DNA from: a virus | Taxonomy: Duplodnaviria > Caudoviricetes | IMG/VR virus record: IMGVR_UViG_3300049988_000245 | Coordinates: 160,001-224,000 of that record | Length of the DNA: 64,000 bases | Reading direction: 5' to 3' (one strand) | Shown here: in pieces, positions 1 through 64,000 of the stretch | Layout of the letters: each line of letters opens with the position of its first letter | Numbering within the stretch: the first letter of the stretch is position 1 | Program-made: the position numbers and the translations under genes | The notes under the pieces: generated by a model | The model's input: the letters and a program-made list of their open reading frames with translations, nothing else | Told to the model about the DNA's origin: nothing | Database searches by the model: none

Positions 1-563
1 CCCTCGTACGGGGTGTTCACATTGACCGAGTAGCCGTGGCGCTCGAACACCGCTCGGGCCTCATCGACCATCCAGCCCTGTGTATGATCGGGGTCAGTAC
101 CCAGGCAGATGTCCGGTCGGTCCGAGTGAAGTCCACTAGAACCGGCCTGCTCGTCCGAATAGCTGTGCATATCGATCAGAAGCACTTCCGAGATCGGAAG
201 GGTCATCGAGATGGATTGTGACAGCCACTTATGATGAGCCCGATAGTGTAGCAGGGCGATGTTTTTCGCGGCTGAATTCGGATCGCGCAGAGTTCGACCG
301 TTGTGGGTCTTCTCATAGAATACACCCTGGCCACGTTCTGTCAGGGGATCGTCCTCGAATCGCTCGACATCACAGAACACCCGCGAATACGGGAAAATGA
401 TCTGCTCGTCTGCCTCGGTCAGGAGTTCGTCGGTGAACCAGTCGGTCACCACGCGCATCTCTGCGCGGGCTCGATCCATTTCGTCCCGAGAGAACATCCT
501 ACGCATATCGGGCGGGCATTCTGTCGAGCAATGCGGGATGTGGGTGATCACGTAGGTTGGCAT
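1..563 (-). CDS. N-formylglutamate amidohydrolase-family protein (partial, runs off left edge)
   Basis: Hand-translated, not in the ORF track. ATG at 563, open to base 1: MPTYVITHIPHCST..TDWFTDEL..FPYSRVFCDVERF..GQGVFYEKT..HYRAHH..LIDMHSY..RPDICLGTD..GYSVNVNTPYEG, which are FGase-family motifs. Confidence 0.85.
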   Translation of the reverse strand, partial: MPTYVITHIPHCSTECPPDMRRMFSRDEMDRARAEMRVVTDWFTDELLTEADEQIIFPYSRVFCDVERFEDDPLTERGQGVFYEKTHNGRTLRDPNSAAKNIALLHYRAHHKWLSQSISMTLPISEVLLIDMHSYSDEQAGSSGLHSDRPDICLGTDPDHTQGWMVDEARAVFERHGYSVNVNTPYE

Positions 564-624
564 GCTTCACCAGATACATGGATTCGAGAGAAAATCAACA
601 TCGTTTTATTGCATCGGTGAGGCG

Positions 625-632
625 TTAACCAT
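625..632 (+). promoter_or_regulatory. TTAACCAT, CtrA-like half site in divergent intergenic region
   Basis: Exact TTAACCAT between the divergent FGase and ygiB-like genes. The same 8-mer occurs at 6576 and 35505. Confidence 0.3.
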
Positions 633-759
633 TATCCTATGGGGACGGAAAATTTTGATTCCCCTAAAATGGATTCCGTGTAATCTTGAACCAGTGGCAC
701 GGTAAACGTATCTCACCGACGCTGCGGTGTTTTGGCCTCGCATTTTAAAGGATATCACC

Positions 760-1614
760 ATGCGCATTCGGCGCACCAGTCTGACGATCGCCCTTTTGGC
801 GAGCACCGCACTCTCCCTTGGCGCCTGCGATAACACGCCGGAGCAGCCGAAGACCGAGACGGTCAATCAGGAGGAAATCCTCTTCAAGAACGTCGATGAG
901 TGCAAGGCCGGTGGTCAGTTCGACGCCGACCAGTGCGAGGCCCTGGCGAAGAACGCGCAGGAAGAGCACGCCAAGACTGCCCCGAAGTTCAATTCCCGCG
1001 AAGCCTGCGAGGCTGAGTACGGCGCGGGCAAGTGCGGCGGTGTCCAGAACCAGCAGGGCGGCTCCAGCGGCTCCCAGATGTCCTACACGCCGATCCTGGC
1101 GGGCTTCCTGATCGGTGCGGCCGGTGCGATGGCTGCGGCGCACGTGGTCAACGGGATGAACCGCAACAACACCCCGGCGTATCAGCCGCGCCCGCGCCCG
1201 GTGTACGAGACCACCCTGAGGGATCGCCGCCCCGGACAGACTAGCTACGCGTCCGGTGGCACCACCGTGGGCACGATGATGCAGAACGGCCGGGTGCAGA
1301 CCCAAGTGACCCGACCGGCCCCGCCGTCGAGCGGTGGAGGCTTCTGGAACAACCGCCAGACCCCCACGAGCCCGAGTAGCGGCAGCGGGGTCAATTCGAA
1401 CGCCCGTACGCCCGTGAGCCCTACCGGTCCTCGCATCCAGCAGACTGCCCCGGCGGCTCCGGCGGTGGCTCCGAAGCCAAGCTGGAGTGCACCCAAGGTG
1501 ACGCCGACCTCGCCGACCATGTCCGCACCGACTTCGCGTCCCTTCGGTGGGTCATCTCGCCCCAGCAGCAGCGGGTTCAGTGGTGGTCGAGGCGGTGGAG
1601 GCGGGTTCAGTTAA
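760..1614 (+). CDS. ygiB: DUF1190 (YgiB-like) lipoprotein with long Pro/Ser/Gly-rich tail
   Basis: Signal peptide with lipobox LGAC; FKNVDEC..C..A..EH.KTAPKF.SREACEAEYG..KC pattern; directly upstream of a YgiC-like gene. Start moved to ATG 760 (AAGGA RBS). Confidence 0.8.
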   Translation: MRIRRTSLTIALLASTALSLGACDNTPEQPKTETVNQEEILFKNVDECKAGGQFDADQCEALAKNAQEEHAKTAPKFNSREACEAEYGAGKCGGVQNQQGGSSGSQMSYTPILAGFLIGAAGAMAAAHVVNGMNRNNTPAYQPRPRPVYETTLRDRRPGQTSYASGGTTVGTMMQNGRVQTQVTRPAPPSSGGGFWNNRQTPTSPSSGSGVNSNARTPVSPTGPRIQQTAPAAPAVAPKPSWSAPKVTPTSPTMSAPTSRPFGGSSRPSSSGFSGGRGGGGGFS

Positions 1615-1667
1615 CCAATTCTGAGACGGGTCCTTTTATCACGCCTATATTCTGGTAAGGTCGATCT

Positions 1668-2861
1668 ATGTTTCGCAGATCAAACATCACTCCGCGCCTC
1701 GACTGGCAGTCTCACTTGGAAATCGCAGGTGTGAGCTACCACACCAACGAGGATGGGTCGGCCTATTGGGACGAGACTGTCTGCTATCGGTTCGAAAAGA
1801 CCGAGGCCGAGACGATCCGCGATGCCACGCGTGAGCTTCAGCGAGTCGCCATGCTGGCAGTCGATCATGTGATCCGGAATCCCGCGCTGATTACCGAGCG
1901 GTTCGGCCTCCCGCAGGCGTACGTCCCCTACCTTCAGCGGTCCTGGCTGCGTCGTGATCCGAACATCGTGGCTCGGCTCGATCTCGCCTATGATCCGGAC
2001 ACCCGCGCGGTGAAGCTGATCGAGTACAACGCCGACGCCACCGGGCTAGTCTTGGAGATGAACGCCCAGGCGGAATGGAAGCGCGCGTTCATGCCGAACG
2101 CGAAGCAGTTGAACTCGCTCGACGCCAAATTGACCGCTCGCTACCAGAATCTCCATTCCGGTCTGACCGACCGGACGTTGCATTTCGTCTCCCTCGGCGG
2201 CAAGCCGGACGAGGAGAATCCCGATCGGGGCTGGTCGGAGGAGGAGTTCAACACCTGCCTCTACATGATGAAGAAGGCGGCGGATGCGGGTTTCGAGACC
2301 CACTGGATGCACATCGAAGACGTGCAGCACAATCGGATCGAGGGGTTTATCGACCTCGACTACAACCCGATCAAGAATCTGGTGAAGCTCTACCCGTGGG
2401 ACTGGACCATCGCGGACGATCCCGAGGCGACCATGACGGAGGACCGTACCCGCGTGATCGAGCCCGTGTGGACCACGATCCTGTCGAACAAGGCGATCCT
2501 GCCGATCCTGTGGGAGCTTTTCCCGGATCACCCGAACCTGCTGCCGACGTTCTTCGGCGACACCTCCGATCTCACCCTGAACGAGTCGGGTAACTATTTC
2601 GTCAAGCCGATCACCTCACGGTGGGGCTCGAACATCCGCTACGTCCGGGATCACGAAGTGATCGAGGCCACCGAGGGCCGGTATGCGGACAAACCCTTGA
2701 TCTATCAGGCGGCGGGCGTGGTCCCGCAGTTCGATGGACAACACGTCGTCATCGGCTCGTTCGTCGTTGGCGACCAGCCCGCCGGAATCATCCTGCGGGA
2801 ATCCGAGAGCGCCATCGTCCGGGGTGAGTCCCGCGTGGTGCCCCATTATGTGATGGAGTAG
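1668..2861 (+). CDS. ygiC: Glutathionylspermidine synthase-like ATP-grasp ligase (YgiC/YjfC family)
   Basis: RLDLAYD..KLIEYNAD, KLYPWDW, IEPVWTTILSNKAILPILWELFPDHPNLLP, VKP..SRWGSNI, GIILRES..SRVVPH. Confidence 0.9.
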   Translation: MFRRSNITPRLDWQSHLEIAGVSYHTNEDGSAYWDETVCYRFEKTEAETIRDATRELQRVAMLAVDHVIRNPALITERFGLPQAYVPYLQRSWLRRDPNIVARLDLAYDPDTRAVKLIEYNADATGLVLEMNAQAEWKRAFMPNAKQLNSLDAKLTARYQNLHSGLTDRTLHFVSLGGKPDEENPDRGWSEEEFNTCLYMMKKAADAGFETHWMHIEDVQHNRIEGFIDLDYNPIKNLVKLYPWDWTIADDPEATMTEDRTRVIEPVWTTILSNKAILPILWELFPDHPNLLPTFFGDTSDLTLNESGNYFVKPITSRWGSNIRYVRDHEVIEATEGRYADKPLIYQAAGVVPQFDGQHVVIGSFVVGDQPAGIILRESESAIVRGESRVVPHYVME

Positions 2862-2863
2862 GC

Positions 2864-3538
2864 ATGGGTACACGTGGCGCAGTAGGTTTTCGCGTGGATG
2901 GCGTCGATCGCGTCGTCTACAATCATTCGGACAGCTATCCGGAAGGTCTCGGCCACTCGACGCTGGAATTCGTCGTCGAGCAGAACGTCAATCATCGGGG
3001 CAACCTCGTCCCCGCCCTGGCCGAGCAGGCGCGCAAGATGATTCCGGTCGAGGAAGATGCGGTCCCGACCCCGGAGCAGATCAAGGAACTCGAACGGTTC
3101 ACGGACCGTACGGTCAACGGCGGCAAGGTCGATTTCTACTCCGTCCTACGCAAGACCCAAGGGCATCTCGACCTGATGCTGGAGGCCCGGTATTATGCGG
3201 GGAACGAAGGCTTCCTGCTCGACGGACTGTTCTGTGAGCACGCCTACATCATCAATCTCGATTCCGGCATGCTCGAATACTACAGCGGCTTCGTCACGAT
3301 GGAACACGCCGACAAGGCGGACAAGTTAGGCCGCTACTGGCACGCGGACGTGCTCCAGAAGCAACGGGAGGAGGCGGGCGGTAAGCCGGTCGAGTACGGT
3401 CCGGTGGCCCTGTGCGCGGAATTCCCCCTCGGCGACATCAACAAGGTTGAGGACGTGGAAGTGTACGTCAAACGAATGTCGGCCGCCTACAAAGCGCTTC
3501 GGGTGATGCTGAAAGAAGATGACGACGACGACGAATAA
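2864..3538 (+). CDS. Conserved phage hypothetical protein (MGTRG..YNHSDSYPEGLG type)
   Basis: In operon with ygiC. The N-terminal TR..G....Y.H.DSYP.G motif recurs in phage hypotheticals. Confidence 0.65.
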   Translation: MGTRGAVGFRVDGVDRVVYNHSDSYPEGLGHSTLEFVVEQNVNHRGNLVPALAEQARKMIPVEEDAVPTPEQIKELERFTDRTVNGGKVDFYSVLRKTQGHLDLMLEARYYAGNEGFLLDGLFCEHAYIINLDSGMLEYYSGFVTMEHADKADKLGRYWHADVLQKQREEAGGKPVEYGPVALCAEFPLGDINKVEDVEVYVKRMSAAYKALRVMLKEDDDDDE

Positions 3539-3541
3539 AGG

Positions 3542-3572
3542 AAAGGGCGGCGCCGAAAGCGCCGCCCTTTTT
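3542..3572. terminator. Bidirectional intrinsic terminator
   Basis: AAAGGGCGGCGC-cgaaa-GCGCCGCCCTTT between convergent genes. Confidence 0.9.
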
Positions 3573-3849
3573 ACATCCACCGAAGTTTGAACTCGAATGC
3601 CAGGGCCGTCTCGACCTCAAGCTGACGGTACCACGCTTTGCGCATCATACCCCACTTCAGATTGAGGCCCCGCCCCTCACACCAGAGAATGGGTTCGCAA
3701 TTATGGGCAATATCCATTGTCTCGCATTCAACATAGATGAGCGCGCGATTCTGACCCCTCTTGTAGATGTTCACAAGAAAGCTCCCATAATCGGGTTTCT
3801 TGTAGAGCTTGCCCTTGCCGCGCAGGCCCGCGCTTGGAAAATCCCACAT
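3571..3849 (-). CDS. Short paralogue of the FKxRW C-terminal motif family
   Basis: Ends LAFEFKLRWM. Start MWDF overlaps the upstream stop (TAATG). Confidence 0.7.
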   Translation of the reverse strand: MWDFPSAGLRGKGKLYKKPDYGSFLVNIYKRGQNRALIYVECETMDIAHNCEPILWCEGRGLNLKWGMMRKAWYRQLEVETALAFEFKLRWM

Positions 3850-4154
3850 TATCCGAATCTCATCTTGAAGCCGAACGCGGTGTTCTCGTCGGTGAACGTG
3901 AAGACGATGGTCGTGTGTCTGCATTCGAGCGTGAATTCGCCGACCGCCTCATCCCCTCGCATCCAATAGCCGATCGGCCCGCGCCCGAAGGCATGGAACT
4001 CCATGATCGGGTCATCGTACTGAATCCTTGTGGATTGCTGTTTCCCGAACATCCAGGGGATGGATTGCCCCGTGGTGGGTCGGGGCCACGATATCGCAAC
4101 GGGGTATGCGAGAATCGCGACAGTTTCCTTGATGTCGATTCGCTTCGCTGCCAT
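3849..4154 (-). CDS. FKxRW-family paralogue
   Basis: Ends FTFTDENTAFGFKMRFG. Confidence 0.75.
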   Translation of the reverse strand: MAAKRIDIKETVAILAYPVAISWPRPTTGQSIPWMFGKQQSTRIQYDDPIMEFHAFGRGPIGYWMRGDEAVGEFTLECRHTTIVFTFTDENTAFGFKMRFG

Positions 4155-4157
4155 CGG

Positions 4158-4742
4158 TCAAGTCCATGTCATACGAAATTCGAACGCAAAGTTGGGGTCC
4201 TTGAATCGCAGTGCACCTTTCCAGCGGACCACACCGTCGCCGTAACGGGCGATCGCCCAGGCATGGGCGGTTTCGCGGTTCTTCGTCAGCCGCACAGCAA
4301 CGGGAAAGTCCCGTGGGACGGATTCAAAGAACGCTTCGATTTCGGCGATCTCCTGCCGGAACGCCTCGTACGATCCGGTTAGGCCGACGCAGCGATAGCG
4401 CCAACCATCGGGGCTCCCCTGGGCGTGGTACCGGACTTCCCAGAGTGGACGCTGAACGGTCAACAAACTGTTCTCTCGGGCGACCTTGAACCGCCTCTCC
4501 TGAATCTGTCGCTTCGCCATCGTTTTCTTGCGCGATCCGCTCCGCGTCGGAGAGATGCCGAATTTTCCGATCGGGGCAAGATGACGATGCAGGAAGGCCA
4601 TCTCGGCGATCGTTGGAGCGGCCTGGACCGGCTCCCAGAAATGCTTCGACGATTCCGGGCAGGCGAAGCCTTGCGGACCCGGCCCGGTGCCGCGCCTGCG
4701 CTTGAGATCGTTCTTCGTTCGTGGAGTTCGAGAGGTCAGCAT
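4158..4742 (-). CDS. FKxRW-family paralogue with N-terminal extension
   Basis: Ends LRFKDPNFAFEFRMTWT. The ATG lies 6 nt below a -10 box. Confidence 0.7.
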   Translation of the reverse strand: MLTSRTPRTKNDLKRRRGTGPGPQGFACPESSKHFWEPVQAAPTIAEMAFLHRHLAPIGKFGISPTRSGSRKKTMAKRQIQERRFKVARENSLLTVQRPLWEVRYHAQGSPDGWRYRCVGLTGSYEAFRQEIAEIEAFFESVPRDFPVAVRLTKNRETAHAWAIARYGDGVVRWKGALRFKDPNFAFEFRMTWT

Positions 4743-4748
4743 GAATCC

Positions 4749-4776
4749 AGTGTAGACTGATTTTGATTTCGTACAA
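4749..4776 (-). promoter_or_regulatory. sigma70-like promoter, 16-nt spacer
   Basis: TTGTAC-N16-TACACT, then 6 nt to ATG 4742. Confidence 0.55.
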
Positions 4777-4808
4777 CGAATTTATTGCGCGATGATTAAC
4801 GAGTGTTT

Positions 4809-4816
4809 TATAAATA
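4809..4816 (+). promoter_or_regulatory. T4-late-like promoter TATAAATA upstream of hsp20
   Basis: Exact T4 late consensus, 4 nt before the first 5'-UTR hairpin. Confidence 0.55.
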
Positions 4817-4820
4817 CTTT

Positions 4821-4894
4821 CGAGCAGTCCACAAAGGATGCTTGCCTGACGCCCTCGGGGTCAGAAATTTACAATTCTCGCTTTCATTAGGAGA
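4821..4894 (+). ncRNA. ROSE-like RNA thermometer in hsp20 5' UTR
   Basis: Three hairpins (4821-4844, 4846-4864, 4876-4894). The last, UCUCGCU-uucauu-AGGAGA, pairs the UCGCU motif with the SD and leaves the G bulged. ATG at 4903. Confidence 0.7.
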
Positions 4895-4902
4895 TACATA
4901 TT

Positions 4903-5460
4903 ATGTCTAATAATCGCACCCTCACACCTGAGCAGTTGATTCGTCATTTCATCGGCTATGACCGAGTTGCTGCCAACTCCTCCGCATTTCCCCCGCATAA
5001 CATCGAGAAGCTGACCGAGGACGCCTACCGTCTGACACTGGCGGTTGCCGGTTTCGATCGCAGCGAGATCGAGATGTACGAGCACAAGGGGACGCTCACG
5101 ATCTCCGGCCGTAAGAAGCCCACGTCCCAAGAATCACGTTCCGTTCGTGGTGACCTCGATGTGGATGCGCTCAACGAATGGGCTGATTCCAAAGGCAAGG
5201 TCAACGTCGATCCGCGTGAGCGCGCCGCCGCGTCGCAAGCCGCCCTCAAGGCGCGATTCGGGATTGACGAGGCCCCGCCGACGCCGAGCCCCGTGTTCCT
5301 CCACCAGGGTATCGCCCTGCGCGATTGGGACCGCCAATTCAATCTCGGCGAGTTCATTGAGGTGCGTGGCGCCTCCATGGCAAACGGTCTGTTGATGATC
5401 GATCTGGAGCGCCGTGTTCCTGAAGCACACAAGCCCAAGCTGATCGACATCCGCGCGTAA
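4903..5460 (+). CDS. ibpA: Small heat-shock protein Hsp20 (IbpA-like) with internal insertion
   Basis: FPPHNIEK..YRLTLAVAGF, FLHQGIA.R.W.RQF.L.E.IEV.GA.M.NGLL.IDLER.VPE..KPK.I.I. Confidence 0.92.
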   Translation: MSNNRTLTPEQLIRHFIGYDRVAANSSAFPPHNIEKLTEDAYRLTLAVAGFDRSEIEMYEHKGTLTISGRKKPTSQESRSVRGDLDVDALNEWADSKGKVNVDPRERAAASQAALKARFGIDEAPPTPSPVFLHQGIALRDWDRQFNLGEFIEVRGASMANGLLMIDLERRVPEAHKPKLIDIRA

Positions 5461-5523
5461 TTATTGCATTCGCACCCGGTGGGTCGTTAGGCTCACCGGG
5501 TACCGCAACATTACGAGGCGCGC

Positions 5524-5817
5524 ATGTCAACGGCGACCGACACTCTGACGAAGACCCAACTCAAGGTCCCTTCGATGTGGAAAGTGCTACTCCACAACGA
5601 CGATTACACCCCGATGGATTTCGTGATCGAGATTCTGATTCAGGTGTTCCACAAGGGCGCGGAAGAGGCCCACACGCTGACGATGGCGGTCCACAATCAG
5701 GGCAAGGCGAACGTCGGCCTGTACACGAAAGAGATCGCCGAGACCAAGGTGCTTCAGGTCGAGCGGATTGCGCGGGAAGCTGGTCATCCGCTAAAGGTTA
5801 CAGCAGAAGAAGCATAA
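5524..5817 (+). CDS. clpS: ATP-dependent Clp protease adaptor ClpS
   Basis: PSMWKVLLHNDDYTPMDFVIEIL..VFH..VHNQGKANVGLYTKEIAETK..HPLK. Confidence 0.95.
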   Translation: MSTATDTLTKTQLKVPSMWKVLLHNDDYTPMDFVIEILIQVFHKGAEEAHTLTMAVHNQGKANVGLYTKEIAETKVLQVERIAREAGHPLKVTAEEA

Positions 5818-5840
5818 CCAAACAAAAACACCCGCCTGAA

Positions 5841-5846
5841 TAAATA
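5841..5846 (+). promoter_or_regulatory. TAAATA late-type promoter
   Basis: Intergenic, 35 nt upstream of ATG 5882. Confidence 0.45.
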
Positions 5847-5881
5847 AGCTTGTCTTAAACTTTCAGGTGGTAAACAAAAGA

Positions 5882-6178
5882 ATGTCGCGCCCTAAGCCGT
5901 CCATTCTGCTCGATTACACAGACCCGAAGACGTACAAAGCTGAGCAGGTTCTCAAGGCTGAGGCGATCTACGCGGTGTTCTATGATGGGCAGCCGATCAA
6001 TCTACGTTCTCTGAACGTACTTCTCGATTATCCGGGTCCAAAGTACAAGAAGGTTTCCTTCTCGAATCCTGGGCATGCATTCAACTTGTCGGAGAAGCTT
6101 AATAAGCTCTTCAAGACTAACAAGTTCGAAGTGTTTATGCTCTCAGAAGGCAAGAAGATTACCGAAACGGACGAATGA
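5882..6178 (+). CDS. Conserved large-phage hypothetical protein (MSRPKP type)
   Basis: MSRPKP.IL..EQVL.AEAIYAVFY.GQPINLR..YPGPKYKKVSFSNPGHAFNL..KLN pattern. Confidence 0.75.
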   Translation: MSRPKPSILLDYTDPKTYKAEQVLKAEAIYAVFYDGQPINLRSLNVLLDYPGPKYKKVSFSNPGHAFNLSEKLNKLFKTNKFEVFMLSEGKKITETDE

Positions 6179-6573
6179 ATCCCGTTCACACCGCCATCGT
6201 CCGGCGTGTGCGCGAAACCATAACGCTGGAGGGCAAAAAGAAAAAGCTCTCCAGCGCTCTTGCTCTGCTGACTGACGAGCAGGTAGCTCGAATGATGTTC
6301 TCCAACTTCCGGGGGAAGGGGAATGAGACCCGAGGGATGCGCCTAACCAGTGGCGGCCTCAAAATGATGCTGTCATGCTTCCAGCACGTTGAGGTGATTC
6401 TCCCTAAGGCCAGAAAACTTCAAGCGGGCGAACTCGTCTATTTGGATCGTCGTGCGAAGCTCCCTTACTACTGCACCGACGAAAAACTTGTCGTCTTCGA
6501 GACAGAGTTGGGGATGAAGATTAAGCTCTACGGGGGCGATATCAACGCGATCATCGCCGTGGAATCCTACTAG
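6175..6573 (+). CDS. Hypothetical protein
   Basis: ATGA overlap with the preceding gene; 132 aa. Confidence 0.65.
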   Translation: MNPVHTAIVRRVRETITLEGKKKKLSSALALLTDEQVARMMFSNFRGKGNETRGMRLTSGGLKMMLSCFQHVEVILPKARKLQAGELVYLDRRAKLPYYCTDEKLVVFETELGMKIKLYGGDINAIIAVESY

Positions 6574-6575
6574 GA

Positions 6576-6583
6576 TTAACCAT
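6576..6583 (+). promoter_or_regulatory. TTAACCAT, CtrA-like half site
   Basis: Intergenic, 35 nt above the promoter at 6619. Confidence 0.3.
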
Positions 6584-6618
6584 AAGCGAATCTCCCAATT
6601 TCGTTCGACGAAATTCGC

Positions 6619-6646
6619 TTGACCGGCTTCGGAATGCTGGTAGAAA
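6619..6646 (+). promoter_or_regulatory. sigma70-like promoter, 16-nt spacer
   Basis: TTGACC-N16-TAGAAA upstream of the AAA gene. Confidence 0.4.
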
Positions 6647-6716
6647 TGACCTCGTTGATAGCGGATTTCGATGCGGGGCGCATCGGACGGGCCTTCATTC
6701 TAGAGGAAGCATTTAA

Positions 6717-8222
6717 ATGAGCAAGAGCAGCAAGAAGATCGAGAGCACCCAGCTTAAGCCGTCCGAAATCTCTGCCGCAATTCGCGCCGCAATGAAGACC
6801 GATCGGTCTGCATTCATCTGGGGTCCCCCCGGAATTTCGAAGTCCCAGGTCTCCTCGCAGATCGCCACCGACATGGGCATCGCCTTCGTCGATTTCCGCC
6901 TCTCCCAGCTTGACCCGACCGATCTGCGCGGCATCCCCTACCCGACCAAGGTCGGCGGTCGCGAGGGCGTTCGGTGGTCCATCCCCTACGCTCTGCCGGT
7001 GGACATGGACCTGACGTTCACCGTCCGCATCGACGACGCCGACGAGACCCGCGTCGAGGTGTCCAACCCCAAGGGCTCCAACGGCATCCACTACGTCACC
7101 AACCCGCGCATCCGCGTCACCTCGCTCACCGATGGTGTCACCGCCCAGGTGATCCAGCAGTACGAGACCGACGAGGACGGCGAGGTCGTGTACTACGATG
7201 ACGAGGGCACCCTCGTGAAGGCTCTCACCGGTACCCCGGTGGTCGATTTCCTGGCGGCCCAGAAGCTCGGCAAGCACCCGGCCAACGTCGCCCCGGTCAA
7301 GGTGAACAACCTCGACAGCGTCGTGATCCTTCTCACCGATGATGCCACGGGCAAGCCCACCACGGGTCGCGTCCGTATCGTCGGCACCGGAAAGGCCCGC
7401 GCGGTCCTCGCCCTGGAGGAGTTCAACTCGGCTCCCCCGTCCGTGCAGGCGTCGGCCTACCAGTTCGTGCTCGATCGTCGCCTCGGCGAGTACATCGTGC
7501 CGAAGGGTGTGAAGATCATCGCCATGGGTAACCGTGACACCGACAAGGGCGTCACCTACAAGATGCCCACCCCGATCGCCAACCGCTTCATCCACTTGGA
7601 GATGCGTCCGGACTTCGAGGACTGGCAGATTTGGGCGCTCAAGCACGAGGTGCACCCGGACGTGGTCGGCTACCTCTCGGCGTTCAAGCAGCAACTCTTC
7701 GACTTCGATCCCGGCACGGCGGCCCGTGGCTTCGCCACTCCGCGTTCCTGGCACTATGTGTCGGACCTCCTGCAACAGAACGGCGATCTCCCCGAGATGG
7801 TCGGCGTCGGTCTGGTGACCGGCTCGGTCGGCGATGGACCCGGCCTCCAGTTCTGGGAGTTCCGCAAGATCGCCCGTGACCTGCCCGAGGCGGACAAAAT
7901 CCTCTCCGGCCAACTCAAGAAGATGCCCCGTCAGGTCGAGATTTCGCTCGCCTACGCTCTGACCACGACCCTGTGCTACGAGTTGAAGGAGCGTTACTCG
8001 AAGTTCGAGCGCAAGCAGGGCTGGCAGAACGGCGAGGATTACAAGAAGTGGATGTCGGAGGCTGACAACTTCATCGAGTTCCTGATGGAGAACTTCCAGC
8101 CCGAGATCAGCATCATGGCGACCCGCGCTGCGGTGCAGGTTCACAAGCTGCCGTTCCACATGAGCAAGATGAAGAACTTCCTCAAGTTCGCCGAGAAGTA
8201 CCGCAGCCTCGTGATGTCCTAA
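6717..8222 (+). CDS. MoxR-like AAA+ ATPase with ~130-aa insertion
   Basis: Walker A IWGPPGISKS, RLSQLDPTDLRGIP, Walker B LALEEFNSAPP, NRFIHLE, FATPRSW; followed by a VWA gene. Confidence 0.9.
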   Translation: MSKSSKKIESTQLKPSEISAAIRAAMKTDRSAFIWGPPGISKSQVSSQIATDMGIAFVDFRLSQLDPTDLRGIPYPTKVGGREGVRWSIPYALPVDMDLTFTVRIDDADETRVEVSNPKGSNGIHYVTNPRIRVTSLTDGVTAQVIQQYETDEDGEVVYYDDEGTLVKALTGTPVVDFLAAQKLGKHPANVAPVKVNNLDSVVILLTDDATGKPTTGRVRIVGTGKARAVLALEEFNSAPPSVQASAYQFVLDRRLGEYIVPKGVKIIAMGNRDTDKGVTYKMPTPIANRFIHLEMRPDFEDWQIWALKHEVHPDVVGYLSAFKQQLFDFDPGTAARGFATPRSWHYVSDLLQQNGDLPEMVGVGLVTGSVGDGPGLQFWEFRKIARDLPEADKILSGQLKKMPRQVEISLAYALTTTLCYELKERYSKFERKQGWQNGEDYKKWMSEADNFIEFLMENFQPEISIMATRAAVQVHKLPFHMSKMKNFLKFAEKYRSLVMS

Positions 8223-8242
8223 TCCGGGCATCTGATGCGAAG

Positions 8243-8270
8243 AATGGCCGGGGAGAAATCCCCGGCCATT
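8243..8270 (+). terminator. Stem-loop, probable terminator
   Basis: AATGGCCGGGGA-gaaa-TCCCCGGCCATT just after the AAA stop codon. Confidence 0.7.
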
Positions 8271-8319
8271 ATCTTTTGTGAAAGAACAAGTCCTAATTAA
8301 CCAATTGGCCGATTTTCGT

Positions 8320-8347
8320 TTGACGAATTTGCCGGTTGTGGTCTAAT
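8320..8347 (+). promoter_or_regulatory. sigma70-like promoter, 16-nt spacer
   Basis: TTGACG-N16-TCTAAT upstream of the VWA gene. Confidence 0.5.
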
Positions 8348-8373
8348 CGGGCATCAGCAACCACGAGGATATT

Positions 8374-9738
8374 ATGGCGGACATCAACGACCCCATTTAC
8401 CAGCTAATCGTCGCCGCGCGCGTCCAGCTACTTTTCGATAAGCCGTTCTTCGGCAACGTCGCCGCGCGCCTGATCCTCGTGGATGCCACGGACTGGTGCG
8501 GCACCGCCGCCACCGATGGCCGCCACCTCTACTACAATCGCGAGTTCATCAAGTCGCTCCAGAAGGACGAGTTGATGTTCCTCGTGGCGCACGAAATCCT
8601 GCACTGCATCTACGACCACCTTGGTCGGCGCGGCGGACGTGATCCGAAGCTGCTCAACATGGCGCAGGACTACGTGATCAATTACACGCTGATCGAGGAC
8701 CGCTGCGGAAAGATGCCCGACATGGGCCTTTACGATAAGCGCTTCCCCGACACGATGCTGTCCGAGGAGGTCTACGAAATCCTCAAGAAAGAGTCCGTGA
8801 CCATCCGGATGCCGCTCGACGAGCATCTGGACCTGCTCGGCGAGGACCCGAAGGACGATAAGGACGACGGCGGCGGCTCCGGCGACCAGAACGGCAAGGG
8901 CCAGAAGTACGTCGATGTCACCGTGATGGGCAAGAACGGCCCGCCCAAGCTGACCGAGGAGGACATCGCCAAGATCAGGTCGGAGATCAAGGCGTCGGTG
9001 ATCCAGGCCGCCCAGGCGGCCGGTGCGGGCAACGTGCCCCGTGGCGTCGCCCGGATGATCGAAGACCTGATCAACCCGAAGCTCGACTGGCGCACCCTGC
9101 TGGACGCGCACATTCGTTCGTCGGTGAAGGACGACTACACGCTCCAGCGGATGTCTCGCAAGACTTCGGCGCTCCGCTATGCGGCGAGCGAGGAGCAGAA
9201 CGCCCGTGCCATGGGCACGGCGGACGACGAGCATTTCGAGGGCGAGATGTCCGTCATGTCCGGCCTGGAGGATGACGACGACGCATCGTTCTCCGTGCCG
9301 ATGCTGCCGACCCAGGACTACATGAACACCGTGGACATCATGGTGGCCATCGATACGTCGGGCTCGATGACCGAGACGATGCTGCGTGACTTCCTGTCCG
9401 AGACCAAGGGGATCATGCAGACGTTCCGCGACTTCCGCGTCCGCGTCTGCACGTTCGACACCCAGCTTTACAACTACATGGAGTTCACGGGCGAGAATAT
9501 TGACTCGATCGATGACTACCCGATGGCAGGCGGCGGCGGCACCATGTTCGAGGCCGTGTGGGAGTACATGAAGCGCGAGGGTATCGAGCCCCACCGCCTC
9601 GTTCTGTTCACGGACGGTTATCCGAACTCCACCTGGGGCGACGAGGGCTACGTGGACACGCTGTTCGTGATCCACGGGAACAACCAGATCAAGGCCCCCT
9701 GGGGGATCACCTGCTACTACGAGGCCAACGAGGGCTGA
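8374..9738 (+). CDS. DUF2201-type putative metallopeptidase plus VWA-like domain (MoxR partner)
   Basis: TAATDG..YYN, FLVAHEILH (HExxH), AIDTSGSM (MIDAS), GGGGT.F, VLFTDGY. Confidence 0.9.
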   Translation: MADINDPIYQLIVAARVQLLFDKPFFGNVAARLILVDATDWCGTAATDGRHLYYNREFIKSLQKDELMFLVAHEILHCIYDHLGRRGGRDPKLLNMAQDYVINYTLIEDRCGKMPDMGLYDKRFPDTMLSEEVYEILKKESVTIRMPLDEHLDLLGEDPKDDKDDGGGSGDQNGKGQKYVDVTVMGKNGPPKLTEEDIAKIRSEIKASVIQAAQAAGAGNVPRGVARMIEDLINPKLDWRTLLDAHIRSSVKDDYTLQRMSRKTSALRYAASEEQNARAMGTADDEHFEGEMSVMSGLEDDDDASFSVPMLPTQDYMNTVDIMVAIDTSGSMTETMLRDFLSETKGIMQTFRDFRVRVCTFDTQLYNYMEFTGENIDSIDDYPMAGGGGTMFEAVWEYMKREGIEPHRLVLFTDGYPNSTWGDEGYVDTLFVIHGNNQIKAPWGITCYYEANEG

Positions 9739-9760
9739 TCCGCTCCACGGCTAATCGATC

Positions 9761-9786
9761 AAGGGGGCTTGTGAGCCCCCTTTTTT
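9761..9786 (+). terminator. Intrinsic terminator
   Basis: AAGGGGGCT-tgtg-AGCCCCCTT followed by a T run. Confidence 0.85.
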
Positions 9787-9803
9787 GCGAGGAGAATCCG
9801 ATC

Positions 9804-10037
9804 ATGGCTTGCCCAAACATGCTCGACGAGGTTGTTCCGCTCGAAGTGATCGCCCAGGTGGCGGCGCGGTTAGACGTGCATCGGGTTACAGTTGGGCAAC
9901 TGTCGGCTATCCGCGCCCCAGAGGTGATCGCGTGGCTCAAGTCGGATGAGGCCGAGGGATCGCACCTGTCCGGTGCGGGGGAATGGTTATTCACCGACCT
10001 CGGTACGGCGATGGCGTTCAAATTGAGGTTCGGCTGA
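9804..10037 (+). CDS. FKxRW-family paralogue (array member 1 of 5)
   Basis: GAGGAG RBS; ends WLFTDLGTAMAFKLRFG. Confidence 0.75.
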   Translation: MACPNMLDEVVPLEVIAQVAARLDVHRVTVGQLSAIRAPEVIAWLKSDEAEGSHLSGAGEWLFTDLGTAMAFKLRFG

Positions 10038-10267
10038 TGTCCTGCGACCGCGCATGGTACCCGCCCACCCACAATGCGGTTGCGGGCTGGCCCATGGTCG
10101 AGATCACCGTGACCGAAGAGTCCTGGCCGGATATTGTCGATTGGATCGCCGGGGATGAGGCGCATGGGGAGTTCATCGACGGAATCGCGGTGTACTTCGA
10201 CCAAACCACGGCCCTTCGGTTCTCCGATCCGGACACGGCGTTCGCGTTCAAGATGAGGTTCGGGTGA
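10037..10267 (+). CDS. FKxRW-family paralogue (2 of 5)
   Basis: TGATG overlap; ends LRFSDPDTAFAFKMRFG. Confidence 0.75.
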   Translation: MSCDRAWYPPTHNAVAGWPMVEITVTEESWPDIVDWIAGDEAHGEFIDGIAVYFDQTTALRFSDPDTAFAFKMRFG

Positions 10268-10518
10268 TGGCCCTACTCCTCGCAGGCGCCCACGCGGCTC
10301 TGGAGCACAAGGTAATGGTCCCGCATGGGCGGTGGACCAAGATGCCGAACCCGATGAACCGCCGGATAGTCTCCCACGTGAGCCCGTTCGAAGGCCCATT
10401 CTTGGAATGGCTGAATGACCGGCCCGGTTCCTGGGACATGGAATCGCGGATCGATGGTTTGGAATTCGGGTTCTCAAATCGCGACACCGCGATGGAATTC
10501 AAAATGAGATTTGGTTGA
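10267..10518 (+). CDS. FKxRW-family paralogue (3 of 5)
   Basis: TGATG overlap; ends FGFSNRDTAMEFKMRFG. Confidence 0.75.
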   Translation: MALLLAGAHAALEHKVMVPHGRWTKMPNPMNRRIVSHVSPFEGPFLEWLNDRPGSWDMESRIDGLEFGFSNRDTAMEFKMRFG

Positions 10519-10802
10519 TGGACCGGAACGACCCTGCGGCGCACAAATTCATTGTCGGTCGGATCGAGCGCGAGGATATGCGATCGATCCTGTTCATCCT
10601 GCCCCATCACGAAAGCCGATTCCTGCTGGTGTTCGACTACACCGTCCAGGCGGATGGGAAGGGCTCTGCGTACGCACAGGAGATGTGGCACTGGATGGTC
10701 GAGCGCGGAATGGATTTGCAGCGCGATCAGCAGGCGTACTACGATTTTATGGCCTACGTGGATGCTGATCTGGCGATGGAATTCAAAGTCAGGTGGATGT
10801 AA
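10518..10802 (+). CDS. FKxRW-family paralogue (4 of 5)
   Basis: TGATG overlap; ends DADLAMEFKVRWM. Confidence 0.7.
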   Translation: MDRNDPAAHKFIVGRIEREDMRSILFILPHHESRFLLVFDYTVQADGKGSAYAQEMWHWMVERGMDLQRDQQAYYDFMAYVDADLAMEFKVRWM

Positions 10803-11092
10803 TGGCCAGCCAAGTAAAGATCGCCAACCTTCAAGACGAGCGCGTTGTCCAGGCGCAGATCGACGAAGCTATTGAGAAGGGATGGACGCGCGTCCATATC
10901 GGCCAACCCGTACATTGGCCGGAGGTGCATCGCTTTCTCGATGCCGCTCAGGGTAGCTACCTGACGGTGTCTCGAATCAACGAGACACCGGAAGTGTCCA
11001 CCGATCGGCAGTGGACGCAGTGGAAATATCGGCAGAACTATTGGTTCTCCGACCCCAACACGGCATTCGATTTTAAGCTCAGATACGGTTAG
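10802..11092 (+). CDS. FKxRW-family paralogue (5 of 5)
   Basis: TAATG overlap; ends YWFSDPNTAFDFKLRYG. Confidence 0.75.
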   Translation: MASQVKIANLQDERVVQAQIDEAIEKGWTRVHIGQPVHWPEVHRFLDAAQGSYLTVSRINETPEVSTDRQWTQWKYRQNYWFSDPNTAFDFKLRYG

Positions 11093-11292
11093 ATCGCGTG
11101 CTCGCGGCGATTCGCCGGGACGCAGCGGAAGCGCTTTACATCATAGTTTGGGTACGCGGCCATGTACGAGGCAATTGCCGGTTGGGCCTGTGCAATACAC
11201 GCGTTCGGCGTCATCTCATGGGCATCGAGATTCACCGTTTCGTCTCGGCAATCACCAGAAAGAATTGAGCATATTGTAATCAAAATAAGCAA
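11089..11292 (-). CDS. Small Cys-containing protein resembling an alphaproteobacterial family
   Basis: Hydrophobic N-terminus ending in C, then C..E...P..C...AQ..IA.Y....P.Y.V.RFRC pattern. Confidence 0.55.
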   Translation of the reverse strand: MLILITICSILSGDCRDETVNLDAHEMTPNACIAQAQPAIASYMAAYPNYDVKRFRCVPANRREHAI

Positions 11293-11360
11293 TTTATGAA
11301 CCCCTTAAAGCATATGTCGATGTGGTTGATCTTATTAAACCACATCGATAGGGCAATATT

Positions 11361-11792
11361 TTATTCGATCGGGAAGTCTGGCCAGATGATATTCTCAGGG
11401 TCAGATTGCTTGGTGACGTCCCTTAGAGATTGCCGGTACACCGTTAGGTTTACCCGGTGGCCATCCGAGATTGGGTAGTCTGGCATCATAAGATAGTCAG
11501 ACGCGTTCAGGAGATTGTCTCGCTTTTGTCGAACGGGGGTCCACATCTCGACCAACTGAGCTTCAGAGCTTTGAGGAGACTCGATCGTTCCAAGAACTCC
11601 TCGGAAGGAGAATGCGTTCTTGGTATTTGAATCAACCAGGGTGCGGGTTTTCACATTAACCGCCTTCGAATGAAACTCGACCCATCCATCGAAGGAAAGG
11701 TTGTCTTCGTCTTTCGCCAATACAAGCGCATCACCGAAGTATCCGGCTCGAACTATTTGTCCGGTCTTCTTCAAAAAGATAATATCAAACAT
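11361..11792 (-). CDS. Tail fibre assembly chaperone (phage_tail_APC-like C-terminus)
   Basis: W..VRQKRDNLLNASDYLMMPDYP....YRQSLRDVTKQ.DPENIIWP; follows a fibre gene. Confidence 0.85.
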   Translation of the reverse strand: MFDIIFLKKTGQIVRAGYFGDALVLAKDEDNLSFDGWVEFHSKAVNVKTRTLVDSNTKNAFSFRGVLGTIESPQSSEAQLVEMWTPVRQKRDNLLNASDYLMMPDYPISDGHRVNLTVYRQSLRDVTKQSDPENIIWPDFPIE

Positions 11793-11793
11793 T

Positions 11794-13443
11794 TTATGCG
11801 AACCTTATAACCTGTGCAGAACTATCACCAAACGCGTAGGTGAAGCTATCATAACCGCCAACACTAACCGTGCCGGTCATACGAACGGTAATCTTTCGAC
11901 TTGCAGGTGTTGTTCCGAAAAAAACAAGAGACCGGGTCGATGCTAACGTTGAGGAGCCACCGTTTGCACCAGACTGGTCATTTATTGCCAAGCCGACGAC
12001 TTGACCGTCAACAATTAGCTCTGTTTTTGCGGATGCTCGACGTGTTTCCCCACGAAGGCCGTTGAACGCCACTCCGCCGATCTGATAACCGTTTACGATG
12101 TACGTAGTCGAACCTGTCAGATCAAAATCCCACTGCGCAATTACCTGTGTGTTCTCAATTGGGGGACTATATTGATTTGATGGATTCTGAACCGTAAGGG
12201 AAACACCCCCTCCCTGGAATCTGGCCTCGACCTGAGAAGAGACCGCCGACCCACCTCCGCTGCCTGCTGGACCCTGTGGACCCATGGGGCCTGTATCACC
12301 CTTCGGACCCTGGGGGCCTTGTGGACCCTGGGGGCCTTGAGCCCCAGCAGAACCATCGCTACCGCCGCCTCCGCCGCTCCCGGTGACGTTGATCGTGATA
12401 TCATTTGAGCCATCGAAGAACGCCGCACCTGATACGGCCCCGGCGATACTAATGACGCGTCCCGGACGAAGCTTTGACGCCTCATCCGCTAAAGTTGCAT
12501 GTCCGGAGCTATCTGCATAATCCGCCCTTGGGGTGTGACCGGCTTCTACTGCATAATCCGCTCTTAGGGCATGGCCCGCCTCTGCGGCGTAGTCAGCCTT
12601 CTTGGCGTTGTCGGCATTCGAGTAATCGTTATTGCGCGCACCAACGACGCGACCTTTCGCATCGACCTGAACAACATTGTATGTTCCGGGCGTGACACCC
12701 GTAGAGGTCAATACTGCGCCGATCAGTGTTTCGGAGGTTCCGTTGATCATACCAGAGCCAGTGACATCGCCACTGAGGCTCAATTGCCGGGGGGTCTGGA
12801 ATCCTGTCGCCGTGGTGGCATTGCCGTTCACGTCGGTATCGATTCCTCCTTCTTTAAACCCGGCCAGGAGAACGATATTCGAACTTCCGTCGATCGTTGC
12901 GCTTCCCTTTAGCTGATTACCAAGTGTCAACTGACGAGCGGTTGTCCACTTGTCAGAAGATGCAGCTTTGTTAACGGTCAGGATGAATCCGACATCGGAC
13001 GAGCCGTCCATCACCACGGAACCCGAAGCATCTCCCAGAACGTTGAGACGACGCGGGGTGAGCCACTTCTTCGAATTGTCCGAGATTCCCTTGAGATTCG
13101 CCGTGATCACGTTCGCTTCAAACGACCCGGCGTTGTCGCGCTTGACCACGGTGTTCGGGATGTTCAGCGAGGTTGCATCGCCATCGAACGGCTTCCAGAT
13201 ACCCGCATAGTACTTCATGCGATTCTGAGATTTATCGAACCAAATCTGACCGTAAAGAGGGTTTTTGGGAGACTTCGGGCTAGAGAAGTTCTCCAGCATG
13301 TGGATGAGGTCTTCTCCGATATCGGTGCCGTAGTTGATCGATCCACGACCGACGAGAGCAATCGACAGGGTGTCCTTATCAATGGTACGATCATAGACTT
13401 CAGCAAGGATCGACCCATCGCTGAGTCTCATAGTATACGACAT
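11794..13443 (-). CDS. Tail fibre protein
   Basis: N-terminal L.LVGRG..NYG......HMLENF...P..PL.GQIWFD attachment motif; four T.R.L...G...GS...DGS repeats; ADYA.EAGH repeats; short collagen stretch. Confidence 0.85.
   Translation of the reverse strand: MSYTMRLSDGSILAEVYDRTIDKDTLSIALVGRGSINYGTDIGEDLIHMLENFSSPKSPKNPLYGQIWFDKSQNRMKYYAGIWKPFDGDATSLNIPNTVVKRDNAGSFEANVITANLKGISDNSKKWLTPRRLNVLGDASGSVVMDGSSDVGFILTVNKAASSDKWTTARQLTLGNQLKGSATIDGSSNIVLLAGFKEGGIDTDVNGNATTATGFQTPRQLSLSGDVTGSGMINGTSETLIGAVLTSTGVTPGTYNVVQVDAKGRVVGARNNDYSNADNAKKADYAAEAGHALRADYAVEAGHTPRADYADSSGHATLADEASKLRPGRVISIAGAVSGAAFFDGSNDITINVTGSGGGGGSDGSAGAQGPQGPQGPQGPKGDTGPMGPQGPAGSGGGSAVSSQVEARFQGGGVSLTVQNPSNQYSPPIENTQVIAQWDFDLTGSTTYIVNGYQIGGVAFNGLRGETRRASAKTELIVDGQVVGLAINDQSGANGGSSTLASTRSLVFFGTTPASRKITVRMTGTVSVGGYDSFTYAFGDSSAQVIRFA
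12262..12345 (-). repeat. Collagen-like Gly-X-Y repeat in tail fibre
   Basis: GAQGPQGPQGPQGPKGDTGPMGPQGPAG; DNA contains a tandem repeat of GGACCCTGGGGGCCTTG. Boundaries approximate. Confidence 0.85.
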
Positions 13444-13486
13444 TAATATTCCGCTCCTAAAACGGGTACTTTATAACCTGATTCTA

Positions 13487-13492
13487 TATTTA
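13487..13492 (-). promoter_or_regulatory. TAAATA late-type promoter for fibre gene
   Basis: 43 nt above ATG 13443, with AGGAG RBS between. Confidence 0.5.
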
Positions 13493-13571
13493 TCTCGACT
13501 TAAACACATACTTAAATTATTACGAATATCAACGAGTCGGTATTTTTCTCAGATTATAGGGAGGTCGGTAT

Positions 13572-13877
13572 ATGCTGCCGGACAAGATTCATTTCACCGG
13601 CCTGGAGCTTGACCCAGAATCCGTGCTGACCCCGCGCAAGATGTTCAGCGGCACCTATCCGTCCTCATGGGTGCGCCATCAGTTCTCCCTGCCCAACGAT
13701 TCGTACGGCCATCTGCGCAAGATCGACCGTTGGATTGAATCGAACCTCGAAGGCCGCTGGGGCGCATACTCGGTCTACGCGTTCGGCAGCGTCACGTTCG
13801 TGATCGCGTTCGAGAAGGTCACCGACGCGGTGATGTTTCGTCTCCAGGGCGGTGAGCAGTCGTGGAAAGAGGGGTGA
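13572..13877 (+). CDS. Hypothetical protein, divergent FKxRW-like member
   Basis: GGAGG RBS; WIESNLEGRW..IAFEKVTDAVMFRL. Confidence 0.7.
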   Translation: MLPDKIHFTGLELDPESVLTPRKMFSGTYPSSWVRHQFSLPNDSYGHLRKIDRWIESNLEGRWGAYSVYAFGSVTFVIAFEKVTDAVMFRLQGGEQSWKEG

Positions 13878-13964
13878 TTGGTAGAACGAATTTTATCGAC
13901 GGCCACGTTCGGCCGTCCTATGATCCGTCCATTACCTATCTGATTCATTTTTAAGGAATTCTTC

Positions 13965-14561
13965 ATGGCCCTCGTTCCTATGGTGCTTGAACAGGACGGT
14001 CGTTCGGAGCGCTCTTTCGATCTTTTCAGCAGGATGCTGCGAGACCGGATCATCTTCGTGACCGGCGAAGTCGAAGACAACATGGCGAATCTCATCGCCG
14101 CCCAGATTCTCTTCCTTGAGAGCGTCGATCCGGACAAGGATATCTCCCTGTACATCAACTCGCCGGGTGGCTCGGTCACAGCGGGTATGGCGATCTTCGA
14201 TGCGATGAATTTCGTGAAGTGCGACATCGCAACGATCGTCATGGGTCAGGCGTGCTCGATGGGCGCGTTCCTGCTCTCCGCCGGGACCAAGGGGAAGCGC
14301 GTTGCCTTGGCGAACTCCCGCATCATGATTCACCAGCCGTCCTCCGGCATGGGCCGGTCCACCGTGACGGACATGGAGATTCAGCTTGCGGAAGTCCTCA
14401 AGATGAAGCGCTCCCTCACCCAGCATCTCGCCGACCATTGCGGGAAGACGTACAAGGAAATGTACGACCTCTGCGAGCGCGACCACTTCATGGATGCGGA
14501 AGAGACCATGGCTCTGGGTCTGGTCGATCGGGTCGTGAAGAATCGTTCGGAAATCGTCTGA
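13965..14561 (+). CDS. clpP: ATP-dependent Clp protease proteolytic subunit
   Basis: [40 protein letters not shown] (catalytic Ser), IMIHQP, ERDHFM. Confidence 0.97.
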
Positions 14562-14776
14562 TGCGCCCGAATAACCTTCTCGCATGGTTCTACATGATCC
14601 TGATGGGACAGATGTTCGCGGTGGTTTTGCGGGCGTTCATGATCCTCATCGTGGCTACGATTATTGCGATCGGTTTTATGTCCTCCTGCTCGCGTGTGCC
14701 CAATTGTGACCCAGGATTCGTCTATAGTCGCGGTCTCTGCGTCGTTGGATACGAACCTTCATCCAAGAAGAACTGA
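14561..14776 (+). CDS. Small membrane protein
   Basis: TGATG overlap; hydrophobic N-half, Cys-containing C-half. Confidence 0.55.
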   Translation: MRPNNLLAWFYMILMGQMFAVVLRAFMILIVATIIAIGFMSSCSRVPNCDPGFVYSRGLCVVGYEPSSKKN

Positions 14777-14777
14777 C

Positions 14778-15188
14778 ATGATCGAACCATTGCCCCCGGT
14801 GCCGCTCGACCCTCACTCGGACAGAGATGAGATCGAGCGGCTGGAATTTCACATCGAACGACTCGAAAGCATCCTGCGGGAGAACGGCCTCGGTGATCTG
14901 ATCCCCGAGCAACCCCCGACGATCGCAGAGGCCCGTCAGGCGTTCATGGCGGCCGATCTTCCGTGGCTCTCTCCGGAGGCTCAGGAGGCGTTCCAGGGCG
15001 TTCCAGAGAACCACGGCACCCGAAACCCCGGCATCATTTCCTCGCCCCTGCTGGAGGCTGCACGGCGCCGTCTGGAGGAATTGCCGCCGGACTTCCTCGG
15101 CCGGTTCGCCAATATGGAGTTGCTTCCCCTGGACGTGCCGGAGATCATCGGTCCGACCAAGGACGAGGACGGGGACACCGGGTGCTGA
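14778..15188 (+). CDS. Hypothetical protein
   Basis: MIEPLPP start immediately after the previous stop. Confidence 0.55.
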   Translation: MIEPLPPVPLDPHSDRDEIERLEFHIERLESILRENGLGDLIPEQPPTIAEARQAFMAADLPWLSPEAQEAFQGVPENHGTRNPGIISSPLLEAARRRLEELPPDFLGRFANMELLPLDVPEIIGPTKDEDGDTGC

Positions 15189-15589
15189 TCTGGGCGCTGG
15201 CCGTCCTGTTCACCCTGGTGCTGATCCAGCACAAGCATCTGGTGATCGATTGGATATGGCAACCGAAGTTCGAATGGTCGAACAAGCACGAGTACGGGCA
15301 CCTCGGTGGGGTTTGCCACGCGGGTAAGAACGCGCTCGGGACCGGGCTGTGCCTGTTTGCGGGAATGCCGGGGGTGACGATTGGATTCGCGTTGTGGCTG
15401 ACATTCTTGGACTTTGTGATTCACTATCACATCGACTGGTCCAAGATGAATCTGAATCGTTACTGGAATCTGGATGCTTCGAAGCCGCAATTCTGGTGGC
15501 TGACTGGATTTGACCAGCATCTCCACCAGATGACCTACTTGGGTCTAGTATGGTACGCGTTGATCGTGGGGTTCGGTAGGATCGGGTAA
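15182..15589 (+). CDS. DUF3307-like membrane protein
   Basis: QHKHLVIDW.WQ....NK..YGH.GG..HA..IHYHIDWSK..FWWLTGFDQHLHQ. Confidence 0.75.
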   Translation: MLIWALAVLFTLVLIQHKHLVIDWIWQPKFEWSNKHEYGHLGGVCHAGKNALGTGLCLFAGMPGVTIGFALWLTFLDFVIHYHIDWSKMNLNRYWNLDASKPQFWWLTGFDQHLHQMTYLGLVWYALIVGFGRIG

Positions 15590-15999
15590 TGGCACAGACA
15601 CCGTCTGGGATTTTTCAGCTTGAACTGAATACGTTCGAGACCAAGATGTTTGATCTTGGTAGGATGTTCTCGGAAAATGTTGGTCAGGTTAAGATCGACT
15701 TCTTTAAAAAGAAGATCACCGTCAACGTAATGGATGACGCCGAGGGGGCGGTTTTTAAGTTCCTCTCGAAGATTGCCGAAGATAAGGAGCGCGTCCTTCG
15801 GATCAAATACGGTGATCCAGTCGGATACACACTGGACTTTACCGGCACCGAAGTGGACTCCCACACATTCGATATGGGTGATGCGTACGAGGTCAAGAAC
15901 GCGCTTCTTGCCATCTCGACGCTCGCTGGCATGACCTATAACCAGACGCCGATGCACCACAAGATCGTGTTCTCGTACAAGGACAAGATTGCCAAATGA
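15589..15999 (+). CDS. Hypothetical beta-rich protein, possibly tail-tube-like fold
   Basis: TAATG overlap; alternating beta-strand pattern similar to 32985-33383. Confidence 0.55.
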   Translation: MAQTPSGIFQLELNTFETKMFDLGRMFSENVGQVKIDFFKKKITVNVMDDAEGAVFKFLSKIAEDKERVLRIKYGDPVGYTLDFTGTEVDSHTFDMGDAYEVKNALLAISTLAGMTYNQTPMHHKIVFSYKDKIAK

Positions 16000-16457
16000 G
16001 CACGGATTTCACCGCCATCGCCAAGGTGATGATCCCGAAAATTCGTCGGACCATGCCGTCGATCATCGCCTCAGAAATCATTGGGGTGTCTCCGATGACC
16101 GGACCGACCGCGAGCATCTACGCGCTGCGCGCCCGATACAGCGCGTTCACGGACGGCTGCTCCGGGATCGATTGCGGTTTCGGTCCGGACATGTCGCCCA
16201 CTTATGGGGTCATCTACGCAACCTGTGTGGACTTCCCGATGAACCATCCACTGCGGAATGATCCGCAAGCCGTGGTGACCTGGGCGCTTCAGAATTGCCG
16301 GAAGTCGTTCACCTACTCGACCGTGGTGATCGGTACGACAATGAATCCTCCGGAGACGGACGAGCGAATCATGAAGATTCGACCTGCCAACCGAGTATGG
16401 CGCTGGACATTCGCAGACGAGGATGATGCTTTCGGGTTCAAGGTTCGTTGGATGTAA
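15996..16457 (+). CDS. Fusion: T4 gp23 major-capsid-like segment plus FKxRW-family domain
   Basis: MIPKIRRTMPSIIASEIIGVSPMTGPTASIYALRARY matches the conserved gp23 segment. Ends WTFADEDDAFGFKVRWM. Confidence 0.75.
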   Translation: MSTDFTAIAKVMIPKIRRTMPSIIASEIIGVSPMTGPTASIYALRARYSAFTDGCSGIDCGFGPDMSPTYGVIYATCVDFPMNHPLRNDPQAVVTWALQNCRKSFTYSTVVIGTTMNPPETDERIMKIRPANRVWRWTFADEDDAFGFKVRWM

Positions 16458-16458
16458 G

Positions 16459-16719
16459 ATGAAATCGCGCGATTATAGTGTAGTCATAGAGGGAGATTAC
16501 GGAAACAACCATCGGTATGGATTCGACCTATACTTCAGCACCAATTGGGGCTACCCAATGTACGCGTGGTGTGAAGAACAGTTTGGCCCGCCTTATGACT
16601 CGACTACCAATCCCGATGGCGTATGGTCGCGCTTTCATCAGAGCGGTTGTATTCACTATGTACAGGTTCGATTTGAGCAAGTCGAATACGCCATCGCGTT
16701 CAAAATGCGTTTTCTTTGA
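16459..16719 (+). CDS. FKxRW-family paralogue
   Basis: AWCEEQFGP..W..VRFEQVEYAIAFKMRFL. Confidence 0.75.
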   Translation: MKSRDYSVVIEGDYGNNHRYGFDLYFSTNWGYPMYAWCEEQFGPPYDSTTNPDGVWSRFHQSGCIHYVQVRFEQVEYAIAFKMRFL

Positions 16720-16782
16720 ACCATTTTGGTTAGACTAATGCGACTGAATCCAGGGGCTTGCCAAAACAACACGGGTGCTCAA

Positions 16783-16788
16783 TAAATA
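16783..16788 (+). promoter_or_regulatory. TAAATA late-type promoter, leaderless spacing
   Basis: 5 nt between the motif and ATG 16794. Confidence 0.5.
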
Positions 16789-16793
16789 CCCGT

Positions 16794-17120
16794 ATGGTAG
16801 TCACGACCTTCCAGGCAGGACTCAAGGACCCCCAGCCCTACGTGGTGCGGATGAATCTGTACCGGGCGGGATATGACGACGTGCGAGGCACCCTGCTTGC
16901 GCGCTACGTCGAGTTTTGGTGTCAGAAGAACTGCATCGGCGAATGGCACATCGACCAGACCGCCCACCTGTTGACGGTTTCGTTCTCAGCCACGGTCGAT
17001 ACCGTACTGTTCATGATCTCCGAGGAATACACCTACTTCGTGCCATCGGCGACCACTCGCCCACACGCGGCGTTCGAGGGTCTTCCGGCGTTCACATTGG
17101 GATACACGATTGTGCTTTAG
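16794..17120 (+). CDS. Hypothetical protein, divergent FKxRW-like member
   Basis: FWCQKNCIGEW..VSFSATVDTVLF. Confidence 0.6.
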   Translation: MVVTTFQAGLKDPQPYVVRMNLYRAGYDDVRGTLLARYVEFWCQKNCIGEWHIDQTAHLLTVSFSATVDTVLFMISEEYTYFVPSATTRPHAAFEGLPAFTLGYTIVL

Positions 17121-17791
17121 GGATTCGCGATCACTCCGATGGTCATCGCATGCACAAGGGCCATCGCCTCGGTGTGCGAGGCCGCCTCGTACGTGGTCGC
17201 CCAGGACGAGCCGTCATCGATCGCCCCATGCGGGTTCAGGGCCGGGCGAAACACCTTTCCGATCTTACGGTTGCCGCCATCCGTGATCATGTAGGTCCAC
17301 TTCGGCAGCACGGCGCGGAACAGCGCGACCGCCGCGTCCATGCTGGTCGTGTACTGCCACGCGAGCGGTGCCTTCACGGAGAAGGCATCATGAATCCGAT
17401 CGTCGAGTTGTCGGGACGGCTCCGGCGCGGTCGCCAGATCGGCCAACAGTTGATCGACCCCATAGAACGGACGGTCCACCATGACGAAGCCAGAGAGATG
17501 CGTCAGCGCGATGCCGATCTCGTCCTTGAAATTGATCGCGGCGGCCAAGAACTCGGCCAGCGCCAAGGTTTCGTCGCCGCCGGGAACCTCGACCAAGTCC
17601 ACGGGCAGGCCATTTGGCGCGGTGGAGCCGATGATGAACTTCTGGCTCCAGCCGCCCTCGGTGTCGCTATCGCTTTCGTATCGGACGCGTACCTGATCGT
17701 CCGGGACGCCGACTGCGGCGAGTCGTAGAAGCCGCTCGACCTTATCCCTGTCCAGCGGGCGCATCAGGGAAACTGGCTCGTGCGTGCTCAT
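17117..17791 (-). CDS. Hypothetical protein
   Basis: AAGGAG RBS; C-terminal YTTSMDAA..L....LP.W pattern seen in phage hypotheticals. Confidence 0.65.
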   Translation of the reverse strand: MSTHEPVSLMRPLDRDKVERLLRLAAVGVPDDQVRVRYESDSDTEGGWSQKFIIGSTAPNGLPVDLVEVPGGDETLALAEFLAAAINFKDEIGIALTHLSGFVMVDRPFYGVDQLLADLATAPEPSRQLDDRIHDAFSVKAPLAWQYTTSMDAAVALFRAVLPKWTYMITDGGNRKIGKVFRPALNPHGAIDDGSSWATTYEAASHTEAMALVHAMTIGVIANP

Positions 17792-17800
17792 GTCCGCTCC

Positions 17801-18001
17801 TTATTGACGTCGGCGCTCTTCCACCGACATGTTGCACCAGTGGGTCCAGCCGATGGTCCACTCGGATTCCTTCGTCGCGTCTGTTAGGACGACGACGTAC
17901 CCGGACTTCGCATCCCCTCGGACATTCGCCACGTGGGTGCGGTTCTCCCGATTGGGATCGTACGGGCGATTGTTCGCGTTCGGATCGAAGATGTCAGCCA
18001 T
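17801..18001 (-). CDS. Hypothetical protein
   Basis: Fills the operon gap; start uncertain (18001 or 18022). Confidence 0.5.
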   Translation of the reverse strand: MADIFDPNANNRPYDPNRENRTHVANVRGDAKSGYVVVLTDATKESEWTIGWTHWCNMSVEERRRQ

Positions 18002-18018
18002 TGGCGGTTCAGTCCAGT

Positions 18019-18639
18019 TCAAACAAACGTCATGGTAAACGGGTCGAACGTCTTTCGGGGCGTCAGCGGGGTCTTCGAGATTTCAACGAAGATACTACGC
18101 AGCGTCATGAGGGTTTCTCCCAGGAGGTTCTGCCCCCGCCAGTTCGCCTTGTTCTCGATTTTCGGGTCCGACCAATCCAGGCCGACGCCCCAGATTCGAT
18201 CATAGCTTGCGCCCTCGACGAGGAGACGATGCTCCGTATTCATGAGCGTCGCCAAGGCAGAGGCGTTCTGGGAGAACTTGTAATAATTCCCCGTTAAAAC
18301 CGCTGGGAGACATTCGGCCTCCCACTTGGCTTGATCGAACGGCATCACGTCGCGCCCGGCCGCTTTCTGCGCACGAGGGACGTCCTGAAACTTGCCCCGC
18401 TTTCCGCCCTCGAAATACGCGGTGTTCCCCTCGGGCGGTTGGATCGTCAGGATGCGTTTGAGTGTGTCCACGTCGCCGAACAGATGCGCTTTACGCGCCA
18501 TCATGTACTGCTCGGCGCAGTTGAACTCCATCTCGGGCATATCCGGGGTGAGGCGTCCTGTGAACAGGGTCGCGGACCATTGCGAGAATACTCCGCCGAG
18601 GAAATAGACGGCGTCCTCGGTGATACGTTGGCTGGTCAT
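18019..18639 (-). CDS. NADAR family (YbiA-like) N-glycosidase
   Basis: FSQW, FNCAEQYMMARKA.LFGD, QKAAGR.V..FD..KW, GNYYKFSQN, LVEGASYDRIWGVGL, WRGQNLLGETLM. Confidence 0.93.
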   Translation of the reverse strand: MTSQRITEDAVYFLGGVFSQWSATLFTGRLTPDMPEMEFNCAEQYMMARKAHLFGDVDTLKRILTIQPPEGNTAYFEGGKRGKFQDVPRAQKAAGRDVMPFDQAKWEAECLPAVLTGNYYKFSQNASALATLMNTEHRLLVEGASYDRIWGVGLDWSDPKIENKANWRGQNLLGETLMTLRSIFVEISKTPLTPRKTFDPFTMTFV

Positions 18640-18648
18640 GTGAGCGTC

Positions 18649-18924
18649 CTATGAGCCGCGCGCCGCGACGAGCGCCTTGAAGGCGGTCTCGCGCTGATCG
18701 AGCAGCAGGCTGGTGGCGACTTCCGCTCCGCGCAGCTTGCGCCGGGTCGCGAAGAACGTTTCCACGTAGGGCTGGTAGGCTTCGGGATTGTCCGGCGCGA
18801 CGTTGCGCAGTTCGTGGAGCGCCTTATTGTGAGCGTCCCGAATCGTCTCCACCTTGCGCCACTGCTTCTGGTACGCCTTGTTGGCGTCGTCGTAGGCTTT
18901 CTGCTCAGTCTCGTACACGTTCAT
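18649..18924 (-). CDS. Hypothetical coiled-coil protein
   Basis: MNVYETEQK start overlapping the upstream stop. Confidence 0.55.
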   Translation of the reverse strand: MNVYETEQKAYDDANKAYQKQWRKVETIRDAHNKALHELRNVAPDNPEAYQPYVETFFATRRKLRGAEVATSLLLDQRETAFKALVAARGS

Positions 18925-19160
18925 GATTCGGGGCTTTCGTCGGAGGGGACTTCCCATCCGGCGAGCCCGTACAGGATAGTCAGGTGCTCGGGGCTCAGGT
19001 CTTCCGCGACGAACTCCAACGGTCCATCGCTGTCCTTCTTCAGCTTGATCTTGTTGGTCTTGCACAGGGGTAGAATGGTCCCTGGCGACAGGATCACGTG
19101 AGACCCGTCCTGGCGAGCCAGACGGTCCTCAGCGGCGTCCTGAACGATGTAGAGGGTCAT
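18921..19160 (-). CDS. Hypothetical protein
   Basis: ATGA-type overlaps on both sides. Confidence 0.6.
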   Translation of the reverse strand: MTLYIVQDAAEDRLARQDGSHVILSPGTILPLCKTNKIKLKKDSDGPLEFVAEDLSPEHLTILYGLAGWEVPSDESPES

Positions 19161-19321
19161 TCGGATTCTCGTTTCTTCTTGTGGGCCTCCGCCTGCTCGT
19201 ACAGGTCTCCGAACAGCACGCCCATCACGATCATGCAGACGGATAGGAACATGCCCTTGAACGACTGGTCGTAAGCCAGGATCGCGAGGGCAAGAATCTG
19301 AACCATTCGGGTGTCGAGCAT
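19157..19321 (-). CDS. Small membrane protein
   Basis: MLDTRMVQILALAILAY..; two hydrophobic stretches; GAGGG RBS. Confidence 0.5.
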   Translation of the reverse strand: MLDTRMVQILALAILAYDQSFKGMFLSVCMIVMGVLFGDLYEQAEAHKKKRESE

Positions 19322-19331
19322 GGGATTCCCC

Positions 19332-20051
19332 TCAGAGGGTGCCTTCGACGGCAACCAGACGATCGAGGCCGACTGCGACCTCCAGCACGCGAACATCCTC
19401 GACCGGAAAGTCCGTGCGCGTCGAGATCGAGCACATCTCTTTCCACTTCTCCGTCGATCCCGGATGCGTGTAAGGGACCTCGACATCGTTGGTGATCTCG
19501 GAATAGGCGGGGAGCCGATCGCTCGGGATGATTCGCGTCTCACGAACACCCGTGATCTTGCGAATCGCCTCAGCGATCACCGGCTCGACTGCCGCACGGT
19601 AGTCGGCCTTCGAGTTGGCCTTGTACGCGCACTGGAATTCGAGTTGGTAGAATTCGTTGTAGCGCAGATTCGAGGCGGTCGCACCATCCATGGCTTCGAC
19701 CCGGAAGCTCTTACCCGCCTGCCACACGCACACGGGATACCGGACGAGGCCGCGATCGAGCAACGCCTTCAGGTAGAGGTAGGAGGATGCGGTGGTCTCC
19801 GCCCGCAACGCTGCCTGATCCTCGCCCAGCTTGGCGTTGAGCAGGAAGATGTCCGAGTCGTCATAGGCGGACGAGATGTACTGGCGCGGCGTCAGGAGCG
19901 GACCCTCGACCCGGTGGAACGACCAAGCGGAGTTCAGCCCGGTCAGGGCGCTGGAGAGCGCCCCGACTATCCGGGTGATTGCCTGCTCGCGAATCATGAT
20001 CTCGCGTTCGGTCCAGAAGGGCAGGCCGCCCTTGCCGTAGAGTGCGTCCAC
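19332..20051 (-). CDS. Minimal class II aminoacyl-tRNA synthetase-like catalytic core (GlyRS/Pro/Thr/Ser subclass IIa-like), no anticodon-binding domain
   Basis: GLPFW, VEGPLLTP, LRAETTAS, motif 2 QAGKSFRVE..LRYNEFYQLEFQ, EMCSISTR, motif 3 EVAVGLDRLV; 239 aa. Confidence 0.8.
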   Translation of the reverse strand: MDALYGKGGLPFWTEREIMIREQAITRIVGALSSALTGLNSAWSFHRVEGPLLTPRQYISSAYDDSDIFLLNAKLGEDQAALRAETTASSYLYLKALLDRGLVRYPVCVWQAGKSFRVEAMDGATASNLRYNEFYQLEFQCAYKANSKADYRAAVEPVIAEAIRKITGVRETRIIPSDRLPAYSEITNDVEVPYTHPGSTEKWKEMCSISTRTDFPVEDVRVLEVAVGLDRLVAVEGTL

Positions 20052-20095
20052 TGTCGGGTTCCTCGAAATTGGTACGACGAATTTGTAGCACCAAT

Positions 20096-20443
20096 TCAGG
20101 CGACGATGCTACCCGCCCGCGTGGCCATATCCGCATAGACGGAGATCGGGTGCTTGGCCTGGAAGTGGATGTCCCGCTCCACCGGTAGTCCCACGGCGCC
20201 GTGAATCGATTCGAGTTCCGAGAGAAGAACCGAACCAAGCTCCGGGCACCCCAGGCCGAGATCGCACAGACCGAATAGGATGTCCGGTTCCTGCTCGTCC
20301 ATCTCGGTGATCAGCCACGTGGCAGCGCCGTCCGGGGTAAAGAACTTCACCACGGGCTTGTGATCGTCCTCGCCCCCGGACTTCTCGGAGGCTCGGCCGT
20401 TCGCGAGCAGGGCTGCACGAATCTCTTCGGTGATCAGGATCAT
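20096..20443 (-). CDS. DUF2958 family protein
   Basis: DHKPVVKFFTPDGAATWLITE.D..PDILFGLCDLGLGCPELGSV.LSEL....G..GLPVERD.HF. Confidence 0.9.
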   Translation of the reverse strand: MILITEEIRAALLANGRASEKSGGEDDHKPVVKFFTPDGAATWLITEMDEQEPDILFGLCDLGLGCPELGSVLLSELESIHGAVGLPVERDIHFQAKHPISVYADMATRAGSIVA

Positions 20444-21246
20444 CGGAATTTTCTCCCCATCATCATGAGCGGGTGGTGGAAGTGGGGGTTACCACGACGG
20501 TGCATGTCCATGGCCATCATGAGTGCCATCTCGGGGTTGTTGCGAAACGCCCAGGGATTCTGGCGCATTAGTTTGCGCGTTTCGCGCTGATGCTCGGTCT
20601 CCGTGACGATGTTGGAGCCGGGCGGCACCGGAATGGCACCGGATTTCAGACTGACGTAGCCGATGAACCGGAACGTGCGGGGCTTGAACTCCTTCACCCG
20701 AACCTTGGTCTTGAACGGCCGGTTGATCGGGACGATCTTGTCTTCCGCCTTGATCCACTGCTGTATATTCCACGTGTACGCGCCGCTCCGACACGTTGCA
20801 CGGATGTACATCTTCGGCTCGACATGCGTGATCGTGTACCGCTCTTGAGGAATGTGATCGGAAACGAAAAAGCAGTCCCCAACCTTCGGAAGCTTCGGCT
20901 CGATCGGCTCCAGCAGGGTGCGGTCGTACAGCAGCGACACGGGGAGTTTCACCTCGACGCCCGTGATGATGGCCTCGAACAGCACCTGTGGGCGGTTATT
21001 GAGGAGTTTCCCGGACGACCTGACATCCAAGTAGCGGCCCGCGACGACCAGCGACTTCTTGCCCATCTGCTCGACGATCGCCTCGACGAGATCACCACGC
21101 GTCGCGCCGCGACCGTAGTACGCCTTGATTTCGGGTGCGCAGATTTCCGCGAACCGCTGCATGTTGACGATCCGATACACCGTACCGGGCACGCCCTCGT
21201 GGGGCGCCATGAGGGCGGCCTTCTCCGCCTTTTTGAGCCTTGCCAT
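20440..21246 (-). CDS. Hypothetical protein
   Basis: Long ORF in an operon, with overlap to the next gene. Confidence 0.65.
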   Translation of the reverse strand: MARLKKAEKAALMAPHEGVPGTVYRIVNMQRFAEICAPEIKAYYGRGATRGDLVEAIVEQMGKKSLVVAGRYLDVRSSGKLLNNRPQVLFEAIITGVEVKLPVSLLYDRTLLEPIEPKLPKVGDCFFVSDHIPQERYTITHVEPKMYIRATCRSGAYTWNIQQWIKAEDKIVPINRPFKTKVRVKEFKPRTFRFIGYVSLKSGAIPVPPGSNIVTETEHQRETRKLMRQNPWAFRNNPEMALMMAMDMHRRGNPHFHHPLMMMGRKFR

Positions 21247-21269
21247 GAGAATCGCCCCCGCTCGGTGTG

Positions 21270-21761
21270 TTAGATGAGAAGGCCCGCCAGGGTGTGGAAA
21301 TTCTTGGCGACCCGCTTCTGCTGATCGACCATGTCCTTGCCCACCGAGACTCGCGTCTGTTCGTGCGCGTAGTCACGGGCCATCTGCCAGAGCAGATCGA
21401 GCTTCGGATGATCGGCCAGACGAAGCTCCTCGGCCAACGCCGCCTTGAGCCGAGCGTTGCCGTCATCGATCAGGCGATTGTTCTCCTCGTGCTCAGCCGC
21501 CACCTCGGCGCGCTCCGAATTGTACGCGGAGAGCACCAGCGGCAGAGCCAGAGCTTCGTCCGGGGTCAGTTCAACCGCCGGTTTGAGAAGAAGCTCCGGC
21601 ACGACCGGGTCAGTTGCCCTCAGGATGACCGGGGCGAATTCGCCCCGGCGAACGCGGTCTTCGACCGTCAGGTGTGCCGGAATCGTTTCGATTTCGAAAT
21701 CATCCGAACCCCATCCGGCTACGATGGAAAGACCTATCATGCTCAATCCGATACCGTGCAT
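21270..21761 (-). CDS. Hypothetical protein (tandem paralogue of 21772-22146)
   Basis: GAGG RBS; HPKLDLLWQMARDYAH motif. Confidence 0.65.
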   Translation of the reverse strand: MHGIGLSMIGLSIVAGWGSDDFEIETIPAHLTVEDRVRRGEFAPVILRATDPVVPELLLKPAVELTPDEALALPLVLSAYNSERAEVAAEHEENNRLIDDGNARLKAALAEELRLADHPKLDLLWQMARDYAHEQTRVSVGKDMVDQQKRVAKNFHTLAGLLI

Positions 21762-21771
21762 CGCAGTTTCC

Positions 21772-22146
21772 TCACTTCACGAGTTCGACAAGATCGTCGT
21801 AGTAGCTGGCGATTTCTTCCTTGCCCGCGCTGTGGCCGAGACTGTATGCCTTGCTGTAGAGAAGGTCGGCCTTCGGGTGTCCGGTCATCCCGTGGTACTC
21901 GTGGAGCGCATCCACGAAGGCGTTCTCGCAGGCACTGGCCTGGGTCTGGTAGACGGTCTTGGCCTCCTCGTACGCAGCCTTGTCCGCCGCATACTGCGCG
22001 CGAACCTCCGGGATGCTGGCGATCTCGGCGTCGGAAAGCTCCTTAGCGGACTTGCGGAGGATGGCGGGCTCCTTGACCCGGAACGGGTAGGGAGCGGTCG
22101 GCTTGAACTCGTCGTTGCGGATGCGGGTGGTGATGTCGTCGCTCAT
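21772..22146 (-). CDS. Hypothetical protein
   Basis: AAGGGAG RBS; HPKADLLYSKAYSLGH motif. Confidence 0.7.
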   Translation of the reverse strand: MSDDITTRIRNDEFKPTAPYPFRVKEPAILRKSAKELSDAEIASIPEVRAQYAADKAAYEEAKTVYQTQASACENAFVDALHEYHGMTGHPKADLLYSKAYSLGHSAGKEEIASYYDDLVELVK

Positions 22147-22172
22147 GTCCGTGCTCCCTTGCTGATTCATCG

Positions 22173-22200
22173 AATATACACTGATTCGAGAGGCCGTCAA
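22173..22200 (-). promoter_or_regulatory. sigma70-like promoter, 16-nt spacer
   Basis: TTGACG-N16-TATATT heading the leftward operon. Confidence 0.6.
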
Positions 22201-22282
22201 CTCGATTTCGTTACACGAAAATAGTTAATTTCCATTCATCCTGCTAGTCTGACTACATTCATTAAAGTGATTGTAGATTCAG

Positions 22283-23509
22283 ATGTTTTATCCGTTTCCT
22301 GCCAGCTTAGGGCTGGGTGAAGTCCGTCAGGCCATCAAGGTTGCCAACGAACGTCTTGGTCGAGTCTGCTTTATCGAGGCAGACCGTGGGGATCACGTGA
22401 TCTTCAACTATGTTCTGTCGTTCAACGATACCTTCCCCCAGCCGGACACGGAAGACGAGGCAGTGAATCGCGAGTATGCGATCCTGCGTGAATGCCGTGG
22501 TCTTGTGTTCGACAAGACCTATGGGGTGGTTCTTTCGCGTCGCTATCACAAGTTTTTCAACATCAATGAGAAGAGCTTCACCCAATCCCATCTGATCGAC
22601 TGGACCCAGCCGCATGTGATCTTGGAAAAACTCGACGGCTCGATGATCGCCCCCTACCCGCACTCGGGCCGTCCCGGTGGGATCGCCTGGGGGACCAAGA
22701 TGGGAGCCACCGACGTATCGCTGCCGGTCGAAGAGTTCGTCGAGAAGAATCCGCAGTACCGGACGCTGTTCTTCGAATTGTACGAGCGTGGGTTCACCCC
22801 GCTGTTCGAATGGTGCTCGCGCAAGCAGAAGATCGTCATCGACTATAAGACGGATCGCCTCGTGTTGACCGGGGTCCGTTCGATCTATTCGGGCGAGTAC
22901 GCCTCGCATGAGGCCCTGGTGGGGTTTGGCCTCACCTACGGGGTCGAGGTGGTGCGCGCGCTTCCCGGTTCGGTCGAGAACATCGAACAATTCATGGCCG
23001 AAGCTTATGCGGTCGAGGATGAAGAGGGATACATCATCCGGTTCGAGAACGGCCACATGCTGAAGATCAAGGGTCTTTGGTACTGCCAGATTCATCGGAC
23101 CAAGGACAATCTGACCCGCGAGAAAGACGTGTGGCGGATGATTTTGGACGACAATCTAGATGATGTGAAGCCGTTCATGGACCCGGACGATCGGGCTCGT
23201 GTGGATGCGTATGTTGAGGCGTTCGAATCCCGCATCGCCGAGCGCGGTGCCTTCCTCCAGCTTCACGTGGACGTCGCCAAGGCGGTCGGCAACGACAAGA
23301 AGGCATTCGCGAGTAGCCTGAAGGATATCCATCCGATGGATCGCGGGTTGCTGTTCTCCATCTGGGATGGTCATGATCCGAAGGATTGCGTCCGTGAACT
23401 CCTGAAGAAGAACTCTTACACCGGAACCAAAATTGAAAATGTACGTCGAATGATCAATGGTCTACGTTGGGATGATTACCGCGATCATAACGTGATTCTC
23501 GACGCTTAA
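22283..23509 (+). CDS. T4 Rnl1/RnlA-like RNA ligase
   Basis: RECRGLVFD, RRYHKFFNINE, motif I EKLDGSMI, LFEW, EGYIIRF, MLKIK..WY..IH. Confidence 0.9.
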   Translation: MFYPFPASLGLGEVRQAIKVANERLGRVCFIEADRGDHVIFNYVLSFNDTFPQPDTEDEAVNREYAILRECRGLVFDKTYGVVLSRRYHKFFNINEKSFTQSHLIDWTQPHVILEKLDGSMIAPYPHSGRPGGIAWGTKMGATDVSLPVEEFVEKNPQYRTLFFELYERGFTPLFEWCSRKQKIVIDYKTDRLVLTGVRSIYSGEYASHEALVGFGLTYGVEVVRALPGSVENIEQFMAEAYAVEDEEGYIIRFENGHMLKIKGLWYCQIHRTKDNLTREKDVWRMILDDNLDDVKPFMDPDDRARVDAYVEAFESRIAERGAFLQLHVDVAKAVGNDKKAFASSLKDIHPMDRGLLFSIWDGHDPKDCVRELLKKNSYTGTKIENVRRMINGLRWDDYRDHNVILDA

Positions 23510-23526
23510 TATTTTTGGAGTATTTG

Positions 23527-23658
23527 ATGATTCAAGATTTGAAGGTTCTCGCCCTTGGCGTTGTTGTGGGTTGCCTCGCTCTGGCGGCGTGTTTTGCCAC
23601 GTACACGATGACGACCCCGGATGGTGCCGAGCGCGCCGCCTACGTCGAGGTCCCGTGA
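23527..23658 (+). CDS. Small membrane peptide (43 aa)
   Basis: Hand-translated MIQDLKVLALGVVVGCLALAACFATY..; GGAG RBS; TGATG overlap with agmatinase. Confidence 0.55.
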   Translation: MIQDLKVLALGVVVGCLALAACFATYTMTTPDGAERAAYVEVP

Positions 23659-24557
23659 TGGAAAAGCCGTTCCAGGGCCTTTCGACGTTCCTGAAGTCGC
23701 CCGTCAACGACGCCTCGCGCAAGATCGGCGTTATGGGTTTGCCGTTTGACGGCGCCACCTCGTACCGGCCCGGTGCGCGGTTCGCACCGAACGCGATCCG
23801 TGAAGCCTCCATGATGCTCACCGATGGCGGCCACCCGACGCTGAAGGTCGATCCATGCCAGTTCGTCACCGATCTCGGCGACGTGCCGGTGTCGAACCTT
23901 AATGTCGCAAAGAGCCTAGAGCAGATCGAGGAAGCGATTCATGCGAGCCCGTTCTACCGGGACCCGTCGAAGCGTCTTATGTTCATGGGCGGAGACCACA
24001 CGGTAACCACGGGAATCCTGCGCGCCATTGCGCCGGATCACGAAGACCTGCAAGTTCTCCATCTCGACGCCCATTGCGACACCTGGGCGGACCATTTCGG
24101 TGATCCGCTCGGCCACGGCACCTGGGTGCGCAATGTGGTTGAGGAGAAGCTGGTTAAGCCGGAGAACATCCTTCAGGTCGGCATTCGCTCGCCCGTGGAC
24201 CCGGAGACCCGCAACTGGCTTGGCGAACGCCATGGCCGGGTCATCTCGGCGCGTTCAGCCCTCAAGATGGGCGCCGATGTGATCGTTCAGAACCAGATTC
24301 CGAGGGACAAGCCCCTCTACATTAGCCTGGACATCGACTGCCTCGACCCCGCCTACGCCCCCGGTACGGGAACCCCTGAGATCGCCGGGCTGACCCCGCA
24401 TTTCGTCCTCGATATGCTGGAGAGCTTGAAGCACCACAACATTGTCGGGATGGACCTTGTTGAGGTCAATCCGATGTTCGATCCCACCAAGATCACCGCG
24501 CTCGCGGGTGCCACGTTCATGTGGACCGTGGCCAGCATGATGGCGTGGCTTCCGTGA
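23658..24557 (+). CDS. speB: Agmatinase (ureohydrolase family)
   Basis: GLPFDGATSYRPGARFAP..IR, GGDH, HLDAHCD, SLDIDCLDPAYAPGTGTPE, DLVEVNP. Confidence 0.92.
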   Translation: MEKPFQGLSTFLKSPVNDASRKIGVMGLPFDGATSYRPGARFAPNAIREASMMLTDGGHPTLKVDPCQFVTDLGDVPVSNLNVAKSLEQIEEAIHASPFYRDPSKRLMFMGGDHTVTTGILRAIAPDHEDLQVLHLDAHCDTWADHFGDPLGHGTWVRNVVEEKLVKPENILQVGIRSPVDPETRNWLGERHGRVISARSALKMGADVIVQNQIPRDKPLYISLDIDCLDPAYAPGTGTPEIAGLTPHFVLDMLESLKHHNIVGMDLVEVNPMFDPTKITALAGATFMWTVASMMAWLP

Positions 24558-25258
24558 AGCTCGCCTACATCAGCGACCTTCATTTGGAAAATCGTCCCGG
24601 TGTGGCCATCCCCCTTCTAGAAGGGAAGTGGCATCGTCTCATCGAAATCGGCTTCCCCGCGCAGATTGAGGCAGACGTGATCGTGATTGCCGGGGACGTG
24701 CACAAGAACCCCGCGTTCCGCCGTGTTGTCTACAAGGGTATCTCAGACACCTATGGGGTGCCGGTGATCGCGGTCGATGGGAACCACGACGTGTATGGTC
24801 GGGACTTCCCGGCCAATCACGCCGGGGTGGCCACGGAGATCAAAGGGGTGCGGTTCGCCGTCACCACGTTGTGGACCCATTTGGGCGTGCTGGATCAGTC
24901 GATCGCTCACGAGTTCATGGATTTTCGGCAGATCAGCGCGCTCGACCCATTGACGTGGAATCAGACTCACGCGATGCAGTTGGAGTTTCTGCGCCAGTCC
25001 GGCGCCGATGTGTTCGTGACCCACCACACGCCGTCGAGCCGATCCTCCCATCCACGATTTGCGAGCAATCCGTTTAACGGTTTCTTTACCAACGATCTCG
25101 ATCTAAGCCAATTTGGTGGACTGAAATTGTGGGTCCATGGGCATGTGCACGATGAATGGGATTACATCGAGCAGGGAATCAGGGTAGTTTGTAATCCTCT
25201 GGGATACCCCATGGAGCTTCATCGACGTGGAGCACAGATCAAAATCATAGAGGTGTAA
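24554..25258 (+). CDS. Calcineurin-like metallophosphoesterase
   Basis: ISDLHLE, IAGD, DGNHD, VTHHTP, WVHGHVH, NPLGYP. Confidence 0.9.
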   Translation: MKLAYISDLHLENRPGVAIPLLEGKWHRLIEIGFPAQIEADVIVIAGDVHKNPAFRRVVYKGISDTYGVPVIAVDGNHDVYGRDFPANHAGVATEIKGVRFAVTTLWTHLGVLDQSIAHEFMDFRQISALDPLTWNQTHAMQLEFLRQSGADVFVTHHTPSSRSSHPRFASNPFNGFFTNDLDLSQFGGLKLWVHGHVHDEWDYIEQGIRVVCNPLGYPMELHRRGAQIKIIEV

Positions 25259-25995
25259 TGCGTAGCTTGATGATCTTCTCCGGAGCGGGTATTTCGGCCG
25301 ACTCTGGCATTCGAACGTTTCGCGACTCTGATGGTCTCTGGGAGAACCATTCGATCGAGCAGGTTTGCACGGCATCGACGTGGAAGCGGAATCCAGAGAT
25401 GGTGCACGCGTTCTACAACGCCCGCCGCCTCGAACTGGTCGCCTGCGAGCCCAACCCGGCCCACCATATGGTGCGGCGGATTCAGCAGCGCTACCCGGAT
25501 GCGTCGATCATCACGCAGAACGTCGATGACTTGTTCGAGAAGGCCGGGTGCGAGAACGTCGTCCACGTCCACGGTCGGCTTACCGACATGAAGTGCGAAC
25601 ACTGCGCACGCAAGTTCGACATCGGCAACCGAGCCTGGGACTACCAGACGGAGTGCTGCCAGTGCGGGTGCCGCAAGGGTGTGCGTCCGGGCATCGTGAT
25701 GTTCGGCGACGACGCCCCGCTGTACTCGGTTATGTACCGGCGGATCGAGCAGGTGAAGCATACCACGGGGGTGCTCGTGGTGATCGGTACGTCCGGACAG
25801 GTGGTTCCGATCGGCGAGATGGCCGAAGACCTTCCCGGCATGACGATCCTCTCGAATCTTGAGACCGCCAAACAGCCGGATGCGCCCTACATCCCCTACA
25901 CGGCAGACTACCAGTTCAAGAAGGTTCTTCACGGTCGCGCCTCGGAGATGGCTCCGGCGATCGAGGAAGCCATTATCACGGCGATGGAGACCTGA
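25258..25995 (+). CDS. Sir2/CobB-like NAD-dependent deacylase
   Basis: FSGAGISADSGIRTFRD..GLW, PNPAH, TQNVDDL.E.AG, HVHG, CxxC..CxC zinc site, RPGIVMFG, IGTS. Confidence 0.93.
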   Translation: MRSLMIFSGAGISADSGIRTFRDSDGLWENHSIEQVCTASTWKRNPEMVHAFYNARRLELVACEPNPAHHMVRRIQQRYPDASIITQNVDDLFEKAGCENVVHVHGRLTDMKCEHCARKFDIGNRAWDYQTECCQCGCRKGVRPGIVMFGDDAPLYSVMYRRIEQVKHTTGVLVVIGTSGQVVPIGEMAEDLPGMTILSNLETAKQPDAPYIPYTADYQFKKVLHGRASEMAPAIEEAIITAMET

Positions 25996-25998
25996 CAT

Positions 25999-26328
25999 AT
26001 GGCAGAAGGTTATCTCGGACAGTTTCCCGTCGATGTTCGGGAGACGATGTTCGCCGACTTCTCGAACGCCGATTGGGCGATGTACTTCATCGAGCGATAC
26101 GGCGGCATCGACGGGGCTAACCATAAGGATTGGGTCCTCGATCAGGTTTCGCGCATCCTCAAGGGGACGCCCGTGATCGTCGAGGAGGCCCGGTGGGAGG
26201 GCGGACTCAAGGAATTCCGTGTCCGCACGGGTGACCCGTCCCAGCGTTACCTCGCCTGGGTCGTTGAGATTAAGAATGGCGAGGACGGGCCGGACACGTA
26301 CGATTACGAGGAAGGGACACCCCCATGA
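25999..26328 (+). CDS. Conserved phage hypothetical protein
   Basis: YGGIDG..HK.WVLDQV.RIL..Y..WV...K.GEDGP.TY.Y.EG.PP pattern. Confidence 0.7.
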   Translation: MAEGYLGQFPVDVRETMFADFSNADWAMYFIERYGGIDGANHKDWVLDQVSRILKGTPVIVEEARWEGGLKEFRVRTGDPSQRYLAWVVEIKNGEDGPDTYDYEEGTPP

Positions 26329-26606
26329 TGCCACCTGTCACCAAGATACTCTGGGACACCGCCGTGGTGTTCTTCCGATTCGTCGGGGTCTTCATCGAAT
26401 GGCTGTTCGATTGGGGGTTCGAGCGCAAGGAATTCTATGTCCTGCGTGGGGACCAGCGTACCCTGGTGTGTTGGTGCACGGAGAACGGCCCGCCCCCGAG
26501 AATGCCAGAGCGGTTGAAGCCGCTCAAGATCGTCCTCCCCGGCTGGAGCGCGTTCACGCGGCTTCCCCACATCCGGGAGTACGCGGTCCGCTACAAGTGG
26601 CTGTGA
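26325..26606 (+). CDS. Hypothetical protein
   Basis: ATGA overlap with the preceding gene. Confidence 0.55.
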   Translation: MMPPVTKILWDTAVVFFRFVGVFIEWLFDWGFERKEFYVLRGDQRTLVCWCTENGPPPRMPERLKPLKIVLPGWSAFTRLPHIREYAVRYKWL

Positions 26607-26767
26607 GGGAAACCCGCGCGAGCCGGACCCTACACGTCGCGGTCTGGTCCCTTGGTATGTTCCTGGCCGGTTGGGTCACGCACGATGCATTCGTCGCGGG
26701 AAAGCCGATCGGCCTCGACTTGCTGCTGTCGGGAATCATCTGGCTCGGCATCCTGGGCAACACATGA
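26603..26767 (+). CDS. Small two-TM membrane protein
   Basis: GTGA overlap; two hydrophobic segments. Confidence 0.45.
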   Translation: MRETRASRTLHVAVWSLGMFLAGWVTHDAFVAGKPIGLDLLLSGIIWLGILGNT

Positions 26768-26976
26768 TCTACATCCATCTGCTCCCCACGCGCCTTGCCC
26801 CGCTGGCCAACGATTTCCGCCGGGAAATCTCCGCTCATCATAAGGACATCGATCCATACGATGAATACGAATGGTTCAGCCTCGCCTTCGGATTCGCTCT
26901 CGCAAAAGGGATCAGCCCGGAGGATGCGGACGCGTTCGCGATCTACGCTCGACAGCACGATTTCTTTCTAATATAG
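26764..26976 (+). CDS. Hypothetical protein
   Basis: ATGA overlap with the preceding gene. Confidence 0.55.
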   Translation: MIYIHLLPTRLAPLANDFRREISAHHKDIDPYDEYEWFSLAFGFALAKGISPEDADAFAIYARQHDFFLI

Positions 26977-27031
26977 ACAATTTGTGTTGCATCGCGATAA
27001 CCTCTTGGCATTGCTACAGAGGTTATTTGTG

Positions 27032-27448
27032 ATGAACATTTTTGAGGTTCTGTTTAGTTCGCAGGGCCGTATGGGACGACTTGCGTTCCTTGGTTATTCC
27101 GTACTCAACATTCTGGTGATGATCGCTCTGGCCATCGCCTCAGCCGCGCTCTGGCAGGGCGGCGCAGGACCACACGCGATCCTGGGTATTCTGATCGCGC
27201 TCGCGGCGATCATCGCTATCATGTGGTCGGGAATCGCACTGACGATCAAGCGATTGCACGATATGAACTTCACCGGGCTACATGTGATTTGGATTCTTGG
27301 CCTGGAGTTTGCCTCCAAGGGGATGGGACCGGCGACGGATTCACCAGCCTTGGCGGCACTTCTGAGCGTGATCACGGCGGCGATCGGCGTCGGCATGCTG
27401 GTGGTGCCCGGATCACCCGGCGAGAACGCCTACGGCGCCCCGACCTGA
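27032..27448 (+). CDS. DUF805 membrane protein
   Basis: LFSSQGRMGR..F, L.IKRLHDMN.TG, PGSPGENAYGAP. Confidence 0.9.
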   Translation: MNIFEVLFSSQGRMGRLAFLGYSVLNILVMIALAIASAALWQGGAGPHAILGILIALAAIIAIMWSGIALTIKRLHDMNFTGLHVIWILGLEFASKGMGPATDSPALAALLSVITAAIGVGMLVVPGSPGENAYGAPT

Positions 27449-27453
27449 ACGAG

Positions 27454-27477
27454 AAAACCCGCCTTTCGGCGGGTTTT
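27454..27477. terminator. Bidirectional intrinsic terminator
   Basis: AAAACCCGCC-tttc-GGCGGGTTTT between convergent genes. Confidence 0.9.
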
Positions 27478-27479
27478 TG

Positions 27480-28373
27480 TCATTTGCTGTAACGGTCTCG
27501 GCTCTTGACGTTGTTGATCAACACCTTGGCCTTGATCTGCGGGCGCTCCTTCAGGTGAAGGTCGAGCAGCGCGTCTGGGTCGGCCTTGGCCAAGAATGCC
27601 ATGACTTCGCCCTTGCGCTTGTCCGCAACCGATCCGGGGATGGTCTGGCCGATATTCTTGAAATCGAAACCCGGAAGGATGGCGACCTTCTGCGCGGCAT
27701 GCTTGGTCGTGACCACGTTGTAGCAAACCTGTCCGACCACCTCGGTGAACAGACACGGGGCGGCGACCTTGGGGGCCAGCACGATATGACGGGCGGCGGT
27801 GGAAAGTTCACCGCGTGCGGTGAAGCCGTGGCCCTGATTGCCGCCCTTGGTCATCGAGACCTGTGGGAGAACCTTGGCAAGCTCCTGCGGAGTCGGCGGC
27901 TTGCCCTTGGCGATCTCCGGTGACACCTGCATGAGATTCTTCTTGAACACCGCGACAAGTTTGCCGTGCGTGTAGAAATCGTGGATCGAGCGGAAGAGCA
28001 CGTTCTGCTGCGGCGTGAACACGGGGTGGTCCGACGCGCCTGACCAGATGAACAGGCGACGATTGAATGCGATGTCGTACAGCATGTAGCGGAGCATCAT
28101 CTGGGGGTCATGACCGCCCTCGGTGTACGGATCATCCTCGGTGTATTCGAGGCGAATACCATCACCGACGATTCGGGGAAGTAGGGTCTCTACCGTATGG
28201 GTGATCATGGCGATCCAGTGCTTGTCCGCGCTGGGATCGTGCAGCGGGGCTGCTTCGTATGCCTCGGCGACGGCGACCGCGAACGCGGCGTGCTCGGGGA
28301 GGCTGTGGAGGGCGACGCCTTCTTCAAGAATGGCGGCACCTTCGAGGAGGTTGATTGCATGACGAATATCCAT
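27480..28373 (-). CDS. Putative late/virion protein with FRxxHDxxxH..GE motif domain
   Basis: Starts MDIRHAINLLE; DDPY, HPVF..N.LFRSIHDFYTHG..GHGF..RGE..TEVVGQ..QKV.IL; TAAATA 5 nt upstream. Confidence 0.7.
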   Translation of the reverse strand: MDIRHAINLLEGAAILEEGVALHSLPEHAAFAVAVAEAYEAAPLHDPSADKHWIAMITHTVETLLPRIVGDGIRLEYTEDDPYTEGGHDPQMMLRYMLYDIAFNRRLFIWSGASDHPVFTPQQNVLFRSIHDFYTHGKLVAVFKKNLMQVSPEIAKGKPPTPQELAKVLPQVSMTKGGNQGHGFTARGELSTAARHIVLAPKVAAPCLFTEVVGQVCYNVVTTKHAAQKVAILPGFDFKNIGQTIPGSVADKRKGEVMAFLAKADPDALLDLHLKERPQIKAKVLINNVKSRDRYSK

Positions 28374-28378
28374 GCACC

Positions 28379-28384
28379 TATTTA
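28379..28384 (-). promoter_or_regulatory. TAAATA late-type promoter, leaderless spacing
   Basis: 5 nt to ATG 28373. Confidence 0.55.
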
Positions 28385-28445
28385 GAAAGTGAGAATATTC
28401 CCCGGTAGAGTTATGGTCGGTTATTGTTTAACCGAGACCGTTTTC

Positions 28446-28991
28446 ATGCAAACACTTATTGTGAATCTCTTCGGAGCACCTTGTGCGGGTAAGAGCACGA
28501 TCCGAGCCGACGTTTTTCGGTGCCTGAAGCAGAAGGGAATCAACTGCGAAGAGGTCTACGAGGTCGCCAAGAAGCTCTCATGGACCAAGCGAATGGGTGA
28601 GTTGGCCGTCCAGCCGTACATTTTCGGTAAGCAACTCAGAGATATGGAAATCCTCGACGGTAAGGTCGATGTAATTATTACGGATTCACCCCTTGTTCTG
28701 TGTGAGTTCTACAATCTTCTTTACTGTGGTGATCGATACCCGAAGGCATTCGGCACCCTCGTGATCGAGCAGTTCAAGGCTATGGGCGGGGTGAACTTTT
28801 ACATCAATCGCGTGGGCGAGTACCGCGCCGAAGGCCGGAATCAGACCGAGGCGGAGGCGAACGAGATCGGCGTTAAGCTTAAAAATCTGTTGGACGAAAA
28901 TTCCATTGACTTCGCCGTCCTAGATGGCGATACATTTGCTGGTCCCTACATCGCCGATCTGGTGATCTCCATTTTGTCCAATCGAGGTTAA
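28446..28991 (+). CDS. AAA_28/NadR-like P-loop nucleotide kinase
   Basis: VNLFGAPCAGKST, EVAK, IITDSPL, R..GRNQTE.EA. Confidence 0.85.
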   Translation: MQTLIVNLFGAPCAGKSTIRADVFRCLKQKGINCEEVYEVAKKLSWTKRMGELAVQPYIFGKQLRDMEILDGKVDVIITDSPLVLCEFYNLLYCGDRYPKAFGTLVIEQFKAMGGVNFYINRVGEYRAEGRNQTEAEANEIGVKLKNLLDENSIDFAVLDGDTFAGPYIADLVISILSNRG

Positions 28992-28993
28992 CA

Positions 28994-29662
28994 ATGTTTG
29001 AGTTTCTTGCTGGTGTATTCGCCAGTCCATTCATCTGGGGTCCGGCTCTGATCCTCTTCTTCGCTCTGGAGGCGTATCTGGTCGAGACCGATAACGGCGG
29101 CAAGGCGACGATCGTCTTGATTCTCACGGCGATCTTCCTTCAGGCGTTCACGAACTTCCAGCCGTTTTCGCTGATCGCGCAGAACCCCCTCTGGGCGCTG
29201 ATCCTATTCGTCGGATACGTCCTCACGGGCATGCTGTACACCCGTTACAAGTGGGGCGCCTATGTTGGCCGCCAGCACGAGCGGATCACCGACTATATTG
29301 ACGAGGCCATTCGAAGGGATGTCGGTGCTTACGATGCCACCAATCCTCAGCACCGCGCCAAGATGGCGTCGTATCGAAAGGATGCGATCTCTCTCGCCAT
29401 CGGCTACGGGAAAACCCTGCCGATCCAGATTTCCGATAACAAGGCCCGAATCATGGCCTGGATGTCCTACTGGCCCGCTTCCCTCGCGTACACGCTGTTC
29501 GACGATCCGATCCGCCGTGCGTTTAATTACGCGTATCGGCGCATGTCCGGCGCGCTCCAGCGGGTCTCGGATCGCGCCCACACGGACTTCGAGCGCAAGT
29601 ACGGCGAGCCGAAGCAGCCGGTGGCGGTTCCGACTCCTCCGGGCGTTGATACGTCGATCTGA
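28994..29662 (+). CDS. Membrane protein, hypothetical
   Basis: GAGG RBS; three N-terminal TM segments; W..YWP.S motif. Confidence 0.7.
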   Translation: MFEFLAGVFASPFIWGPALILFFALEAYLVETDNGGKATIVLILTAIFLQAFTNFQPFSLIAQNPLWALILFVGYVLTGMLYTRYKWGAYVGRQHERITDYIDEAIRRDVGAYDATNPQHRAKMASYRKDAISLAIGYGKTLPIQISDNKARIMAWMSYWPASLAYTLFDDPIRRAFNYAYRRMSGALQRVSDRAHTDFERKYGEPKQPVAVPTPPGVDTSI

Positions 29663-29683
29663 ATCCTGAAAGTCATGTTAACT

Positions 29684-29708
29684 ACGGCGGGGTTTACCCC
29701 GCCGTTTT
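29684..29708 (+). terminator. Intrinsic terminator
   Basis: ACGGCGGGG-ttta-CCCCGCCGT followed by TTT. Confidence 0.8.
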
Positions 29709-29711
29709 CGT

Positions 29712-29739
29712 TTGCACTTTTCTAGAATCGGTGTACATT
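29712..29739 (+). promoter_or_regulatory. sigma70-like promoter, 16-nt spacer
   Basis: TTGCAC-N16-TACATT with GGTG immediately before the -10 box. Confidence 0.55.
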
Positions 29740-29757
29740 TGGTCGAGGAGTTTTGCC

Positions 29758-30156
29758 ATGACCACGAAGTGCCATTTGATCTCGCTCACCGGACAGGGTG
29801 ACGTTCACACGATTCTGATCAACGACGTAGCCTGGGAGTATCTAAACAACGCCTATGACGGTCGGCCGATTCCCGACGAACTGATCATCGATTATATTGC
29901 ACGTGAGCGCGCTAATGTTTCCGCATGGGGCGGAGCGCCCGATACGGTTTCCGGAATGACCGCCGCTGCGAATCAGGCTCTCGCCTACAATGACGGTGGC
30001 TCCCCTGAGAACGATATCGCGATGGCCATGGGAGGAAGCGAGTTTGGCGGTGAGCGTTGGAACAACTATGGTGTCCGCGATCTCAAAAAAATGATGGCGT
30101 TCATCGCCAAGCATGATCTCGAACTCGATGGTGAATTCGAAGGTTCAATCTATTGA
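29758..30156 (+). CDS. Hypothetical protein
   Basis: GAGGAG RBS. Confidence 0.65.
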   Translation: MTTKCHLISLTGQGDVHTILINDVAWEYLNNAYDGRPIPDELIIDYIARERANVSAWGGAPDTVSGMTAAANQALAYNDGGSPENDIAMAMGGSEFGGERWNNYGVRDLKKMMAFIAKHDLELDGEFEGSIY

Positions 30157-30198
30157 CTAATTATCACTTAGATGCATATTTGGTCTCAGGAGAAAAAC

Positions 30199-30891
30199 AT
30201 GAACTTCACGGATTTCGCTGAGATTTATAGCCGTCTGCGTATCCGCTCGAACCGTGCGAATGATCTGTTCGTCGATGCGATTGAGTGTTCGGATATTGAA
30301 GAGCACGTCGAGGCGAACGACGACGAGGAGTTCGAGCTTCGGATGGACAAGACCCATGGTATCGCTTGGGTCGAACTTCACAATCCTCGGCGTGGTGTTA
30401 TTCTTCATGCCTCGGCGAACCTCACCGCTCGCACGGTGGACCTGCGCCATCAGAGCGTCGATACGATCGCGATCCTCGACATGTTCGAGAACGAGAACCT
30501 GAACGGTCTGGAGACCATGGCGCGCTACAACGAGAAATTCCCGCGCGAGAACCCCTTGGACGAGCACGAGGAGGAGCGCTCCTACGCGGCGAAGGCCGCC
30601 CGTATGATCGTTGCCGGGATCGGTGACACCCCGGCTATGACCCCGGAGCAGCAGACCCTCGTGGCGAACGAGATCATCGCGATCCTCAAGGACCCGGCTC
30701 CGTTCGGTTTCGCCGCCCGTGTGCAGCGAGTGCTCGCCTGGACGCTCGATCCCGCCACGCAGCCCGAGTGGAGCCTCTACGTGGCCGCCTGGGTGATCCG
30801 AAACGTCAACGACGTCGATTACATCGATGAGGCGCCGCTCCGGGACCTGTTCGATCGCTACCCCGCCCTGACCAGTATGAGCCCAACCTAA
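30199..30891 (+). CDS. Hypothetical protein
   Basis: AGGAG RBS; phage-like codon usage. Confidence 0.7.
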   Translation: MNFTDFAEIYSRLRIRSNRANDLFVDAIECSDIEEHVEANDDEEFELRMDKTHGIAWVELHNPRRGVILHASANLTARTVDLRHQSVDTIAILDMFENENLNGLETMARYNEKFPRENPLDEHEEERSYAAKAARMIVAGIGDTPAMTPEQQTLVANEIIAILKDPAPFGFAARVQRVLAWTLDPATQPEWSLYVAAWVIRNVNDVDYIDEAPLRDLFDRYPALTSMSPT

Positions 30892-31169
30892 TGGGACTGA
30901 CCGCATCCGAATCGTCCAAGCTGATCTGGCTCAGCTTGCTTTCGTTCGTCGTCATGCTTGGTGCGAAATTCGTCGTGCCGTCGAGCAACCAGCCGTTCTT
31001 GATTCTCGGAGCGATCGGCTTCATCGGCCTCATCTATCAGGCGGTACCGTCCGGACGGGGGTCGTTGGACTTCAAGGTCGGTCTGATTGTCGGCTGCAAC
31101 CTCACGCTCCTCGTGTATGAAATTTTCCACCAGATCACACCACTCTTAATCCGGGGGCGCTACCTATGA
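30891..31169 (+). CDS. Three-TM membrane protein
   Basis: TAATG overlap; three hydrophobic segments. Confidence 0.6.
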   Translation: MGLTASESSKLIWLSLLSFVVMLGAKFVVPSSNQPFLILGAIGFIGLIYQAVPSGRGSLDFKVGLIVGCNLTLLVYEIFHQITPLLIRGRYL

Positions 31170-31399
31170 AACACGTTCAGTTTCTCAGGAAGGCCCCTGT
31201 GGGTCAGCCGTTGGCGAAGCTGCATGGCTACGTCGAGCATCGGCTCCCGGACGCTGGCGTGCCCTCGGAGCGCATTCGGCGACTGAAGCAGGCCAAGCCC
31301 GGATTTATCTCAAGGCGTGAGGGGTGGGCTCGGTTCTACCGCTGGCAGGACTGGCATGGACGGCGGCTCAAACAGATGATGCGCTTCAATGGCGCGTAA
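31166..31399 (+). CDS. Basic hypothetical protein
   Basis: ATGA overlap with the preceding gene. Confidence 0.5.
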   Translation: MKHVQFLRKAPVGQPLAKLHGYVEHRLPDAGVPSERIRRLKQAKPGFISRREGWARFYRWQDWHGRRLKQMMRFNGA

Positions 31400-31781
31400 G
31401 CCCTGGGAAAGCCGGTTTCAGAGCCCTGAGTACCGAGAGGCGCGGGCAAAGAATCGACACGACAACTGGTCGGATCGTAAAGAACGCTCACGTGCCTACA
31501 GCTTCCCGCAGTCATACGCGTATGTCGAGCCGATGGAGCACGCCGTACAGATTCCCCTCCGAGAGTTCTTTTCCGATCGAACAGCCACGAGTGAACAGAA
31601 GACCAACATGATCCATCAGATGCTGGCACGCATCAAGAAGATCAATTTCGGTCTGTATCGCTACGACGAAGGCGGGTTGATCGTTAATTTTCAAACCGAA
31701 TTGCAGGCCAGTGCCTTCCGGCTGATGAGCCCACTCCGAACGCAAATGATCCGCAGATGTAAAGTAAATAAGGACGAATGA
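31389..31781 (+). CDS. Hypothetical protein, divergent FKxRW-like member
   Basis: VNFQTELQASAFRLM near the C-terminus. Confidence 0.55.
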   Translation: MARKPWESRFQSPEYREARAKNRHDNWSDRKERSRAYSFPQSYAYVEPMEHAVQIPLREFFSDRTATSEQKTNMIHQMLARIKKINFGLYRYDEGGLIVNFQTELQASAFRLMSPLRTQMIRRCKVNKDE

Positions 31782-32035
31782 GAGAAGAATACCACGAGGC
31801 TGAAGGCAGCTTCTACGCGGAATGCGCGAGGATTCTCGGCACCACGCACCATCACACCCCCTGGTCCGGGCGCGGCCCGAACCGGTGGAATAACCGACAT
31901 GCCGGAAATGGCCGATTCCGATTTGGCACCATCCGGATGTTTTCCCCCAATGCGATTCACGTGAGCCTGTACCATCCCAGGATGGTCAACCGGTTCGTGA
32001 AGTCCCCCGAGGAGGCGTACGCGCTGATCCGCTAG
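31778..32035 (+). CDS. Hypothetical protein
   Basis: AAGGA RBS; RWNNR..GNGRF..FG.IR.F pattern. Confidence 0.6.
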   Translation: MREEYHEAEGSFYAECARILGTTHHHTPWSGRGPNRWNNRHAGNGRFRFGTIRMFSPNAIHVSLYHPRMVNRFVKSPEEAYALIR

Positions 32036-32045
32036 AGAGGCCCCT

Positions 32046-32306
32046 ATGCCTATGACGATCGCCGATCGCGTCCACAACATCGGCAAGAATATCGAGCGGG
32101 CCTATAGTCCAACTTCGTCCGAATTCCACCACATGCGGATAGAAGCGACGAAGCGTGCGGGGCTCTATCATGTCGAGGTCAAGGACTTCCGGGCTGTTAT
32201 CGATTGGCTCAAGGCCAATGGATACCCGGATTACACGTTTTCGATGGACGATTTTTGGTTCGATGATCCCAACTTGGCGCTCGAAATCAAGATGAGGTTC
32301 GGATGA
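32046..32306 (+). CDS. FKxRW-family paralogue
   Basis: Ends FWFDDPNLALEIKMRFG. Confidence 0.75.
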   Translation: MPMTIADRVHNIGKNIERAYSPTSSEFHHMRIEATKRAGLYHVEVKDFRAVIDWLKANGYPDYTFSMDDFWFDDPNLALEIKMRFG

Positions 32307-32572
32307 CACCGAAAGAGATCATTGAGCAGATCAACGTGGAGGTCCGGCGTAATACCGGCAAGACCGCGCTGCATCCAGAGAATCGCGAGACCATTCGGAG
32401 AATGGCGTCTGAGCGTGGGCTCTATAGATTCGAGCCCATCGATACGGAAGATGTCATGGACATCATCGCTTGGATCGAGGTGAACGGAAATCCCCCGTAC
32501 GTGTTCTCGTCCCTCGACTGGTGGTTCGAAGACCCGGAACCGGCCAAACAGCTTCGGATGCTTTTTGGTTGA
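32303..32572 (+). CDS. FKxRW-family paralogue
   Basis: ATGA overlap; ends WWFEDPEPAKQLRMLFG; close to the previous gene in layout. Confidence 0.7.
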   Translation: MTPKEIIEQINVEVRRNTGKTALHPENRETIRRMASERGLYRFEPIDTEDVMDIIAWIEVNGNPPYVFSSLDWWFEDPEPAKQLRMLFG

Positions 32573-32578
32573 TAAATA
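32573..32578 (+). promoter_or_regulatory. TAAATA late-type promoter, leaderless spacing
   Basis: 5 nt to ATG 32584. Confidence 0.55.
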
Positions 32579-32583
32579 AGTGT

Positions 32584-32940
32584 ATGGATATTCGCCAAAT
32601 CATCAATCTCGCAGAGGGCCTAAGCGACCCTGCTTATCAAACAATCGTAGAATTTAAGAACTGGTTCAGAGATTCGCGTCTGGACGATTTCGTAGTGATA
32701 GATATAGATCATCGCGGAACGCATGTAGTCGCCGTGACCGATCTCGATGTCCCATCGGGAAGCGGCGATCATCACGTGGTGACTGATATCCTATATAAGT
32801 TGTGCTTACTTGCGTCCCGGCATAAGACAATGCTGGTGATTGAATCTGATATTGACGCGATCGAAGGTTTCAATATCTCCATGTGGGCTCAAGACCATGG
32901 ATTCGAAATGGCCGGTGGCAAGTTAGTCCGTCAGCCGTAA
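32584..32940 (+). CDS. Putative late/virion protein, degenerate GNAT-like
   Basis: Starts MDIRQIINLAE; ..ILYKLC.LA.RHK..L...W..DHGFE resembles a GNAT C-half. Confidence 0.6.
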   Translation: MDIRQIINLAEGLSDPAYQTIVEFKNWFRDSRLDDFVVIDIDHRGTHVVAVTDLDVPSGSGDHHVVTDILYKLCLLASRHKTMLVIESDIDAIEGFNISMWAQDHGFEMAGGKLVRQP

Positions 32941-32984
32941 ATTAAATTTCGACAAATCATGGCCCGAGATTTTATCTTCGGGTC

Positions 32985-33383
32985 ATGGCAAAGTATATCA
33001 ACGCAACCAACGCGCAGAATAGATTCTCGCTCAACGTAGAGAATCTGGTCTCTAAACTCCACGGAACCTCCGCGCCGGTGGAAGATGCTGTGTATTCGGC
33101 CAAGGTCGATTACGCTGCCCGGACGATCACCTATACGGTCGCCGATATCCAGGGTGGCGTGACCGAAAGATTCTTCGACCATCTTGAGCAAGACCCGATC
33201 CTGACCGTGCGCCTGCGCATGTATCGGCACGGGATGACCGAGGTCGATTACGTCAAGCGGTTCTATGGTGGGCGGATCACCTCACGTTCGGTCAATCTGA
33301 CGTTCGACGAGCCCGGCATGGCCATGCACCGGGTCGTGCTGTCGTTCGAAAGCTCGGAAGTCGAGTCCTTCCTCGGCCAATGA
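32985..33383 (+). CDS. Hypothetical protein, possibly tail-tube-like fold
   Basis: NRF.L..V.S..ITYTVAD..RLRMY..G..KRFYG..L.FD....VVLSFE. Confidence 0.55.
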   Translation: MAKYINATNAQNRFSLNVENLVSKLHGTSAPVEDAVYSAKVDYAARTITYTVADIQGGVTERFFDHLEQDPILTVRLRMYRHGMTEVDYVKRFYGGRITSRSVNLTFDEPGMAMHRVVLSFESSEVESFLGQ

Positions 33384-33685
33384 TCTCCTACATCTACGTG
33401 ATCGCCGCGCGCCGCGAAGGCCCGTGCAAGATCGGCCTCTCGCTCACCCCGGAGAAGCGCCTGCGCAAACTCCAGACCGGGCATCCGGAACGGCTCCACC
33501 TGTTCCACCAGATGGAGGTGGATACGCCCAAGGTGGCCCTGTTGGAGCGGATCATCCACAAGACCGTACGGTATCGCCGCACCCAGGGGGAATGGTTCAA
33601 TCTCTCCGTTGAAGACGCTGTGGGAGAAGTTGAGTTTGCTCTAATCCGTTACGGAGATGAGGTCAACCTCCGCAACTTCCTCTAA
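33380..33685 (+). CDS. T5orf172/GIY-YIG-like domain protein
   Basis: YIYVI..KIGLS..PEKRLRKLQTG.P..LERIIH..R..GEWF. Confidence 0.85.
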   Translation: MISYIYVIAARREGPCKIGLSLTPEKRLRKLQTGHPERLHLFHQMEVDTPKVALLERIIHKTVRYRRTQGEWFNLSVEDAVGEVEFALIRYGDEVNLRNFL

Positions 33686-33688
33686 CAA

Positions 33689-33694
33689 TAAATA
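33689..33694 (+). promoter_or_regulatory. TAAATA late-type promoter
   Basis: Upstream of a GGAG RBS and GTG 33723. Confidence 0.5.
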
Positions 33695-33722
33695 GATTTA
33701 AAGTATTGCTGGAGAATTCTGC

Positions 33723-35456
33723 GTGTCTTTCCTTAATGATATGTTTGGCGGTGCTCGCTCGCCCATGTTGCTCGAAGCGGCCAACTACGCTGACATGTTT
33801 TCCGATGTGGCGCGAGCCCTGAAGCAGCGTTCACCCCTGGTGGACAAGGCGATCGACGAAGCCCGTCACGTTCTGAAGAAGAACGACCGGGTCGTGTGGT
33901 ATCTCAAGCTCTGGAAGGTCGGATTCGTCTGCGCGATGGCGAACAAGCTCCCAACGGGATTCGTCCAGCGTATCGTATCGGATTATGCCCGCCGTGCCGG
34001 GTGGTCGGAGCACGAAGCGAAGACGTTCGGATGGGAGGTGTTCAACGATTCCACCTTGATGGGTCAGTTCCAGCACTACCTGTCCCTGTCTTGCCCGGAG
34101 ATTCAGAACCGAACTTTTCGCCACGAGACGCCAGATCGGATTCTTCACGATTTCGCCAAGGCGGAGAAGGCATGGCAGTCCGAGGTGGACGAGTCGTTCG
34201 AGGATTCGACCGCACATGAGCTTATCCGGTTCCCCAACGGCCTCGCATGGTTCGACCTGAAGCGCCCCACGGATGAGCAGGAAGGCCGCGCCATGGGCCA
34301 CGGAGGCAACTCCCACCGCCACGGCAGCACCGACACGATCCTGTCGCTCCGCCACGTCATCGACCACGGCAACACCCGTCTGCACAAGCCCGTCCTGACG
34401 TTCGTGCTGGACGAGCATGGTCTTCTCGGCGAGATGAAGGGCAAGTTCAACGGCAAGCCCGAGCGCCAGTATCACAATGAGATCGTTGCGCTTTTACAAT
34501 CGCCGATCGTTCACGGTATCAAGGGCGGCGGCTACAAGGCGGAGAACAACTTCCGCGTGGAAGACCTTGATGAGGAGACTCGTGGGGGTCTGATAGATGC
34601 CAAGCCCGAGCTTGGCGGTCTCTATGCGCTCTACCACAAGTACGGAATCCACGATAAGCGGGTTGTCGCCACCCTGGAGGAGCGCCTTCAGGCCGAGAAC
34701 ATCCGCCCGCCGATGATGCGTGTGGATGCACACGGGGACATCACCCTGCAAATCTGGCCCGATCTGGAGAAGTTTGCTGAGCATGCGGATGACGGAATCG
34801 TTGTTGGAATCATCGACATCTTGAACGGTGACCATGACCACTTCGCGGTGATAGACGATCTTGACGATCATGAAGTGATCTCAATTATTTCTGCCCTAAA
34901 TCCCCGCGACTACGCCAAGCTCATGCGAACCCTTCAGGTCCGTGCGGTCGCTGTAACCGATCCGCAATTCCACCGCGCAATGTCCTTGGCTTGCCAGCGT
35001 ATTCGGGCAACCCCATTTTTTGGCATACTGATCGAGGCGGCCAACGAATCCCTTGATGTAACCAAGCATCATCAGGATATTCAGGCTCGTTTGAATGAGT
35101 ACGTAGCCGCTGACTGGTCTTTCGGACACACGCACCAATGGATTGATGTCAAAGACTCAAAAAGCAAGATCGAACTCAAGATTCGAGCGGAAGACCTTGT
35201 CAGCATGGTAACGGCTCCGGATGATGATCATGATGACTACATTCATGCGCTTCATGACATACGTGAGCTTGATTGGGGAACAATTGATTCTCACGTCACT
35301 GCCGAGAATCGTAGAGAGGCTGGACTTTCATCAGAGATTTCATATGATGCAAAGCACAACCTAGAATCGGATACGTTCTTTGCTGAACTTCTTTCTGAAT
35401 CTCTTCTTAACTACGAGCACGCGGGTGCGACTTTTATGAAGAAAGCCGGTCTCTGA
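33723..35456 (+). CDS. Large putative virion protein with PcfJ-like central domain
   Basis: N-terminal ..MLLEA; EGRAMGH(G)GN..ILSLR..KPVLTF..EMKG.FN.KP...YH..I..LL. Confidence 0.65.
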   Translation: MSFLNDMFGGARSPMLLEAANYADMFSDVARALKQRSPLVDKAIDEARHVLKKNDRVVWYLKLWKVGFVCAMANKLPTGFVQRIVSDYARRAGWSEHEAKTFGWEVFNDSTLMGQFQHYLSLSCPEIQNRTFRHETPDRILHDFAKAEKAWQSEVDESFEDSTAHELIRFPNGLAWFDLKRPTDEQEGRAMGHGGNSHRHGSTDTILSLRHVIDHGNTRLHKPVLTFVLDEHGLLGEMKGKFNGKPERQYHNEIVALLQSPIVHGIKGGGYKAENNFRVEDLDEETRGGLIDAKPELGGLYALYHKYGIHDKRVVATLEERLQAENIRPPMMRVDAHGDITLQIWPDLEKFAEHADDGIVVGIIDILNGDHDHFAVIDDLDDHEVISIISALNPRDYAKLMRTLQVRAVAVTDPQFHRAMSLACQRIRATPFFGILIEAANESLDVTKHHQDIQARLNEYVAADWSFGHTHQWIDVKDSKSKIELKIRAEDLVSMVTAPDDDHDDYIHALHDIRELDWGTIDSHVTAENRREAGLSSEISYDAKHNLESDTFFAELLSESLLNYEHAGATFMKKAGL

Positions 35457-35504
35457 TCTGATGGCCCACCAAATGAGCGTTTGACCAAATTGGTTGTACC
35501 AATT

Positions 35505-35512
35505 ATGGTTAA
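35505..35512 (-). promoter_or_regulatory. TTAACCAT, CtrA-like half site
   Basis: Intergenic ATGGTTAA upstream of 35540. Confidence 0.3.
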
Positions 35513-35539
35513 CGCTCTGGGGGGCCAGAAGGACGAATC

Positions 35540-35788
35540 ATGACCGATCCAAGGGCCGTGCTGCGCCGCAAGGTCCGCCTGTATGATGCCGACGACTTTT
35601 TCTGGGACGGTACGGTTACGGAGGTCGATGAGACCGCTCTAACCGCACAGGTCGATTACGGCGACTGGATTCAGATGTATCCGATTTCCGATTTGAAAAC
35701 CGTCTGGACAGAGGATGGCTCCTACGAGTGCGTATTGGTACCCCAGAGTTTTGGAACAGTGGTATCCGACTATCGCGAAACGATTTGA
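35540..35788 (+). CDS. Small SH3-like hypothetical protein
   Basis: AAGGA RBS; V..Y....W.GTV.EVD...V.YGD pattern. Confidence 0.6.
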   Translation: MTDPRAVLRRKVRLYDADDFFWDGTVTEVDETALTAQVDYGDWIQMYPISDLKTVWTEDGSYECVLVPQSFGTVVSDYRETI

Positions 35789-35812
35789 CAAACTAACGAT
35801 TCGGTGTACTCT
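35785..35812 (+). promoter_or_regulatory. sigma70-like promoter, 16-nt spacer
   Basis: TTGACA-N16-TACTCT upstream of rIIA. Confidence 0.6.
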
Positions 35813-35841
35813 GATGCGATCAACGGCATTTGAGAGGCACC

Positions 35842-38010
35842 ATGAGCGTATTAGTTCAGCCCAGCACCGAGACCACGGCCGAGCGTAAATTCGGTATGGT
35901 TCAGTCGGGCAAGGGATTCCGGATTCTCTCCTCGACCCTTTACTCGGACAAGGCGTTCGCGATGATTCGCGAAATCCTGTCCAACGCGTTCGATGCCCAC
36001 AACGCGATCGACAAGGGCGACATCCCGTTCCACGTGCACCTGCCGTCTAAGACCGAGCCGTTCTGGGCAGTTCGAGATTTCGGTCCCGGCCTGTCTGATG
36101 AGGATATGGGTCGTATCTACACGGTCTATTTCGAATCCACTAAGGCCCGCCATTCGAAGAAGTTCGCCGGGCAGCTAGGTCTCGGCACCAAAGCGCCGCT
36201 CGCCTTCACCGAGTCGTTCGTCGTCGTCTCGTTCCACAACGGCAAGAAGCGCACCTACACGATCTTCTTCGACTCCGACGACAATCCGACCCTGTCGCCG
36301 CCCCTGGTCACCCAGACCGACGAGCCCAACGGAATCGAGGTGATCGTCAAGGTCGCCCCTGAGGACTTCAAAGAAGTCATCGACAAAACCAGCAAGGCAC
36401 TGTCCTACTACGATCCCATGCCGATCATCACGAACGCCCCCGCCAATTTCCGTCCGGGTCCACCCGATGCAGTGTTCCAGGGCGAGGACTTCGCTCTGAC
36501 CATGCGCGGGCGCGGCTCTCTATACGGATACACGTCCAATCCGGCACGCGCCGTAATGGGCCGAGTGATCTACCCGATCAAGGCCGATATGGTGCCGGGG
36601 CTGACCGAGACCCAGCAGATGCTGCTGGACCAGCCCTTCGACATCCGCTTCCCCATGGGGACGCTCGATTTCGTGCCGAGCCGTGAGGAACTGTCCTACG
36701 ACCGCAACATCACCATTCCGGGAATCAAGAAGGCCGTCGCCAAGCTGGAGCGCGATATCATCGAGGCTCTCACGGTCAAGCTTGCCCCGGCAGAGACCGA
36801 AATGAAGGCCCGTCAGGTGTTTGCCTCGCTCGACGAGAAGGTCCGCACCATCGCGCATAAGCTCGGAGGCGTCCCCTGGAACGGTCTGAATATCGCTGAG
36901 ACGTTCTTCCCCATCAAGGTGCCGAAGGGCGTCACCATCACCTCGTACGAGGCTCGCTCGCGCGGCGTTTCCCGCGATACGAAACAGGCTGGGATGGTCG
37001 CTTGCATCCCCCTGACCAACACCTTCGTATTCGACAACGATCGGGAGAAGTCCAGCGTCCACGGGATGCACGCGTATTGCCGGGACACGCTCGACCGCTA
37101 CAGTGACCGCAAGGGTCCGTACTTCCTGCTGGAGGGAGACGCAAAGAGCCGCGCCGCAATCCTAAAGCGGATCGAGGGGGTCGATACGGGGCCGACCAGC
37201 AAATTCATCCACGAAGTGGCCCGACGCTCCGTATCGGCGAAGAAGGTCTACAACGGCAAGCTCGATAAGGATCACATGCGTGACACGTATGTGAATATGG
37301 AGTTGGGCGGTTTCTACGTGCTGATCGTGAACAACGAACTGTCTCCGGCGGCCCGCTACAACAAGGATCAGTGGGAGAGCGCGCACCGTGCGGCGGTCCA
37401 AGCCAAGCTGTTCGATCGCAATGATCAGGTCGTCGCGGTTCCAGCGTCCCTGTCCAAGCAGTTCGTGAACCATCCGAAGTGGAAGGACTTTTACTTCGGG
37501 ATGCGAGAGCGTGCGATCGAGCGGATCAATGAGACCAAGCCGGAGCAGGGCATCGCAAATTTCAATGCCCTCAGTGCGGTGAAATTCAGTGACCGCGACG
37601 ACTACCGGAACGATGCGACCCGAGTGATCGAAGGGCTTGCCAACGTGCTGGGCAAGGATCACCCGTTCGCGAAGTTCCACAAAAAGATCGTCGCCACCCG
37701 TGACTCCGCCTACGGTGCTGTCCACGATGCGAAGTTGCTGTCCCATCAGTTCGGGATCGACCTGACCCTGCCGAAGCCTAACTACGACTTCGCCGGGGTC
37801 TGGAGCGGCCTGATCAAGCAGTACCCAATGGTCACCGTGCTGCTCGATCTCGGCATCAACATGTACGATGATGATCTGGTCGAAAAGGTCATGGCCAAGG
37901 TCCGGGAATACGTGGAACTCGTCGATGGAAAGAAGGTCGTCGTCCTCTCGCCGCCGATCGCGACCAAGCGGGCCGATCGGATCGACAAGCGCCGGGCGTC
38001 CGGTCGCTAA
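35842..38010 (+). CDS. rIIA: rIIA-like protein (N-terminal GHKL ATPase)
   Basis: FRILSSTLYSDK..IREILSNAFDAH, VRDFGPGLS, STK..GQLGLG.KAP.A.T..F.V.S.HNG, F.MG.LDF.PSREELSY. Confidence 0.88.
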   Translation: MSVLVQPSTETTAERKFGMVQSGKGFRILSSTLYSDKAFAMIREILSNAFDAHNAIDKGDIPFHVHLPSKTEPFWAVRDFGPGLSDEDMGRIYTVYFESTKARHSKKFAGQLGLGTKAPLAFTESFVVVSFHNGKKRTYTIFFDSDDNPTLSPPLVTQTDEPNGIEVIVKVAPEDFKEVIDKTSKALSYYDPMPIITNAPANFRPGPPDAVFQGEDFALTMRGRGSLYGYTSNPARAVMGRVIYPIKADMVPGLTETQQMLLDQPFDIRFPMGTLDFVPSREELSYDRNITIPGIKKAVAKLERDIIEALTVKLAPAETEMKARQVFASLDEKVRTIAHKLGGVPWNGLNIAETFFPIKVPKGVTITSYEARSRGVSRDTKQAGMVACIPLTNTFVFDNDREKSSVHGMHAYCRDTLDRYSDRKGPYFLLEGDAKSRAAILKRIEGVDTGPTSKFIHEVARRSVSAKKVYNGKLDKDHMRDTYVNMELGGFYVLIVNNELSPAARYNKDQWESAHRAAVQAKLFDRNDQVVAVPASLSKQFVNHPKWKDFYFGMRERAIERINETKPEQGIANFNALSAVKFSDRDDYRNDATRVIEGLANVLGKDHPFAKFHKKIVATRDSAYGAVHDAKLLSHQFGIDLTLPKPNYDFAGVWSGLIKQYPMVTVLLDLGINMYDDDLVEKVMAKVREYVELVDGKKVVVLSPPIATKRADRIDKRRASGR

Positions 38011-38034
38011 AACAAATCGTCAAGACTAAGGGGC

Positions 38035-38325
38035 ATGACGTACGATGGAGTATTAACTACTTCAGAGGATGTCATGCCCCTTAAAGTTACCCATGAAGAA
38101 CGCAATGCCGAGGCCATTCGTATCGCAAAGACTTTCCGTGGGTCGCCCGGCCAGACTCTGGTTGCCGTTCTTGGAGCACTCGGCGCAGAAATCGGAAACG
38201 CCTCTCACCTTGACGCGATCTGGGCCGAGTACTACGCCTCGCAGGCTAGTGCGGAGAATGCTCGCTTGACCTCTGAGATCGCTCGCCTGGAAGGGTCGCT
38301 CGCTGACTACGAGAACAAGTTCTGA
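38035..38325 (+). CDS. Hypothetical protein
   Basis: Follows rIIA; not rIIB-like; start may be 38074. Confidence 0.55.
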   Translation: MTYDGVLTTSEDVMPLKVTHEERNAEAIRIAKTFRGSPGQTLVAVLGALGAEIGNASHLDAIWAEYYASQASAENARLTSEIARLEGSLADYENKF

Positions 38326-38338
38326 CCTGCATCAGACA

Positions 38339-38590
38339 TTGATGATCTACCCCGATGCCCCGGCCGCGCATCGGGAGGTCTTACCCGGCGAGTACGTCAT
38401 CACGGGTATCTCGGCGAAGTGGGAGCAGATTCGCATGGCCGGATACCTGAACTTCACAGTCCGTAGTGCTCAGATGGATATCGTCTGTACCATGGGGATG
38501 GATTTCGAATCCCTCCCTGACTGGTATCAGGAGGTCGTACGCAGCGTCATGCGGCCGGGAGCCGCCATCATCCGTCTGGACAAGCCGTAG
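38339..38590 (+). CDS. Hypothetical protein
   Basis: Co-oriented ORF filling the gap. Confidence 0.5.
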   Translation: MMIYPDAPAAHREVLPGEYVITGISAKWEQIRMAGYLNFTVRSAQMDIVCTMGMDFESLPDWYQEVVRSVMRPGAAIIRLDKP

Positions 38591-38595
38591 TCGTC

Positions 38596-38832
38596 CTAGC
38601 ACCACCTGAGGCGAAATGCGAAGGCATCGGCTTCTTCACGGATGAAGATCGACCACGAAAAGGCGTACCAACGGGTGCTATCGATCCCAAATTGTTGTTC
38701 ACACCATTCGTAGGCTTGATCGAAAGTTGCGATCTGGGCTTGTATTTCTTTATCGTCGGCAAAATCGATACAATCATGGTAGAACGACCAACGCGAACCT
38801 GAGTTTATAAAATTAAACTTCAAGGTCTCCAT
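38596..38832 (-). CDS. FKxRW-family paralogue
   Basis: EWCEQQFG..RW..IFIREEADAFAFRLRWC. Confidence 0.8.
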   Translation of the reverse strand: METLKFNFINSGSRWSFYHDCIDFADDKEIQAQIATFDQAYEWCEQQFGIDSTRWYAFSWSIFIREEADAFAFRLRWC

Positions 38833-38883
38833 CTTCGTCGATGCTCTTCTTCGAGGAATCGAAATTCTTATCCATGGGCGTAT

Positions 38884-39183
38884 TTAGCGCCTGAGTAGGC
38901 TTAACACGGTCATGTCGCGATCGAACTCATCCCGGCTCCCCCGGAGCGTTGCCGAGTACGAGTGCCCACCATCCGAGTGATAATCACAGATCATGGAAAA
39001 CTCATAGGGTGAGTGCACCGGAGTTCCACGGGTGATTCGCCACGTCAGGCCGTCCGGAAACATGTCGTGCCGATTCTGGATGAACAAACCCTGGTAGTCG
39101 TACCATCCATGCTCAAGCTTTTGGACGAGCATGAGTAGGGATTCGGTCAACTCATAGGGGGCTATCGAGTAAAGGGTCCCCAT
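38884..39183 (-). CDS. Hypothetical protein
   Basis: MGTLYS start overlaps the upstream stop (TGATG). Confidence 0.6.
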   Translation of the reverse strand: MGTLYSIAPYELTESLLMLVQKLEHGWYDYQGLFIQNRHDMFPDGLTWRITRGTPVHSPYEFSMICDYHSDGGHSYSATLRGSRDEFDRDMTVLSLLRR

Positions 39184-39572
39184 CAGCGCGGAGTCCGCCG
39201 GGTGTACGTGCCCATACCCTCCCCCAGGGGATCGGAGGCGGGATCGTGGACGTATCCACGCGCGGTCAGGAACGGTACGATTTTCGTCTCCAGCACCTGC
39301 TCCACATATACGCCTCGAATCACAGGGCGTTCGGCCGCGAACCCCTCGCAGAGGTCGAAGAGTTCCCGCATCAGGCCGGTGCGCTGGCGCCGGGCCGTCA
39401 TGTTGGCGATGGTCAGCCAAATCGCGACTTCGCCCTCCGCCATACGCTGACCCAGGCGGAGGTAGGCGTGGAACTGGCTGGCGCGGCCGAACCATGCGGA
39501 TCGCGGGTACCGGAGGTCGTCACGGTCGTACAGGGTGTGCAAACCGGCTTCGATCAGGGTGAGACGGCCCAT
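39183..39572 (-). CDS. GNAT-like protein
   Basis: LTIANM.....R.G.MRELF...E.......VYVE.V....I..FL..RGY. Confidence 0.5.
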   Translation of the reverse strand: MGRLTLIEAGLHTLYDRDDLRYPRSAWFGRASQFHAYLRLGQRMAEGEVAIWLTIANMTARRQRTGLMRELFDLCEGFAAERPVIRGVYVEQVLETKIVPFLTARGYVHDPASDPLGEGMGTYTRRTPR

Positions 39573-39865
39573 CAGCACCACCGGAGGCGAAATTCGAGGG
39601 CCTGGATTTCGTCTCGAATCATCGCCCGTCGTCCCCAGAAGTACCAAGAGAGGTGCTGGTCCTGAAGGTCCCGTTCGGATTTGTATCCATCGGCGGCACA
39701 CACGTTCCCGAAATGCTCCAGGCACCAATCGTACGCCTCCATGATCTGGCGCGGCTCTTCCAGCTTGAACGCGCGATGCTTCGTCGGCGACTCCTCAAAC
39801 GTTGCCACCTCGAACGCTTGGTAGATCAATCCGGCGTGGGTCGTCGGCTTCATCATAATCCACAT
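39572..39865 (-). CDS. FKxRW-family paralogue
   Basis: DWCLEHFG..W..IRDEIQALEFRLRWC. Confidence 0.8.
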   Translation of the reverse strand: MWIMMKPTTHAGLIYQAFEVATFEESPTKHRAFKLEEPRQIMEAYDWCLEHFGNVCAADGYKSERDLQDQHLSWYFWGRRAMIRDEIQALEFRLRWC

Positions 39866-40104
39866 CAGCACCACCGTAGTCGGAAATCCATCGCGTCAAT
39901 CTCGTCCCGGAAGGCGATCTCCGTTTCCGTGACACGGCACCATCGTCCGCCCCTATGATGCGGCGTCGGCATGCCAAACCGTTCTTTACACCAAGCCACC
40001 GCCTCGGCCACGGCATCTAAGCGGAGGTATTTCCGATCATGAGAAGGGAGGCATTCGAAAACAAAATAGTAGAACCCTTCACGGTCGTAAAAAAGACTGA
40101 ACAT
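39865..40104 (-). CDS. FKxRW-family paralogue
   Basis: AWCKERFG..RW..IAFRDEIDAMDFRLRWC. Confidence 0.8.
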   Translation of the reverse strand: MFSLFYDREGFYYFVFECLPSHDRKYLRLDAVAEAVAWCKERFGMPTPHHRGGRWCRVTETEIAFRDEIDAMDFRLRWC

Positions 40105-40343
40105 CAGACCCACCGGAGCTTGAACATGAAAGCGTCCTGCCGATTGGTCAGATAGACGCGATCAAGCTTGAAATCCCAGCGTTCTTCAAAGTTGGTCACG
40201 AGCCAGTGCATGACCTTGTCGCATTGTTCTACAGTCAGGTACTCCGGACCAGGGTAGTAGAATTGATATGGGAAATCCTCCACCATGAAGTCGTTCATGT
40301 GTGTGCTTAGATCAGCGACGATGAAGCGGACCCCGTCACTCAC
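40104..40343 (-). CDS. FKxRW-family paralogue
   Basis: HWLVTNFEERW..LTNRQDAFMFKLRWV. Confidence 0.8.
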   Translation of the reverse strand: MSDGVRFIVADLSTHMNDFMVEDFPYQFYYPGPEYLTVEQCDKVMHWLVTNFEERWDFKLDRVYLTNRQDAFMFKLRWV

Positions 40344-41509
40344 GCGACGGGGGCCTTCTCCAACAACTCCTCACGCGTCATCGTGTAGTCGGAATCCGCC
40401 CACAGATTACGCAGCAGTCCGACCATCTGGCCGACCATCGGCCCCGGCTTGTGACCGGCATCCAGCAGGTCTTGGCCCTTTACGGGGCACTCGGGAATCT
40501 CCCACGCCAACACGTCTCCGTACAGGTACGTGCGGTGCTGCAACAAGGCGAGTTGTGCAACCCAATGACGATCGATCCGATCGAAGGCGAGGTACCTCTT
40601 CAGGTCGGTCATGTCGCGGTATCCCGTGGAGAAATCCACACTGTGTAGATTGTCTGCCAGCCACGCCGCCCGCTTTGCCTCGGCCGTGGAGAACCGCCAC
40701 AGTGTGGACAGCGCACGCACCTGCTCGGGATCGACCGTGAACGCCACCATGATGGCGACCGGGTCCTTCACCACGCCCTCCAGGGCCACCACGTCGCGCC
40801 AGGAGCCGTGTGAGAGCCCGATGTGATGGGCGACGCCCATCCGCATCATCTCGCGCAGCATGTAGCCTCCTGAGGCGCCGACGACGATCTTCGACATCTC
40901 CGACCAGACGCGTTCCTTGGAGATTTTCTTCAGCCCGTGGGCGTTCAGAACCACCGCGTCCACCGTCTCGTCGTCGATCGACATGACGTTGCCGAACCGA
41001 GCCAGGAAACGGAACCACCTCAGGATGCGCAAATAGTCCTCACGCATACGCGCACCCGCATCACCGACGAAGCGAACCACGCCGTTTTCCAGATCGGCCT
41101 TGCCCTCGAAAGGGTCGAACAGGTTGCCGTCGAAATCCATCATCATCGAGTTGATGGTCAGATCGCGACGCATCTGATCGAGTTCCCAATCCCCATGGTA
41201 GGAGACCACGGCGTGGCGCCCATCATGGTCGGTCTCGGTCCGCAGCGACGTAATCTCGAACGGCTCGCCCCCGAGGACCACCGTGATCGTACCGTGCTGG
41301 AGACCCGTGGTGACATAGCGGAAATGATTCTCCGCATAGACCGCCATCTGCTGGTCCGGGGTCGCATCCGTACACAGGTCGATGTCTTTCGGCGTCTGCC
41401 CGCGTAGGGTGTCGCGAACGCACCCACCAACGAGGCGGATGTCGAAGCCAGCCGCCTGAAAGGCAGCGCGGAGAGACAGCAATGCGGGGGTCAAATAAGA
41501 AGGTGCCAT
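40340..41509 (-). CDS. cca: CCA tRNA nucleotidyltransferase (class II)
   Basis: LVGGCVRD, DIDLCT, G..HGT, EITSLR.E..HDGRHA, RRDLTINS, DPF.G..DL, EDYLRILRWFRF. Confidence 0.95.
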   Translation of the reverse strand: MAPSYLTPALLSLRAAFQAAGFDIRLVGGCVRDTLRGQTPKDIDLCTDATPDQQMAVYAENHFRYVTTGLQHGTITVVLGGEPFEITSLRTETDHDGRHAVVSYHGDWELDQMRRDLTINSMMMDFDGNLFDPFEGKADLENGVVRFVGDAGARMREDYLRILRWFRFLARFGNVMSIDDETVDAVVLNAHGLKKISKERVWSEMSKIVVGASGGYMLREMMRMGVAHHIGLSHGSWRDVVALEGVVKDPVAIMVAFTVDPEQVRALSTLWRFSTAEAKRAAWLADNLHSVDFSTGYRDMTDLKRYLAFDRIDRHWVAQLALLQHRTYLYGDVLAWEIPECPVKGQDLLDAGHKPGPMVGQMVGLLRNLWADSDYTMTREELLEKAPVA

Positions 41510-41515
41510 CCCACA

Positions 41516-41543
41516 AAGATACGTGGAATTGCTAATTAGTCAA
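41516..41543 (-). promoter_or_regulatory. sigma70-like promoter, 16-nt spacer, leaderless spacing
   Basis: TTGACT-N16-TATCTT, then 6 nt to the cca ATG. Confidence 0.55.
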
Positions 41544-41552
41544 ACCAAAATT

Positions 41553-42776
41553 TTAGAGTCGCAGGAGGTTTGCCACAACATCTGAGATATCGCGGCCTAC
41601 GCGTTGGAACTCAACCGGATTTCCATATTCATCGAACACCGCATGGTCGATCCAGTCGCAAAGCTGATCGCCAATCTGTATCTGGATGCGGCTGGATGGT
41701 TGGGCTACGCTGAGCGCTTCCGTGTTGTTGATGAACACCTCGGATTCGACCGACGTCATGAGGGCGCGAATGTCTCGGTTGAGCAGTTCCGAACGGCACA
41801 TGCTGTAGTGCTTGGCGAAGGATGAGTTCGTGAACGTGATCCGATAGTTCAAATCGAAGCAGCAGATCATGTCCACGCCATTGTCGCGCCGTGCTGCTGC
41901 CTGCTCGGCCGATCGATTCATCTCACTGGTGTCCTTGATCGTCACCAGACGGGCGGGGCGTCCTGCCCAGATGATACGGGTTCCGGTGAAGATCACCGAG
42001 ATGTGGTCGCCGTTGTTGTGCAGCCCCTGGGCGACGAAATGCGTATGGTCGTCGTTCGCCTCGACACGCTCAGCCTCGGAGACATCGAAGAGAATCGCGA
42101 CGGGGCGATTCATAATCTCTTCCGCATCATAGCCGAATAGCCGGGTCACCGCAGGATTCGCAGCAACGATCCGATCGTTCTGCTCGATCAGGATTCCATC
42201 GAACGATGCGTCGAACGCCGACTTGTATCCGCGATTGGCTTTCGAAGATTCCGAAAGGCCGACGATCGGCTCCATATTGCGGATGATCACCAGCATGGAG
42301 GATGACCCGTTGGACCAATCCAGCCGGGTGATCGAGGGTTCGATCCAGAACAAGGCTCCGTTCGGCCGTAGGCCCCTCAGAGGCTTGGGAGAGGTCGGGA
42401 GCCACGCGGAGCTTTCCTCGGCCATCCCCCACAGGGTGGAGGCGTCTGGAACCGCATCCGCACCATGCTGGAACAGATCGCAGACGTTAAGCCCGTTGAT
42501 GTCGGCCCGGCCGAACATCCGTCCTGCTGCGGGATTATACGACTGAACAGTTCCGTCCATCTCGGTCAGGAACAGCGCGTCGTTCATGATCCGCGCGGTA
42601 TGCTCAAACTGACGGATCGAATCATCGAGACGCGCTTTGAGGCAGATCGTTAGGTCTTGTGCCGCGTTGGCAGTCTCGGTAGCCGCCATCAGTAGAGAAT
42701 TTTGACTTACCGACATCAAGGCTTCGAGGTGGTCGTCGCGCTTCTGGCGTGTTTTCCGACTACCCCAACCGAACAT
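41553..42776 (-). CDS. Triple-PAS-domain protein without output domain
   Basis: Three PAS repeats: DALFLTEMDGTVQSYNPAAGRMFG; DGILIEQNDRIVAANPAVTRLFGY; DMICCFDLNYRITFTNSSF..WIDHAVFDEYG..EFQRVGRDIS. No H-box, HATPase or GGDEF. Confidence 0.88.
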   Translation of the reverse strand: MFGWGSRKTRQKRDDHLEALMSVSQNSLLMAATETANAAQDLTICLKARLDDSIRQFEHTARIMNDALFLTEMDGTVQSYNPAAGRMFGRADINGLNVCDLFQHGADAVPDASTLWGMAEESSAWLPTSPKPLRGLRPNGALFWIEPSITRLDWSNGSSSMLVIIRNMEPIVGLSESSKANRGYKSAFDASFDGILIEQNDRIVAANPAVTRLFGYDAEEIMNRPVAILFDVSEAERVEANDDHTHFVAQGLHNNGDHISVIFTGTRIIWAGRPARLVTIKDTSEMNRSAEQAAARRDNGVDMICCFDLNYRITFTNSSFAKHYSMCRSELLNRDIRALMTSVESEVFINNTEALSVAQPSSRIQIQIGDQLCDWIDHAVFDEYGNPVEFQRVGRDISDVVANLLRL

Positions 42777-43021
42777 CAAAATACATCCTTGTACACAGAA
42801 CCGCGTCGAATCTTATTTATCGCACTTGCAGTACAATTGAACCGTTTACAAATTGTAGATGCAGCTTCTAGACTTGCGCGAATCTCACGAACTTGGTCGT
42901 CGGTAAGTCGTCGAAGCGTTGGGCGAATGTCGTTTTTGACCAGTGTTTTTAGAAGAACCGAGATACGTATTTCCAGTCTCGATATGAACGATCCGATATA
43001 TTCCAGAGTAATCCAAAACAA
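42776..43021 (-). CDS. Small HTH protein (resembles C-terminal DNA-binding module of HNH endonucleases)
   Basis: RLTDDQVREIR..ICKRFN.TASAINKIRRG..YK; start uncertain. Confidence 0.5.
   Translation of the reverse strand: MFWITLEYIGSFISRLEIRISVLLKTLVKNDIRPTLRRLTDDQVREIRASLEAASTICKRFNCTASAINKIRRGSVYKDVF
42814..42819 (-). promoter_or_regulatory. TAAATA late-type promoter for PAS gene
   Basis: 37 nt above ATG 42776, with an AAGGA RBS between. Confidence 0.4.
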
Positions 43022-43114
43022 AAGCCCTGTAAAATCGAGCTAACGATCTTACAGAGCTTTACAAAGTAATTAAATATTTTTATCGTAGTTAGTACTAATC
43101 TCCATTAAAACCAA

Positions 43115-43378
43115 TTACAACTTTGAACGTATCTCAATTAGGACTAATTTCAGCGAAGTCAAAGCTTCGCCGAGCGTCTTATTGCCGGTGTAATAGTCAT
43201 CAACGATGCGCTCGATTTTCTCATCCTTGCGCTCGACTTCCTTGAGGATTCGGCGGCGGTCGAGGATGAGAAGGCCGATGATAAGGCAGAGGATGGCGAT
43301 CATCGCCTGAGGTCCACCACCGAGAAGCGCGCCGATCAACTTTTCAAAAATAGATTCCAAGGTCGGGGCTCCAGCCAA
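43115..43378 (-). CDS. Holin-like single-TM plus coiled-coil protein
   Basis: Hydrophobic segment AMIAILCLIIGLLIL followed by DRRR and a coiled coil; TAAATA at 43395-43400. Confidence 0.45.
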   Translation of the reverse strand: MAGAPTLESIFEKLIGALLGGGPQAMIAILCLIIGLLILDRRRILKEVERKDEKIERIVDDYYTGNKTLGEALTSLKLVLIEIRSKL

Positions 43379-43464
43379 TATTATGGGACTGGAGTATTTA
43401 TGCCCTGACCTTGGATTTGTTGAGTGCGTACTTTGCTGGCACTTACGTCGAAATCATCGCGGGA

Positions 43465-43887
43465 CTAGAGCCCGGAAGCCCATCGGAACTTGAAGAACAC
43501 TGCCATATCCTCGTCTGCGAAGGAGAATTTCAGCCCCTTCACATCTCGGGTGACACGGACTCCGAGGTCGGTCCATTCGTAGCGCCCGAAGATCGAGTAC
43601 TTTGCCTTGGCGTGTTCTTCGAGCCATTCCCGAATCTCGAACATGACGTCCGAATCTGGAACCTTGATGAGAACGCTGTGCTGGCAGAGATCGGGTCCAA
43701 CTATGTGCGAGACGAGCGCGGCCAGCGCTGGAAACGTCTCCCCGCCCTTCTTCTTCGTGTGAACAGTACCGTTCATCAGGTGGGACCATCGAAGTTTTAT
43801 GTCCGAGATTCCACCATGCGCAACTGCTGCGGCCATCGTTCCTTTCCCGGTGTGCCCCCACACGTCCAAAAGATTTTGGAGCCGCAA
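43465..43887 (-). CDS. FKxRW-family paralogue with N-terminal extension
   Basis: EWLEEHAKAKY..FSFADEDMAVFFKFRW; start uncertain. Confidence 0.65.
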   Translation of the reverse strand: MRLQNLLDVWGHTGKGTMAAAVAHGGISDIKLRWSHLMNGTVHTKKKGGETFPALAALVSHIVGPDLCQHSVLIKVPDSDVMFEIREWLEEHAKAKYSIFGRYEWTDLGVRVTRDVKGLKFSFADEDMAVFFKFRWASGL

Positions 43888-43971
43888 TTTTAGGTCAACC
43901 GAAAGGAAAATGCCACCCGTAAAAATACGGATTGCGCACCAAAATAGGACATTCTGGTGGGACCGTATAGT

Positions 43972-44691
43972 TTAGATACGAACCACGAGTGCTGAATCAC
44001 TGTCGGTGTGCTGCACAACGTACGCACGATCCATCATGTTTACGCTCCAACCTTGACCGAGTAGCACAGCAATGTTTTGGCCAGCAGCAATGTCGTCCAT
44101 GGACATCGAAATAGCTGCTTCGTTTAGACCTTGCTGAGACATTAATTCGTTTAATTCGCCGAAGCCAACGAACTCGAATTTATGCACTTCGTGACCACCA
44201 CCCAGGGTTAGTACGCCTCGGCTAAGAGACGCAGAAGTGAGATCGCTTGGGTATAGGAAGGTAAGAACTGCCTCTGAGAGGTTGTCCTCCTCGGGGTCGA
44301 TCACTGCTTTACGAACTTCTTCCTCTGAGAACGGAACCAGATCATCATGGCCACGCAGATGCATTTTCCAGTTATCGATGTTCGCCAGCGGAGCGACTTC
44401 TTCTAATAGAGCGGTCACATTTTCTGGGAGCATGTTGTTCTTGAGAAGTTCGATGAACACCATGTAGTAGCCCTGCGCGTCCGGAGCGGGAGAAATCTCC
44501 GTATCGATCAATTCCACGGCGGAGCGTTGAAGGAATCGATTCAGGTCTTCGGCCGCGCCATGTTCGGCGACGTAGAAGGCGATGACGATCGCCTCGTCAT
44601 CAATTTTTGATTCGTACTCGTCCACGGAAATCAATGGAAGAATCAGGTCTTCGAGGTCGCCCCCTCGCATGCCTTCGTACAGATTAGCCAT
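43972..44691 (-). CDS. Conserved jumbo-phage protein, probably virion/late
   Basis: LYEGMRGGDL.DL..ISVDEYESK..VIAFYV..AAEDL.RF..DTEISP..G.Y.VF.E; GGAGG RBS. Confidence 0.75.
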   Translation of the reverse strand: MANLYEGMRGGDLEDLILPLISVDEYESKIDDEAIVIAFYVAEHGAAEDLNRFLQRSAVELIDTEISPAPDAQGYYMVFIELLKNNMLPENVTALLEEVAPLANIDNWKMHLRGHDDLVPFSEEEVRKAVIDPEEDNLSEAVLTFLYPSDLTSASLSRGVLTLGGGHEVHKFEFVGFGELNELMSQQGLNEAAISMSMDDIAAGQNIAVLLGQGWSVNMMDRAYVVQHTDSDSALVVRI

Positions 44692-45277
44692 TCGGAACAC
44701 CTCCCTTAGCCGGAGGCGCGGCCGGTGCCGCTGGAGGGGTGGCCATCGGGTCCCCGCCTGGAGGCTGGTCCATCGGATCGCCGCCCGGATTATTAGGATC
44801 GCCCTGGCTTTCTTCATCGTAGCCAGACTCGTCGTTCATGCCGCCGTCCTGAGCGTCCTGAACGTCTTCCACGTCCACTTCTTCGTCGTAAAAGTCCAAC
44901 TGACCGGCATTGAGTTCAGAAATCAGACGGCGAGGAATCGAGATTCGAACGAGCCAGACCTTCTTGCCCTCTGCATCTACCTCGGCCTCGTCCAAATCTT
45001 TTGTCTCGCCCTTGGGGTCCTCGTGGGCCTTGGAAAAATCCACGCGAACGCCGTGCTTGAGCAAGCGAAGTCCTGCGCGGGGGTCGGGCATCTTCTTGTG
45101 ATCGTACTTGATCGTCATATCGAGCCAATATCGGCGGACCTTAGGTCCCTCGACGATCTCACCGTCAATCCAGTTCTTGAACACGTATACGTCGAGTGAA
45201 TCTAGAACATCTTCCATCTGAATAAGAAGATCGAGCAGATGTGGAGAATCTTCAAGTTTTTCGATATCAGCAGGCAT
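44684..45277 (-). CDS. Conserved jumbo-phage protein, probably late
   Basis: L...EDVLD.LDVYVFKNW.DGE.VEGP...RYW..MPDP..GLRL..G..V.F; TAAATA at 45306-45311. Confidence 0.8.
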   Translation of the reverse strand: MPADIEKLEDSPHLLDLLIQMEDVLDSLDVYVFKNWIDGEIVEGPKVRRYWLDMTIKYDHKKMPDPRAGLRLLKHGVRVDFSKAHEDPKGETKDLDEAEVDAEGKKVWLVRISIPRRLISELNAGQLDFYDEEVDVEDVQDAQDGGMNDESGYDEESQGDPNNPGGDPMDQPPGGDPMATPPAAPAAPPAKGGVPNG

Positions 45278-45331
45278 GGATTCACATCAGGTTGAATTAC
45301 CTGAGTATTTAGTTAGATGTGAATGGACAAT

Positions 45332-45363
45332 AAAAAACGCAGCACCCTGGAAGGTGCTGCGTT
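45332..45363 (-). terminator. Intrinsic terminator
   Basis: AACGCAGCACC-ctggaa-GGTGCTGCGTT with a 6-T tract on the minus strand. Confidence 0.85.
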
Positions 45364-45388
45364 AGATAGATTCGTGTGGGATTGTGTA

Positions 45389-46114
45389 TCAGTGGGCGTT
45401 TTGACCGAACGCACGCTCGCGCTGGCGGCGGAAGATCGATGAGTCTGTCTTCGTCGGTGTTACCACGACGTTCTGCATGACCGGCTTGGTTGCCACCATC
45501 GCACGGGGCTTGCGGGTTTTCTGGAGGGGAAGCGGATTCTCAGCGAAGTGTTGGAACAGCCTGTCGATAATGCTGCTGGCTTCTCGGGCCGCAGCAAAAG
45601 CACGCTGTGGCGTTTCGCATGAAATTCCCGAAACAGTGCTTTCTAGCATCTGAAGGGTTGAGCGAATCTGCTCGGATGCAGGAAGAGGCTCTTGGATCGG
45701 GTTTGCGTTGTTCTCGTGGAGATTCAGTTCTTCCACGACGGTGGATTGGGCGGGAATGGTCTCGCGTGGCCAAATCCGGATGTGGGCTTCCCAACGCTCT
45801 GGGGCATATCCCTTGCCCGCGTGGGGAACTGCTTCCATCCAGCCGCCGGTTCGACGCTGGAGAATGTAATAGGGATTTCCGAGAGGGTTCGTGAGGAGAC
45901 TGAGGAGGTGTCCGGCTTGACTGCCTTCGATTGTTGCCTCGGCCCCGCCTCGGCGCTTATCCGTGATTTCGACAACGTCGGAATCATCCCCTCCGATTTT
46001 GTGCACCGGCTTGAAGAAAACAGCGTTGCCTTCGACCTTGATCCGGATACCCACGGCGTCTTCCCCGAGGAAGAACATCTTCACCGCTGGCTTATTGAAG
46101 GTCATCTTAAACAT
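45389..46114 (-). CDS. Hypothetical protein
   Basis: Long ORF ending before the terminator. Confidence 0.65.
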   Translation of the reverse strand: MFKMTFNKPAVKMFFLGEDAVGIRIKVEGNAVFFKPVHKIGGDDSDVVEITDKRRGGAEATIEGSQAGHLLSLLTNPLGNPYYILQRRTGGWMEAVPHAGKGYAPERWEAHIRIWPRETIPAQSTVVEELNLHENNANPIQEPLPASEQIRSTLQMLESTVSGISCETPQRAFAAAREASSIIDRLFQHFAENPLPLQKTRKPRAMVATKPVMQNVVVTPTKTDSSIFRRQRERAFGQNAH

Positions 46115-46431
46115 GGACTCAGGTACCTTTCAGGTGCGCCCCTAGTTGGTTCGGGGTCGCTTTTCCCTGCTGCAATTTCGTCCATATATGACAAATAATC
46201 GCAATGCAAGCCGATTCCATTTTTTGGTTTACCGAATCTTAAAAATTGTGTCGAGGCGGCTCGCCAAACCCTTGAAAGACCACACAAACTTTGAACGAAT
46301 TTCGTATTATCATGCCATTTTTATTCCCAAACCGCCGTATTTCAGGTTTTAATTCCGAAAGTATTTCATCACATTCGTCAGTAATCGAAGCCCAAAACGG
46401 AAGACACAAAAGGCTTCGGTTGACCATGCGG

Positions 46432-47028
46432 TTAGTTTCCCCCACTGTACCCAAGAGGCCAGCTACCAGTGAAATCATAGGTGGCAATCTCAGGAATCGA
46501 GCTTAGATTGGCCACAGTAGCCTTGTGGTACCACGATGCCTTGTAAATCATGTTGGCCCAGATGCAGCTACACTGGTAGAACTGTGTGAAGCTTGCGTTG
46601 TCGTAGGGTATATCCGTGTTGTTTTGGGCGCGGAACGAGAATCCTGATGGAAGAATATATCCGGTTCCGATAAGAGTCATGATTCCAGTCATATTCGACC
46701 GAGATACGACATCAGAATCGTAATATACTCCGTTGTATAGCCAGCCACCATTCAACTTAGCGTCTCGGTACGTGTTGATGAAGTCTTGCTTGATTCGGAT
46801 CGCGGATGTCACATTAGCCCCCATATAGGGAAGCCACTTATCCACGTCGGCGCGTTCGGATTCGCTTTTTAACGATAGAGTATCGTCGGCATTGAGAGTC
46901 CAATAACAAGAAGGGAATCCCTCGACCTGGGAAAGATCAGGATTGATCAGCCATTCGGCAGGATCAAAATCAGGCGTATTAGCACTTTCGTGATATTCAA
47001 AAGTATTTTTATTTAAAACGCGGGCCAT
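46432..47028 (-). CDS. DUF4376-like tail-fibre-associated protein
   Basis: SANTPDF....WLINPDL; I..YRD.KL.GG..YNG..YDSD..SR.N..G. Confidence 0.75.
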   Translation of the reverse strand: MARVLNKNTFEYHESANTPDFDPAEWLINPDLSQVEGFPSCYWTLNADDTLSLKSESERADVDKWLPYMGANVTSAIRIKQDFINTYRDAKLNGGWLYNGVYYDSDVVSRSNMTGIMTLIGTGYILPSGFSFRAQNNTDIPYDNASFTQFYQCSCIWANMIYKASWYHKATVANLSSIPEIATYDFTGSWPLGYSGGN

Positions 47029-47039
47029 TTTATAATCCT

Positions 47040-47750
47040 TCAAACACTTCGACGTAGTCTGGCTAGAGCATCTCCAAATTTTGGACCAGCAACAATATTT
47101 GTTGCGTTGAATTTGAACGGGCCAACATCAAGTACGCTAGCGCTTGCAGCTAGAGTAGTTGTTCTCGATCCCTCATACATTCCTAAGTTTATAATCAACC
47201 CGAATGTTGCGCAGTCTGCTCCACGTGTAACATATTGGGTCTGAATCTCGTTCGACGACAAAGCACGATTGTAGAGACGAACATCTTCCATCATGCCGTC
47301 AAAAAATTCTGTTGCCGTGGAATTGTTGTAGTCCGCGCCGATCGACATCGGTACGGTACCGGTTAGAACCGCTGCGGTTCTTGCGAAAGTACCCACAACC
47401 GCACCGTTCACGTACACGCGCATATTGGAGCCATCCCAGCTACCCGCGATGTGTGTCCACGTGTTGATTGGCACGCTTCCTCCTGCCACGGTATCGACCG
47501 AGTACGTGGTACCGCCGAGTCCATTAGAGACACCTTTACCCACCATGAGGCGGCAATTGCTCTGATAAACGTCGAGACCGTACACCTCGGTTGCCGTTGA
47601 GGCCGAAGCTACGCGGCTCATGACCCGTTGCATCGTTGCGGTGCTCGATGGATTCACCCAGGCGCAGATGGTCCCGGTTGAGACCACCATAGAGGCGTTG
47701 TAAGGGATTCGTAGATATTGGGACGAGGCACGGGTGAAGAGCAGGGCCAT
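47040..47750 (-). CDS. LamG/concanavalin-like lectin domain virion protein
   Basis: TICAWVNP, NTWTHIAGSWDGSNMRVYVNG, IGA, FFDGMMEDVRLYNRALS..EI. Confidence 0.9.
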   Translation of the reverse strand: MALLFTRASSQYLRIPYNASMVVSTGTICAWVNPSSTATMQRVMSRVASASTATEVYGLDVYQSNCRLMVGKGVSNGLGGTTYSVDTVAGGSVPINTWTHIAGSWDGSNMRVYVNGAVVGTFARTAAVLTGTVPMSIGADYNNSTATEFFDGMMEDVRLYNRALSSNEIQTQYVTRGADCATFGLIINLGMYEGSRTTTLAASASVLDVGPFKFNATNIVAGPKFGDALARLRRSV

Positions 47751-48421
47751 TACGCGAACTCAGCCCCGAGTTCGACCAGATAGAAATCGCCAGAAGAGGT
47801 GTCTGCGGTCGCGCTGCCCTGACGTGTCAATTCGATCTGAGCGAGCGTACCCGTGCTCAAGTTAAGCGAGCTAAGATTGAATGTTTGCGAAAAATACTGA
47901 TAATTCGTGTTCGCAGGAATCGTTAGCGTATTCATCGTGGTGATCGTCCAAGCACCAATAGCAGAGTTATTGGGGACCGTTCTTGTGTGGAGGCGCAAGA
48001 CCACGCCACCTGATGAGGAGGTAGACGCGCCTCGACCCTTCAAGCGGATTGTGATGGTCGAAATCGACGATGGAATTGACATGGCCATGCCAACACCTTC
48101 TTCTGCGGTGTCGTCGAATGCACGAACCGTCAAGGAGGTATTGGTGGGATCGGTGGTTGCCGGAGCAAGACCATTGACGGACCAGTCCGACGTCACGGGG
48201 TTGTCGAACTGATCCGCATAGAATAAACGTGTACGAGGAACAAAGTTCGGAATCTGCCACGCACCGAATTGATACATCTCAAACGTGGACAGGTCGGTGT
48301 TGTAGCGCATCATTCCAGCAACCGGCGATGAGGGTCGCTGAGCCGTCGTGCCCGCCGCAAGCTGAAGGTAACCAGTCGAGTACTGCGTGATGTTACCTGA
48401 GTTCTGATTACCTTCTCTCAT
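47750..48421 (-). CDS. Tail-fibre-associated structural protein
   Basis: AGTTAQRP.SP.AGMMRYNTD...FE motif; AGGAG RBS. Confidence 0.75.
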   Translation of the reverse strand: MREGNQNSGNITQYSTGYLQLAAGTTAQRPSSPVAGMMRYNTDLSTFEMYQFGAWQIPNFVPRTRLFYADQFDNPVTSDWSVNGLAPATTDPTNTSLTVRAFDDTAEEGVGMAMSIPSSISTITIRLKGRGASTSSSGGVVLRLHTRTVPNNSAIGAWTITTMNTLTIPANTNYQYFSQTFNLSSLNLSTGTLAQIELTRQGSATADTSSGDFYLVELGAEFA

Positions 48422-48429
48422 TTTGCTCC

Positions 48430-49230
48430 TTAGCCGACAGCAATAATGTTCCAAGTACCCGTGAGGGTACCAAATGAAGTAAGATCGATCGTGCTTACTG
48501 TGGTGCTTGTAGCAGTGATATCATCCGGCTGAATCACCTTATTGTTATTGTCGTAAATCGTGATATCGACAAACTGCTGACCAAGGCCGTGCGTGAACGT
48601 GAGCAGGCCAGACGACAAGGTCGCGCTGGTAAACGTCGTGCGCGCTGCCTTCGTAAACCCGGTTACAGCGGCGGAAATCTGCGCGATCGTTGCGCGAACG
48701 TTGTTCGTGCCGTTGTAGACGAGCACCTGATCGGTCGAGGAAACCGAACCAGCGGCGTTCAGACCGGCAACCGACAGTCCGACGACCGGAGACGCCGTAA
48801 CGCCATCACCGTTCGTCAGCGAGATACCCTGCTGGCCTGCTACGGTGGATGCGGTGAACGAGATCGTCTTGTATGTGGCCGCTCCTGAGCGAACGACGAG
48901 ACCAGTGGTGGACAGCGCGTTGATCGAGGCAAGCTCACCCGCCAGGGCAATGTTGATCGTGCCCGAACCCGTGACAGTGGGGTTGCTCACGGATAGTCCG
49001 GTAGATGTCGTCGCCAGGGTAACGCTGGAGACCGTACCGTCGCCAAGTCCGACCGGAAGCCATGCCGGAGTCGAGCCCGAGGTGGCTTCAAATCGATTTG
49101 TGTCCGTGTTGAAGCGCAGCATACCGGCCACGGCTGTCGGACGTTGGGCAGCGGTGCCCTTTGCAATCTGGAATGAGCCCGTGCTGGTCTGAACCGCACT
49201 GCCCGCAATGATAAGTGAACCAACCTGCAT
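48430..49230 (-). CDS. Tail-fibre-associated structural protein
   Basis: KGTAAQRPT.VAGMLRFNTD; Thr/Ser/Gly-rich; C-terminal HGLG..V.ITIYD. Confidence 0.75.
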   Translation of the reverse strand: MQVGSLIIAGSAVQTSTGSFQIAKGTAAQRPTAVAGMLRFNTDTNRFEATSGSTPAWLPVGLGDGTVSSVTLATTSTGLSVSNPTVTGSGTINIALAGELASINALSTTGLVVRSGAATYKTISFTASTVAGQQGISLTNGDGVTASPVVGLSVAGLNAAGSVSSTDQVLVYNGTNNVRATIAQISAAVTGFTKAARTTFTSATLSSGLLTFTHGLGQQFVDITIYDNNNKVIQPDDITATSTTVSTIDLTSFGTLTGTWNIIAVG

Positions 49231-49268
49231 CGAATCGTACTCCTAAGTCAGAGCCACAAGGCTCTAAT

Positions 49269-49514
49269 TTATTTACCGACTACGATGGTCCAGTTCCCAA
49301 CGATGTTTCCAAATGAATTAATGACCAAGTAGATACTATTGCTATCGAGTGATAGAATTCCATCAGGCATAACGAACTCTCGGTCGTTATTGTATATAAT
49401 TACAACCGGAAAATCTTCGTTCAGGTTGTGCTGGATTGTCAACGCCCCACCGTTCAGATCGGAAGAAGTAATACTTCTACGGTATGTTGTCTTGACGGTT
49501 GGGAAATAAGACAT
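49269..49514 (-). CDS. Small structural protein
   Basis: TIQHNLN..P.V.IY motif, paralogous to the C-terminus of 48430-49230. Confidence 0.7.
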   Translation of the reverse strand: MSYFPTVKTTYRRSITSSDLNGGALTIQHNLNEDFPVVIIYNNDREFVMPDGILSLDSNSIYLVINSFGNIVGNWTIVVGK

Positions 49515-49551
49515 GCTGCACTCCAGTTAGATATATCGTCTTTGTCTTACT

Positions 49552-50001
49552 TCAGATCACGTGCCACTCAACCCCGTATACCAGGGTTACGGACGAACGA
49601 GCGACTTCAAGGACCATCGACGAATTACCATCGATGGTCTGCCCTGAACCTGCCTGAATAGTGATCGGGGTGCTTGAACTAGCGGCGGCGATCTCATCCT
49701 TAATGATATACTTCTTCCCAAAAGTTCCTTGGGGAAGCTGTACCACGCATGGAGCTTGGCGTAGGCCAAGGTAAAAATCAGAATCCAGCGCATTGTAGTT
49801 GGATGCTGATACAGGTGTACGATGGAAAACTTCACCGGTCAGATCAACCCAATTCGATACACGGAATTGGTATAGCGTGGGAGTCTGTCCGACCTGAACA
49901 TACAGGTCGCCGTTCAAACCGATTTGGTTTGAAATGTTTGGATTCGACTTGCCTTGGAAGATGGTCGGACCACGCTTCCCGATGCTGAAGTTATCAGCCA
50001 T
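49552..50001 (-). CDS. Structural protein
   Basis: D.YLG..VQLP.GT.GK.YIIKDE..ITIQAG.GQTIDG.SS..L..R.SVTLVY. Confidence 0.7.
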   Translation of the reverse strand: MADNFSIGKRGPTIFQGKSNPNISNQIGLNGDLYVQVGQTPTLYQFRVSNWVDLTGEVFHRTPVSASNYNALDSDFYLGLRQAPCVVQLPQGTFGKKYIIKDEIAAASSSTPITIQAGSGQTIDGNSSMVLEVARSSVTLVYGVEWHVI

Positions 50002-50117
50002 TGTCCCAGCAATGTTTGAACGCACCGTCATTCTCAAAGTCCCATGAAAATCTGTAGTATTTAATATTTGATTGTTTGGTAATAAGAAAGGCTACAACCA
50101 TTTATTCAAGTAACTGT

Positions 50118-50546
50118 TTATTTTTGTTCCGTCTCATTGACAATATCGACGATATTCTTCCGCCCAGGAGCAATACCCCCGAATCGAGCGCCCAGGTAAA
50201 GAATCGTCCGGGTGAACACTCCTGTGCCACAGACGATCATCGCTTCCTTGAAGATCGCATCCGCCTGTTTGCGGGTCGGCGCTTGTGGATGAGGCTTGCC
50301 GATATTCAAACGGTGACACAATAGGTCATGGATCACGGCAGCGCGAGAATAGCTTCCCCAAGCAGGGAACATGGCCCATAGAAGTTGTGGAACGCTAGCC
50401 CCATCTGTCTGAAATCCAGCAGGCACGGTGATGTACTGTCCCGAACCCTTATCACCAACTTCATAGGTGAAGTCCTGTTCGATTCTCCACACACGCCAGT
50501 TCAGTGCAACTTCGGTGATTGTCAATTGTGCGGTAAAAGAACTCAT
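50118..50546 (-). CDS. DUF1353 family protein
   Basis: ITVPAGF.TDGASVP..LW...P.WG.YSRAAVIHD.L..RKQAD.IF.EAM. Confidence 0.9.
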   Translation of the reverse strand: MSSFTAQLTITEVALNWRVWRIEQDFTYEVGDKGSGQYITVPAGFQTDGASVPQLLWAMFPAWGSYSRAAVIHDLLCHRLNIGKPHPQAPTRKQADAIFKEAMIVCGTGVFTRTILYLGARFGGIAPGRKNIVDIVNETEQK

Positions 50547-50632
50547 AATATCTCCATTTGGGCAACTTGATTAACCGACAAGATACTCGCTCGATCACGT
50601 CTACGTCATTAAAAAACAGACTTAAACACGCG

Positions 50633-50640
50633 TATAAATA
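50633..50640 (+). promoter_or_regulatory. T4-late-like promoter TATAAATA
   Basis: Exact consensus, then GGGAG RBS, then ATG 50658. Confidence 0.6.
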
Positions 50641-50657
50641 GACCTAGGGAGATTCAT

Positions 50658-52688
50658 ATGACCAATCCAACGATCGACGTGATGACTTTTAACGCGACCT
50701 ATGTGACTCCATCGAGCGAGATCGCTCGGGTACGCGAAGAGCAGTCTGTCAACCTGTATATTGACGTATCCGAGGTCGGCACCCAGGTGGGATTTGTCGG
50801 GCAAACAACTATCTTTGTTGGAAATGCAGTTTCTCTCGTCGAATCCGTAACAGTTGATGGAATCAACATTCCGTTTTTTCGGCAGTTGACGGATCAGCGC
50901 ATCTATTGGGATATTTCTCACGCTCTAACGCGTAAATCTACTATCGAGGTCACCCTAGGCGATCTGTTGGGTAGCTTCTCTCTCCTCAATGGAACTCTTC
51001 CACCGGGGCTATCGATCACCCCGAAAGGACTGATCACGGGTCGCGTCACAAATATTATCGCACCACCCGCTCCGTATGCATTCACGGTGCGATATAAGAA
51101 TCCAACCCACACACATGATCGACGGTTTGTCATCTATGCGGAGGGGAAAGACTACCCGGCATTCTTCAACCCTGATCAGCTTCAGCCTCAAGAGCGCGAT
51201 GATGAGATGGGGTTTAGTTATCGATCTCTGGGTTCGCTTAGTCGAGGACAAGGCTTCGGTCTTACCCTAGACATTTACGATCCTGACGGGGTCTTGCCGG
51301 GATTCGTTCTACGCAAGGTCACTGGTTTTCGTCCCAACAGTGGTAAGTTTGGGGGCCTTCCGCCTGATCTGGAGATCGTTGGGCAGACTATCCAAGGTGT
51401 AGTCGCCGCCGATGCCTGCCCAGGTAAGTATTTCTTCGAAGTCGTTCTTAATGACTCGGGGCGCGACGGCGCTATCTTCATGATAGAGATTCTACAGCCC
51501 ATCAGTAATACGATCGGGGTAATTCCTCACGTGGTCTGGGATACTCCGGAGGGAGACCTTGGTTCAATCGTAGAGACCGAGCCTTCGCACTTTGACGTGG
51601 TGGCACATTCTGTGAACGCCCCGGCGATCGTTTACGAGCTTGCCCCGTTCTCGGCTCCGCTCCCCACGGGAGTGACAATCAATCCTTTGACCGGCCGTCT
51701 CTACGGGGTCATGCCGTATGTTGTCTCGGACACCGTATTCAGCTTTCGTCTTCGGGCCTCGGCGGGACAGCTATTTGCCGATCGAATCTTCTCGATTACC
51801 GTTCTGGCACACTTTGATCTCGATACGATCCACAATCTCCGCCTGCAAATTCGAACGGCCGATGAGGTCGCCCTGGTTCCACAATACGCTGATTCGATTC
51901 CCCAGGAACTGATCTATCGCAGTGAAGACCCAAACTTTGGCTTCATCCGACATCCTTATGTTTATGTAATCAAGGGAATCGATGGCAGTAAAAACCTCGA
52001 AGAGGCTCTGCGTGGGGATGCAAACGGCCTAGAGATCGTTGGGGGTCAGAAGGACTACCAGAAGCGATTCAAGCTCGTCCTGGGAGAGCATCGTTTTGCT
52101 ACGGCCCGAGATTCGACCGGTAAGGCGATTTACGAAGTTCTTTATCGGGACCTCTACGACCCGATGAAAAAAGCTGGTGGTTTTAACATTACCAACGGCC
52201 TCATCACGTCATCTCCGGTGCGTTGGCCACAGTCTGCATCTACTTCGATGTATTTCTTTCCCCACTCAGTGAAGAATATGCGGTTCGATCTCATCGAAAA
52301 TCTTGGATTTGCGATGATCGACCCCGATTCGAGACGAAATGTCGGTACGGACACTGCCGAACTCATGCCATTGTGGATGAGGTCTGAGCAAGTCAAGGGG
52401 GTTGCCTCCTCCGTCCCCGGCTATAAGGCTGCGTTGTTCCTGGCCTATCTAAAGCCAGGGTCGGCCGCAGCGGTGCAGAAAATCCTCAACGCGGTGACCA
52501 AGGTGGGAACACTAATCACTCCGTGGGGACACGTGTACTATTTTGATAAGTATTTTACCACAGAAACCTCAGTTCTTTATCAGACAATGCTTGATAATCA
52601 GGATGATGAGAGCGCAGAGACCGTCATCGATTCTACGGAAACTGTGTTTGATGAGGTTGACGGTGATGTAGTTAAATATCTGGACTAA
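50658..52688 (+). CDS. Baseplate/structural protein with Ig-like (He_PIG-type) repeats
   Basis: GTLPPGLSI...GLITG and LPTGVTINP.TGRLYG repeats; C-terminal P.S..NMR..L..LMP.WM.S.Q..GY..A..LAY.KPG. Confidence 0.75.
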   Translation: MTNPTIDVMTFNATYVTPSSEIARVREEQSVNLYIDVSEVGTQVGFVGQTTIFVGNAVSLVESVTVDGINIPFFRQLTDQRIYWDISHALTRKSTIEVTLGDLLGSFSLLNGTLPPGLSITPKGLITGRVTNIIAPPAPYAFTVRYKNPTHTHDRRFVIYAEGKDYPAFFNPDQLQPQERDDEMGFSYRSLGSLSRGQGFGLTLDIYDPDGVLPGFVLRKVTGFRPNSGKFGGLPPDLEIVGQTIQGVVAADACPGKYFFEVVLNDSGRDGAIFMIEILQPISNTIGVIPHVVWDTPEGDLGSIVETEPSHFDVVAHSVNAPAIVYELAPFSAPLPTGVTINPLTGRLYGVMPYVVSDTVFSFRLRASAGQLFADRIFSITVLAHFDLDTIHNLRLQIRTADEVALVPQYADSIPQELIYRSEDPNFGFIRHPYVYVIKGIDGSKNLEEALRGDANGLEIVGGQKDYQKRFKLVLGEHRFATARDSTGKAIYEVLYRDLYDPMKKAGGFNITNGLITSSPVRWPQSASTSMYFFPHSVKNMRFDLIENLGFAMIDPDSRRNVGTDTAELMPLWMRSEQVKGVASSVPGYKAALFLAYLKPGSAAAVQKILNAVTKVGTLITPWGHVYYFDKYFTTETSVLYQTMLDNQDDESAETVIDSTETVFDEVDGDVVKYLD

Positions 52689-52704
52689 TTTTTGAGGAAT
52701 TTCA

Positions 52705-54888
52705 ATGAGCATCGATTCCGGACAGGCGCCGACCACGTTTAATGAAAACTACCCGGTCCCTGGTCTGAAGCAGTCCAGTCAGCAGTTCCGTGACAACTTC
52801 AAGATTCTCCGAACTGCGATTGAGAATCTTCAGAACGTTTCACGAGACGAGACGGGAATTCTTGATTTCCAGCTTTACATTTCCCCTGTCACGGGTCGTG
52901 TTACCGCGTCCACCTTCTACGTGGACCCGGCTCAGGTCACGAATCCCGACCGTGGAACGCTAAGCTATCAGAACGATGCGATCTATTACTGGAACGGCAC
53001 CGGCTGGGCTCCTGTGGCCTCAGGAGCCGCATCCCTACCGGGTCCCCAGGGTATCCAGGGTCCGCGCGGCGACAGCGGTCCTGAGGGTCGTCAGGGTCCG
53101 ATCGGTCCCCAGGGCGTCAAGGGAAATCAGGGCGATATCGGTCGTGACGGTTATCCGGGTCCGGCGGGTCCCAAGGGTGACGCTGGCCCGGAAGGGCGTA
53201 AGGGCGAGATTGGCGCGCGCGGCCTTCGCGGATTCGAGGGTCCACGCGGGCCGATCGGCCAGACCGGTCCCAAGGGCGACAAGGGTGATCAGGGCATCCA
53301 GGGTATCCAGGGTGTTCGTGGTGAGCACAATATCCCCTCGGTGCTTGATTTTTTTGATGAGGCCACACGCAACCGCTTCCTCGCGGGAGATTTCTCCGTC
53401 GATGTGACCGCAGGGGTCCAGGCGGCATTGGATTCAGGAAAGAACCTCTTCTTCCCCGCAGGTAAATATCGCCTCACCAGCGGCCTTAAGGCCACGCATC
53501 CGGGCCAGTATCTCTATGGCTGCGGCGGCCCGACCGTAAACGGCAATGCGACTGAGGCGGGAATCGGTACGTTCTTTATGATCTCGTACGACTATGACGT
53601 CGGGTACGCCGTGATGACGCTTGTCAATTCCTGCGGAATGTTCGGCTTCACCTGGGACTTTCAGCAGCCGGACGCTGCCCCCAATGGCGGCCCGCTGGAG
53701 CGCAACCACCTCAAGGTGTACCCGCCCGCCCTCGATATCTCGGATGCGCAGAACGTCCTCCTCGATAATATCGAGTTCCGCCGCTCCTCGATCGGCCTTA
53801 AGGCGCACGGCAACTGCGGTGGCCTGCGCATCGGCATGATTCGAGACGGTTCACTTCAAACGGGCCTCGACCTTGAATTCACTAATCCCCAGAGTGAGCG
53901 TCGCTCGGTGATCATCGATACGTGGGAGCATTGGCATTGGGGCATGGCGGATCGCCCGGCCCTCCAGGCGGTTCACGATGATGGTATCACGGATGCAATT
54001 TCGATCGGCCCCTATATCGGCGCGGTTTCGTTTACAAATCTGCTGATCCTGCGCGCTCGATACCGCCATAACTCAGGTGCAAACAACAATCCAACACAGA
54101 TCGCCAACCTCGATCTGCGCGGTTACCGGGCAACTCTCGACCTAATCTCTGGCTATGTCGATGTCGGCACGTTTACTTGCGTGAATCTACTCAATCCGGC
54201 ATTGTCCAACACGGGTGGTATGATCCGAGTCGATAATGTGAATCTGAATGGCCGCATGAATAATGTGGCGCTTGTGCGCCAGATTGAGGGGTCCACTTCG
54301 ATCACATCTGGTCTTATGAACATTGACGGCAACACCGTAGGCGCGGACCTGACTGGTGGTTACTTGAATCTGAACGGCGTACATTTCCAGTGCGGCCAGA
54401 ACAGCCGCAGCGTCGCAATGGTTCGCCAGACGGGTCCGGGCGGTCGTCTCACCATGACGAACTGCTATCCCGACGATCGTGGTTCGGCTGGAGGTGCGTT
54501 CCCCGCGTTCATCCAGATCGAGCGCGACGATCATCACGTCATCATGAATAATCGCTTCCTTTCATGGAGATTCGAAACGCCTCTTCTGGAAAGGTTTGGA
54601 ATCTATGGGCCGAACGGGAGCATCAACAATGGTATCGACGATAAGGGTCACTACCACGGTAAAGTGATCAAGCGTTACATGGGCGGTACGTTCAACGCAG
54701 ATGGCTTCGCGGTCCTCTATCCGGAGATTTCCGGTCTCGCGGGTAAGGTCAACAACATTTCGGTGTTCGCCTCTCACCCGGAAGGTGGTCTATACCCGGC
54801 AAGCATCCGTCGTTTCGATAACGATTACATCTACCTTGAAGGTCCGAAGAGTATCGGATTTGTTTGCTGGATCGAGTACATCGAGTAA
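52705..54888 (+). CDS. Tail fibre/tailspike with collagen stalk and pectin-lyase-like beta-helix
   Basis: N-terminal NENYPV.G..SSQ.FRDNF; ~95-aa Gly-X-Y stalk; [16 protein letters not shown] start of a beta-helix. Confidence 0.82.
53041..53325 (+). repeat. Collagen-like Gly-X-Y repeat
   Basis: [30 protein letters not shown], uninterrupted triplets. End boundary approximate. Confidence 0.9.
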
Positions 54889-54954
54889 GAAATTGAGTTA
54901 CTGTTAAAATGTAGGGTAAGGTGTTCTCAATTCATTTTGAGGACACCTTATTTT

Positions 54955-55353
54955 ATGTCTAAGACTGCATTTGAGAAGCTTTGGGACTTTCATACCGCTT
55001 TTGGTCAGGTTCGGACCACCACTCCGGGTCTGCCCAGCGCTGACGTGCGCAAGCTCCGCCGGAATCTGCTTCGCGAGGAGTGGAACGAGTACATGGATGG
55101 GGAAGAGAACGACGATCTCGTCGAGGTCGCGGATGCCCTGATCGACATCATCTACATTGCCTTGGGAACCGGCGTCAGCTACGGCCTGCCCATGGATGAG
55201 CTTTTCGAGGAAGTTCACCGTTCGAACATGTCGAAGCTCGGCGAGGACGGCAAGCCCGTCTATCGCGAGGACGGTAAGGTCATGAAGGGACCCAACTACA
55301 GCAAGCCTGATCTGGCCTCTATCGTGGCTCGGCGTATCGCCAACGCTAAATAA
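54955..55353 (+). CDS. MazG-like NTP pyrophosphohydrolase (PRA-PH family)
   Basis: LLREEWNEY..DLVEVADALIDIIY..G..FEEVHRSNMSKL..GKP.YREDGKV.KGPNY. Confidence 0.92.
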   Translation: MSKTAFEKLWDFHTAFGQVRTTTPGLPSADVRKLRRNLLREEWNEYMDGEENDDLVEVADALIDIIYIALGTGVSYGLPMDELFEEVHRSNMSKLGEDGKPVYREDGKVMKGPNYSKPDLASIVARRIANAK

Positions 55354-55381
55354 GGGTGTAGTTTACTATGAGGGCCACCCC

Positions 55382-55732
55382 ATGTTTTCATTTGATGGAT
55401 TCGATCCTGCTCTGATGAGTGACGACGAATTGCTTCATAAGACCACGGACCTGCACGCGAAACTCGTGTTCGCTGGCCGATTCGGTTCTGCCGACATGAT
55501 TGGTGGCCTTCAGCGACTCCTTGAGGTGGTGGAGTTCGAACGAGCCCAACGGGTCATGCGGACCTTCGCACGGGATCGCGACTTGAGCACGCACGACGTG
55601 ATTGAGAGCGACCCCGATCTGGCCGCAGCCGGACGCGATCAGGCCGAACCGCAGCGCGGCGGTAAGATCATTCCGCAGAAGAAACCCCGCCCGATCGTTA
55701 CGGTCTCCAGCCGCCCTACCTCGGATATTTGA
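55382..55732 (+). CDS. Hypothetical protein
   Basis: GAGGG RBS; operon position. Confidence 0.65.
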   Translation: MFSFDGFDPALMSDDELLHKTTDLHAKLVFAGRFGSADMIGGLQRLLEVVEFERAQRVMRTFARDRDLSTHDVIESDPDLAAAGRDQAEPQRGGKIIPQKKPRPIVTVSSRPTSDI

Positions 55733-55740
55733 GAAGAACC

Positions 55741-56427
55741 ATGTCAGACATCATTGAAGACGACGACGAAGACGCCCTCTACATCTCGTTCACAATGGAT
55801 ACGAAGATGATGCGTCTGAACGAAGAGACGTTTGTCCCCTCCAAGATTTCCATTCGAGCGGATGTCAATCCGGAAGAGGAGATGTCGGAATCAGAAATCA
55901 CCTTGGCGCTGTCGAAGATTCGCTTTTTCTATGAGAACATCGTCTCCAAGTGCATCGCGTTCTCCTACGACAACGAACATGCGATCGAGATTCTGATCAA
56001 CGAAGAGGGCAAGAATCGCACCGGAAACATCCTCATGATGACGCCGGGCGAGCCGACCGACGAGATGATGGCGACCCTCTTCCAGGCGAAGATGGAAGCA
56101 CTGTCCGACCACAAGATCAGCTTCAATCTGGTCGAGGTGAAGTCGGATAACCCGCATGGGCTCTCGTTCGTATTCGTCGGCGATGCAAGCCGAATGCTTC
56201 CTGATATCGAAAGCTGGATCGGAAAGCGTTCGTTCTTCACGCAGCCGTGGTGGAACCGCGACGACGCCTCGACGCTCGACGTCATCCCGCCGCCGGACGC
56301 TGATCTGACCCAGAAGCCAGCCTGGGCGTTCTCACTCAATCCGATCATGGGTGCGAAGACCGACTCAACTGTGATTCTTCGCCCGAGCTTCAAGCCGACC
56401 GTAATCGAAGGCGGCAAGCCGGTCTAA
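55741..56427 (+). CDS. Conserved hypothetical protein upstream of DnaE fragment
   Basis: Long acidic ORF with WW.R.D.ST.D motif. Confidence 0.7.
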   Translation: MSDIIEDDDEDALYISFTMDTKMMRLNEETFVPSKISIRADVNPEEEMSESEITLALSKIRFFYENIVSKCIAFSYDNEHAIEILINEEGKNRTGNILMMTPGEPTDEMMATLFQAKMEALSDHKISFNLVEVKSDNPHGLSFVFVGDASRMLPDIESWIGKRSFFTQPWWNRDDASTLDVIPPPDADLTQKPAWAFSLNPIMGAKTDSTVILRPSFKPTVIEGGKPV

Positions 56428-56468
56428 AATATTGAACTCCTGCTCATGCCCTCGGTACTATCCAGGGT

Positions 56469-56990
56469 ATGAGCAGAACAGTTGATCCGTGGGGACGGGT
56501 TGTCCTCGATATCGGTGACCTCACCGAAATTCTCTATTCCGGCCTGAAAACCGATGACGTGTACGTGGCCGAAGGCGACGAGACTGCGCGGTTCAATGCG
56601 CTTTGTCGGGCCTGGGATCGGCCACAGTACGCTTTGCGGGTCCCGGAGGCCCCAGAGCACTCTCCCGAACAGGAGCACGCCACACGCGCCTCCCAATGGC
56701 TGGTCTGTGAGGAGCTACGCGGGATGAACGTGCGCGACTTTCTCATCAGCGCGTGTGCGACCGATGCTCAGCGGGAGCGGGTGAACGCGGAAATGGACCT
56801 TTATGAGGAACGCGAACTCGAACCCCTGCTTCAGACGATGATCTGTCTGGTCGAGCATTTCCGGGCGAACAAGGTGGTCTGGGGTGTCGGTCGTGGTTCG
56901 TCCGTGGCCAGCTACGTCCTCTACATGATCGGGATTCACAAAATCGATTCGATGAAGTACGGCCTGGAGATCGGGGAATTCCTGAAATGA
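56469..56990 (+). CDS. dnaE: DNA polymerase III alpha-like N-part (split DnaE small piece)
   Basis: RV..EMDLY..L..M..LV..FR...VVWGVGRGSSVASYVLY.IGIH.ID..KYGL...EFLK; only 173 aa. Confidence 0.85.
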   Translation: MSRTVDPWGRVVLDIGDLTEILYSGLKTDDVYVAEGDETARFNALCRAWDRPQYALRVPEAPEHSPEQEHATRASQWLVCEELRGMNVRDFLISACATDAQRERVNAEMDLYEERELEPLLQTMICLVEHFRANKVVWGVGRGSSVASYVLYMIGIHKIDSMKYGLEIGEFLK

Positions 56991-57301
56991 TCACGCATCG
57001 CGAGGTTCGCGTGACCATCACGGAGAAGACATATGATCCCGAGGATGGTGGCCCCGTGTTTATCCTCCGCGTAGGATTGTCCCGCCGCCGGGGGTTCAGT
57101 ACGATTCTGTACGAGAATTTAGAGGAACGGGATTCTGCGTCGATCTCCCCCGCGATACGGGATTGGTGCGTCGAACAATGGGCGGGGGAAGAGTTCTCCT
57201 TCAATCCGTTCGATGATGAAGAGGTGTGGGTCCGGAGCTTTGCCCAGGCGATGGCGTTCAAGCTGAGGTGGGACGGGAAACACGCCAGTGCTGGAACTTA
57301 A
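56987..57301 (+). CDS. FKxRW-family paralogue
   Basis: DWCVEQWAG..VRSFAQAMAFKLRW. Confidence 0.78.
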   Translation: MITHREVRVTITEKTYDPEDGGPVFILRVGLSRRRGFSTILYENLEERDSASISPAIRDWCVEQWAGEEFSFNPFDDEEVWVRSFAQAMAFKLRWDGKHASAGT

Positions 57302-57575
57302 GATCGTTATCCACGAGAAGGTCGCACCCGGATCGTTCCCGATCGAGGTTCGCCTTGATCTGACGGACGAATTCTTTATCAAATCCGGGTGGAGAAACAC
57401 CATCCATGCTCAGCAACACATGACCGATTGGTGTCGCGAACGCTGGGGCAAGACCACGGGCGAGACCTATACGCTCGAAGAGGCCCGATGGATGTTTGTC
57501 GGTAAGCGGTTCTACGTCCGCACCGAGGCCCAGGCGATCGAGTTGAAGATGCGGTGGCACGGGGCGACGCCGTGA
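57288..57575 (+). CDS. FKxRW-family paralogue
   Basis: DWCRERWG..RW..VRTEAQAIELKMRWHG. Confidence 0.78.
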   Translation: MLELKIVIHEKVAPGSFPIEVRLDLTDEFFIKSGWRNTIHAQQHMTDWCRERWGKTTGETYTLEEARWMFVGKRFYVRTEAQAIELKMRWHGATP

Positions 57576-57826
57576 TCGTCGTTCTTACGATCGAACAGCC
57601 TGAATCGACCGAGTTGATTTTCAGCCATAGCGGGAGTTTCAAGCATGGCTTGAACGCACAGAACCGCCGTGACATTCAAGATTGGTGCATCCATCAGTGG
57701 GGATTACCAACTCGGGATAGTGGCTGGGAAATCCACTATGCCGATGGGTACATATTTGTGCGTACGTCCGACCGCTCCGCCGGAATTAACGCGAAGATGC
57801 GTTGGCACGGCGTGTTGGACGACTAG
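57572..57826 (+). CDS. FKxRW-family paralogue
   Basis: GTGA overlap; DWCIHQWG..W..INAKMRWHG. Confidence 0.72.
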   Translation: MIVVLTIEQPESTELIFSHSGSFKHGLNAQNRRDIQDWCIHQWGLPTRDSGWEIHYADGYIFVRTSDRSAGINAKMRWHGVLDD

Positions 57827-58488
57827 GTCGGCTTGGATACTCCGGCGATCATCTTGATCGTCATCAGCCCGGTCACAGGAACACTCTCCTCGAACGAGAG
57901 TAGGTCGGCATCCTCGCCTCGGAAGATGATCCAGTTCTTCCCCCGCAGGATCAGGTGGCAGGCTGAGGTCATGCGGGTCCGGTCAACGTACATGATCCCG
58001 GACCGCTTCGGCATGCTTTCCAGAAGCTCGATGAACTCCTGGCGCAATTCCTCAGTATCAAAATAATACCACGAGCCGCGCTCGGGGAATGCCCCGATGT
58101 CCCCCGGCCGAGCATCGCTTTTAAGCGTGTAGGTCCGACCCTTGTAGACACGATCCTTGCCCTTGTCGGAAACGAACTTCAGGATTCGCTTCTCCTCGTA
58201 CGGGCTCATGTAATAGGTCGAGAGACCGACCCACCCTTTGCGGTGGAGCTTCCACGACTTGGTGCGGTTGTGCTCGTCCTCACCCGAGGGTGTGATGGTG
58301 TGCCAGTCCAGCCAGACCTCGCTGATCCACTTCAGCCGTCCCTTAGGCCCGGTGAAATTGTTCACCTTGGGTTTGGGGATATTAATGCCGATGGTGTATC
58401 TCAAGCCCCAATACTGATGTTCTGGCGGCAGCGTGACCGGCTGGGGCTCGTACCGAAGAGATTCCAACTTTGGTGCACGATATTCCAT
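57823..58488 (-). CDS. Hypothetical protein
   Basis: Long ORF abutting the upstream stop (TAAATG). Confidence 0.65.
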   Translation of the reverse strand: MEYRAPKLESLRYEPQPVTLPPEHQYWGLRYTIGINIPKPKVNNFTGPKGRLKWISEVWLDWHTITPSGEDEHNRTKSWKLHRKGWVGLSTYYMSPYEEKRILKFVSDKGKDRVYKGRTYTLKSDARPGDIGAFPERGSWYYFDTEELRQEFIELLESMPKRSGIMYVDRTRMTSACHLILRGKNWIIFRGEDADLLSFEESVPVTGLMTIKMIAGVSKPT

Positions 58489-58731
58489 TTACCACCATCG
58501 GAGTTTAAAATTAACCACATCCTGCTCTTCACGAAACAGGATGAAATAGGTCTGATGGCTCACGTCCCAATAGGGTGTCGCGCGATCAACCAGAAACTCG
58601 CGACACCATACGTGAATCTCTGGGTAAAAATCAACCTCCTGCGAGAGAATCGTTCGACCAGAATTTTGGAACTTGGGGATACCAAAGAATCTTGCCGCCT
58701 GCTCACGTGTGAGTTTAAGCTTTATGATCAC
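58489..58731 (-). CDS. FKxRW-family paralogue
   Basis: VWCREFL..ILFREEQDVVNFKLRWW. Confidence 0.75.
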   Translation of the reverse strand: MIIKLKLTREQAARFFGIPKFQNSGRTILSQEVDFYPEIHVWCREFLVDRATPYWDVSHQTYFILFREEQDVVNFKLRWW

Positions 58732-58808
58732 CGAGATATGTCCTCTAAATATTGAATTGCGCCTAACATCGTCTATTATCTACGCATATTATTTAGCGGA
58801 CAATTTTC

Positions 58809-59108
58809 ATGGCCGAAGTCATTCGATTCAAATCCAAGAGCCATGCTCGGGACCTCGCGCTTCAGAAGCTCGCCCACCGTGTGCTGATCCACCTGATCGT
58901 TTCGTTCTATGATCGCGGGATCATGGACGTGCCGATCCAGGCGTACGTGAAAGAAATGACCAGCGCGCTGATCGCGGACGGGCACGCCTATGATCCGGTG
59001 GTGCTGGATTCTCTCGGGACCGACATCAACATTCTGAAGCGTCTCGAAGCCATGCTGATCAAGACGCTGGTCGAGCGCGGCCAGCTTCCGCCAGATTTCA
59101 AGGCTTGA
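58809..59108 (+). CDS. Hypothetical protein
   Basis: GGA RBS; helical pattern. Confidence 0.6.
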   Translation: MAEVIRFKSKSHARDLALQKLAHRVLIHLIVSFYDRGIMDVPIQAYVKEMTSALIADGHAYDPVVLDSLGTDINILKRLEAMLIKTLVERGQLPPDFKA

Positions 59109-59132
59109 CTATCTAACGTTTAGCTGTACATT
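59105..59132 (+). promoter_or_regulatory. sigma70-like promoter, 16-nt spacer, leaderless spacing
   Basis: TTGACT-N16-TACATT, then 6 nt to ATG 59139. Confidence 0.6.
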
Positions 59133-59138
59133 GAGGGG

Positions 59139-59456
59139 ATGGCGAACCCGTATAAGCGCACCTCCACCCCGACGATCACCTACGTGGGCGAGTACGGCCA
59201 CGAGTCGTGCTTTCGTATTCACCTGCTGAAGGAAGAGGGGCTGAACGCGCTCCTGTTCCGGGGCGAGATCGCCGAGCATCTTCTGAAAGAGATGGTCGCC
59301 CACCGCCTGGGTAATTCGATCCGTGGGGTAGAGCTACCCGACAATCCAAAGAAGGCCGACTTCTTCCTGATGATCGACCGGTCTGAGATTCGGACATTCA
59401 CCAGTCGGTTCGAGGTGTCCGGGTACAGCCCCGATCTGGCCGGGGAGAGCGTCTGA
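59139..59456 (+). CDS. Hypothetical protein
   Basis: Directly below a promoter; TGATG overlap with the next gene. Confidence 0.65.
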   Translation: MANPYKRTSTPTITYVGEYGHESCFRIHLLKEEGLNALLFRGEIAEHLLKEMVAHRLGNSIRGVELPDNPKKADFFLMIDRSEIRTFTSRFEVSGYSPDLAGESV

Positions 59457-59782
59457 TGGCACCATGGATAAAGCCGCTACCGAGGAAAGTACCTGATCCG
59501 ATTCAACAATACGATCTCGTCTACGATTTCTATGAAACGCGTAGTCTCGATCAGAGGTCAGATGTCGTCCGGGCGTTTCTTGACTACGAATACATGTTCA
59601 TGCCAACACGACACGACGGATATTATTGGTCTCTCAGGATTTATCAGAGAGGTGTGCTGCTCAATCCAGCAATCCTATGGTGCAACGAACGCCTCGAAGG
59701 GACCAATTGGGTCCGGAAAGGCGAATGGATTTTCGTCCGTAACGAGATATCGGCGTTCGAGTTCAGGATGCGTTGGTGCTGA
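59456..59782 (+). CDS. FKxRW-family paralogue
   Basis: LWCNERLEG..W..IFVRNEISAFEFRMRWC. Confidence 0.78.
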   Translation: MAPWIKPLPRKVPDPIQQYDLVYDFYETRSLDQRSDVVRAFLDYEYMFMPTRHDGYYWSLRIYQRGVLLNPAILWCNERLEGTNWVRKGEWIFVRNEISAFEFRMRWC

Positions 59783-60236
59783 CCGGGGTGACACTGAACT
59801 CTAGCTCGCCATCCCCCTGCTTGTACGCGGTCTGGTAGCCTACGGCGGCGGCGCGCCCACTGAGGGCCTGTGCCATGCGCACGTACAGTGCACCCTTGCC
59901 GAGAACGTCCGATCCAACGAATGTCAGTAGGTCTGGGCGCTTTTGCTTCAGGAACTCTTCGATCCCCTGGACGACCACGGACAGCACCTTGACCGCCGAG
60001 TTGCGGGAAATCCCGGTGTTGCCGCAGATGGAAAGCTTCTTCTCCGTCGCATACGCTTGGGTGACGGAGAAGAACACTTCCCAATGGGTTGGATCGTTCT
60101 CGGCGTCCACGGTCTCGTTATCGAAGACCAGCCGGAATGGAATCCCCTCTAGGGTGAAGTGCGCTTCCATGCGGGCGCGATTTGATACGACCCAGGCCAG
60201 CTTAGCATTCGAGTCAAAGAGTTCGAGCAGGATCAT
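59763..60236 (-). CDS. Putative late/virion protein
   Basis: Starts MILLELFD; G....KVLS.V...I.EFL....PD.L.F......K..LY.RM pattern common in large-phage head proteins. Confidence 0.65.
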   Translation of the reverse strand: MILLELFDSNAKLAWVVSNRARMEAHFTLEGIPFRLVFDNETVDAENDPTHWEVFFSVTQAYATEKKLSICGNTGISRNSAVKVLSVVVQGIEEFLKQKRPDLLTFVGSDVLGKGALYVRMAQALSGRAAAVGYQTAYKQGDGELEFSVTPVSTNAS

Positions 60237-60814
60237 AGTCCGCTCCCACTTTGGTCGCGGCCACGCTGAGCCTTGATCATGCTGGCCATATCACCAAGGT
60301 GGAACGGCAGCACCTTGAGCGTGCGGATCAGATGCTTGCAGGCGATCCCCTTAAGCTGGGGGTTGCGGATGTGCGGGTAGCGATCCTCGTGGTAGATTGA
60401 GGCGTCCATCTGGTCGAGGATGTAATTGAATCCCCAGAACGTGAACGATGGGCAGTGGCAGTGAAGCTTGATGTCGCCGCCCCAGAGGAGCAGGCGCGCA
60501 GCTTCGTTCGCGTTGATCGACGGATCGTTGACCTGCTCGTCCCAATTGTTCCACTGAACGTACGTCTCCCAACCATTGTACTTGTTGGGGACGAAGAACT
60601 TCATGATGTTCGCCTTCGTGGTCACGTACTTGACGTGGGGAATCAGTGGTGCCCAATCGCGGAACGGGAGCTTGGCGTTCGTCGCACCTGCGACGCCGTT
60701 CGGCACGATTTCCTGCATCAGGTCTTTATAGTGAAGTTCGTCGAGGCGAGCGGGGACCTCGTCGCAGAAATAGCGCGCGGTGCTGCAATGAGCGTGTTCT
60801 GGGTGGCTGCACAT
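60233..60814 (-). CDS. SWIM-type zinc-finger protein
   Basis: HCHCPSF.FWG..RNP.LKG.ACKHL; ATG 60814 lies 5 nt below TAAATA. Confidence 0.8.
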   Translation of the reverse strand: MCSHPEHAHCSTARYFCDEVPARLDELHYKDLMQEIVPNGVAGATNAKLPFRDWAPLIPHVKYVTTKANIMKFFVPNKYNGWETYVQWNNWDEQVNDPSINANEAARLLLWGGDIKLHCHCPSFTFWGFNYILDQMDASIYHEDRYPHIRNPQLKGIACKHLIRTLKVLPFHLGDMASMIKAQRGRDQSGSGL

Positions 60815-61247
60815 GAGCTTATTTAGGAAAAAGGGCAAGACGATTCCCGGATTGTTCAACCGGTATCGCCGCAAGCAAGGAAAAGGCACGCCGCTGTTCT
60901 GGACCTGCGATAAGAAACTGTTCCACTACAGTGGAATCGACCAGTTCGATCATCACCTGTTCGACGCCTTTATCACGTATAAAGCGCCTCATTGCTTCGA
61001 GTGGGGAGCAGATTCTCCGAGCACCCTTTACATGCCGGTTCTCGATTGGATTCGAGAACACATGCAAGGCCGGGCGCTGTTCTCGTACGATCCAATGATC
61101 CTCAGCGGGTACATCCTGCTGGAACATCCCGACGACGCGTTTGACTTCCGGATGCGATTCTCTGAACCTCAAAGGGTCCTGCCGGACAAGAACGTGCAGG
61201 TGGAGGCGAAGCGGATCGTTGAGAAGTACGGGCTTGACGTACTATAG
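60813..61247 (+). CDS. FKxRW-family paralogue with C-terminal extension
   Basis: DWIREHMQG..ILLEHPDDAFDFRMRF; true start probably downstream of 60813. Confidence 0.65.
   Translation: MSLFRKKGKTIPGLFNRYRRKQGKGTPLFWTCDKKLFHYSGIDQFDHHLFDAFITYKAPHCFEWGADSPSTLYMPVLDWIREHMQGRALFSYDPMILSGYILLEHPDDAFDFRMRFSEPQRVLPDKNVQVEAKRIVEKYGLDVL
60820..60825 (-). promoter_or_regulatory. TAAATA late-type promoter, leaderless spacing
   Basis: 5 nt to ATG 60814. Confidence 0.55.
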
Positions 61248-61261
61248 ATTTGGTGTACATT
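61234..61261 (+). promoter_or_regulatory. sigma70-like promoter, 16-nt spacer
   Basis: TTGACG-N16-TACATT with GGTG before the -10 box. Confidence 0.6.
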
Positions 61262-61289
61262 GAGGAAATCAGCGACGAGGAGATACGAG

Positions 61290-62513
61290 ATGCACGAGTT
61301 CCGCACCCTCTTCCAGATTCCCGCCGATAACCTCGCCGTTTTCGAGGACAAGCTGGCCAAGCTGTCCAAACGTTCGGTCAAGATGGGCTGCGGCGAAATC
61401 CTCCCCTTCATCGCCTCGAACGAACTCAAGGATTTCGGCGACCACGGTAAGGTCCGGGTGTACAACGTCCACCTGCTCTGCGATCAGCCGAAGCTCGACG
61501 GCTGGGTGTTTGCCGCCCGCCTCGACCACTCCCAGGAGACCGGCACGATCGTTCGCTCGGTCCCGAACTTCGACCGTGAGATTCCGGCGAAGTACCGTGA
61601 TGCCGCTCCGCACTGCGATCACTGCAAGGTCCGTCGTTACCGCCGCGACAGCTACATCGTCTGCAACGAGGTGACCGGCGATTTCGCTCAGGTCGGCTCC
61701 ACCTGCCTCGCCGATTTCATGGGCCACGATGCGTACAAGGTCGCTCGGCTGGCCGAGTACCTGACCTGCGCTGGCGAGTATGCCCGCCTGGGTGAGCAGT
61801 TCATCGGTGGCGACCGCCGCTTCATCGACATGGAGGATTTCCTCAACAGCGCGGCCGGTGCCGTGCGGATGTACGGCTGGGTTTCGACCAAGTTCGCCCG
61901 CGAGTATGGGAATGTTGCTACACGTGACCACGCCGAGGGCAACACCTTCCGGGTTCCGGGCAAGGGTGGCTACTTCACCTGCAACGGTCAGTACGCGTTC
62001 TACGAGCCCACAGACGAGGACAAGGCGTTCGCCGCCGCTGCCGTGGCCTACGTGATGGCGTTCAACGAGAAGACCACCCTGAGCGAGTACGAGAGCAACG
62101 TGCTGGTTCTCGCCCGGTCGGTCTCGATCGAGTACCGCCACGCCGGTTTGGCCGCCTCGATCGTCGGCATCTACTGGCTCCACCTCAACCGCGAGGCCCT
62201 TCGCAAGGCCAAGCAGGGCAAGGGCGAGAGCGCCCATGTGGGTCAGCCGGGCGACAAGGTCGATTTCGGGGCCGCCCGCGTGACCTCGGCCCGCCCGACC
62301 GAGACCGACTTTGGCATGACCTACATCTACCGGTTCGTTACCGAGGAGGGCAACATCGTGGTGTGGTTCGCCTCGAAGAGCCAGCAGATGGCTCAGGGTG
62401 ACACTGTGATGCTCACCGCGAAGGTGAAGAAGCACGACGCCTACAACGGCACAAAGCAGACCGTGGTCACCCACGCGAAGTTCACCCTGGTCGCGCAGCA
62501 GCAGGCTGCGTGA
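61290..62513 (+). CDS. Conserved phage protein with CxxC/C motif and C-terminal OB-fold
   Basis: HCDHC...R.R..QVGSTCL; C-terminal HVG..GD.V..T.FG..Y.Y.F...GN..VWF.S..V.L...VK.H..Y.G.KQT; GAGGAG RBS. Confidence 0.75.
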   Translation: MHEFRTLFQIPADNLAVFEDKLAKLSKRSVKMGCGEILPFIASNELKDFGDHGKVRVYNVHLLCDQPKLDGWVFAARLDHSQETGTIVRSVPNFDREIPAKYRDAAPHCDHCKVRRYRRDSYIVCNEVTGDFAQVGSTCLADFMGHDAYKVARLAEYLTCAGEYARLGEQFIGGDRRFIDMEDFLNSAAGAVRMYGWVSTKFAREYGNVATRDHAEGNTFRVPGKGGYFTCNGQYAFYEPTDEDKAFAAAAVAYVMAFNEKTTLSEYESNVLVLARSVSIEYRHAGLAASIVGIYWLHLNREALRKAKQGKGESAHVGQPGDKVDFGAARVTSARPTETDFGMTYIYRFVTEEGNIVVWFASKSQQMAQGDTVMLTAKVKKHDAYNGTKQTVVTHAKFTLVAQQQAA

Positions 62514-62544
62514 CCCCAATCCACCTAAGCGTGCGGAGAGACCC

Positions 62545-62712
62545 ATGGCAGTGACCCAGCGTGACAAAGACGATTTCGCCGGATATCTCCGGAACTGCAC
62601 GGACCGTCAGGTTCAGGGCGTGTACGATAAGGAACGGGCCGCAAACCGCCGCGCCTACGCGAACCTTGCGGTCGCCGAAGCGAGCCGTCGCGGCATTCAG
62701 TTGGACCGCTGA
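62545..62712 (+). CDS. Small hypothetical protein (55 aa)
   Basis: Hand-translated MAVTQRDKDDFAGYLRNC..; GGAG RBS; TGATG overlap with the next gene. Confidence 0.6.
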   Translation: MAVTQRDKDDFAGYLRNCTDRQVQGVYDKERAANRRAYANLAVAEASRRGIQLDR

Positions 62713-63116
62713 TGCGCATCGACTTCAGCGATCTCGGCAACATCTGCACGCATATCTGCCAGAAAGCGAACTACCAGACGATCGGGGGCACACAGCAATG
62801 GGTCTCTTCGATCGAGGGTTTCGCCGTCCGTATCTCGTTCGGTAACCGTCAGGATCGGTGGATGCTGGCACTGGACGATGTCGCGATTGCGTTCACGCTC
62901 GATGTGGTCGTAACCCCCGAGGGCAACCCAGCCGAACGTGGTCTCGTGCGGTTCGGGGTGACATGGGGTGAGGCACGCGATTGCGTTTATTGGGGTGATC
63001 CGACTAAGGTTCAGGCGACCTTAGTTATGATGAAGATGCTCACCCCGAACGCGAGCGCGAATGAACACACCTACGCAGACTTCGCCGAAGCACGTGATCA
63101 CCCCAACGTTGAATGA
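62712..63116 (+). CDS. Hypothetical protein
   Basis: Coupled start with the preceding gene. Confidence 0.6.
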   Translation: MRIDFSDLGNICTHICQKANYQTIGGTQQWVSSIEGFAVRISFGNRQDRWMLALDDVAIAFTLDVVVTPEGNPAERGLVRFGVTWGEARDCVYWGDPTKVQATLVMMKMLTPNASANEHTYADFAEARDHPNVE

Positions 63117-63462
63117 GATCAGGGAACTGACGCGCGAGCACTTCGACTACCGAATCAACCTGCATCGAGAGATGAATGTGGATTACCACTCCCAGAAACA
63201 ACTCTGGGCCGAACTACGCAGCGAAATTCTACGCTGGTGTCGAGACAGATTCGGACCCGGTGCGCTCGGAATTGCGGTGAATCGTGATGAACCGGGCTTC
63301 CTGAAGTATCAGACGCAGTTCGTGAATCCGGAGATTGCCCGGTTCGAGTACGACATGGATGCGGGCTGGATATCGCGCGGATGGATGTTTTGGTTCAAGG
63401 ACGAAAACGCCGCGTTCGAGTTCAAGATGCGCTGGAAAGGCATGCGGGTCCTACCGGGGTAG
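63061..63462 (+). CDS. FKxRW-family paralogue
   Basis: RWCRDRFGP..FWFKDENAAFEFKMRW; start probably 63094 or 63109. Confidence 0.78.
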   Translation: MNTPTQTSPKHVITPTLNEIRELTREHFDYRINLHREMNVDYHSQKQLWAELRSEILRWCRDRFGPGALGIAVNRDEPGFLKYQTQFVNPEIARFEYDMDAGWISRGWMFWFKDENAAFEFKMRWKGMRVLPG

Positions 63463-63771
63463 CCGCATCATTCGACTGCGCAGGTAGCGGTCCCGCTCCG
63501 GGCCGGTGTTGCGGACGAATCCGTGGCGCTCATAGAACACGCTCAGGCGCTCCGTGGGCGGCGTCAGCACGATCCGGTATCCGAACTCGTCCGCGAGCCC
63601 ACACAGGGCTCTCAGGGCCTCTGAGCCGCGTCCCTGACCCTCCTGGCCCCGATAGACCGACATCATTTGGAGGTGGAGGTCGCCGTCTACGAGCGCGAGG
63701 GTGAGCACGAACAGCCCCAGGCGCTCGCATGTCTCGTCGCACCATTCGTCGATCCGCAGTGGGGTTAGCAT
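63451..63771 (-). CDS. GNAT-family N-acetyltransferase-like protein
   Basis: LHL..MSV....GQGRGS.AL..LC.LAD..G..I.L....L..FYERHGF. Confidence 0.8.
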   Translation of the reverse strand: MLTPLRIDEWCDETCERLGLFVLTLALVDGDLHLQMMSVYRGQEGQGRGSEALRALCGLADEFGYRIVLTPPTERLSVFYERHGFVRNTGPERDRYLRSRMMRLPR

Positions 63772-64000
63772 GCGTCGTAAAGGGTCCAGAACTTCAGTGG
63801 GGATACGCCGTGCTTCTTGCTCACGTAAGCAAATACGGGCGCAAGCTCTTTTTTCGTCATCAGATGAATTCTCTGGGGGCATGCTGCGATTTTACGATGG
63901 TCGTTATCGGTCAGAAATCCTTTGATTTCAACGATTCCGAATTCGGTTTGAAAATCTGGGTAGTAACGCCTCAATTTTCCTGAAGAATCGTGATACTCAA
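63765..64000 (-). CDS. PD-(D/E)xK (TnsA-like) endonuclease domain, partial at right edge
   Basis: Frame open to the window edge: EYHDSSGKLRRYYPDF..IVEIKG..D..K. Confidence 0.7.
   Translation of the reverse strand, partial: EYHDSSGKLRRYYPDFQTEFGIVEIKGFLTDNDHRKIAACPQRIHLMTKKELAPVFAYVSKKHGVSPLKFWTLYDAC

What the first reader, a model, noticed from the sequence alone, without database searches (positions are those of the whole stretch)
3571..63462. About 27 paralogous small proteins with WCxExFG...FxDxxxAxxF[KR][LM]R[WF], dispersed in arrays
Seen: roughly a fifth to a quarter of the genes share an amphipathic helix ending W(C/I/L)xE(x)FG, a following Trp-containing strand, and a C-terminal strand-helix F-x-D/E-x3-A-x2-F-K/R-L/M-R-W/F, usually 1-2 residues from the stop. 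Arrays lie at 3571-4742, 9804-11092 (5 genes), 15996-17120, 32046-32572, 38596-40343, 56987-57826 and 58489-59782, with singles at 13572, 31389, 43465, 60813 and 63061. N-terminal halves are highly divergent and some members carry extra domains. I know no named function. Inference: a constant scaffold or docking module with hypervariable surfaces, i.e. a phage effector arsenal (anti-defence or host-takeover binders) or adaptors that dock on one shared partner through the basic-aromatic C-terminus.
Basis: partly seen in the sequence, partly recalled or inferred. Interest (0 to 1): 0.85.

Follow-up and report, generated by a model that had tools for sequence, protein, structure and literature searches.

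The report
Hundred-copy small-protein family, jumbo phage
About one gene in four of this giant phage from leaf and silage samples belongs to a single undescribed family of ~80-residue proteins (97 diverged copies in 266 kb), each copy kept by purifying selection; this is the largest single-family expansion I found reported for a phage, and its function is still unknown.

Summary
The window is part of a 265,895-bp jumbo-phage record, which CheckV rates 57% complete. Two independent profiles each find 97 family members in the record and none among 1,997 reversed decoys. The window holds 25 members plus one divergent member.

Members are about 75-100 aa. AlphaFold2 models a compact alpha/beta domain (pLDDT 85.7). 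The conserved W-[CL]-x-E-x-F-G and A-F-x-F-[KR]-[ML]-R-[WF] blocks are mostly hydrophobic residues that look like core.

No Pfam, PHROG, NCBIfam or PDB match exists, and no convincing fold match (best Z 6.0).

The family is phage-restricted:
- 4,270 clusters in metagenomes.
- 37 matches in Sinorhizobium phage Phosso.
- 3 matches each in Atu_ph07 and PA5oct.
- None in RaK2, GAP32, SCTP-2 or phage G.

Paralogues are old (nearest copy is a median 35% identical). Orthologues between sister phages show dN/dS 0.11. Charge ranges from pI 4 to 11.

My best reading, at about 40%, is a panel of specific protein binders on one scaffold, used for host takeover or counter-defence. The shared-partner docking idea is weakened but not excluded.

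This scan earlier found a comparable but different giant family in RaK2/121Q phages. The phenomenon is therefore known. The family and its size are new.

The parts
3571..3849 (-). Family member ending AFEFKLRWM*. The longest ORF reaches 3924. The likely start is the ATG that overlaps the stop of the upstream member. A strong terminator-like hairpin at 3570-3542 follows the gene.
   Evidence: HMM E 6.9e-5; sequence; terminator
3849..4154 (-). Family member ending AFGFKMRFG*.
   Evidence: HMM E 5.9e-10; regex hit
4158..4520 (-). Family member ending FAFEFRMTWT*. The longest ORF runs to 4742, but its first 74 residues look like non-coding read-through, so the start is uncertain.
   Evidence: HMM E 4.1e-8, domain at residues 153-193 of the long ORF; no Pfam in the long form
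9804..10037 (+). First of five coupled members, directly downstream of the DUF2201/VWA gene (8374-9738).
   Evidence: HMM E 6.1e-7; Pfam of the neighbour
10037..10267 (+). Family member whose start overlaps the previous stop (cTGATG).
   Evidence: HMM E 2.5e-11; junction
10264..10518 (+). Family member of the '...KMRFG' type. This is the second protein modelled.
   Evidence: HMM E 1.2e-11; AF2 pLDDT 79.5 with an alpha-beta-beta-alpha C-terminal core
10518..10802 (+). Family member ending AMEFKVRWM*. The start is uncertain: TTG at 10515, ATG at 10518 or ATG at 10578.
   Evidence: HMM E 4.6e-10
10802..11092 (+). Family member ending AFDFKLRYG*, with a TAATG stop/start overlap with the previous member.
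   Evidence: HMM E 3e-12; junction
13572..13877 (+). Divergent member ending ...AVMFRLQGGEQSWKEG*. It is the orthologue of Phosso XYS97406, which also lies next to the MoxR/VWA-RNA ligase block.
   Evidence: HMM E 2.8e-7; BLASTP E 3e-15 to Phosso
15996..16457 (+). Member with an N-terminal extension of about 75 residues. The domain lies at residues 80-153, and the ATG overlaps the upstream stop.
   Evidence: HMM E 3.6e-9
16459..16719 (+). Family member ending AIAFKMRFL*. The longest ORF starts at 16423.
   Evidence: HMM E 2.4e-12; junction
16758..17120 (+). Divergent member with a degenerate C-terminal motif and a tail of about 30 residues.
   Evidence: HMM only E 0.007, but BLASTP E 4e-9 to Phosso XYS97408, which is itself an HMM hit
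32046..32306 (+). Family member ending ALEIKMRFG*.
   Evidence: HMM E 2.1e-13
32303..32572 (+). Family member ending AKQLRMLFG*, with an ATGA overlap with the previous member.
   Evidence: HMM E 2.5e-7
38596..38832 (-). Compact 78-aa member. This is the first protein modelled.
   Evidence: HMM E 1e-13; AF2 pLDDT 85.7, pTM 0.72, topology beta-beta-alpha-beta-beta-alpha
39572..39865 (-). Family member ending ALEFRLRWC*, with a TGATG overlap with the upstream member.
   Evidence: HMM E 1.7e-11; junction
39865..40104 (-). Family member ending AMDFRLRWC*, with a TGATG overlap with the upstream member.
   Evidence: HMM E 3.7e-14; junction
40104..40343 (-). Family member whose start overlaps the stop of a PolyA_pol/CCA-adding-type nucleotidyltransferase gene (40340-41509).
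   Evidence: HMM E 1.9e-13; Pfam of the neighbour
43465..43887 (-). Single member. The domain lies at residues 69-136 and is followed by a 4-residue tail. The start is uncertain.
   Evidence: HMM E 1.7e-9
56987..57301 (+). Member of the '...KLRWDG/KMRWHG + short tail' type.
   Evidence: HMM E 6.8e-11
57288..57575 (+). Member of the same type.
   Evidence: HMM E 7.5e-14
57554..57826 (+). Member of the same type, with a weaker motif (GINAKMRWHG).
   Evidence: HMM E 1.7e-10
58489..58731 (-). Family member ending VVNFKLRWW*.
   Evidence: HMM E 2e-12
59456..59782 (+). Family member ending AFEFRMRWC*. Its ATG overlaps the stop of the non-family ORF 59139-59456.
   Evidence: HMM E 6.2e-13
60813..61247 (+). 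Member with a 28-residue tail after the motif, so the motif is internal.
   Evidence: HMM E 7.7e-13; tail length
63061..63462 (+). Member with an insertion between helix 1 and strand 3 and an 8-residue tail.
   Evidence: HMM E 6.8e-15

Best explanation
These ORFs are members of one real, undescribed, phage-restricted multigene family. Each encodes a small soluble protein of about 75-100 aa. It is built on a compact two-layer alpha/beta domain: one or two N-terminal strands, a long helix ending W-[C/L]-x-E-x-F-G, a beta hairpin, and a C-terminal helix A-F-x-F-[K/R]-[M/L]-R-[W/F].

Shown here:
- The conserved residues are almost all aromatic or aliphatic.
- The conserved Glu and Arg co-occur, as a structural salt-bridge pair would.
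- The rest of the protein, including net charge, differs from copy to copy.
- The copies are old; no pair in the record is closely similar.
- Each copy is kept by purifying selection.
- Neighbouring copies are translationally coupled, and arrays gain and lose units between related phages.

Inferred: the family works as a repertoire of specific protein binders on one stable scaffold. Each copy would recognise a different host (or phage) protein through its variable N-terminal hairpin, loops and open sheet face, and would serve host takeover and counter-defence in the infected cell. The three PA5oct members carry no virion mass-spectrometry note, which fits non-virion proteins.
For: The family is real and huge.
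- 97 members by two profiles, no decoy hit, and the motif is about 50-fold above shuffles.

The genes are real coding genes.
- Pooled dN/dS is 0.11 over 15 orthologue pairs between sister phages (L030 vs L031), against 0.095 for 11 neighbouring genes.
- Both the variable N-part (0.12) and the C-core (0.076) are constrained.
- Orthologues are kept in syntenic places in Phosso.

The members share one scaffold.
- AF2 gives pLDDT 85.7 and 79.5 for two members that are 13% identical, with the same C-terminal core.
- The Atlas holds its own model of the first protein (pTM 0.61), whose nearest structural neighbours (TM 0.70-0.75) are uncharacterised viral clusters.
- High-information columns are W25, C/L26, G31, W37, F48, A54, F55, F57, M/L59 and W/F61, plus K/R58 and R60.
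- R60 co-occurs with E/D28 (odds ratio 3.9, p 7e-4).

The surfaces vary.
- pI runs from 4.05 to 10.9, with 48 acidic and 21 basic members.
- The nearest paralogue is a median 35% identical.

The proteins are probably not virion parts.
- PA5oct gp247, gp274 and gp275 lack the ESI-MS/MS note that their structural neighbours carry.

Operon organisation.
- 21 stop/start overlaps (TGATG or ATGA) join adjacent members.

The family is phage-restricted.
- 4,270 clusters, all unnamed or 'hypothetical'.
- Atlas neighbours are 91-100% viral.
- None was found in 185,579 prokaryote species genomes with the C-terminal pattern.

Neighbourhood.
- In relatives, arrays lie beside NAMPT and NadM-Nudix NAD-salvage genes. 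From my own knowledge, not tested here, phage NAD-salvage genes have been described as counter-defence functions. This is weak guilt by association.
Against: - There is no direct evidence of binding, of expression timing or of any phenotype.
- No RNA run holds the phage.
- No promoter motif or sigma-70 excess lies upstream of the arrays, so 'early gene' is not shown.
- Purifying selection with no excess of amino-acid change is not the signature of an ongoing arms race.
- K/R58 is 95% conserved and is not explained by the core-only reading.
- The Glu-Arg co-occurrence is not corrected for relatedness.
- The virion argument rests on three divergent PA5oct members only.
Confidence: 0.4

Rival explanations
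1. Adaptors for one shared partner. The constant C-terminal K/R-M/L-R-W/F end docks on a single phage or host machine, such as a Clp protease or the MoxR-VWA chaperone pair. The variable part selects cargo or modulates that machine.
For: - K/R58 (95%) and R60 (84%) are the only strongly conserved polar residues.
- The motif sits within one residue of the stop in 79 of 97 members.
- One array starts directly after the DUF2201/VWA gene, and this adjacency recurs in Phosso.
- A PA5oct member lies next to a ClpP gene.
Against: - Natural two-domain proteins carry the first motif internally.
- 18 of 97 members have tails of 2-28 residues.
- The hydrophobic motif residues fall on one broad face of the C-terminal helix, which suggests that they pack against the sheet. 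This is my helical-wheel reading of the model's secondary structure, not a measured burial.
- R60 co-occurs with E/D28, as an internal pair would.
Confidence: 0.15
2. Small nucleic-acid-binding regulators: a large set of gene-specific transcription or RNA-binding factors, as Iyer et al. proposed for the roughly 35-copy zinc-ribbon expansion of Bacillus phage G.
For: - The family has a conserved basic pair at the C-terminus.
- There is a precedent reading for another jumbo-phage expansion (PMC7824862).
- One array is translationally coupled to a CCA-adding/poly(A)-polymerase-type gene.
- Phosso arrays are interleaved with tRNA genes.
Against: - Half of the members are acidic (pI < 6) and only 21 of 97 are basic.
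- No nucleic-acid-binding fold stands out among the structural matches.
- No HTH, zinc-ribbon or other DNA-binding Pfam family is hit.
Confidence: 0.1
3. Virion-packaged (internal or ejected) proteins, like the paralogous inner-body and internal head proteins of other large phages, delivered with the DNA.
For: Paralogous head-internal protein sets exist in other giant phages (my own knowledge, not tested here). A shared motif could be a packaging signal.
Against: - The three PA5oct members lack the ESI-MS/MS virion note that neighbouring structural genes carry.
- The N-termini are the most variable part, so there is no common N-terminal targeting or cleavage motif.
Confidence: 0.05
4. Functionless filler: duplicates that merely expand the genome to fill a larger capsid, as discussed for jumbo phages.
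For: Hua et al. 2017 proposed tandem duplication as a route of jumbo-genome growth (PMC5646251). Arrays gain and lose units between relatives.
Against: - dN/dS is 0.11, like the neighbouring genes.
- There are no recent duplicates; the nearest paralogue is a median 35% identical.
- Orthologues are retained between this phage and Phosso.
- All reading frames are intact.
Confidence: 0.03

Closest known systems
[quoted passage not shown] 2017, PMC5646251), and the roughly 35-copy zinc-ribbon expansion of phage G, called 'unprecedented' by Iyer et al. 2021 (PMC7824862)
   Same: One small-protein family is multiplied many-fold in a jumbo myovirus, lies in arrays and has no known function.
   Different: - This is a different protein family: the A2 profile finds nothing in phage G, RaK2 or GAP32.
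- The copy number is about three times higher (97 in a record rated 57% complete).
- The copies are deeply diverged (nearest paralogue a median 35% identical) rather than 'very similar'.
- The copies lie in 47 clusters on both strands rather than in one array.
The 'EE-x-F-F-Q-x-S' small acidic protein family of RaK2/121Q-type phages (about 55-72 copies), reported earlier in this scan (e1-154137 and others)
   Same: It is a hyper-expanded, undescribed small-protein family. It lies in the sister branch of the same T4-related jumbo-phage group, covers about a tenth of the genes and has a conserved C-terminal helix.
   Different: - The motifs differ, and those notes report a different fold (MAM33/p32-like). 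I did not check that claim.
- My profile does not detect RaK2 or GAP32.
- This family is not uniformly acidic.
DCoH / pterin-4a-carbinolamine dehydratase fold (PDB 1uso, 4low) and other small two-layer alpha/beta sandwiches (ACT domains, KipI N-domain)
   Same: The order of secondary-structure elements is the same, beta-beta-alpha-beta-beta-alpha, with two helices on one face of a four-stranded sheet.
   Different: - Scores are only generic: Z 5.2 at 3% identity for DCoH, and best overall Z 6.0, which is below the tool's stated noise level of 7-8.
- Foldseek finds nothing in the PDB.
- There is no sequence relationship and no catalytic His motif.
Hypothetical proteins of cultured phages: Sinorhizobium phage Phosso (for example XYS97177, XYS97194, XYS97206, XYS97406, XYS97408), Agrobacterium phage Atu_ph07 (AUZ95034, AUZ95037) and Pseudomonas phage PA5oct (gp274 QCG76155, gp275, gp247)
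   Same: They are true family members with the same motifs. Two Phosso genes are positional orthologues of window genes.
   Different: All are annotated only as 'hypothetical protein'. Matches number 37, 3 and 3, against 97 here.

Membership tests
The new family itself (W-helix / AFxFKMRW small proteins) | Significant match to one profile HMM built from the members. | tested here: met
   25 window ORFs and 97 record ORFs reach E <= 1e-3, with 0 of 1,997 reversed decoys. An independent profile also gives 97.
The new family itself (W-helix / AFxFKMRW small proteins) | A common fold. | tested here: met
   Two members that are 13% identical were modelled at pLDDT 85.7 and 79.5 and share a helix-strand-strand-helix C-terminal core. 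Both models used largely the same paralogue alignment, so they are not fully independent. The Atlas's own model of the first protein (pTM 0.61) has uncharacterised viral clusters as its nearest structural neighbours, at TM 0.70-0.75.
Any curated protein family (Pfam-A, PHROGs v4, NCBIfam, PDB sequences) | A match above the curated or significance threshold. | tested here: not met
   Scanning 77 members one by one gave no family with more than one member matching, and no match was significant. The profile against PDB sequences gave 0 hits at E <= 1.
DCoH/PCD-like fold | Structural superposition clearly above background. | tested here: inconclusive
   VIA-align gives Z 5.2, rmsd 2.9 A over 62 residues to 1uso_B, and Z 4.9 to 4low_B. 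The top hit of the list has only Z 6.0, and the tool states that Z under 8 may be a common arrangement.
Prp-type phage cysteine protease (seen among the weak BFVD and Atlas structural rows) | A conserved catalytic Cys and His. | tested here: not met
   Cys at HMM position 26 is present in only 45% of members (Leu 30%), and no conserved His column exists in the core. The BFVD rows have E 0.1-0.5.
121Q/RaK2-type and phage G paralogue arrays | Sequence relationship to the arrayed genes of those phages. | tested here: not met
   The A2 profile finds no candidate in the complete records of RaK2, GAP32, SCTP-2, Vibrio phage 2.275.O or Bacillus phage G. The same profile finds 37 matches in Phosso.
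Phage early host-takeover or anti-defence proteins (a functional class, not a homology family) | Early expression, non-virion location, and binding to or inhibition of a host protein. | not testable with these tools
   No RNA run holds the phage. The promoter scans were uninformative. The only positive hint is that the PA5oct members lack a virion mass-spectrometry note.

The most novel reading that the evidence does not exclude
A phage-encoded 'binder library'. One minimal alpha/beta scaffold would be diversified into 100-170 stable paralogues per genome, each a dedicated inhibitor or modulator of a different host protein or defence system. Broad host takeover would then be achieved by repertoire size rather than by fast evolution, analogous to effector arsenals of intracellular bacteria. 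Translationally coupled neighbours might also act as hetero-oligomers.
Probability: 0.15. Interest if true: 0.85.

Novelty: new member of a known kind. Interest (0 to 1): 0.62.

Why it matters
A quarter of this phage's genes, and thousands of metagenomic protein clusters, belong to a family with no name, no model in Pfam or PHROGs and no recognisable fold relative.

The copy number is well above the expansions noted so far for jumbo phages, which reach about 30-35 copies in the papers I could read.

Each copy is selectively maintained, so the phage evidently needs about a hundred different versions of one small domain. Finding out why would explain a large share of jumbo-phage 'dark matter'. 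If the proteins are host-protein binders, they would be a ready-made set of natural inhibitors.

The family has members in three cultured phage-host systems: Phosso with Sinorhizobium meliloti, Atu_ph07 with Agrobacterium tumefaciens C58, and PA5oct with Pseudomonas aeruginosa PAO1. The question is therefore directly testable. A family HMM would also improve the annotation of these phages.

Tried and rejected
- **Homodimer prediction.** Two copies of the 78-aa member with alignment A2 scored 0.01 against a mark of 0.42. This is no verdict and is not used as evidence either way.
- **Single-member search.** tblastn of one member against 50,697 phage records found nothing. The family is too diverged for single-sequence searches; only profiles found Phosso, Atu_ph07 and PA5oct.
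- **Word-index searches.** The search for homologous proteins with a long member's C-terminal region found nothing. With the A2 profile it returned only two proteins. These were uninformative because of the word index.
- **The search for related loci with the 77-sequence alignment.** The 10-sequence alignment A3 worked.
- **Foldseek against the PDB.** No match at E <= 0.001.
- **Curated libraries.** Pfam, PHROGs and NCBIfam scans of all members gave nothing consistent.
- **Extra domains.** Ten long ORF forms gave no Pfam domain. Most long forms are over-extended starts.
- **Promoters and timing.** Sigma-70-type and terminator scans around the arrays were at chance level. T4 late-promoter words are rare. 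Hexamer enrichment upstream of the 47 clusters showed only Shine-Dalgarno-like words and no A+T-rich regions. Expression timing remains unknown.
- **Expression.** No RNA holder is listed among the public runs.
- **Strain variation.** Laying contigs of four leaf and silage DNA runs gave only short, fragmentary pieces. One silage contig skips 39592-39863, about one family gene, but only 23 letters lie on its shorter side, so I do not rely on it.
- **PA5oct per-gene expression.** No supplementary files are held for that paper.
- **Spurious profile hits.** A 1,176-aa helicase and a 1,239-aa GTPase-repeat protein match only the 'W-x-x-x-N-F-G' helix segment, repeatedly. I treat them as motif-level hits, not relatives.
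- **Literature.** Searches for a description of this family found none.

Full report
**What the window is**

The 64-kb window is bases 160,001-224,000 of a single 265,895-bp contig with 56% G+C. IMG/VR classes the contig as a linear virus record, and CheckV rates it 57% complete.

The window's genes mark a T4-related jumbo myovirus:
- a glutathionylspermidine synthase homologue
- a DUF2201 metallopeptidase/VWA protein
- a T4 Rnl1-type RNA ligase
- an arginase-family enzyme
- a CCA-adding/poly(A)-polymerase-type enzyme
- a PAS-domain protein
- He_PIG, collagen-repeat and laminin-G proteins

The VWA protein is closest to Sinorhizobium phage Phosso (49% identity), then to PA5oct-like phages (40%) and Agrobacterium phage Atu_ph07 (39%). 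Public runs that hold this stretch are leaf and silage metagenomes.

Yes.

A loose regex for the C-terminal block, taken within 40 residues of an ORF end, hits 20 ORFs in the window and 58 in the record. Each of 40 shuffled genomes gives 0-2 hits.

I built an HMM from those hits and iterated it to convergence. It finds 97 ORFs in the record and none of 1,997 reversed-sequence decoys. A separately built profile (alignment A2, 77 members), run by another tool over the six-frame translation, also returns 97 matches.

Twenty-five of the 97 lie in the window. A 26th, 16758-17120, fails the HMM threshold (E 0.007). It matches Phosso XYS97408, itself a family hit, at E 4e-9.

The exceptions are 31389-31781 (E 0.5; hhalign probability 12%) and the interspersed ORFs 38884-39495, 58809-59108 and 59139-59456.

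A crude gene call gives about 400 genes in the record. The family is therefore about a quarter of the genes, and it covers 9.5% of the DNA.

**Anatomy**

High-information positions of the 62-position profile are:
- a Y/F-P-H/Y-x-F strand, present in about half of the members
- W25 (93%)
- C/L26
- E/D28
- G31 (75%)
- W/Y37
- F48
- A54 (83%)
- F55
- F57 (89%)
- K/R58 (95%)
- M/L59
- R60 (84%)
- W/F61 (96%)

The motif ends within one residue of the stop codon in 79 of 97 members. The rest have tails of 2-28 residues.

The 78-aa member at 38596-38832 was modelled with AlphaFold2 using the 77-paralogue alignment. The model has pLDDT 85.7 and pTM 0.72, with the element order beta-beta-alpha-beta-beta-alpha.

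A member only 13% identical to it (10264-10518) gives pLDDT 79.5. It has the same helix-hairpin-helix C-terminal core and a less defined N-terminal part.

On a helical wheel, the motif's hydrophobic residues cover one broad face of the last helix.

In 368 family domains, Arg/Lys at position 60 co-occurs with Glu/Asp at position 28 (odds ratio 3.9, p 7e-4, not corrected for relatedness). That fits a salt bridge between the two helices.

Net charge is not conserved. pI runs from 4.05 to 10.9, with 48 acidic and 21 basic members.

**Organisation and evolution**

The 97 members form 47 clusters on both strands.

Adjacent members are joined by stop/start overlaps (TGATG, TAATG or ATGA) at 21 junctions, which indicates translational coupling.

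The copies are old. The nearest paralogue is a median 35% identical. The nearest paralogue lies in the same array for only 13 of 97 members, which still exceeds the 2.6 expected by chance.

I compared arrays in two sister phages from metagenomes (L030 and L031):
- Fifteen orthologous family genes give pooled dN/dS 0.11. The variable N-part gives 0.12 and the C-terminal core 0.076.
- Eleven neighbouring genes give 0.095.
- Single units are gained or lost between the two phages.

In sampled relatives, a third to a half of the members are closer to a copy in this phage than to their own sampled paralogues. Part of the expansion therefore predates the split of these phages. Two window genes have positional orthologues in Phosso.

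Natural two-domain proteins made of two family domains exist, one of them in this record.

**Distribution**

An exhaustive profile search of 1.84 billion cluster representatives finds 4,270 clusters at E <= 1e-3. The ten that I looked up carry no name or only 'hypothetical protein'. One is filed under a 'Verrucomicrobiaceae bacterium' MAG.

Matches per record with the A2 profile:

| Record | Matches |
|---|---|
| This record (266 kb) | 97 |
| IMG/VR fragment G001 (75 kb) | 56 |
| Phosso | 37 |
| IMG/VR fragment G002 (54 kb) | 16 |
| Atu_ph07 | 3 |
| PA5oct | 3 |
| RaK2, GAP32, SCTP-2, Vibrio phage 2.275.O, Bacillus phage G | 0 |

I read the Phosso, Atu_ph07 and PA5oct proteins, and they show the motifs. 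A scan of one genome for each of 185,579 prokaryote species with the C-terminal pattern found no relative.

**Comparison with what is known**

No Pfam, PHROG or NCBIfam family and no PDB sequence matches.

Foldseek finds nothing in the PDB. In BFVD, AlphaFold DB clusters and the ESM Atlas, the convincing matches are all uncharacterised proteins, viral where a taxon is given.

An exhaustive structural alignment gives at best Z 6.0. The list includes DCoH at Z 5.2, which has the same order of elements. The tool itself places such scores within background.

The papers that I could read on Atu_ph07, on a Sinorhizobium jumbo phage and on PA5oct do not mention the family.

Large paralogue arrays as such are known:
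- more than 30 similar genes in phages G and 121Q (PMC5646251)
- a roughly 35-copy zinc-ribbon expansion in phage G, called unprecedented by its authors (PMC7824862)

Earlier notes of this scan describe a different 55-72-copy family in RaK2/121Q phages. My profile does not detect that clade.

**How it most likely works**

Shown:
- one family and one scaffold
- conserved positions that are nearly all hydrophobic, so probably core
- variable surfaces and charge
- purifying selection on each copy
- coupled arrays
- restriction to phages
- no virion mass-spectrometry note on the three PA5oct members, although neighbouring structural genes carry one

Inferred: a repertoire of specific protein binders that act in the infected cell for host takeover or counter-defence. 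I put this at about 0.4.

The selection data argue against functionless filler and against ongoing hypervariation.

The shared-partner adaptor idea keeps about 0.15, because K/R58 remains unexplained. Against it stand the internal motif copies in the fusions, the C-terminal tails and the Glu-Arg pairing.

A nucleic-acid-binding role gets about 0.1 and is disfavoured by the many acidic members. Virion packaging gets about 0.05.

**Limits**

- I have no data on expression or binding, and the host is not identified.
- The homodimer job gave no verdict.
- Both structure models rest on largely the same paralogue alignment.
- Gene starts in this G+C-rich DNA are uncertain for several members.

Noticed in passing
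whole record (G000): CheckV rates the 266-kb record only 57% complete. Its nearest cultured relatives are 469-490 kb (Phosso, Atu_ph07). The true genome may therefore be about 470 kb and hold many more family copies than 97.
   Followed up: no
window 8374-9738 (+) and relatives: The DUF2201 metallopeptidase/VWA protein is the partner of a MoxR ATPase according to Iyer et al. 2021. Many RefSeq phage records label it 'HNH endonuclease' or 'homing endonuclease'. Pfam finds no HNH domain here, so this looks like a propagated misannotation.
   Followed up: partly
NCBI RYD42747.1 and the EOP83_ locus tags: Family members are filed under 'MAG: Verrucomicrobiaceae bacterium'. The family is otherwise phage-only, so those short contigs are probably mis-binned jumbo-phage DNA. 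The AP-J-162 paper also reports best hits to this MAG.
   Followed up: no
window 39592-39863: One silage-metagenome contig joins 39592 to 39863 and so skips about one family gene. Both ends of the skip lie in the conserved C-terminal coding block of adjacent paralogues. This would fit unit loss by recombination between paralogues, but only 23 letters support the shorter side.
   Followed up: partly
window 40340-42779 (-): A PAS-domain protein (41553-42779) and a PolyA_pol/CCA-adding-type nucleotidyltransferase (40340-41509) lie directly upstream of the 38596-40343 array. The nucleotidyltransferase stop overlaps the start of the first family gene.
   Followed up: no
window 1668-2861 (+) and 23571-24557 (+): The phage encodes a glutathionylspermidine synthase homologue and an arginase/agmatinase-family enzyme, which suggests that it manipulates polyamine metabolism.
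   Followed up: no
P0066 (1,176 aa) and P0136 (1,239 aa): A helicase with about eight repeats of '...L-K-N-A-L-E-I-Q-x-W-C-N-Q-N-F-G-D-K-E-I-W...' and an AIG1-like GTPase-repeat protein match only the W-C-x-x-N-F-G helix part of the profile. I take this as probably motif-level convergence, but the helicase repeat is strikingly similar to the family's helix 1.
   Followed up: no
L030/L031/L032 15767-18854: In related phages the family arrays sit beside NAMPT and NadM-Nudix NAD-salvage genes and a staphylococcal-nuclease-like gene.
   Followed up: no
window 3570-3542 (-), 8243-8270 (+), 43060-43021 (-): Three long G+C-rich hairpins with T tails (12-17 pairs) stand out from the chance-level terminator scan. 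The first lies immediately after the last gene of the 4742-3571 array.
   Followed up: no

Follow-up and report, generated by a model that had tools for sequence, protein, structure and literature searches.

ROSE-type RNA thermometers are known from the chromosomes of alpha- and gamma-proteobacteria, and the enterobacterial ibpA gene, which bears one, is sigma32-dependent. The definition of a ROSE-like thermometer includes a position in the 5′ UTR of a small heat-shock protein (sHsp) gene, two to four hairpins, and a U(U/C)GCU sequence facing the Shine–Dalgarno (SD) sequence, and the ibpA gene of Pseudomonas has likewise been shown to be sigma32-dependent (PMC3669281). The 5′ UTR of ibpA is also a site of protein-mediated control: the IbpAs of E. 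coli and other gamma-proteobacteria repress their own translation through it, E. coli IbpA by binding it. For this, Arg93 is irreplaceable and an aromatic residue at position 34 is required; a positive charge at positions 97/98 is necessary too, as either R97A or K98A alone abolishes repression. R93 is common in alpha-proteobacterial IbpAs too (PMC10474464).

We analysed a 64,000-nt stretch of DNA (hereafter the window), bases 160001–224000 of the 265,895-bp IMG/VR virus record IMGVR_UViG_3300049988_000245 (completeness 57%, CheckV), for which an original prediction, made from the letters of the window, had proposed a phage-encoded ROSE element before an hsp20 gene. Among deposited phages, only the 469-kb Sinorhizobium phage Phosso is related at the DNA level; the source is therefore a jumbo phage, as had been assumed, and the record is about 57% of the genome of such a phage, distantly related to Phosso. 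Elsewhere the record has genes with matches to a gp32-like SSB, a DNA helicase, a tail fibre and a virion structural protein, which bears out that the leader, in a virus record with such genes, is encoded by a phage. The phage and its relatives are present in leaf, phyllosphere and silage metagenomes; leaf surfaces presumably undergo large daily swings of temperature.

The element (4821–4894) lies in the 5′ leader of a gene for a 185-aa protein that matches Pfam HSP20 at 39.1 bits (cut-off, 20.8). The match is split in two by an insertion of about 60 residues in the alpha-crystallin domain, and alignment to Salmonella IbpA gives 32% identity with a 62-residue gap. The insert lies between strands b5 and b7 (window 5110–5300, residues about 70–133), at the position of the bacterial b6 dimerisation loop; it is common to homologues of 171–185 aa (P0001, P0003, P0004 and, judging by its length, P0002), is absent from IbpA and from homologues of 129–139 aa, and was modelled by AlphaFold2 with two helices at a pLDDT of 61–76.

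Table 1. Features of the hsp20 locus, in window coordinates
Feature	Position	Strand	Basis or remark
Intergenic stretch	4743–4902		Between the minus-strand gene 4158–4742 and the hsp20 ORF
−35-like hexamer TTGCGC	4786–4791	+	18 nt (4792–4808 plus T4809 counted as N) upstream of ATAAATA
TATAAATA box, −10-like element	4809–4816	+	Ends 4 nt before hairpin I; clade conservation
Hairpin I: 6 bp, bulged G, 3 bp, 5-nt loop	4821–4844	+	MFE fold, covariation
Hairpin II: 5 bp, unpaired G, 2 bp GC top, tetraloop	4846–4864	+	MFE fold, covariation
Hairpin III: anti-SD UCUCGCU (4876–4882), loop UUCAUU, SD AGGAGA (4889–4894)	4876–4894	+	MFE fold, ROSE_2 alignment
hsp20, IbpA-type small heat-shock protein, 185 aa	4903–5460	+	Pfam HSP20, Salmonella IbpA alignment, AlphaFold2 model
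clpS, Clp protease adaptor	5524–5817	+	Pfam ClpS, 114 bits

All coordinates and letters of the original prediction, from the TATAAATA box to the ATG, match the sequence, and its three hairpins are exactly reproduced in the minimum-free-energy (MFE) fold of 4818–4920 at 37 °C (RNAfold; Table 1). The same three hairpins appear in the consensus fold, with support from covariation. In hairpin III, U4876–C4879 and C4881–U4882 pair with A4889–A4894, leaving G4880 bulged, and 8 nt separate the SD from the ATG. The proposed ROSE signature, with its bulged G in a three-hairpin sHsp leader, is thus found in both the letters and the MFE fold, as UCGCU (4878–4882) opposite AGGAGA; the non-canonical pairs of such elements lie beyond folding models. 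At the level of sequence, the leader has all the defining features of ROSE-like thermometers. Its place in a phage record, rather than on an alpha- or gamma-proteobacterial chromosome, is the point of novelty and has no bearing on function. Taken alone, the sequence folds only slightly better than chance (z = −1.99, with an equally good fold in 7 of 200 shuffles), so the claim of more-than-chance structure rests on comparison.

For this comparison, relatives were gathered by protein search and from their contigs, together with Phosso and two complete jumbo-phage records (480 and 578 kb). A scan of viral contigs with the single protein gave no relative and an alignment-based scan recovered them; one homologue (P0002, 63% identity) has no contig on record. 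The resulting clade comprises 11 leaders, that of the window and those of ten relatives (32–88% protein identity), the cultured Phosso and both complete records among them. Throughout the clade (11/11), a NATAAATA box 82–88 nt before the ATG is followed by hairpins I and II, then by a short linker rich in A and U, and last by the anti-SD hairpin. With a covariance model derived from nine related leaders, the window reaches 91 bits. When 14 sequences were aligned to the model, 89.4% of pairing cells could pair, compared with 41–53% when partners were slid by 1–3 columns; fitting to the model structure favours that structure, and the slid controls share the same fit. The covariation observed in this alignment was reached by none of 500 shuffles. 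Double compensatory changes were seen in 13 of the 14 pairs of hairpins I and II (all nine in hairpin I and four of five in hairpin II). Because so many pairs are compensated, and pairing exceeds the 53% that is the most any slid control attains, helices I and II are, on the evidence of the alignment, under selection as RNA; their covariation implies that both are transcribed, from a start upstream of 4821.

Helix III behaves differently, being conserved in sequence. Its only variation is a C to U wobble, which is the U(U/C)GCU alternation itself, and as it has no double compensatory change, covariation alone cannot separate its pairing from the conservation of an SD and an unrelated motif. 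A related phage is represented in a phyllosphere metatranscriptome library by a 440-nt contig that extends from hairpin II through hairpin III into an hsp20 gene lacking the insert and that bears an additional compensatory change, C-G to U-A, in hairpin II. All four sequencing runs compared consisted of contigs, which carry no start, strand or level; this RNA-library run contains a relative, not the source phage, and could include carried-over DNA.

In two of the relatives (L005 and L008) a run of five U stands immediately 3′ of hairpin II, as in an intrinsic terminator. The window differs in this respect, with no terminator-like site in 4000–6300, and we do not propose attenuation, as the five-U run is confined to these two leaders rather than conserved.

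The surroundings of the gene are also partly shared. The order hsp20–clpS recurs in four relatives (L003, L004, L005 and L008), and in Phosso the two are one gene apart. A wider neighbourhood (window 4903–8222), found in the same four relatives, in L009 and in Phosso (L002), consists of hsp20, clpS, two small ORFs (about 98 and 132 aa) and an ATPase-like protein of 465–501 aa that has a Walker A-like GPPGISKS motif and no Pfam match; a DUF2201 protein comes next in L008 and L009, and clpX and ribosomal protein S21 lie upstream in L008. The neighbourhood looks like a phage proteostasis module. On the other side of the intergenic stretch, three tandem minus-strand ORFs (117, 101 and 194 aa; window 3571–4742), without Pfam matches, have a C-terminal motif AF(E/G)F(K/R)(L/M)(R/T)(W/F) in common and look paralogous; L003 carries this trio before hsp20 too. 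In another viral contig (L152), from the unselected sample described below, two tRNA genes adjoin hsp20 (1191–1358; Rfam tRNA, 72.6 and 56.2 bits).

We examined how closely the anti-SD motif is tied to hsp20 in a sample of viral hsp20 loci picked by protein motifs and hence unselected for their leaders. U(U/C)GCU followed after 3–12 nt by AGGA stands directly before the start codon in 47 of 53 non-redundant leaders. As background, 3 of 110 SD-bearing ORFs of at least 100 aa in the phage record match U(U/C)GCU...AGGA; one is hsp20, and the others, at record positions 45567 and 208421, were taken as chance matches, the rest of the architecture being absent there. A longer pattern (ATAAATA, 50–78 nt, TCTYGCT, 3–8 nt, AGGAGA) has at least 127 matches in IMG/VR, and among the matches listed an hsp20 ORF begins 4–7 nt after the pattern in 93 of 127. 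The clade model finds one copy each in the source record, in Phosso and in the complete 480-kb phage. It has no match at E ≤ 0.1 in the complete 578-kb phage, whose hsp20 leader shows the same layout by eye. Phages that carry the motif span 32–60% GC.

We consider it likely that the hsp20 leader is a ROSE-like element of translational control that opens on warming; the response to temperature is read from homology of form, and the start of transcription and the switching range are likewise inferred. Hairpins I and II would act as stable scaffold helices. The weak hairpin III, in which UCUCGCU pairs imperfectly with the SD around the bulged G4880, would keep the 30S subunit off at low temperature, and as the infected cell warms it would open, allowing the phage sHsp to be made. 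At 37 °C, hairpin III of the window is predicted to fold with −3.5 kcal/mol, compared with −4.2 kcal/mol in Salmonella ibpA, and those clade members in which the motif was found mostly give −2.7 to −3.5 kcal/mol (−0.6 in L009), so that by these models hairpin III in the clade is no more stable than that of the experimentally validated type, for which Salmonella ibpA was taken as representative. The value for the window changes from −5.9 kcal/mol at 20 °C to −1.6 kcal/mol at 50 °C. When G4880 is deleted in silico, the SD becomes less accessible, its unpaired probability falling from about 0.2 to 0.01–0.04; G-deletion mutants of ROSE are locked off. In these models, the marginal stability and the effect of the deletion fit zipper opening on warming. 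The mean unpaired probability of the SD is about 0.2 throughout 15–50 °C, with hairpin III still in the MFE fold at 50 °C; because nearest-neighbour models omit, and cannot represent, the non-canonical pairs of ROSE elements, we do not count this folding series either way.

It is possible, rather than probable, that the leader is mainly a site of self-repression by the phage sHsp, in which case titration of the protein by unfolded or aggregating proteins, for example the virion load, would release translation, and the sensor would report protein aggregation rather than, or besides, temperature. Alignment places in the phage protein the residues on which self-repression by IbpA depends (Arg93, a basic residue at 97/98 and an aromatic one at 34): R140, equivalent to R93, is invariant in 19 homologues, R144 (R97) is nearly so, and F29 (Y34) lies within FPPHNIE. 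In each phage genome with a model match, hsp20 is also the only gene to bear the leader, as an autoregulatory site would predict. However, the equivalent of K98 is Q, and R140 comes 8 residues after the insert of about 60 aa, which may alter the surface there. Thermometer and self-repression coexist in E. coli, so the two are complementary, not exclusive.

The ATAAATA core of the box upstream of hairpin I is invariant in all 11 clade leaders (the preceding base is T in seven, C in three and A in one), and TATAAATA occurs twice in the window against an expected 0.3. In 8 of the 11 leaders TTGNNN stands 18 nt upstream, and in two more it is offset by 1–2 nt. Across the record, 7 of 44 NATAAATA sites have TTGNNN at 18 nt, compared with about two at shifted offsets; among those with it are one upstream of the SSB gene and one upstream of a stretch resembling the 3′ part of a tRNA gene, and sites without a −35 precede the tail fibre gene and the virion protein gene. 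The octamer is identical to the TATAAATA consensus of T4-type late promoters and nearly invariant in the clade, but promoters of that type have no −35, whereas the clade has its conserved TTGNNN, and the NATAAATA sites here precede replication as well as structural genes. A phage late promoter, which the original prediction had offered with a hedge, is thus not supported as such. From the conserved −35, its excess over shifted offsets and its presence at the SSB and tRNA-like sites, the hsp20 promoter is probably of sigma70 type, which these sequences make somewhat the more probable of the two. With TATAAA as −10, transcription would start 4–7 nt after the TATAAATA box, at about 4820–4823, which would put hairpin I at the 5′ end of the mRNA; in Phosso the hsp20 start would be expected just 3′ of the CATAAATA box.

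The 44 copies of ATAAATA in the 266-kb record compare with roughly 13 expected from base composition, and they often lie 17–90 nt before start codons (an example is window 50633–50640). The sites with a TTG −35 (about seven) and those without may form two promoter classes. About 10 nt upstream of the −35-like hexamer is a box, (G)CAAC(G/A)A(A), present in the window (4774–4780) and in L003, L004, L005 and L010, which could be an UP-like element or the site of a regulator of the divergent promoter region.

Stem-loops at the 5′ terminus are mRNA stabilisers, and the leader might be a constitutive structure without a switch, with hairpin I protecting the mRNA from decay and hairpin III damping translation to a fixed low level. 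The near-constant occupancy of hairpin III at 15–50 °C in silico agrees with such an arrangement, which we nevertheless regard as improbable: it leaves unexplained why the exact ROSE anti-SD motif and bulged G are kept across phages of 32–60% GC, almost only on hsp20, and why the hairpin is held at marginal stability. A start inside the leader, from a sigma70-like CTGACG-18-TACAAT at 4846–4875, would give an mRNA without the anti-SD strand and hence without hairpin III, but although this is the sole promoter-like site found by consensus scan in 4000–6300 and UACAAU recurs in the linker of five of nine relatives, we rejected it as very improbable, since shuffled sequence yields as many such sites (0.9 expected), its −35 falls inside helix II, which covaries as RNA, and, more weakly given the possible DNA carry-over, the RNA-library contig of a relative spans hairpins II and III into hsp20.

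The original prediction knew of no described phage ROSE element, and the literature agrees: among the papers searched, none deals with ROSE-like elements, or thermometers at large, on phage hsp20 genes, the only phage thermometer mentioned is of another kind, and a paper on the Sinorhizobium jumbo phage AP-J-162 merely lists an Hsp20 gene. The element described here has been selected for in cultured and uncultured jumbo phages and is present on most of the viral hsp20 genes sampled. If it works as its bacterial counterparts do, phages would tune the supply of a chaperone to temperature or folding stress after transcription, independently of host sigma32, which, if true, would bear on infections on sun-heated leaves, in soil and at sea. 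The leaders also offer a small natural collection of thermometer variants, rich in compensatory changes, from which to learn how a switching temperature is set. Because Phosso grows on Sinorhizobium meliloti, the thermometer hypothesis is directly testable.

More speculatively, and in our view unlikely as a whole, the leader would be an old phage-wide module that accompanies viral hsp20 in phages as different as marine low-GC ones and half-megabase jumbo phages of soil and leaf, and senses both heat and sHsp titration. Heat would open the anti-SD hairpin, and the sHsp would bind the leader through its Arg93 equivalent until titrated by unfolded virion proteins. Such a circuit would give phages a post-transcriptional, host-independent control of proteostasis for which the host heat-shock sigma factor is dispensable.

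Among curated families, the leader has its best match in ROSE_2 (RF01832), at 16.4 bits (E = 0.61, 301 nt searched), where the gathering score is 65; Salmonella ibpA, used as a control, reaches 95.2 bits with this model. The Rfam comparison that the original prediction had named as a check does not call the leader, with none of the ROSE models reaching its gathering score: ROSE (RF00435) and ROSE_3 (RF02523) have no match at gathering in the window and none at E ≤ 10 in 4700–5000, the clade loci have no Rfam ROSE match at E ≤ 10, and the whole window has no match at Rfam gathering thresholds. One marine viral hsp20 locus reaches 26 bits with ROSE_3. As the sequence-level features are present and no Rfam model reaches threshold, we class the leader as a phage-borne variant of the ROSE kind, outside every curated Rfam family.

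Of the rhizobial, Pseudomonas and enterobacterial types, the first, ROSE1 (RF00435), is also found on sHsp genes and reportedly lies behind sigma70-type promoters. The nearest cellular homologues that we found, by profile search of genome contigs (four loci, three inspected), are in three Rhizobiales MAGs with classic ROSE1-type leaders; their 3′ hairpin, ..AUGUUGCUCAAGUGAGGAUGUGG.., extends to the AUG and their upstream helices are unrelated to those of the window, so that no cellular donor of the leader was seen among the three loci inspected. In the short thermometers of Pseudomonas ibpA (ROSE_3, RF02523), the 3′ hairpin holds U(U/C)GCU against the SD, blocking it, and the upstream hairpin is stable and does not melt (Krajewski et al. 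2013, PMC3669281). A two-hairpin form of this type was seen in many hsp20 leaders of marine phages in our sample, whereas the clade of the window has three hairpins and no ROSE_3 match at E ≤ 10.

The enterobacterial ibpA thermometer (ROSE_2) also has three hairpins before an IbpA-type sHsp gene. Hairpin III of the window and the spacer after it are almost base-for-base like the ROSE_2 consensus (UUCUCGCU, a 6-nt loop, AGGAG, spacer, AUUAUG), and the bulged G and marginal stability are common to both. Hairpins I and II differ from those of ibpA in sequence, which is why ROSE_2 gives the window only 16.4 bits. The tops of the window hairpins (4821–4864; stem, G, UCC, loop, GGA, stem, and stem, GCC, tetraloop, GGG, stem) recur in the upstream hairpins of Salmonella ibpA (L211) in opposite order, which may be chance among GC-rich stem tops. 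The locus in the window is further set apart from enterobacterial ibpA by being phage-borne, by its TATAAATA box with a TTG −35 and by the insert of about 60 aa in its sHsp. Beside the two-hairpin leaders of marine phages it adds a three-hairpin form, in a clade of Phosso-like jumbo phages, with a conserved promoter −35.

Follow-up and report, generated by a model that had tools for sequence, protein, structure and literature searches.

Within gp23, the capsid protein of phage T4, conservation is highest in the Gol stretch (PMC3014915). According to that review, a 29-residue Gol peptide binds domains II–III of EF-Tu, with a preference for the GDP form, and this binding leads the Lit protease of prophage e14 to cleave EF-Tu. 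The review also carries the authors' proposal that gp23 binds EF-Tu in all T4-like phages; EF-Tu binding is documented for T4 and E. coli only. Likewise, the gp23 N terminus sends fusion proteins to GroEL (Snyder and Tarkowski 2005, as cited in PMC3012670). Because the Gol peptide binds EF-Tu and the gp23 N terminus retargets fusions, the stretch acts autonomously and on foreign proteins.

The stretch has a second context, the T4 head itself. In the prohead, gp23 residues 66–105 are disordered and L106 points inward; the region is thought to touch the scaffold and later becomes the external N-arm (PMC9546572). Residues 106–131 are ordered in T4 head structures, and the stretch includes the portal contact M98 as well as A94V and G97S, mutations that affect capsid length (PMC9546572). 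The capsid protein is also a trigger of defence systems, including Lit (PMC3014915), CapRel, Avs7, Avs8 and Avs10, and EF-Tu is involved in the Lit and Avs7 cases. Sensors of the Avs type read folds, not 45-residue peptides (2026 Avs7 preprint).

Here we describe P0001, a small phage protein that carries this capsid stretch outside any capsid protein. The exclusion system formed by T4 Gol, e14 Lit and EF-Tu uses the same stretch, and the T4 peptide acts by itself, outside the capsid protein, by binding a host protein. In T4, however, Gol is part of the capsid protein and has been freed from it only in laboratory constructs, whereas P0001 is the product of a natural, separate gene in which the stretch is fused to an unrelated domain. 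Unlike T4, relatives of P0001 hold a Gol mini-gene beside the capsid gene. GroEL targeting by gp23 offers a second likeness, since an N-terminal capsid piece serves there as a transferable tag, as it would in P0001, and some P0001 relatives add the propeptide helix; the gp23 tag is an engineered fusion, whereas P0001 is a natural gene. Finally, the capsid-targeting sequences of T4 internal proteins and Alt are short terminal peptides that steer unrelated proteins to a head-assembly partner, an arrangement similar to that of P0001. However, they are ∼10 residues long, do not resemble gp23 in sequence and are cut at L/I-x-E, whereas the P0001 tag comprises 45 residues from the capsid protein. 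No [LIV]-x-E prohead-protease word occurs in or just after the P0001 motif, although the protease of this phage may differ in specificity.

A capsid-derived segment on a small carrier domain

The source record is a 265,895-bp IMG/VR virus, 57% complete by CheckV. Bases 160001–224000 of this record form the window, the whole 64,000-nucleotide stretch of DNA that was analysed. The source virus is an uncultured giant leaf/silage phage: its DNA is found in leaf and silage metagenomes from several studies, and megablast against cultured phages returned no match. No RNA datasets are listed among the public runs that contain this DNA. The gene and its parts, in window coordinates, are:

15996..16457 (stop included), + strand: P0001 gene, encoding a 153-aa chimeric protein (ORF listing, translation)
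16011..16151, + strand: residues 6–52, detached gp23 N-terminal Gol stretch (Pfam, PDB and hhalign matches)
16152..16202, + strand: residues 53–69, Cys-containing linker GC..(.)C (conserved in the closest subfamily; low-confidence model)
16203..16454, + strand: residues 70–153, carrier domain of the ...DAFxFKMRW family (family HMM, hhalign, AF2)

The initial annotation proposed a chimera of a capsid segment and an FKxRW-family domain, and both halves are borne out by profile methods. The match to the gp23 HMM is significant: Pfam PF07068 (Gp23) aligns to P0001 residues 8–50 with an E-value of 3.5e-12 and 46.9 bits, above the gathering cut-off of 24.4 bits, and covers profile positions 4–46 of 376 only. 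PHROG 138 ('major head protein') matches at E 2.3e-12, and a search of NCBIfam found no match. The solved T4 gp23 chains 5vf3 and 7vs5 match at E 1e-5, aligning P0001 residues 6–52 with gp23 residues 89–135, and P0001 is thus homologous in sequence to the Gol region of gp23. In hhalign, a profile of 19 homologues matches a profile of 11 capsid proteins at 99.4% (E 3e-21, 55% consensus identity), with the alignment confined to P0001 residues 3–51. P0001 shares 12 of 29 residues with the T4 Gol 29-mer, which we take to be gp23 residues 94–122. The gp23 origin given in the initial annotation therefore stands, but its limits of about residues 10–50 give way to residues 6–52 followed by a linker (∼53–69), and the segment had not been recognized as the Gol, or EF-Tu-binding, region.

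The segment and the carrier domain differ sharply in their predicted structure. AF2 models residues 1–68 with low confidence and does not pack them on the carrier domain; pLDDT is 50–70 over the Gol segment and <50 at residues 57–68. To judge from this model, the Gol module (residues 6–52) probably lacks a fixed fold of its own. In the linker, C55 is invariant in the closest subfamily (alignment A2). Most members of this subfamily also have a second Cys 3–5 residues after C55, and most keep the His of a VDFP..H sequence (both within window positions 16152–16250). These Cys and His residues, located between the Gol tag and the carrier domain, may form a small metal site.

The carrier domain belongs to a large paralogue family. 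An HMM of 62 paralogues, built with P0001 left out, matches P0001 residues 83–153 (E 1e-6), and the C-terminal part of the P0001 subfamily matches the family profile in hhalign at 98.1% (E 1e-13). The match includes the C-terminal strand-helix of the family profile, F.F..D.DAF.FK.RW; P0001 itself ends ...DDAFGFKVRWM. Approximately 80 ORFs of the record end in ...DAFxFKMRW/G/C, often chained by stop/start overlap, and the family HMM retrieves 91 ORFs at E ≤1e-3. P0001 is the only one of them that bears a capsid segment. The segment is thus so far uninformative about the role of the ∼90-copy family, about which the initial annotation had taken it as a hint. Lineage-specific expansions of small proteins are likewise seen in giant phages, and the P0001 carrier is one of ∼80–90 diverged paralogues in a single genome. 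Unlike such expansions, the P0001 family has a capsid peptide grafted on one member, and P0001-type proteins place tag and carrier in either order in different phages.

AF2 predicts a beta-alpha-beta-beta-alpha fold for P0001 residues 70–153 (pLDDT 86–96, with the element order seen at 76–152). The same order is predicted for residues 20–91 of a relative with its motif at the other end (P0033), in which the Gol motif is again unpacked and of low confidence. Foldseek comparison of the P0001 model with the PDB gave nothing at E ≤1e-3. A wide VIA-align search peaked at Z 5.0 with generic sandwiches of the ferredoxin-like or ACT/KH-like kind, and an Atlas search gave generic ferredoxin-like folds at TM ∼0.5. 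P0001 is not an HK97 capsid protein, having 153 aa vs 380–520 aa and this different fold. In hhalign, residues 53–153 score 0.17% and the paralogue family 0.13% against capsid proteins, which also rules out a derivation of the whole of P0001, or of its family, from the capsid N-arm, E-loop and spine helix. BLAST prolongs the P0001 alignment over capsid residues 53–178 in five subfamily members; the 0.17% in the profile comparison shows this extension to be spurious.

Genomic neighbourhood and capsid genes

The P0001 gene sits among non-structural genes, which include ClpP and NADAR genes; the orthologous locus adds RNA ligase and SIR2. Its ATG overlaps the stop codon of an upstream gene (ATGA), and the next paralogue starts two bases past its own stop. 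The annotated neighbours are:

13965-14561, + strand: ClpP-type protease gene (Pfam E 1.6e-73)
15589..15999, + strand: upstream 136-aa gene, translationally coupled through the ATGA overlap and conserved in two of three relatives' loci
16459..16719, + strand: downstream 86-aa paralogue without capsid segment (family HMM E 2e-11), ending ...AIAFKMRFL
16794..17120, + strand: 108-aa gene, conserved and lying downstream of the orthologue at each of the three related loci (blastp)

The 136-aa protein has no match in Pfam, PHROG or NCBIfam. The ClpP gene lies upstream of the Gol gene on the same strand, apparently in one tightly packed operon. The 108-aa gene has no family match and is 95, 84 and 70% identical in the three related loci, exceeding the conservation of P0001 itself. 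Near the P0001 gene, the late-promoter word TATAAATA is absent and sigma-70-like sites occur at chance level.

The initial annotation placed P0001 far from any capsid gene, which understates the case. The whole 265,895-bp record (57% complete) contains no full capsid gene, only short capsid-fragment ORFs ∼65 kb from P0001. Three consecutive short ORFs (301, 209 and 182 aa) at C1:109191-111250 of the record, ∼49–51 kb before the window, encode Tat-like N-termini and pieces of the capsid protein. The 209- and 182-aa mini-capsid proteins keep the E-loop strand, the spine helix and the C-terminal P-domain strands, and lack the Gol stretch and the A domain.

Related phages show how the Gol gene and the capsid gene coexist. 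In the cultured Sinorhizobium phage Phosso (469 kb), the capsid protein has 408 aa (E 7e-82); a separate Gol ORF and a C-terminal capsid fragment are present once each. Two complete IMG/VR genomes with terminal repeats (480 and 462 kb) each contain a full capsid gene, one Gol mini-gene and a capsid fragment, the fragment being a weak match (E 0.04) in the 462-kb genome. The pattern of capsid gene, Gol mini-gene and fragment also recurs in a 277-kb genome fragment. The Gol gene thus comes on top of the capsid gene and does not replace it. Because complete relatives have a full capsid gene alongside one mini-gene, P0001 cannot be a capsid gene that has split or is decaying; the intact capsid genes likewise rule out an exon. 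The Phosso Gol ORF lies at approximately PV764938.1:182175-182855 (L018:4176-4856). CDS 276 is annotated there from 182439, which cuts off the motif; the true protein is probably ∼195–226 aa long, with the Gol motif upstream in the same open frame. Of 19 records scanned from a DNA-pattern search, 11 contain no Gp23 match, so that their pattern matches are probably due to chance.

Relatives and shuffling of the motif

An exhaustive phmmer search retrieved 396 proteins at E ≤1e-3, at least 13 of which have the P0001 architecture at 35–51% identity; a search for related loci with P0001 alone yielded two short contigs only. Capsid genes cut short by a contig end, which leave just an N-terminal piece, were set apart from true short proteins by their coverage against full capsid proteins. 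The architecture is old and under purifying selection. P0002, an orthologue encoded on the syntenic contig L009, is 75% identical to P0001; comparison of the two genes gives a dN/dS of 0.22 for the full length and 0.19 for the motif, at a dS of 0.63. Together with the relatives of the same architecture, this answers in the affirmative the question, raised by the initial annotation, of whether orthologues keep the segment under purifying selection. Alignments of 25 same-architecture proteins show the strongest conservation in the motif, where P33 and M34 never vary and P21, A25, V31 and P37 hardly do.

The motif is not tied to one position. It precedes the family domain in 25 proteins (type A, including P0001) and follows either this or a different domain in ∼25 (type B). 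Type B proteins, such as the 173- and 159-aa proteins of genomes G004 and G005, run from the family domain through the motif to an acidic or Ser-rich tail. In minis of 65–100 aa the motif stands nearly alone. One metagenomic protein, P0142 (84 aa), joins a twin-arginine-type leader (MIRRKFFK followed by a hydrophobic run) directly to the Gol motif. Its sequence suggests that some Gol minis may be exported, or else that this putative leader has another role.

Eight relatives (P0006, P0048, P0073, P0086, P0087, P0105, P0116 and P0141) carry the capsid propeptide helix, ..LLENTR..AL, behind the Gol motif. An HMM of the helix matches the eight tails at E 5e-9 to 7e-3; in background ORFs totalling 209,112 residues it scores no better than E 0.67. 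In real capsid proteins the helix lies ∼35 residues before the motif, the reverse of the order in these minis. N-terminal elements of the capsid protein have thus been joined in a non-native order, which is the behaviour of short binding peptides.

Position by position, the motif is conserved in the same way in 31 capsid proteins, 25 type A proteins and 25 type B proteins. The small motif-bearing proteins lack the rest of the HK97 fold. In contrast, gp24, the vertex paralogue of T4, shares fold and lattice with gp23 and has not kept the hallmark residues RR..P, GVQPM and GP. Since gp24 lost the hallmarks and minis without the fold keep them, the HK97 fold itself is not the constraint on the stretch. 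To judge from these comparisons, the constraint would most simply be a partner that recognizes the stretch in peptide form.

The wording of the motif also separates the small proteins from their resident capsid genes. Small proteins often read GVSPMTGPT..IFALR, vs GVQPMTGPVAQIHTLR in the capsid proteins of this clade, and the minis are therefore not recent copies of the resident capsid gene. In a tree of 44 motif columns the capsid copies cluster, with 4 changes vs 24.9 in shuffles; one origin and many origins are not separable in this tree. On the evidence of sequence, the Gol mini-proteins are a widespread class under selection.

Candidate partners of the segment

We tentatively favour a reading of residues 6–52 as a portable docking peptide that would act in trans on a host translation or folding factor. 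The peptide would bind the same partner as the stretch does in nascent or unassembled capsid protein. Once bound, it would either tether the carrier domain (residues ∼70–153) to that partner or compete with the capsid protein. We infer both the binding in trans and the identity of the partner, which would be a host factor conserved universally. EF-Tu comes first among the candidates, since a free T4 peptide from the stretch binds it experimentally. GroEL, together with a phage co-chaperonin, is the second because the gp23 N terminus is reported to direct fusions to GroEL; Phosso encodes a Cpn10 co-chaperonin. The position-independence of the motif, the flexible models and the non-structural neighbourhoods (ClpP and NADAR; RNA ligase and SIR2) all favour a conserved host factor. 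The initial annotation had offered three roles, namely a capsid-mimic decoy, an assembly modulator and a tag delivering the family domain to procapsids or chaperones. The tag fits best, given a motif found at either end of its carriers, the kept capsid positions and the unpacked model. Other observations sit less easily with host-factor docking. EF-Tu is highly abundant, which makes stoichiometric effects on it unlikely, and the Tat-type leader of P0142 is hard to square with a cytoplasmic partner. Moreover, gp23 residues 66–105 probably face the scaffold in T4, which offers a possible partner within the phage itself (PMC9546572).

Such an internal partner is the premise of the main, though doubtful, alternative, in which the motif would mimic the inward N-terminal region of the capsid protein and bind the scaffolding core, the portal or capsid subunits of the prohead. 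The carrier could then be loaded as prohead cargo, in the manner of a capsid-targeting sequence, or could modulate assembly or head size. The disorder of gp23 66–105 in T4 proheads, the inward L106 and the likely scaffold contact of the region agree with this proposal, as do the positions of A94V, G97S and M98 within the stretch (PMC9546572). The eight relatives with LLENTR after the motif also speak for it, although the propeptide helix fits prohead targeting as well as chaperonin targeting. However, T4 gp24 enters the same prohead without the hallmark residues. Scaffold proteins also change quickly in evolution, yet phages that are very distant from one another share a nearly invariant motif. 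In addition, the sequence beside the P0001 motif offers no [LIV]-x-E site, and the gene lies in non-structural surroundings with no TATAAATA nearby.

The capsid protein is also a frequent trigger of immunity, and P0001 might instead be a decoy or antagonist: a free capsid epitope, made before the capsid protein, that would occupy or blind capsid sensors, possibly those that use EF-Tu. Lit, CapRel, Avs7, Avs8 and Avs10 are all triggered in this way, Lit and Avs7 with the involvement of EF-Tu, and the genome holds other detached capsid fragments in addition to a Gol gene in a non-structural region. We nonetheless consider a decoy unlikely. In Lit, the only known case for this stretch, the free peptide activates the defence rather than blocking it (PMC3014915). 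Avs-type sensors recognize folds rather than 45-residue peptides, and near-universal conservation at every motif position suits one universal partner better than a patchy and diverse set of sensors.

A broader version of host-factor docking would treat all of the detached capsid pieces (Gol, propeptide helix and P-domain minis, some of them Tat-led) as a toolkit that giant T4-like phages mount on small carriers, with the Gol members docking on the site that EF-Tu offers to the capsid protein. We think this improbable as a whole. If true, EF-Tu binding would be among the ancient and conserved functions of T4-type capsid proteins, one that the phage would use for influencing translation or folding, or for blinding defences that, like Lit and Avs7, respond to capsid protein together with EF-Tu.

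Highly improbable, in our view, is trans-complementation, in which the motif would supply the missing N-terminal strand of the Tat-leader mini-capsid proteins (C1:110181-111250). The predicted product would be a two-chain mini P-domain, perhaps exported by Tat 'hitch-hiking'. Capsid profiles match these mini-proteins at 88–94% probability, with the N-terminal stretch missing. The P0001 genome, Phosso, G003, G004 (where the fragment hit is weak, E 0.04) and G005 each combine a Gol mini-gene with capsid fragments, and the foreign relative P0142 joins a Tat-type leader to the motif. However, the capsid regions covered by the fragments vary from relative to relative, leaving no constant partner, and the co-occurrence comes from one clade only, with the genes 65 kb apart. 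A functionless remnant, in which part of a duplicated or split capsid gene is decaying after chance fusion to a family member, could explain the missing full capsid gene and the BLAST alignment that runs to capsid residue 178, but it is barely credible given a dN/dS of 0.22, an architecture kept down to 35% identity with the motif as its best-conserved part, intact capsid genes in complete relatives and a BLAST extension that profile comparison marks as spurious.

These proteins bear on a question that dates from the Lit work: why is Gol the most conserved part of T4-type capsid proteins? What use the binding of capsid protein to EF-Tu is to the phage is raised again by the 2026 Avs7 preprint. 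Natural proteins that lack the capsid fold and keep the same conserved positions show that the constraint is more than capsid architecture. As small, soluble and easily mutated baits, Gol mini-proteins could reveal what the stretch binds, and the Sinorhizobium phage Phosso provides a cultured carrier. An EF-Tu or chaperonin partner would define a new phage route to the host translation and folding machinery; a prohead partner would define a new cargo-loading tag, usable in engineering.

The literature searched contains no paper that describes natural stand-alone proteins of the Gol segment, and the mini-protein class is apparently undescribed. New elements are the ∼90-copy carrier family used in both gene orders, the permuted propeptide helix, the contrast with gp24 and the cultured carrier. 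In the ESM Atlas, 87 viral 'Gp23 domain-containing' proteins form an unnamed cluster, the representative of which is 123 aa long.

Follow-up and report, generated by a model that had tools for sequence, protein, structure and literature searches.

A stand-alone glycyl-tRNA synthetase-like catalytic core in a jumbo phage and its leader-bearing relatives in alphaproteobacteria

The closest described relatives of the protein reported here are the alpha2 glycyl-tRNA synthetases (GlyRS-1; PDB 5z5e, 8t5n, 1ati/1b76, 2pme; PRK04173, TIGR00389), whose glycine-recognition set consists of Glu245, Glu296, Glu522, Arg410, Tyr386 and "Ser (or Ala)" 524 (PMC4938167). The amino acid:[carrier protein] ligases (Bll0957, PDB 3mey) also have a stand-alone class II core able to activate a small amino acid, and are of methanogen-type SerRS origin with a Zn site and a carrier-protein gene adjacent (described in part in PMC9437257). 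EpmA/PoxA/GenX (PDB 3a5y) likewise has a class II core without an anticodon domain; it is derived from LysRS (class IIb) and acts on EF-P. On the side of gene control, leader-peptide attenuators of synthetase genes are known, of which E. coli pheM-pheST is an example.

The gene studied here lies in a stretch of 64,000 nucleotides (the window) of a virus record of 265,895 bp, which is 57% complete and has jumbo-phage gene content. Its product, called mini-GlyRS here together with its relatives, shares with alpha2 GlyRS the class IIa fold, motifs 1-3, an LRPET-like motif, the three-glutamate glycine pit and the equivalents of Arg410 and Tyr386, and it may form a homodimer. It differs in being about half as long, in having neither the HGTP domain nor insertion 1, in three small pocket substitutions and in being mostly viral. 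Unlike the Bll0957-type ligases it has a GlyRS-type three-Glu pocket and no linked carrier-protein gene, and unlike EpmA it belongs to class IIa. The obligate co-occurrence with a CUA tRNA of shared identity that marks a PylRS-like synthetase and its amber tRNA is not seen for mini-GlyRS. The bacterial orthologues resemble leader-peptide attenuators in that a short uORF, with cognate codons at a constant spacing, precedes a conserved hairpin, but their leader is of a glycine type, has no U-tract terminator, matches no Rfam family and is absent from the phage copy and its contig. A literature search covering little of the subscription journals found no paper on the mini-GlyRS family or on this leader.

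The protein in the window and its family

The frame is intact from its GTG start to its TGA stop, and its features are collected in Table 1. An initial annotation made from the letters alone had described a class II core of 239 residues with motif 2, motif 3 and LRAETT. All of these are present and align with alpha2 GlyRS, as does motif 1. The protein was said to end six residues after motif 3; it ends 7 residues after VGLDRL and 8 after R231. Alignment with two GlyRS-1 proteins bears out the reported lack of a C-terminal anticodon domain and adds that insertion 1 is missing too, its site between motifs 1 and 2 being taken by a short hairpin.

Table 1. Features of the mini-GlyRS gene, in window positions
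Feature	Position	Strand	Basis
Stand-alone GlyRS-1-like class IIa catalytic core, 239 aa	19332..20051	minus	ORF, profile search, fold
Ribosome-binding site GAGGA, 8 nt 5' of GTG	20060..20064	minus	sequence
Motif 1 region, residues ~10-58, predicted dimer interface	19878..20024	minus	model, alignment
LRAETT (residues 82-87); E85 = human GlyRS Glu245, amino-group ligand	19791..19808	minus	alignment
Motif 2 (Q111-Q140): R117 (catalytic), E119, R130, F134, E138 (= Glu296)	19632..19721	minus	alignment
Amino-acid loop, Y183 (= Tyr386 by alignment)	19500..19523	minus	alignment
E205 (ATP/Mg ligand by homology) to R212 (= Arg410), D214	19410..19439	minus	alignment
Motif 3 (E224-R231): E224 (= Glu522), A226 (Ser/Ala524 position), R231	19359..19382	minus	alignment

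The annotation had left the choice between GlyRS, SerRS and EpmA to profile or structure comparison, and both put GlyRS first. The profile search of the PDB returned GlyRS with E=9e-14, and the predicted structure (pLDDT 95) superposes by VIA-align on N. equitans GlyRS with Z=21.9 and an rmsd of 2.4 Å over 225 residues, as against Z=19.1 for Bll0957 and a weaker 13.9 for GenX. The alpha2-type GlyRS comes top in every comparison (PDB profile, NCBIfam, Foldseek and VIA-align). Judged by sequence and fold, what the phage protein retains of an alpha2-type GlyRS is the catalytic core and nothing more. It is nevertheless outside the GlyRS-1 family by domain content, and against the NCBIfam model PRK04173 it misses the curated-family score, with 42.9 bits for a cut-off of 312.

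The active site can be read across from bacterial GlyRS-1 by alignment. E85, E138, E224, R212 and Y183 match Glu245, Glu296, Glu522, Arg410 and Tyr386, and are 97-100% conserved among 101 representatives of at most 50% identity, in which position 226 (the Ser/Ala524 equivalent) is Ala in 81% and Ser in 15%. For the ATP ligands R117, E119, R130, F134, E205 and R231, conservation in the same set is 89-100%. The catalytic arginines, whose misalignment the annotation had named as a possible sign of an inactive protein, are in register and nearly invariant (R117 in 99 and R231 in 98 of the 101). Given this conserved pocket and the conserved ATP ligands, it is very likely that the enzyme works and that it is adapted to glycine or some other very small amino acid. 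On the pocket strands the family has its own changes relative to GlyRS, namely G to S208, H/A to S210 and A to T87. The cysteines are not family-wide (C141 50%, C207 39%, C108 68%), and the SerRS2-type Zn site (Cys, Glu, Cys) is absent.

A homodimer formed through motif 1 was modelled with a score of 0.93, the best control reaching 0.00, at a pLDDT of at least 92 and with runs that share at least 95% of contacts. The mark used for this score is attained by 20 of 30 solved homodimers and by 1 of 23 single chains, and given the solved class II dimers the score of the model may reflect likeness only.

The family has 532 near-length relatives. A profile search gave 878 representatives, the full-length ones mostly of 210-260 aa, and the tail beyond the motif-3 arginine has a median of 11 residues and a maximum of 47 in the 101 representatives. 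With such numbers and so short a median tail the mini-GlyRS family is not a fragment. The gene is present in 20 annotated phage records, labelled "hypothetical" or as a generic synthetase; its ESM Atlas clusters are 86-97% viral, and PHROGs holds no family for it. The ESM Atlas also contains several more mostly viral, nameless clusters of even shorter class II cores of 186-207 aa. A few members of 306-352 aa (P0141, P0148, P0154, P0169 and P0179) carry a long insertion at the position of GlyRS insertion 1.

Bacterial orthologues and their Arg-Gly leader

Orthologues occur in Rhizobium, Devosia, Phenylobacterium and kin, in about half of the Rhizobium genomes and in less than 1% of the other alphaproteobacteria sampled. 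The copies that bear a leader make up a single clade, which lies within the phage sequences and is separate from the clade of the window protein; the window protein is 43% identical to them, and the two clades agree at 28 of 29 pocket and motif positions. In bacteria the gene is a one-gene unit: behind a sigma70-like promoter the uORF opens with an ATG about 8 nt past the -10 box, and a hairpin, the gene and a terminator follow. The unit behaves as a discrete module, since the contig of another strain has different DNA in place of exactly the promoter-leader-gene-terminator unit (L141:5757-6791). Bacteria with the gene retain the unrelated glyQS, and a full GlyRS-1 is absent from them. On a separate branch of the tree, two AT-rich alphaproteobacteria with genomes of about 1 Mb carry the gene with no leader (L191, L192), and one copy is a decay variant with an internal in-frame TAG (G1040:C6:107258-107971).

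The leader consists of a leaderless uORF of 28-33 codons followed by a hairpin. Seven codons before the uORF stop, CGA-GGT (Arg-Gly) is found in 74 of 76 leader-type loci, the two exceptions being CGC-GGT and TGA-GGT (the latter at L142:5860-5900, where CGA is changed to TGA), and all three stop codons are in use across the 76. Pairing in the hairpin amounts to 95%, compensatory changes are seen in 5 of its 9 pairs, and no other register does as well; conservation of CGAGGT may in part be base pairing. Glycine makes up 30% of the last 12 uORF codons and is depleted upstream of them (5 codons where 15 are expected; z -3.6 over 13 clusters). Proline is depleted upstream as well, and arginine is not. 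A search with the leader model found one copy per genome, always at the mini-GlyRS gene, and in five genomes the leader preceded no other gene. Of 61 Rhizobium genomes, 27 have the leader together with the intact gene, and in a further one the leader stands before a truncated gene (L200). Within the leader-bearing clade the leader arose once.

What the codons mean becomes clearer when the leader is compared to the upstream regions of other synthetase genes. In all 5 alphaproteobacteria examined (L330-L334), ileS is preceded by a short uORF with CGA-ATT (Arg-Ile) about 160-205 nt upstream of ileS, and a hairpin begins within about 5 nt of it, which is the geometry of the mini-GlyRS leader. The ileS leader is a predicted attenuator, and we found no paper on it. 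From this shared geometry we take CGA to be a generic pause element, with the next codon naming the sensed tRNA, in this case that for glycine. An arginine-sensing leader, an idea prompted by the fixed CGA and by the trifolitoxin paper, is less favoured, since the CGA is invariant in the ileS leaders too and arginine is frequent among the upstream codons. The bacterial leader thus appears to be a switch that would sense a shortage of glycine-loaded tRNA. No such leader precedes glyQ, and a crude scan, in which several loci were read on the wrong strand, gave no clear leader upstream of thrS and most tyrS genes. About 190 nt upstream of the second Rhizobium tyrS, a promoter-like site is followed by a 16-codon uORF with two tandem Tyr codons (L353).

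tRNA genes near the phage copies and the favored reading

A tRNA gene lies within 1 kb of mini-GlyRS at 23 of 59 loci, as compared to 5 of 54 at a distance of 5-6 kb. In a sliding-gene test on 14 tRNA arrays, tRNA-Gly comes out nearest (7 arrays, P=0.004), followed by tRNA-Arg (P=0.013) and tRNA-Ser (P=0.02); corrected for 15 tests, the P for tRNA-Gly is about 0.07. Since the arrays were picked for a nearby tRNA and 15 tests were made, we treat the proximity of tRNA-Gly as suggestive only. An enrichment of Gly among all nearby tRNAs lost its robustness under clustering. In some phage clades CysRS, ThrRS and peptidyl-tRNA hydrolase genes adjoin mini-GlyRS. One phage ThrRS-like gene two genes upstream (L007:4078-5544) encodes 488 aa and apparently lacks the N-terminal editing domain.

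Taken together, the bare GlyRS core and a bacterial leader that appears to sense a shortage of Gly-tRNA make it probable that glycine is loaded onto tRNA without the anticodon being read. We therefore regard mini-GlyRS as probably a minimal, homodimeric and anticodon-blind back-up glycine:tRNA-Gly ligase. Anticodon-blind charging was one of the two options that the initial annotation had offered, and it is now the favored one, the amino acid being narrowed to glycine by the pocket, the Arg-Gly leader and the proximity of tRNA-Gly. Recognition by the acceptor end only is plausible given that U73 and G71 are unique to tRNA-Gly and specify its recognition by TacT (PMC9976931). The same source lists the anticodon bases C35/C36 as identity elements for known GlyRSs, which counts against an anticodon-blind reading, as do the loss of insertion 1 and the fact that the leader belongs to a clade other than that of the window. 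What we observe directly is the anatomy, its conservation, the lack of partners in the records searched and the leader with its geometry; each catalytic step, the acceptor and the extension of the bacterial function to the phage copy are what we infer.

In such a scheme the enzyme would be a spare source of Gly-tRNA-Gly when charged tRNA-Gly is short, independent of the host's unrelated alpha2beta2 GlyRS. In phages it would be a free-standing mobile gene, often placed amid tRNA and synthetase genes and supplied without a leader. Alphaproteobacteria would have captured one lineage and put it behind a leader that pauses ribosomes and has a Gly codon at its control position, so that the enzyme could be turned on upon Gly-tRNA scarcity. 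The bacterial enzyme could not borrow domains from a homologue, given that only the unrelated glyQS and no full GlyRS-1 is present. More tentatively, and with rather less confidence, we suggest that a natural synthetase of about 235 residues may need nothing but the acceptor end to charge tRNA-Gly in vivo, that jumbo phages may use it to keep Gly-tRNA flowing under attack on the host GlyRS or tRNA-Gly, and that soil alphaproteobacteria may have domesticated it under an undescribed glycine-codon leader switch.

If charging of tRNA-Gly is true, mini-GlyRS would be a living example of the minimal catalytic-core synthetases that have so far mostly been engineered, and the "operational RNA code", in which identity comes from the acceptor stem alone, could be tested with a natural enzyme. 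It would also be a third structural route to Gly-tRNA, would suggest a phage counter-measure to defences directed at tRNAs or synthetases, and could serve code engineering as a small enzyme tolerant of the anticodon. A first functional clue to this widespread, unassigned family comes from the Arg-Gly leader, which can be tested genetically in culturable Rhizobium.

The annotation had linked its option to the charging of nicked or repaired tRNAs by way of RNA ligase and CCA genes nearby. The RNA ligase is indeed 2.2 kb away, on the opposite strand, while the CCA/poly(A)-polymerase-family gene is at a distance of 20 kb. The ligase is near the gene in only a few relatives' loci, and the idea is unsupported because neither gene is a conserved neighbour across the family.

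Other explanations

The enzyme could instead ligate glycine or alanine to something other than a tRNA, in the manner of EpmA or the carrier ligases. Its acceptor might be a host protein, the phosphopantetheine of a carrier protein, an RNA end or a small molecule. As in known paralogues (PMC9437257), neither of the domains that contact tRNA has been retained, Bll0957 matches with Z=19.1, and the protein is acidic (pI 5.3, with no basic appendage), which GlyRS cores are likewise. Beyond single-clade synteny, however, there is no conserved neighbour gene even among relatives of 80-88% identity, and the carrier-protein domain PF00550 is found in 3 of 30 phage records, always far from mini-GlyRS. 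The initial annotation had entertained this option, and the protein is neither EpmA-like nor equipped with a Zn-type pocket or a carrier-protein neighbour. The Gly-type pause leader and the location in tRNA arrays point to translation, and we consider a non-tRNA acceptor unlikely.

A tRNA ligase of relaxed or different specificity would put Gly, Ala or Ser on several tRNAs, including the phage amber (CUA) tRNA, tRNA-Arg or damaged tRNAs, and lead to readthrough or tolerated mistranslation. The Ala at the Ser524 position and the family-specific Ser/Thr changes in the pocket are consistent with this, as are a lone CUA tRNA just upstream of mini-GlyRS in one phage clade, lone Arg tRNAs in another and two CUA tRNAs among the seven tRNAs of the present record. 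A dedicated amber tRNA was rejected all the same, as Caulobacter phages BL47 and CcrBL9 have no CUA match and the CUA tRNAs have no acceptor-stem identity in common, with G73 or A73 in place of U73. The CUA linkage is the synteny of a single clade, and the leader specifies Gly; we consider the relaxed enzyme unlikely as well. The bacterial CUA-pattern matches resemble ordinary Arg(UCU) tRNAs, which the pattern also catches, and for this reason its tallies are not used as counts. In the closest megaphage clade the lone tRNA-Arg genes (UCU/CCU) follow mini-GlyRS at a distance of 0.6-1 kb (L005, L006, L008, L186, L187).

The alpha2 GlyRS is a known maker of Ap4A, and an enzyme that stops at adenylation, producing glycyl-AMP or Ap4A for signalling or as a metabolite and passing nothing on to tRNA, would agree with the complete set of first-step residues and the loss of the tRNA-binding domains. 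It leaves the Gly-codon control leader and the preference for tRNA arrays unexplained, and is very unlikely.

Partner genes bear on the last alternative, in which mini-GlyRS is the catalytic half of a split synthetase whose tRNA-binding subunit, of unrelated fold, is encoded separately by phage or host. No partner frame that would restore a normal synthetase, as the annotation had envisaged, was found among longer proteins (a weak search for a fused anticodon domain, which did not return even full GlyRS), in the contig or in 30 gene-bearing phage records. In those records the HGTP domain lies solely inside frames of 375-665 aa and never stands alone, and it is absent from 17 of the 24 near-complete genomes. 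A non-homologous helper would escape such searches and the contig is 57% complete, but neither the HGTP domain nor insertion 1 is encoded anywhere in it and in bacteria the gene stands as a module by itself, between a promoter and a terminator of its own, which makes a split synthetase highly improbable. The annotation had also pointed to phage tRNAs or an anticodon-binding frame elsewhere in the genome; no such frame was found in the contig, and the seven tRNAs are there, none of them for Gly in this 57% complete record.

Supply of Gly-tRNA for the Mom DNA modification was also set aside, Mom being present in 1 of the 30 phage records and absent from this contig. Around mini-GlyRS, window positions 18019-28991 hold NADAR, T4-type RNA ligase, arginase-family, metallophosphoesterase, Sir2 and P-loop kinase genes, and a block similar to this cluster is retained in another locus (L183). 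The two amber tRNAs of the record are in tandem outside the window (G000:C1:59598-59752); in each of them the base of the anticodon stem has a C-U mismatch, and the genome still seems to read TAG as stop. The record also contains a full-length SerRS-like gene (G000:C1:30460-31803) and a two-piece tmRNA (G000:C1:91133-91526), a type known from alphaproteobacteria and thus a hint at the host.
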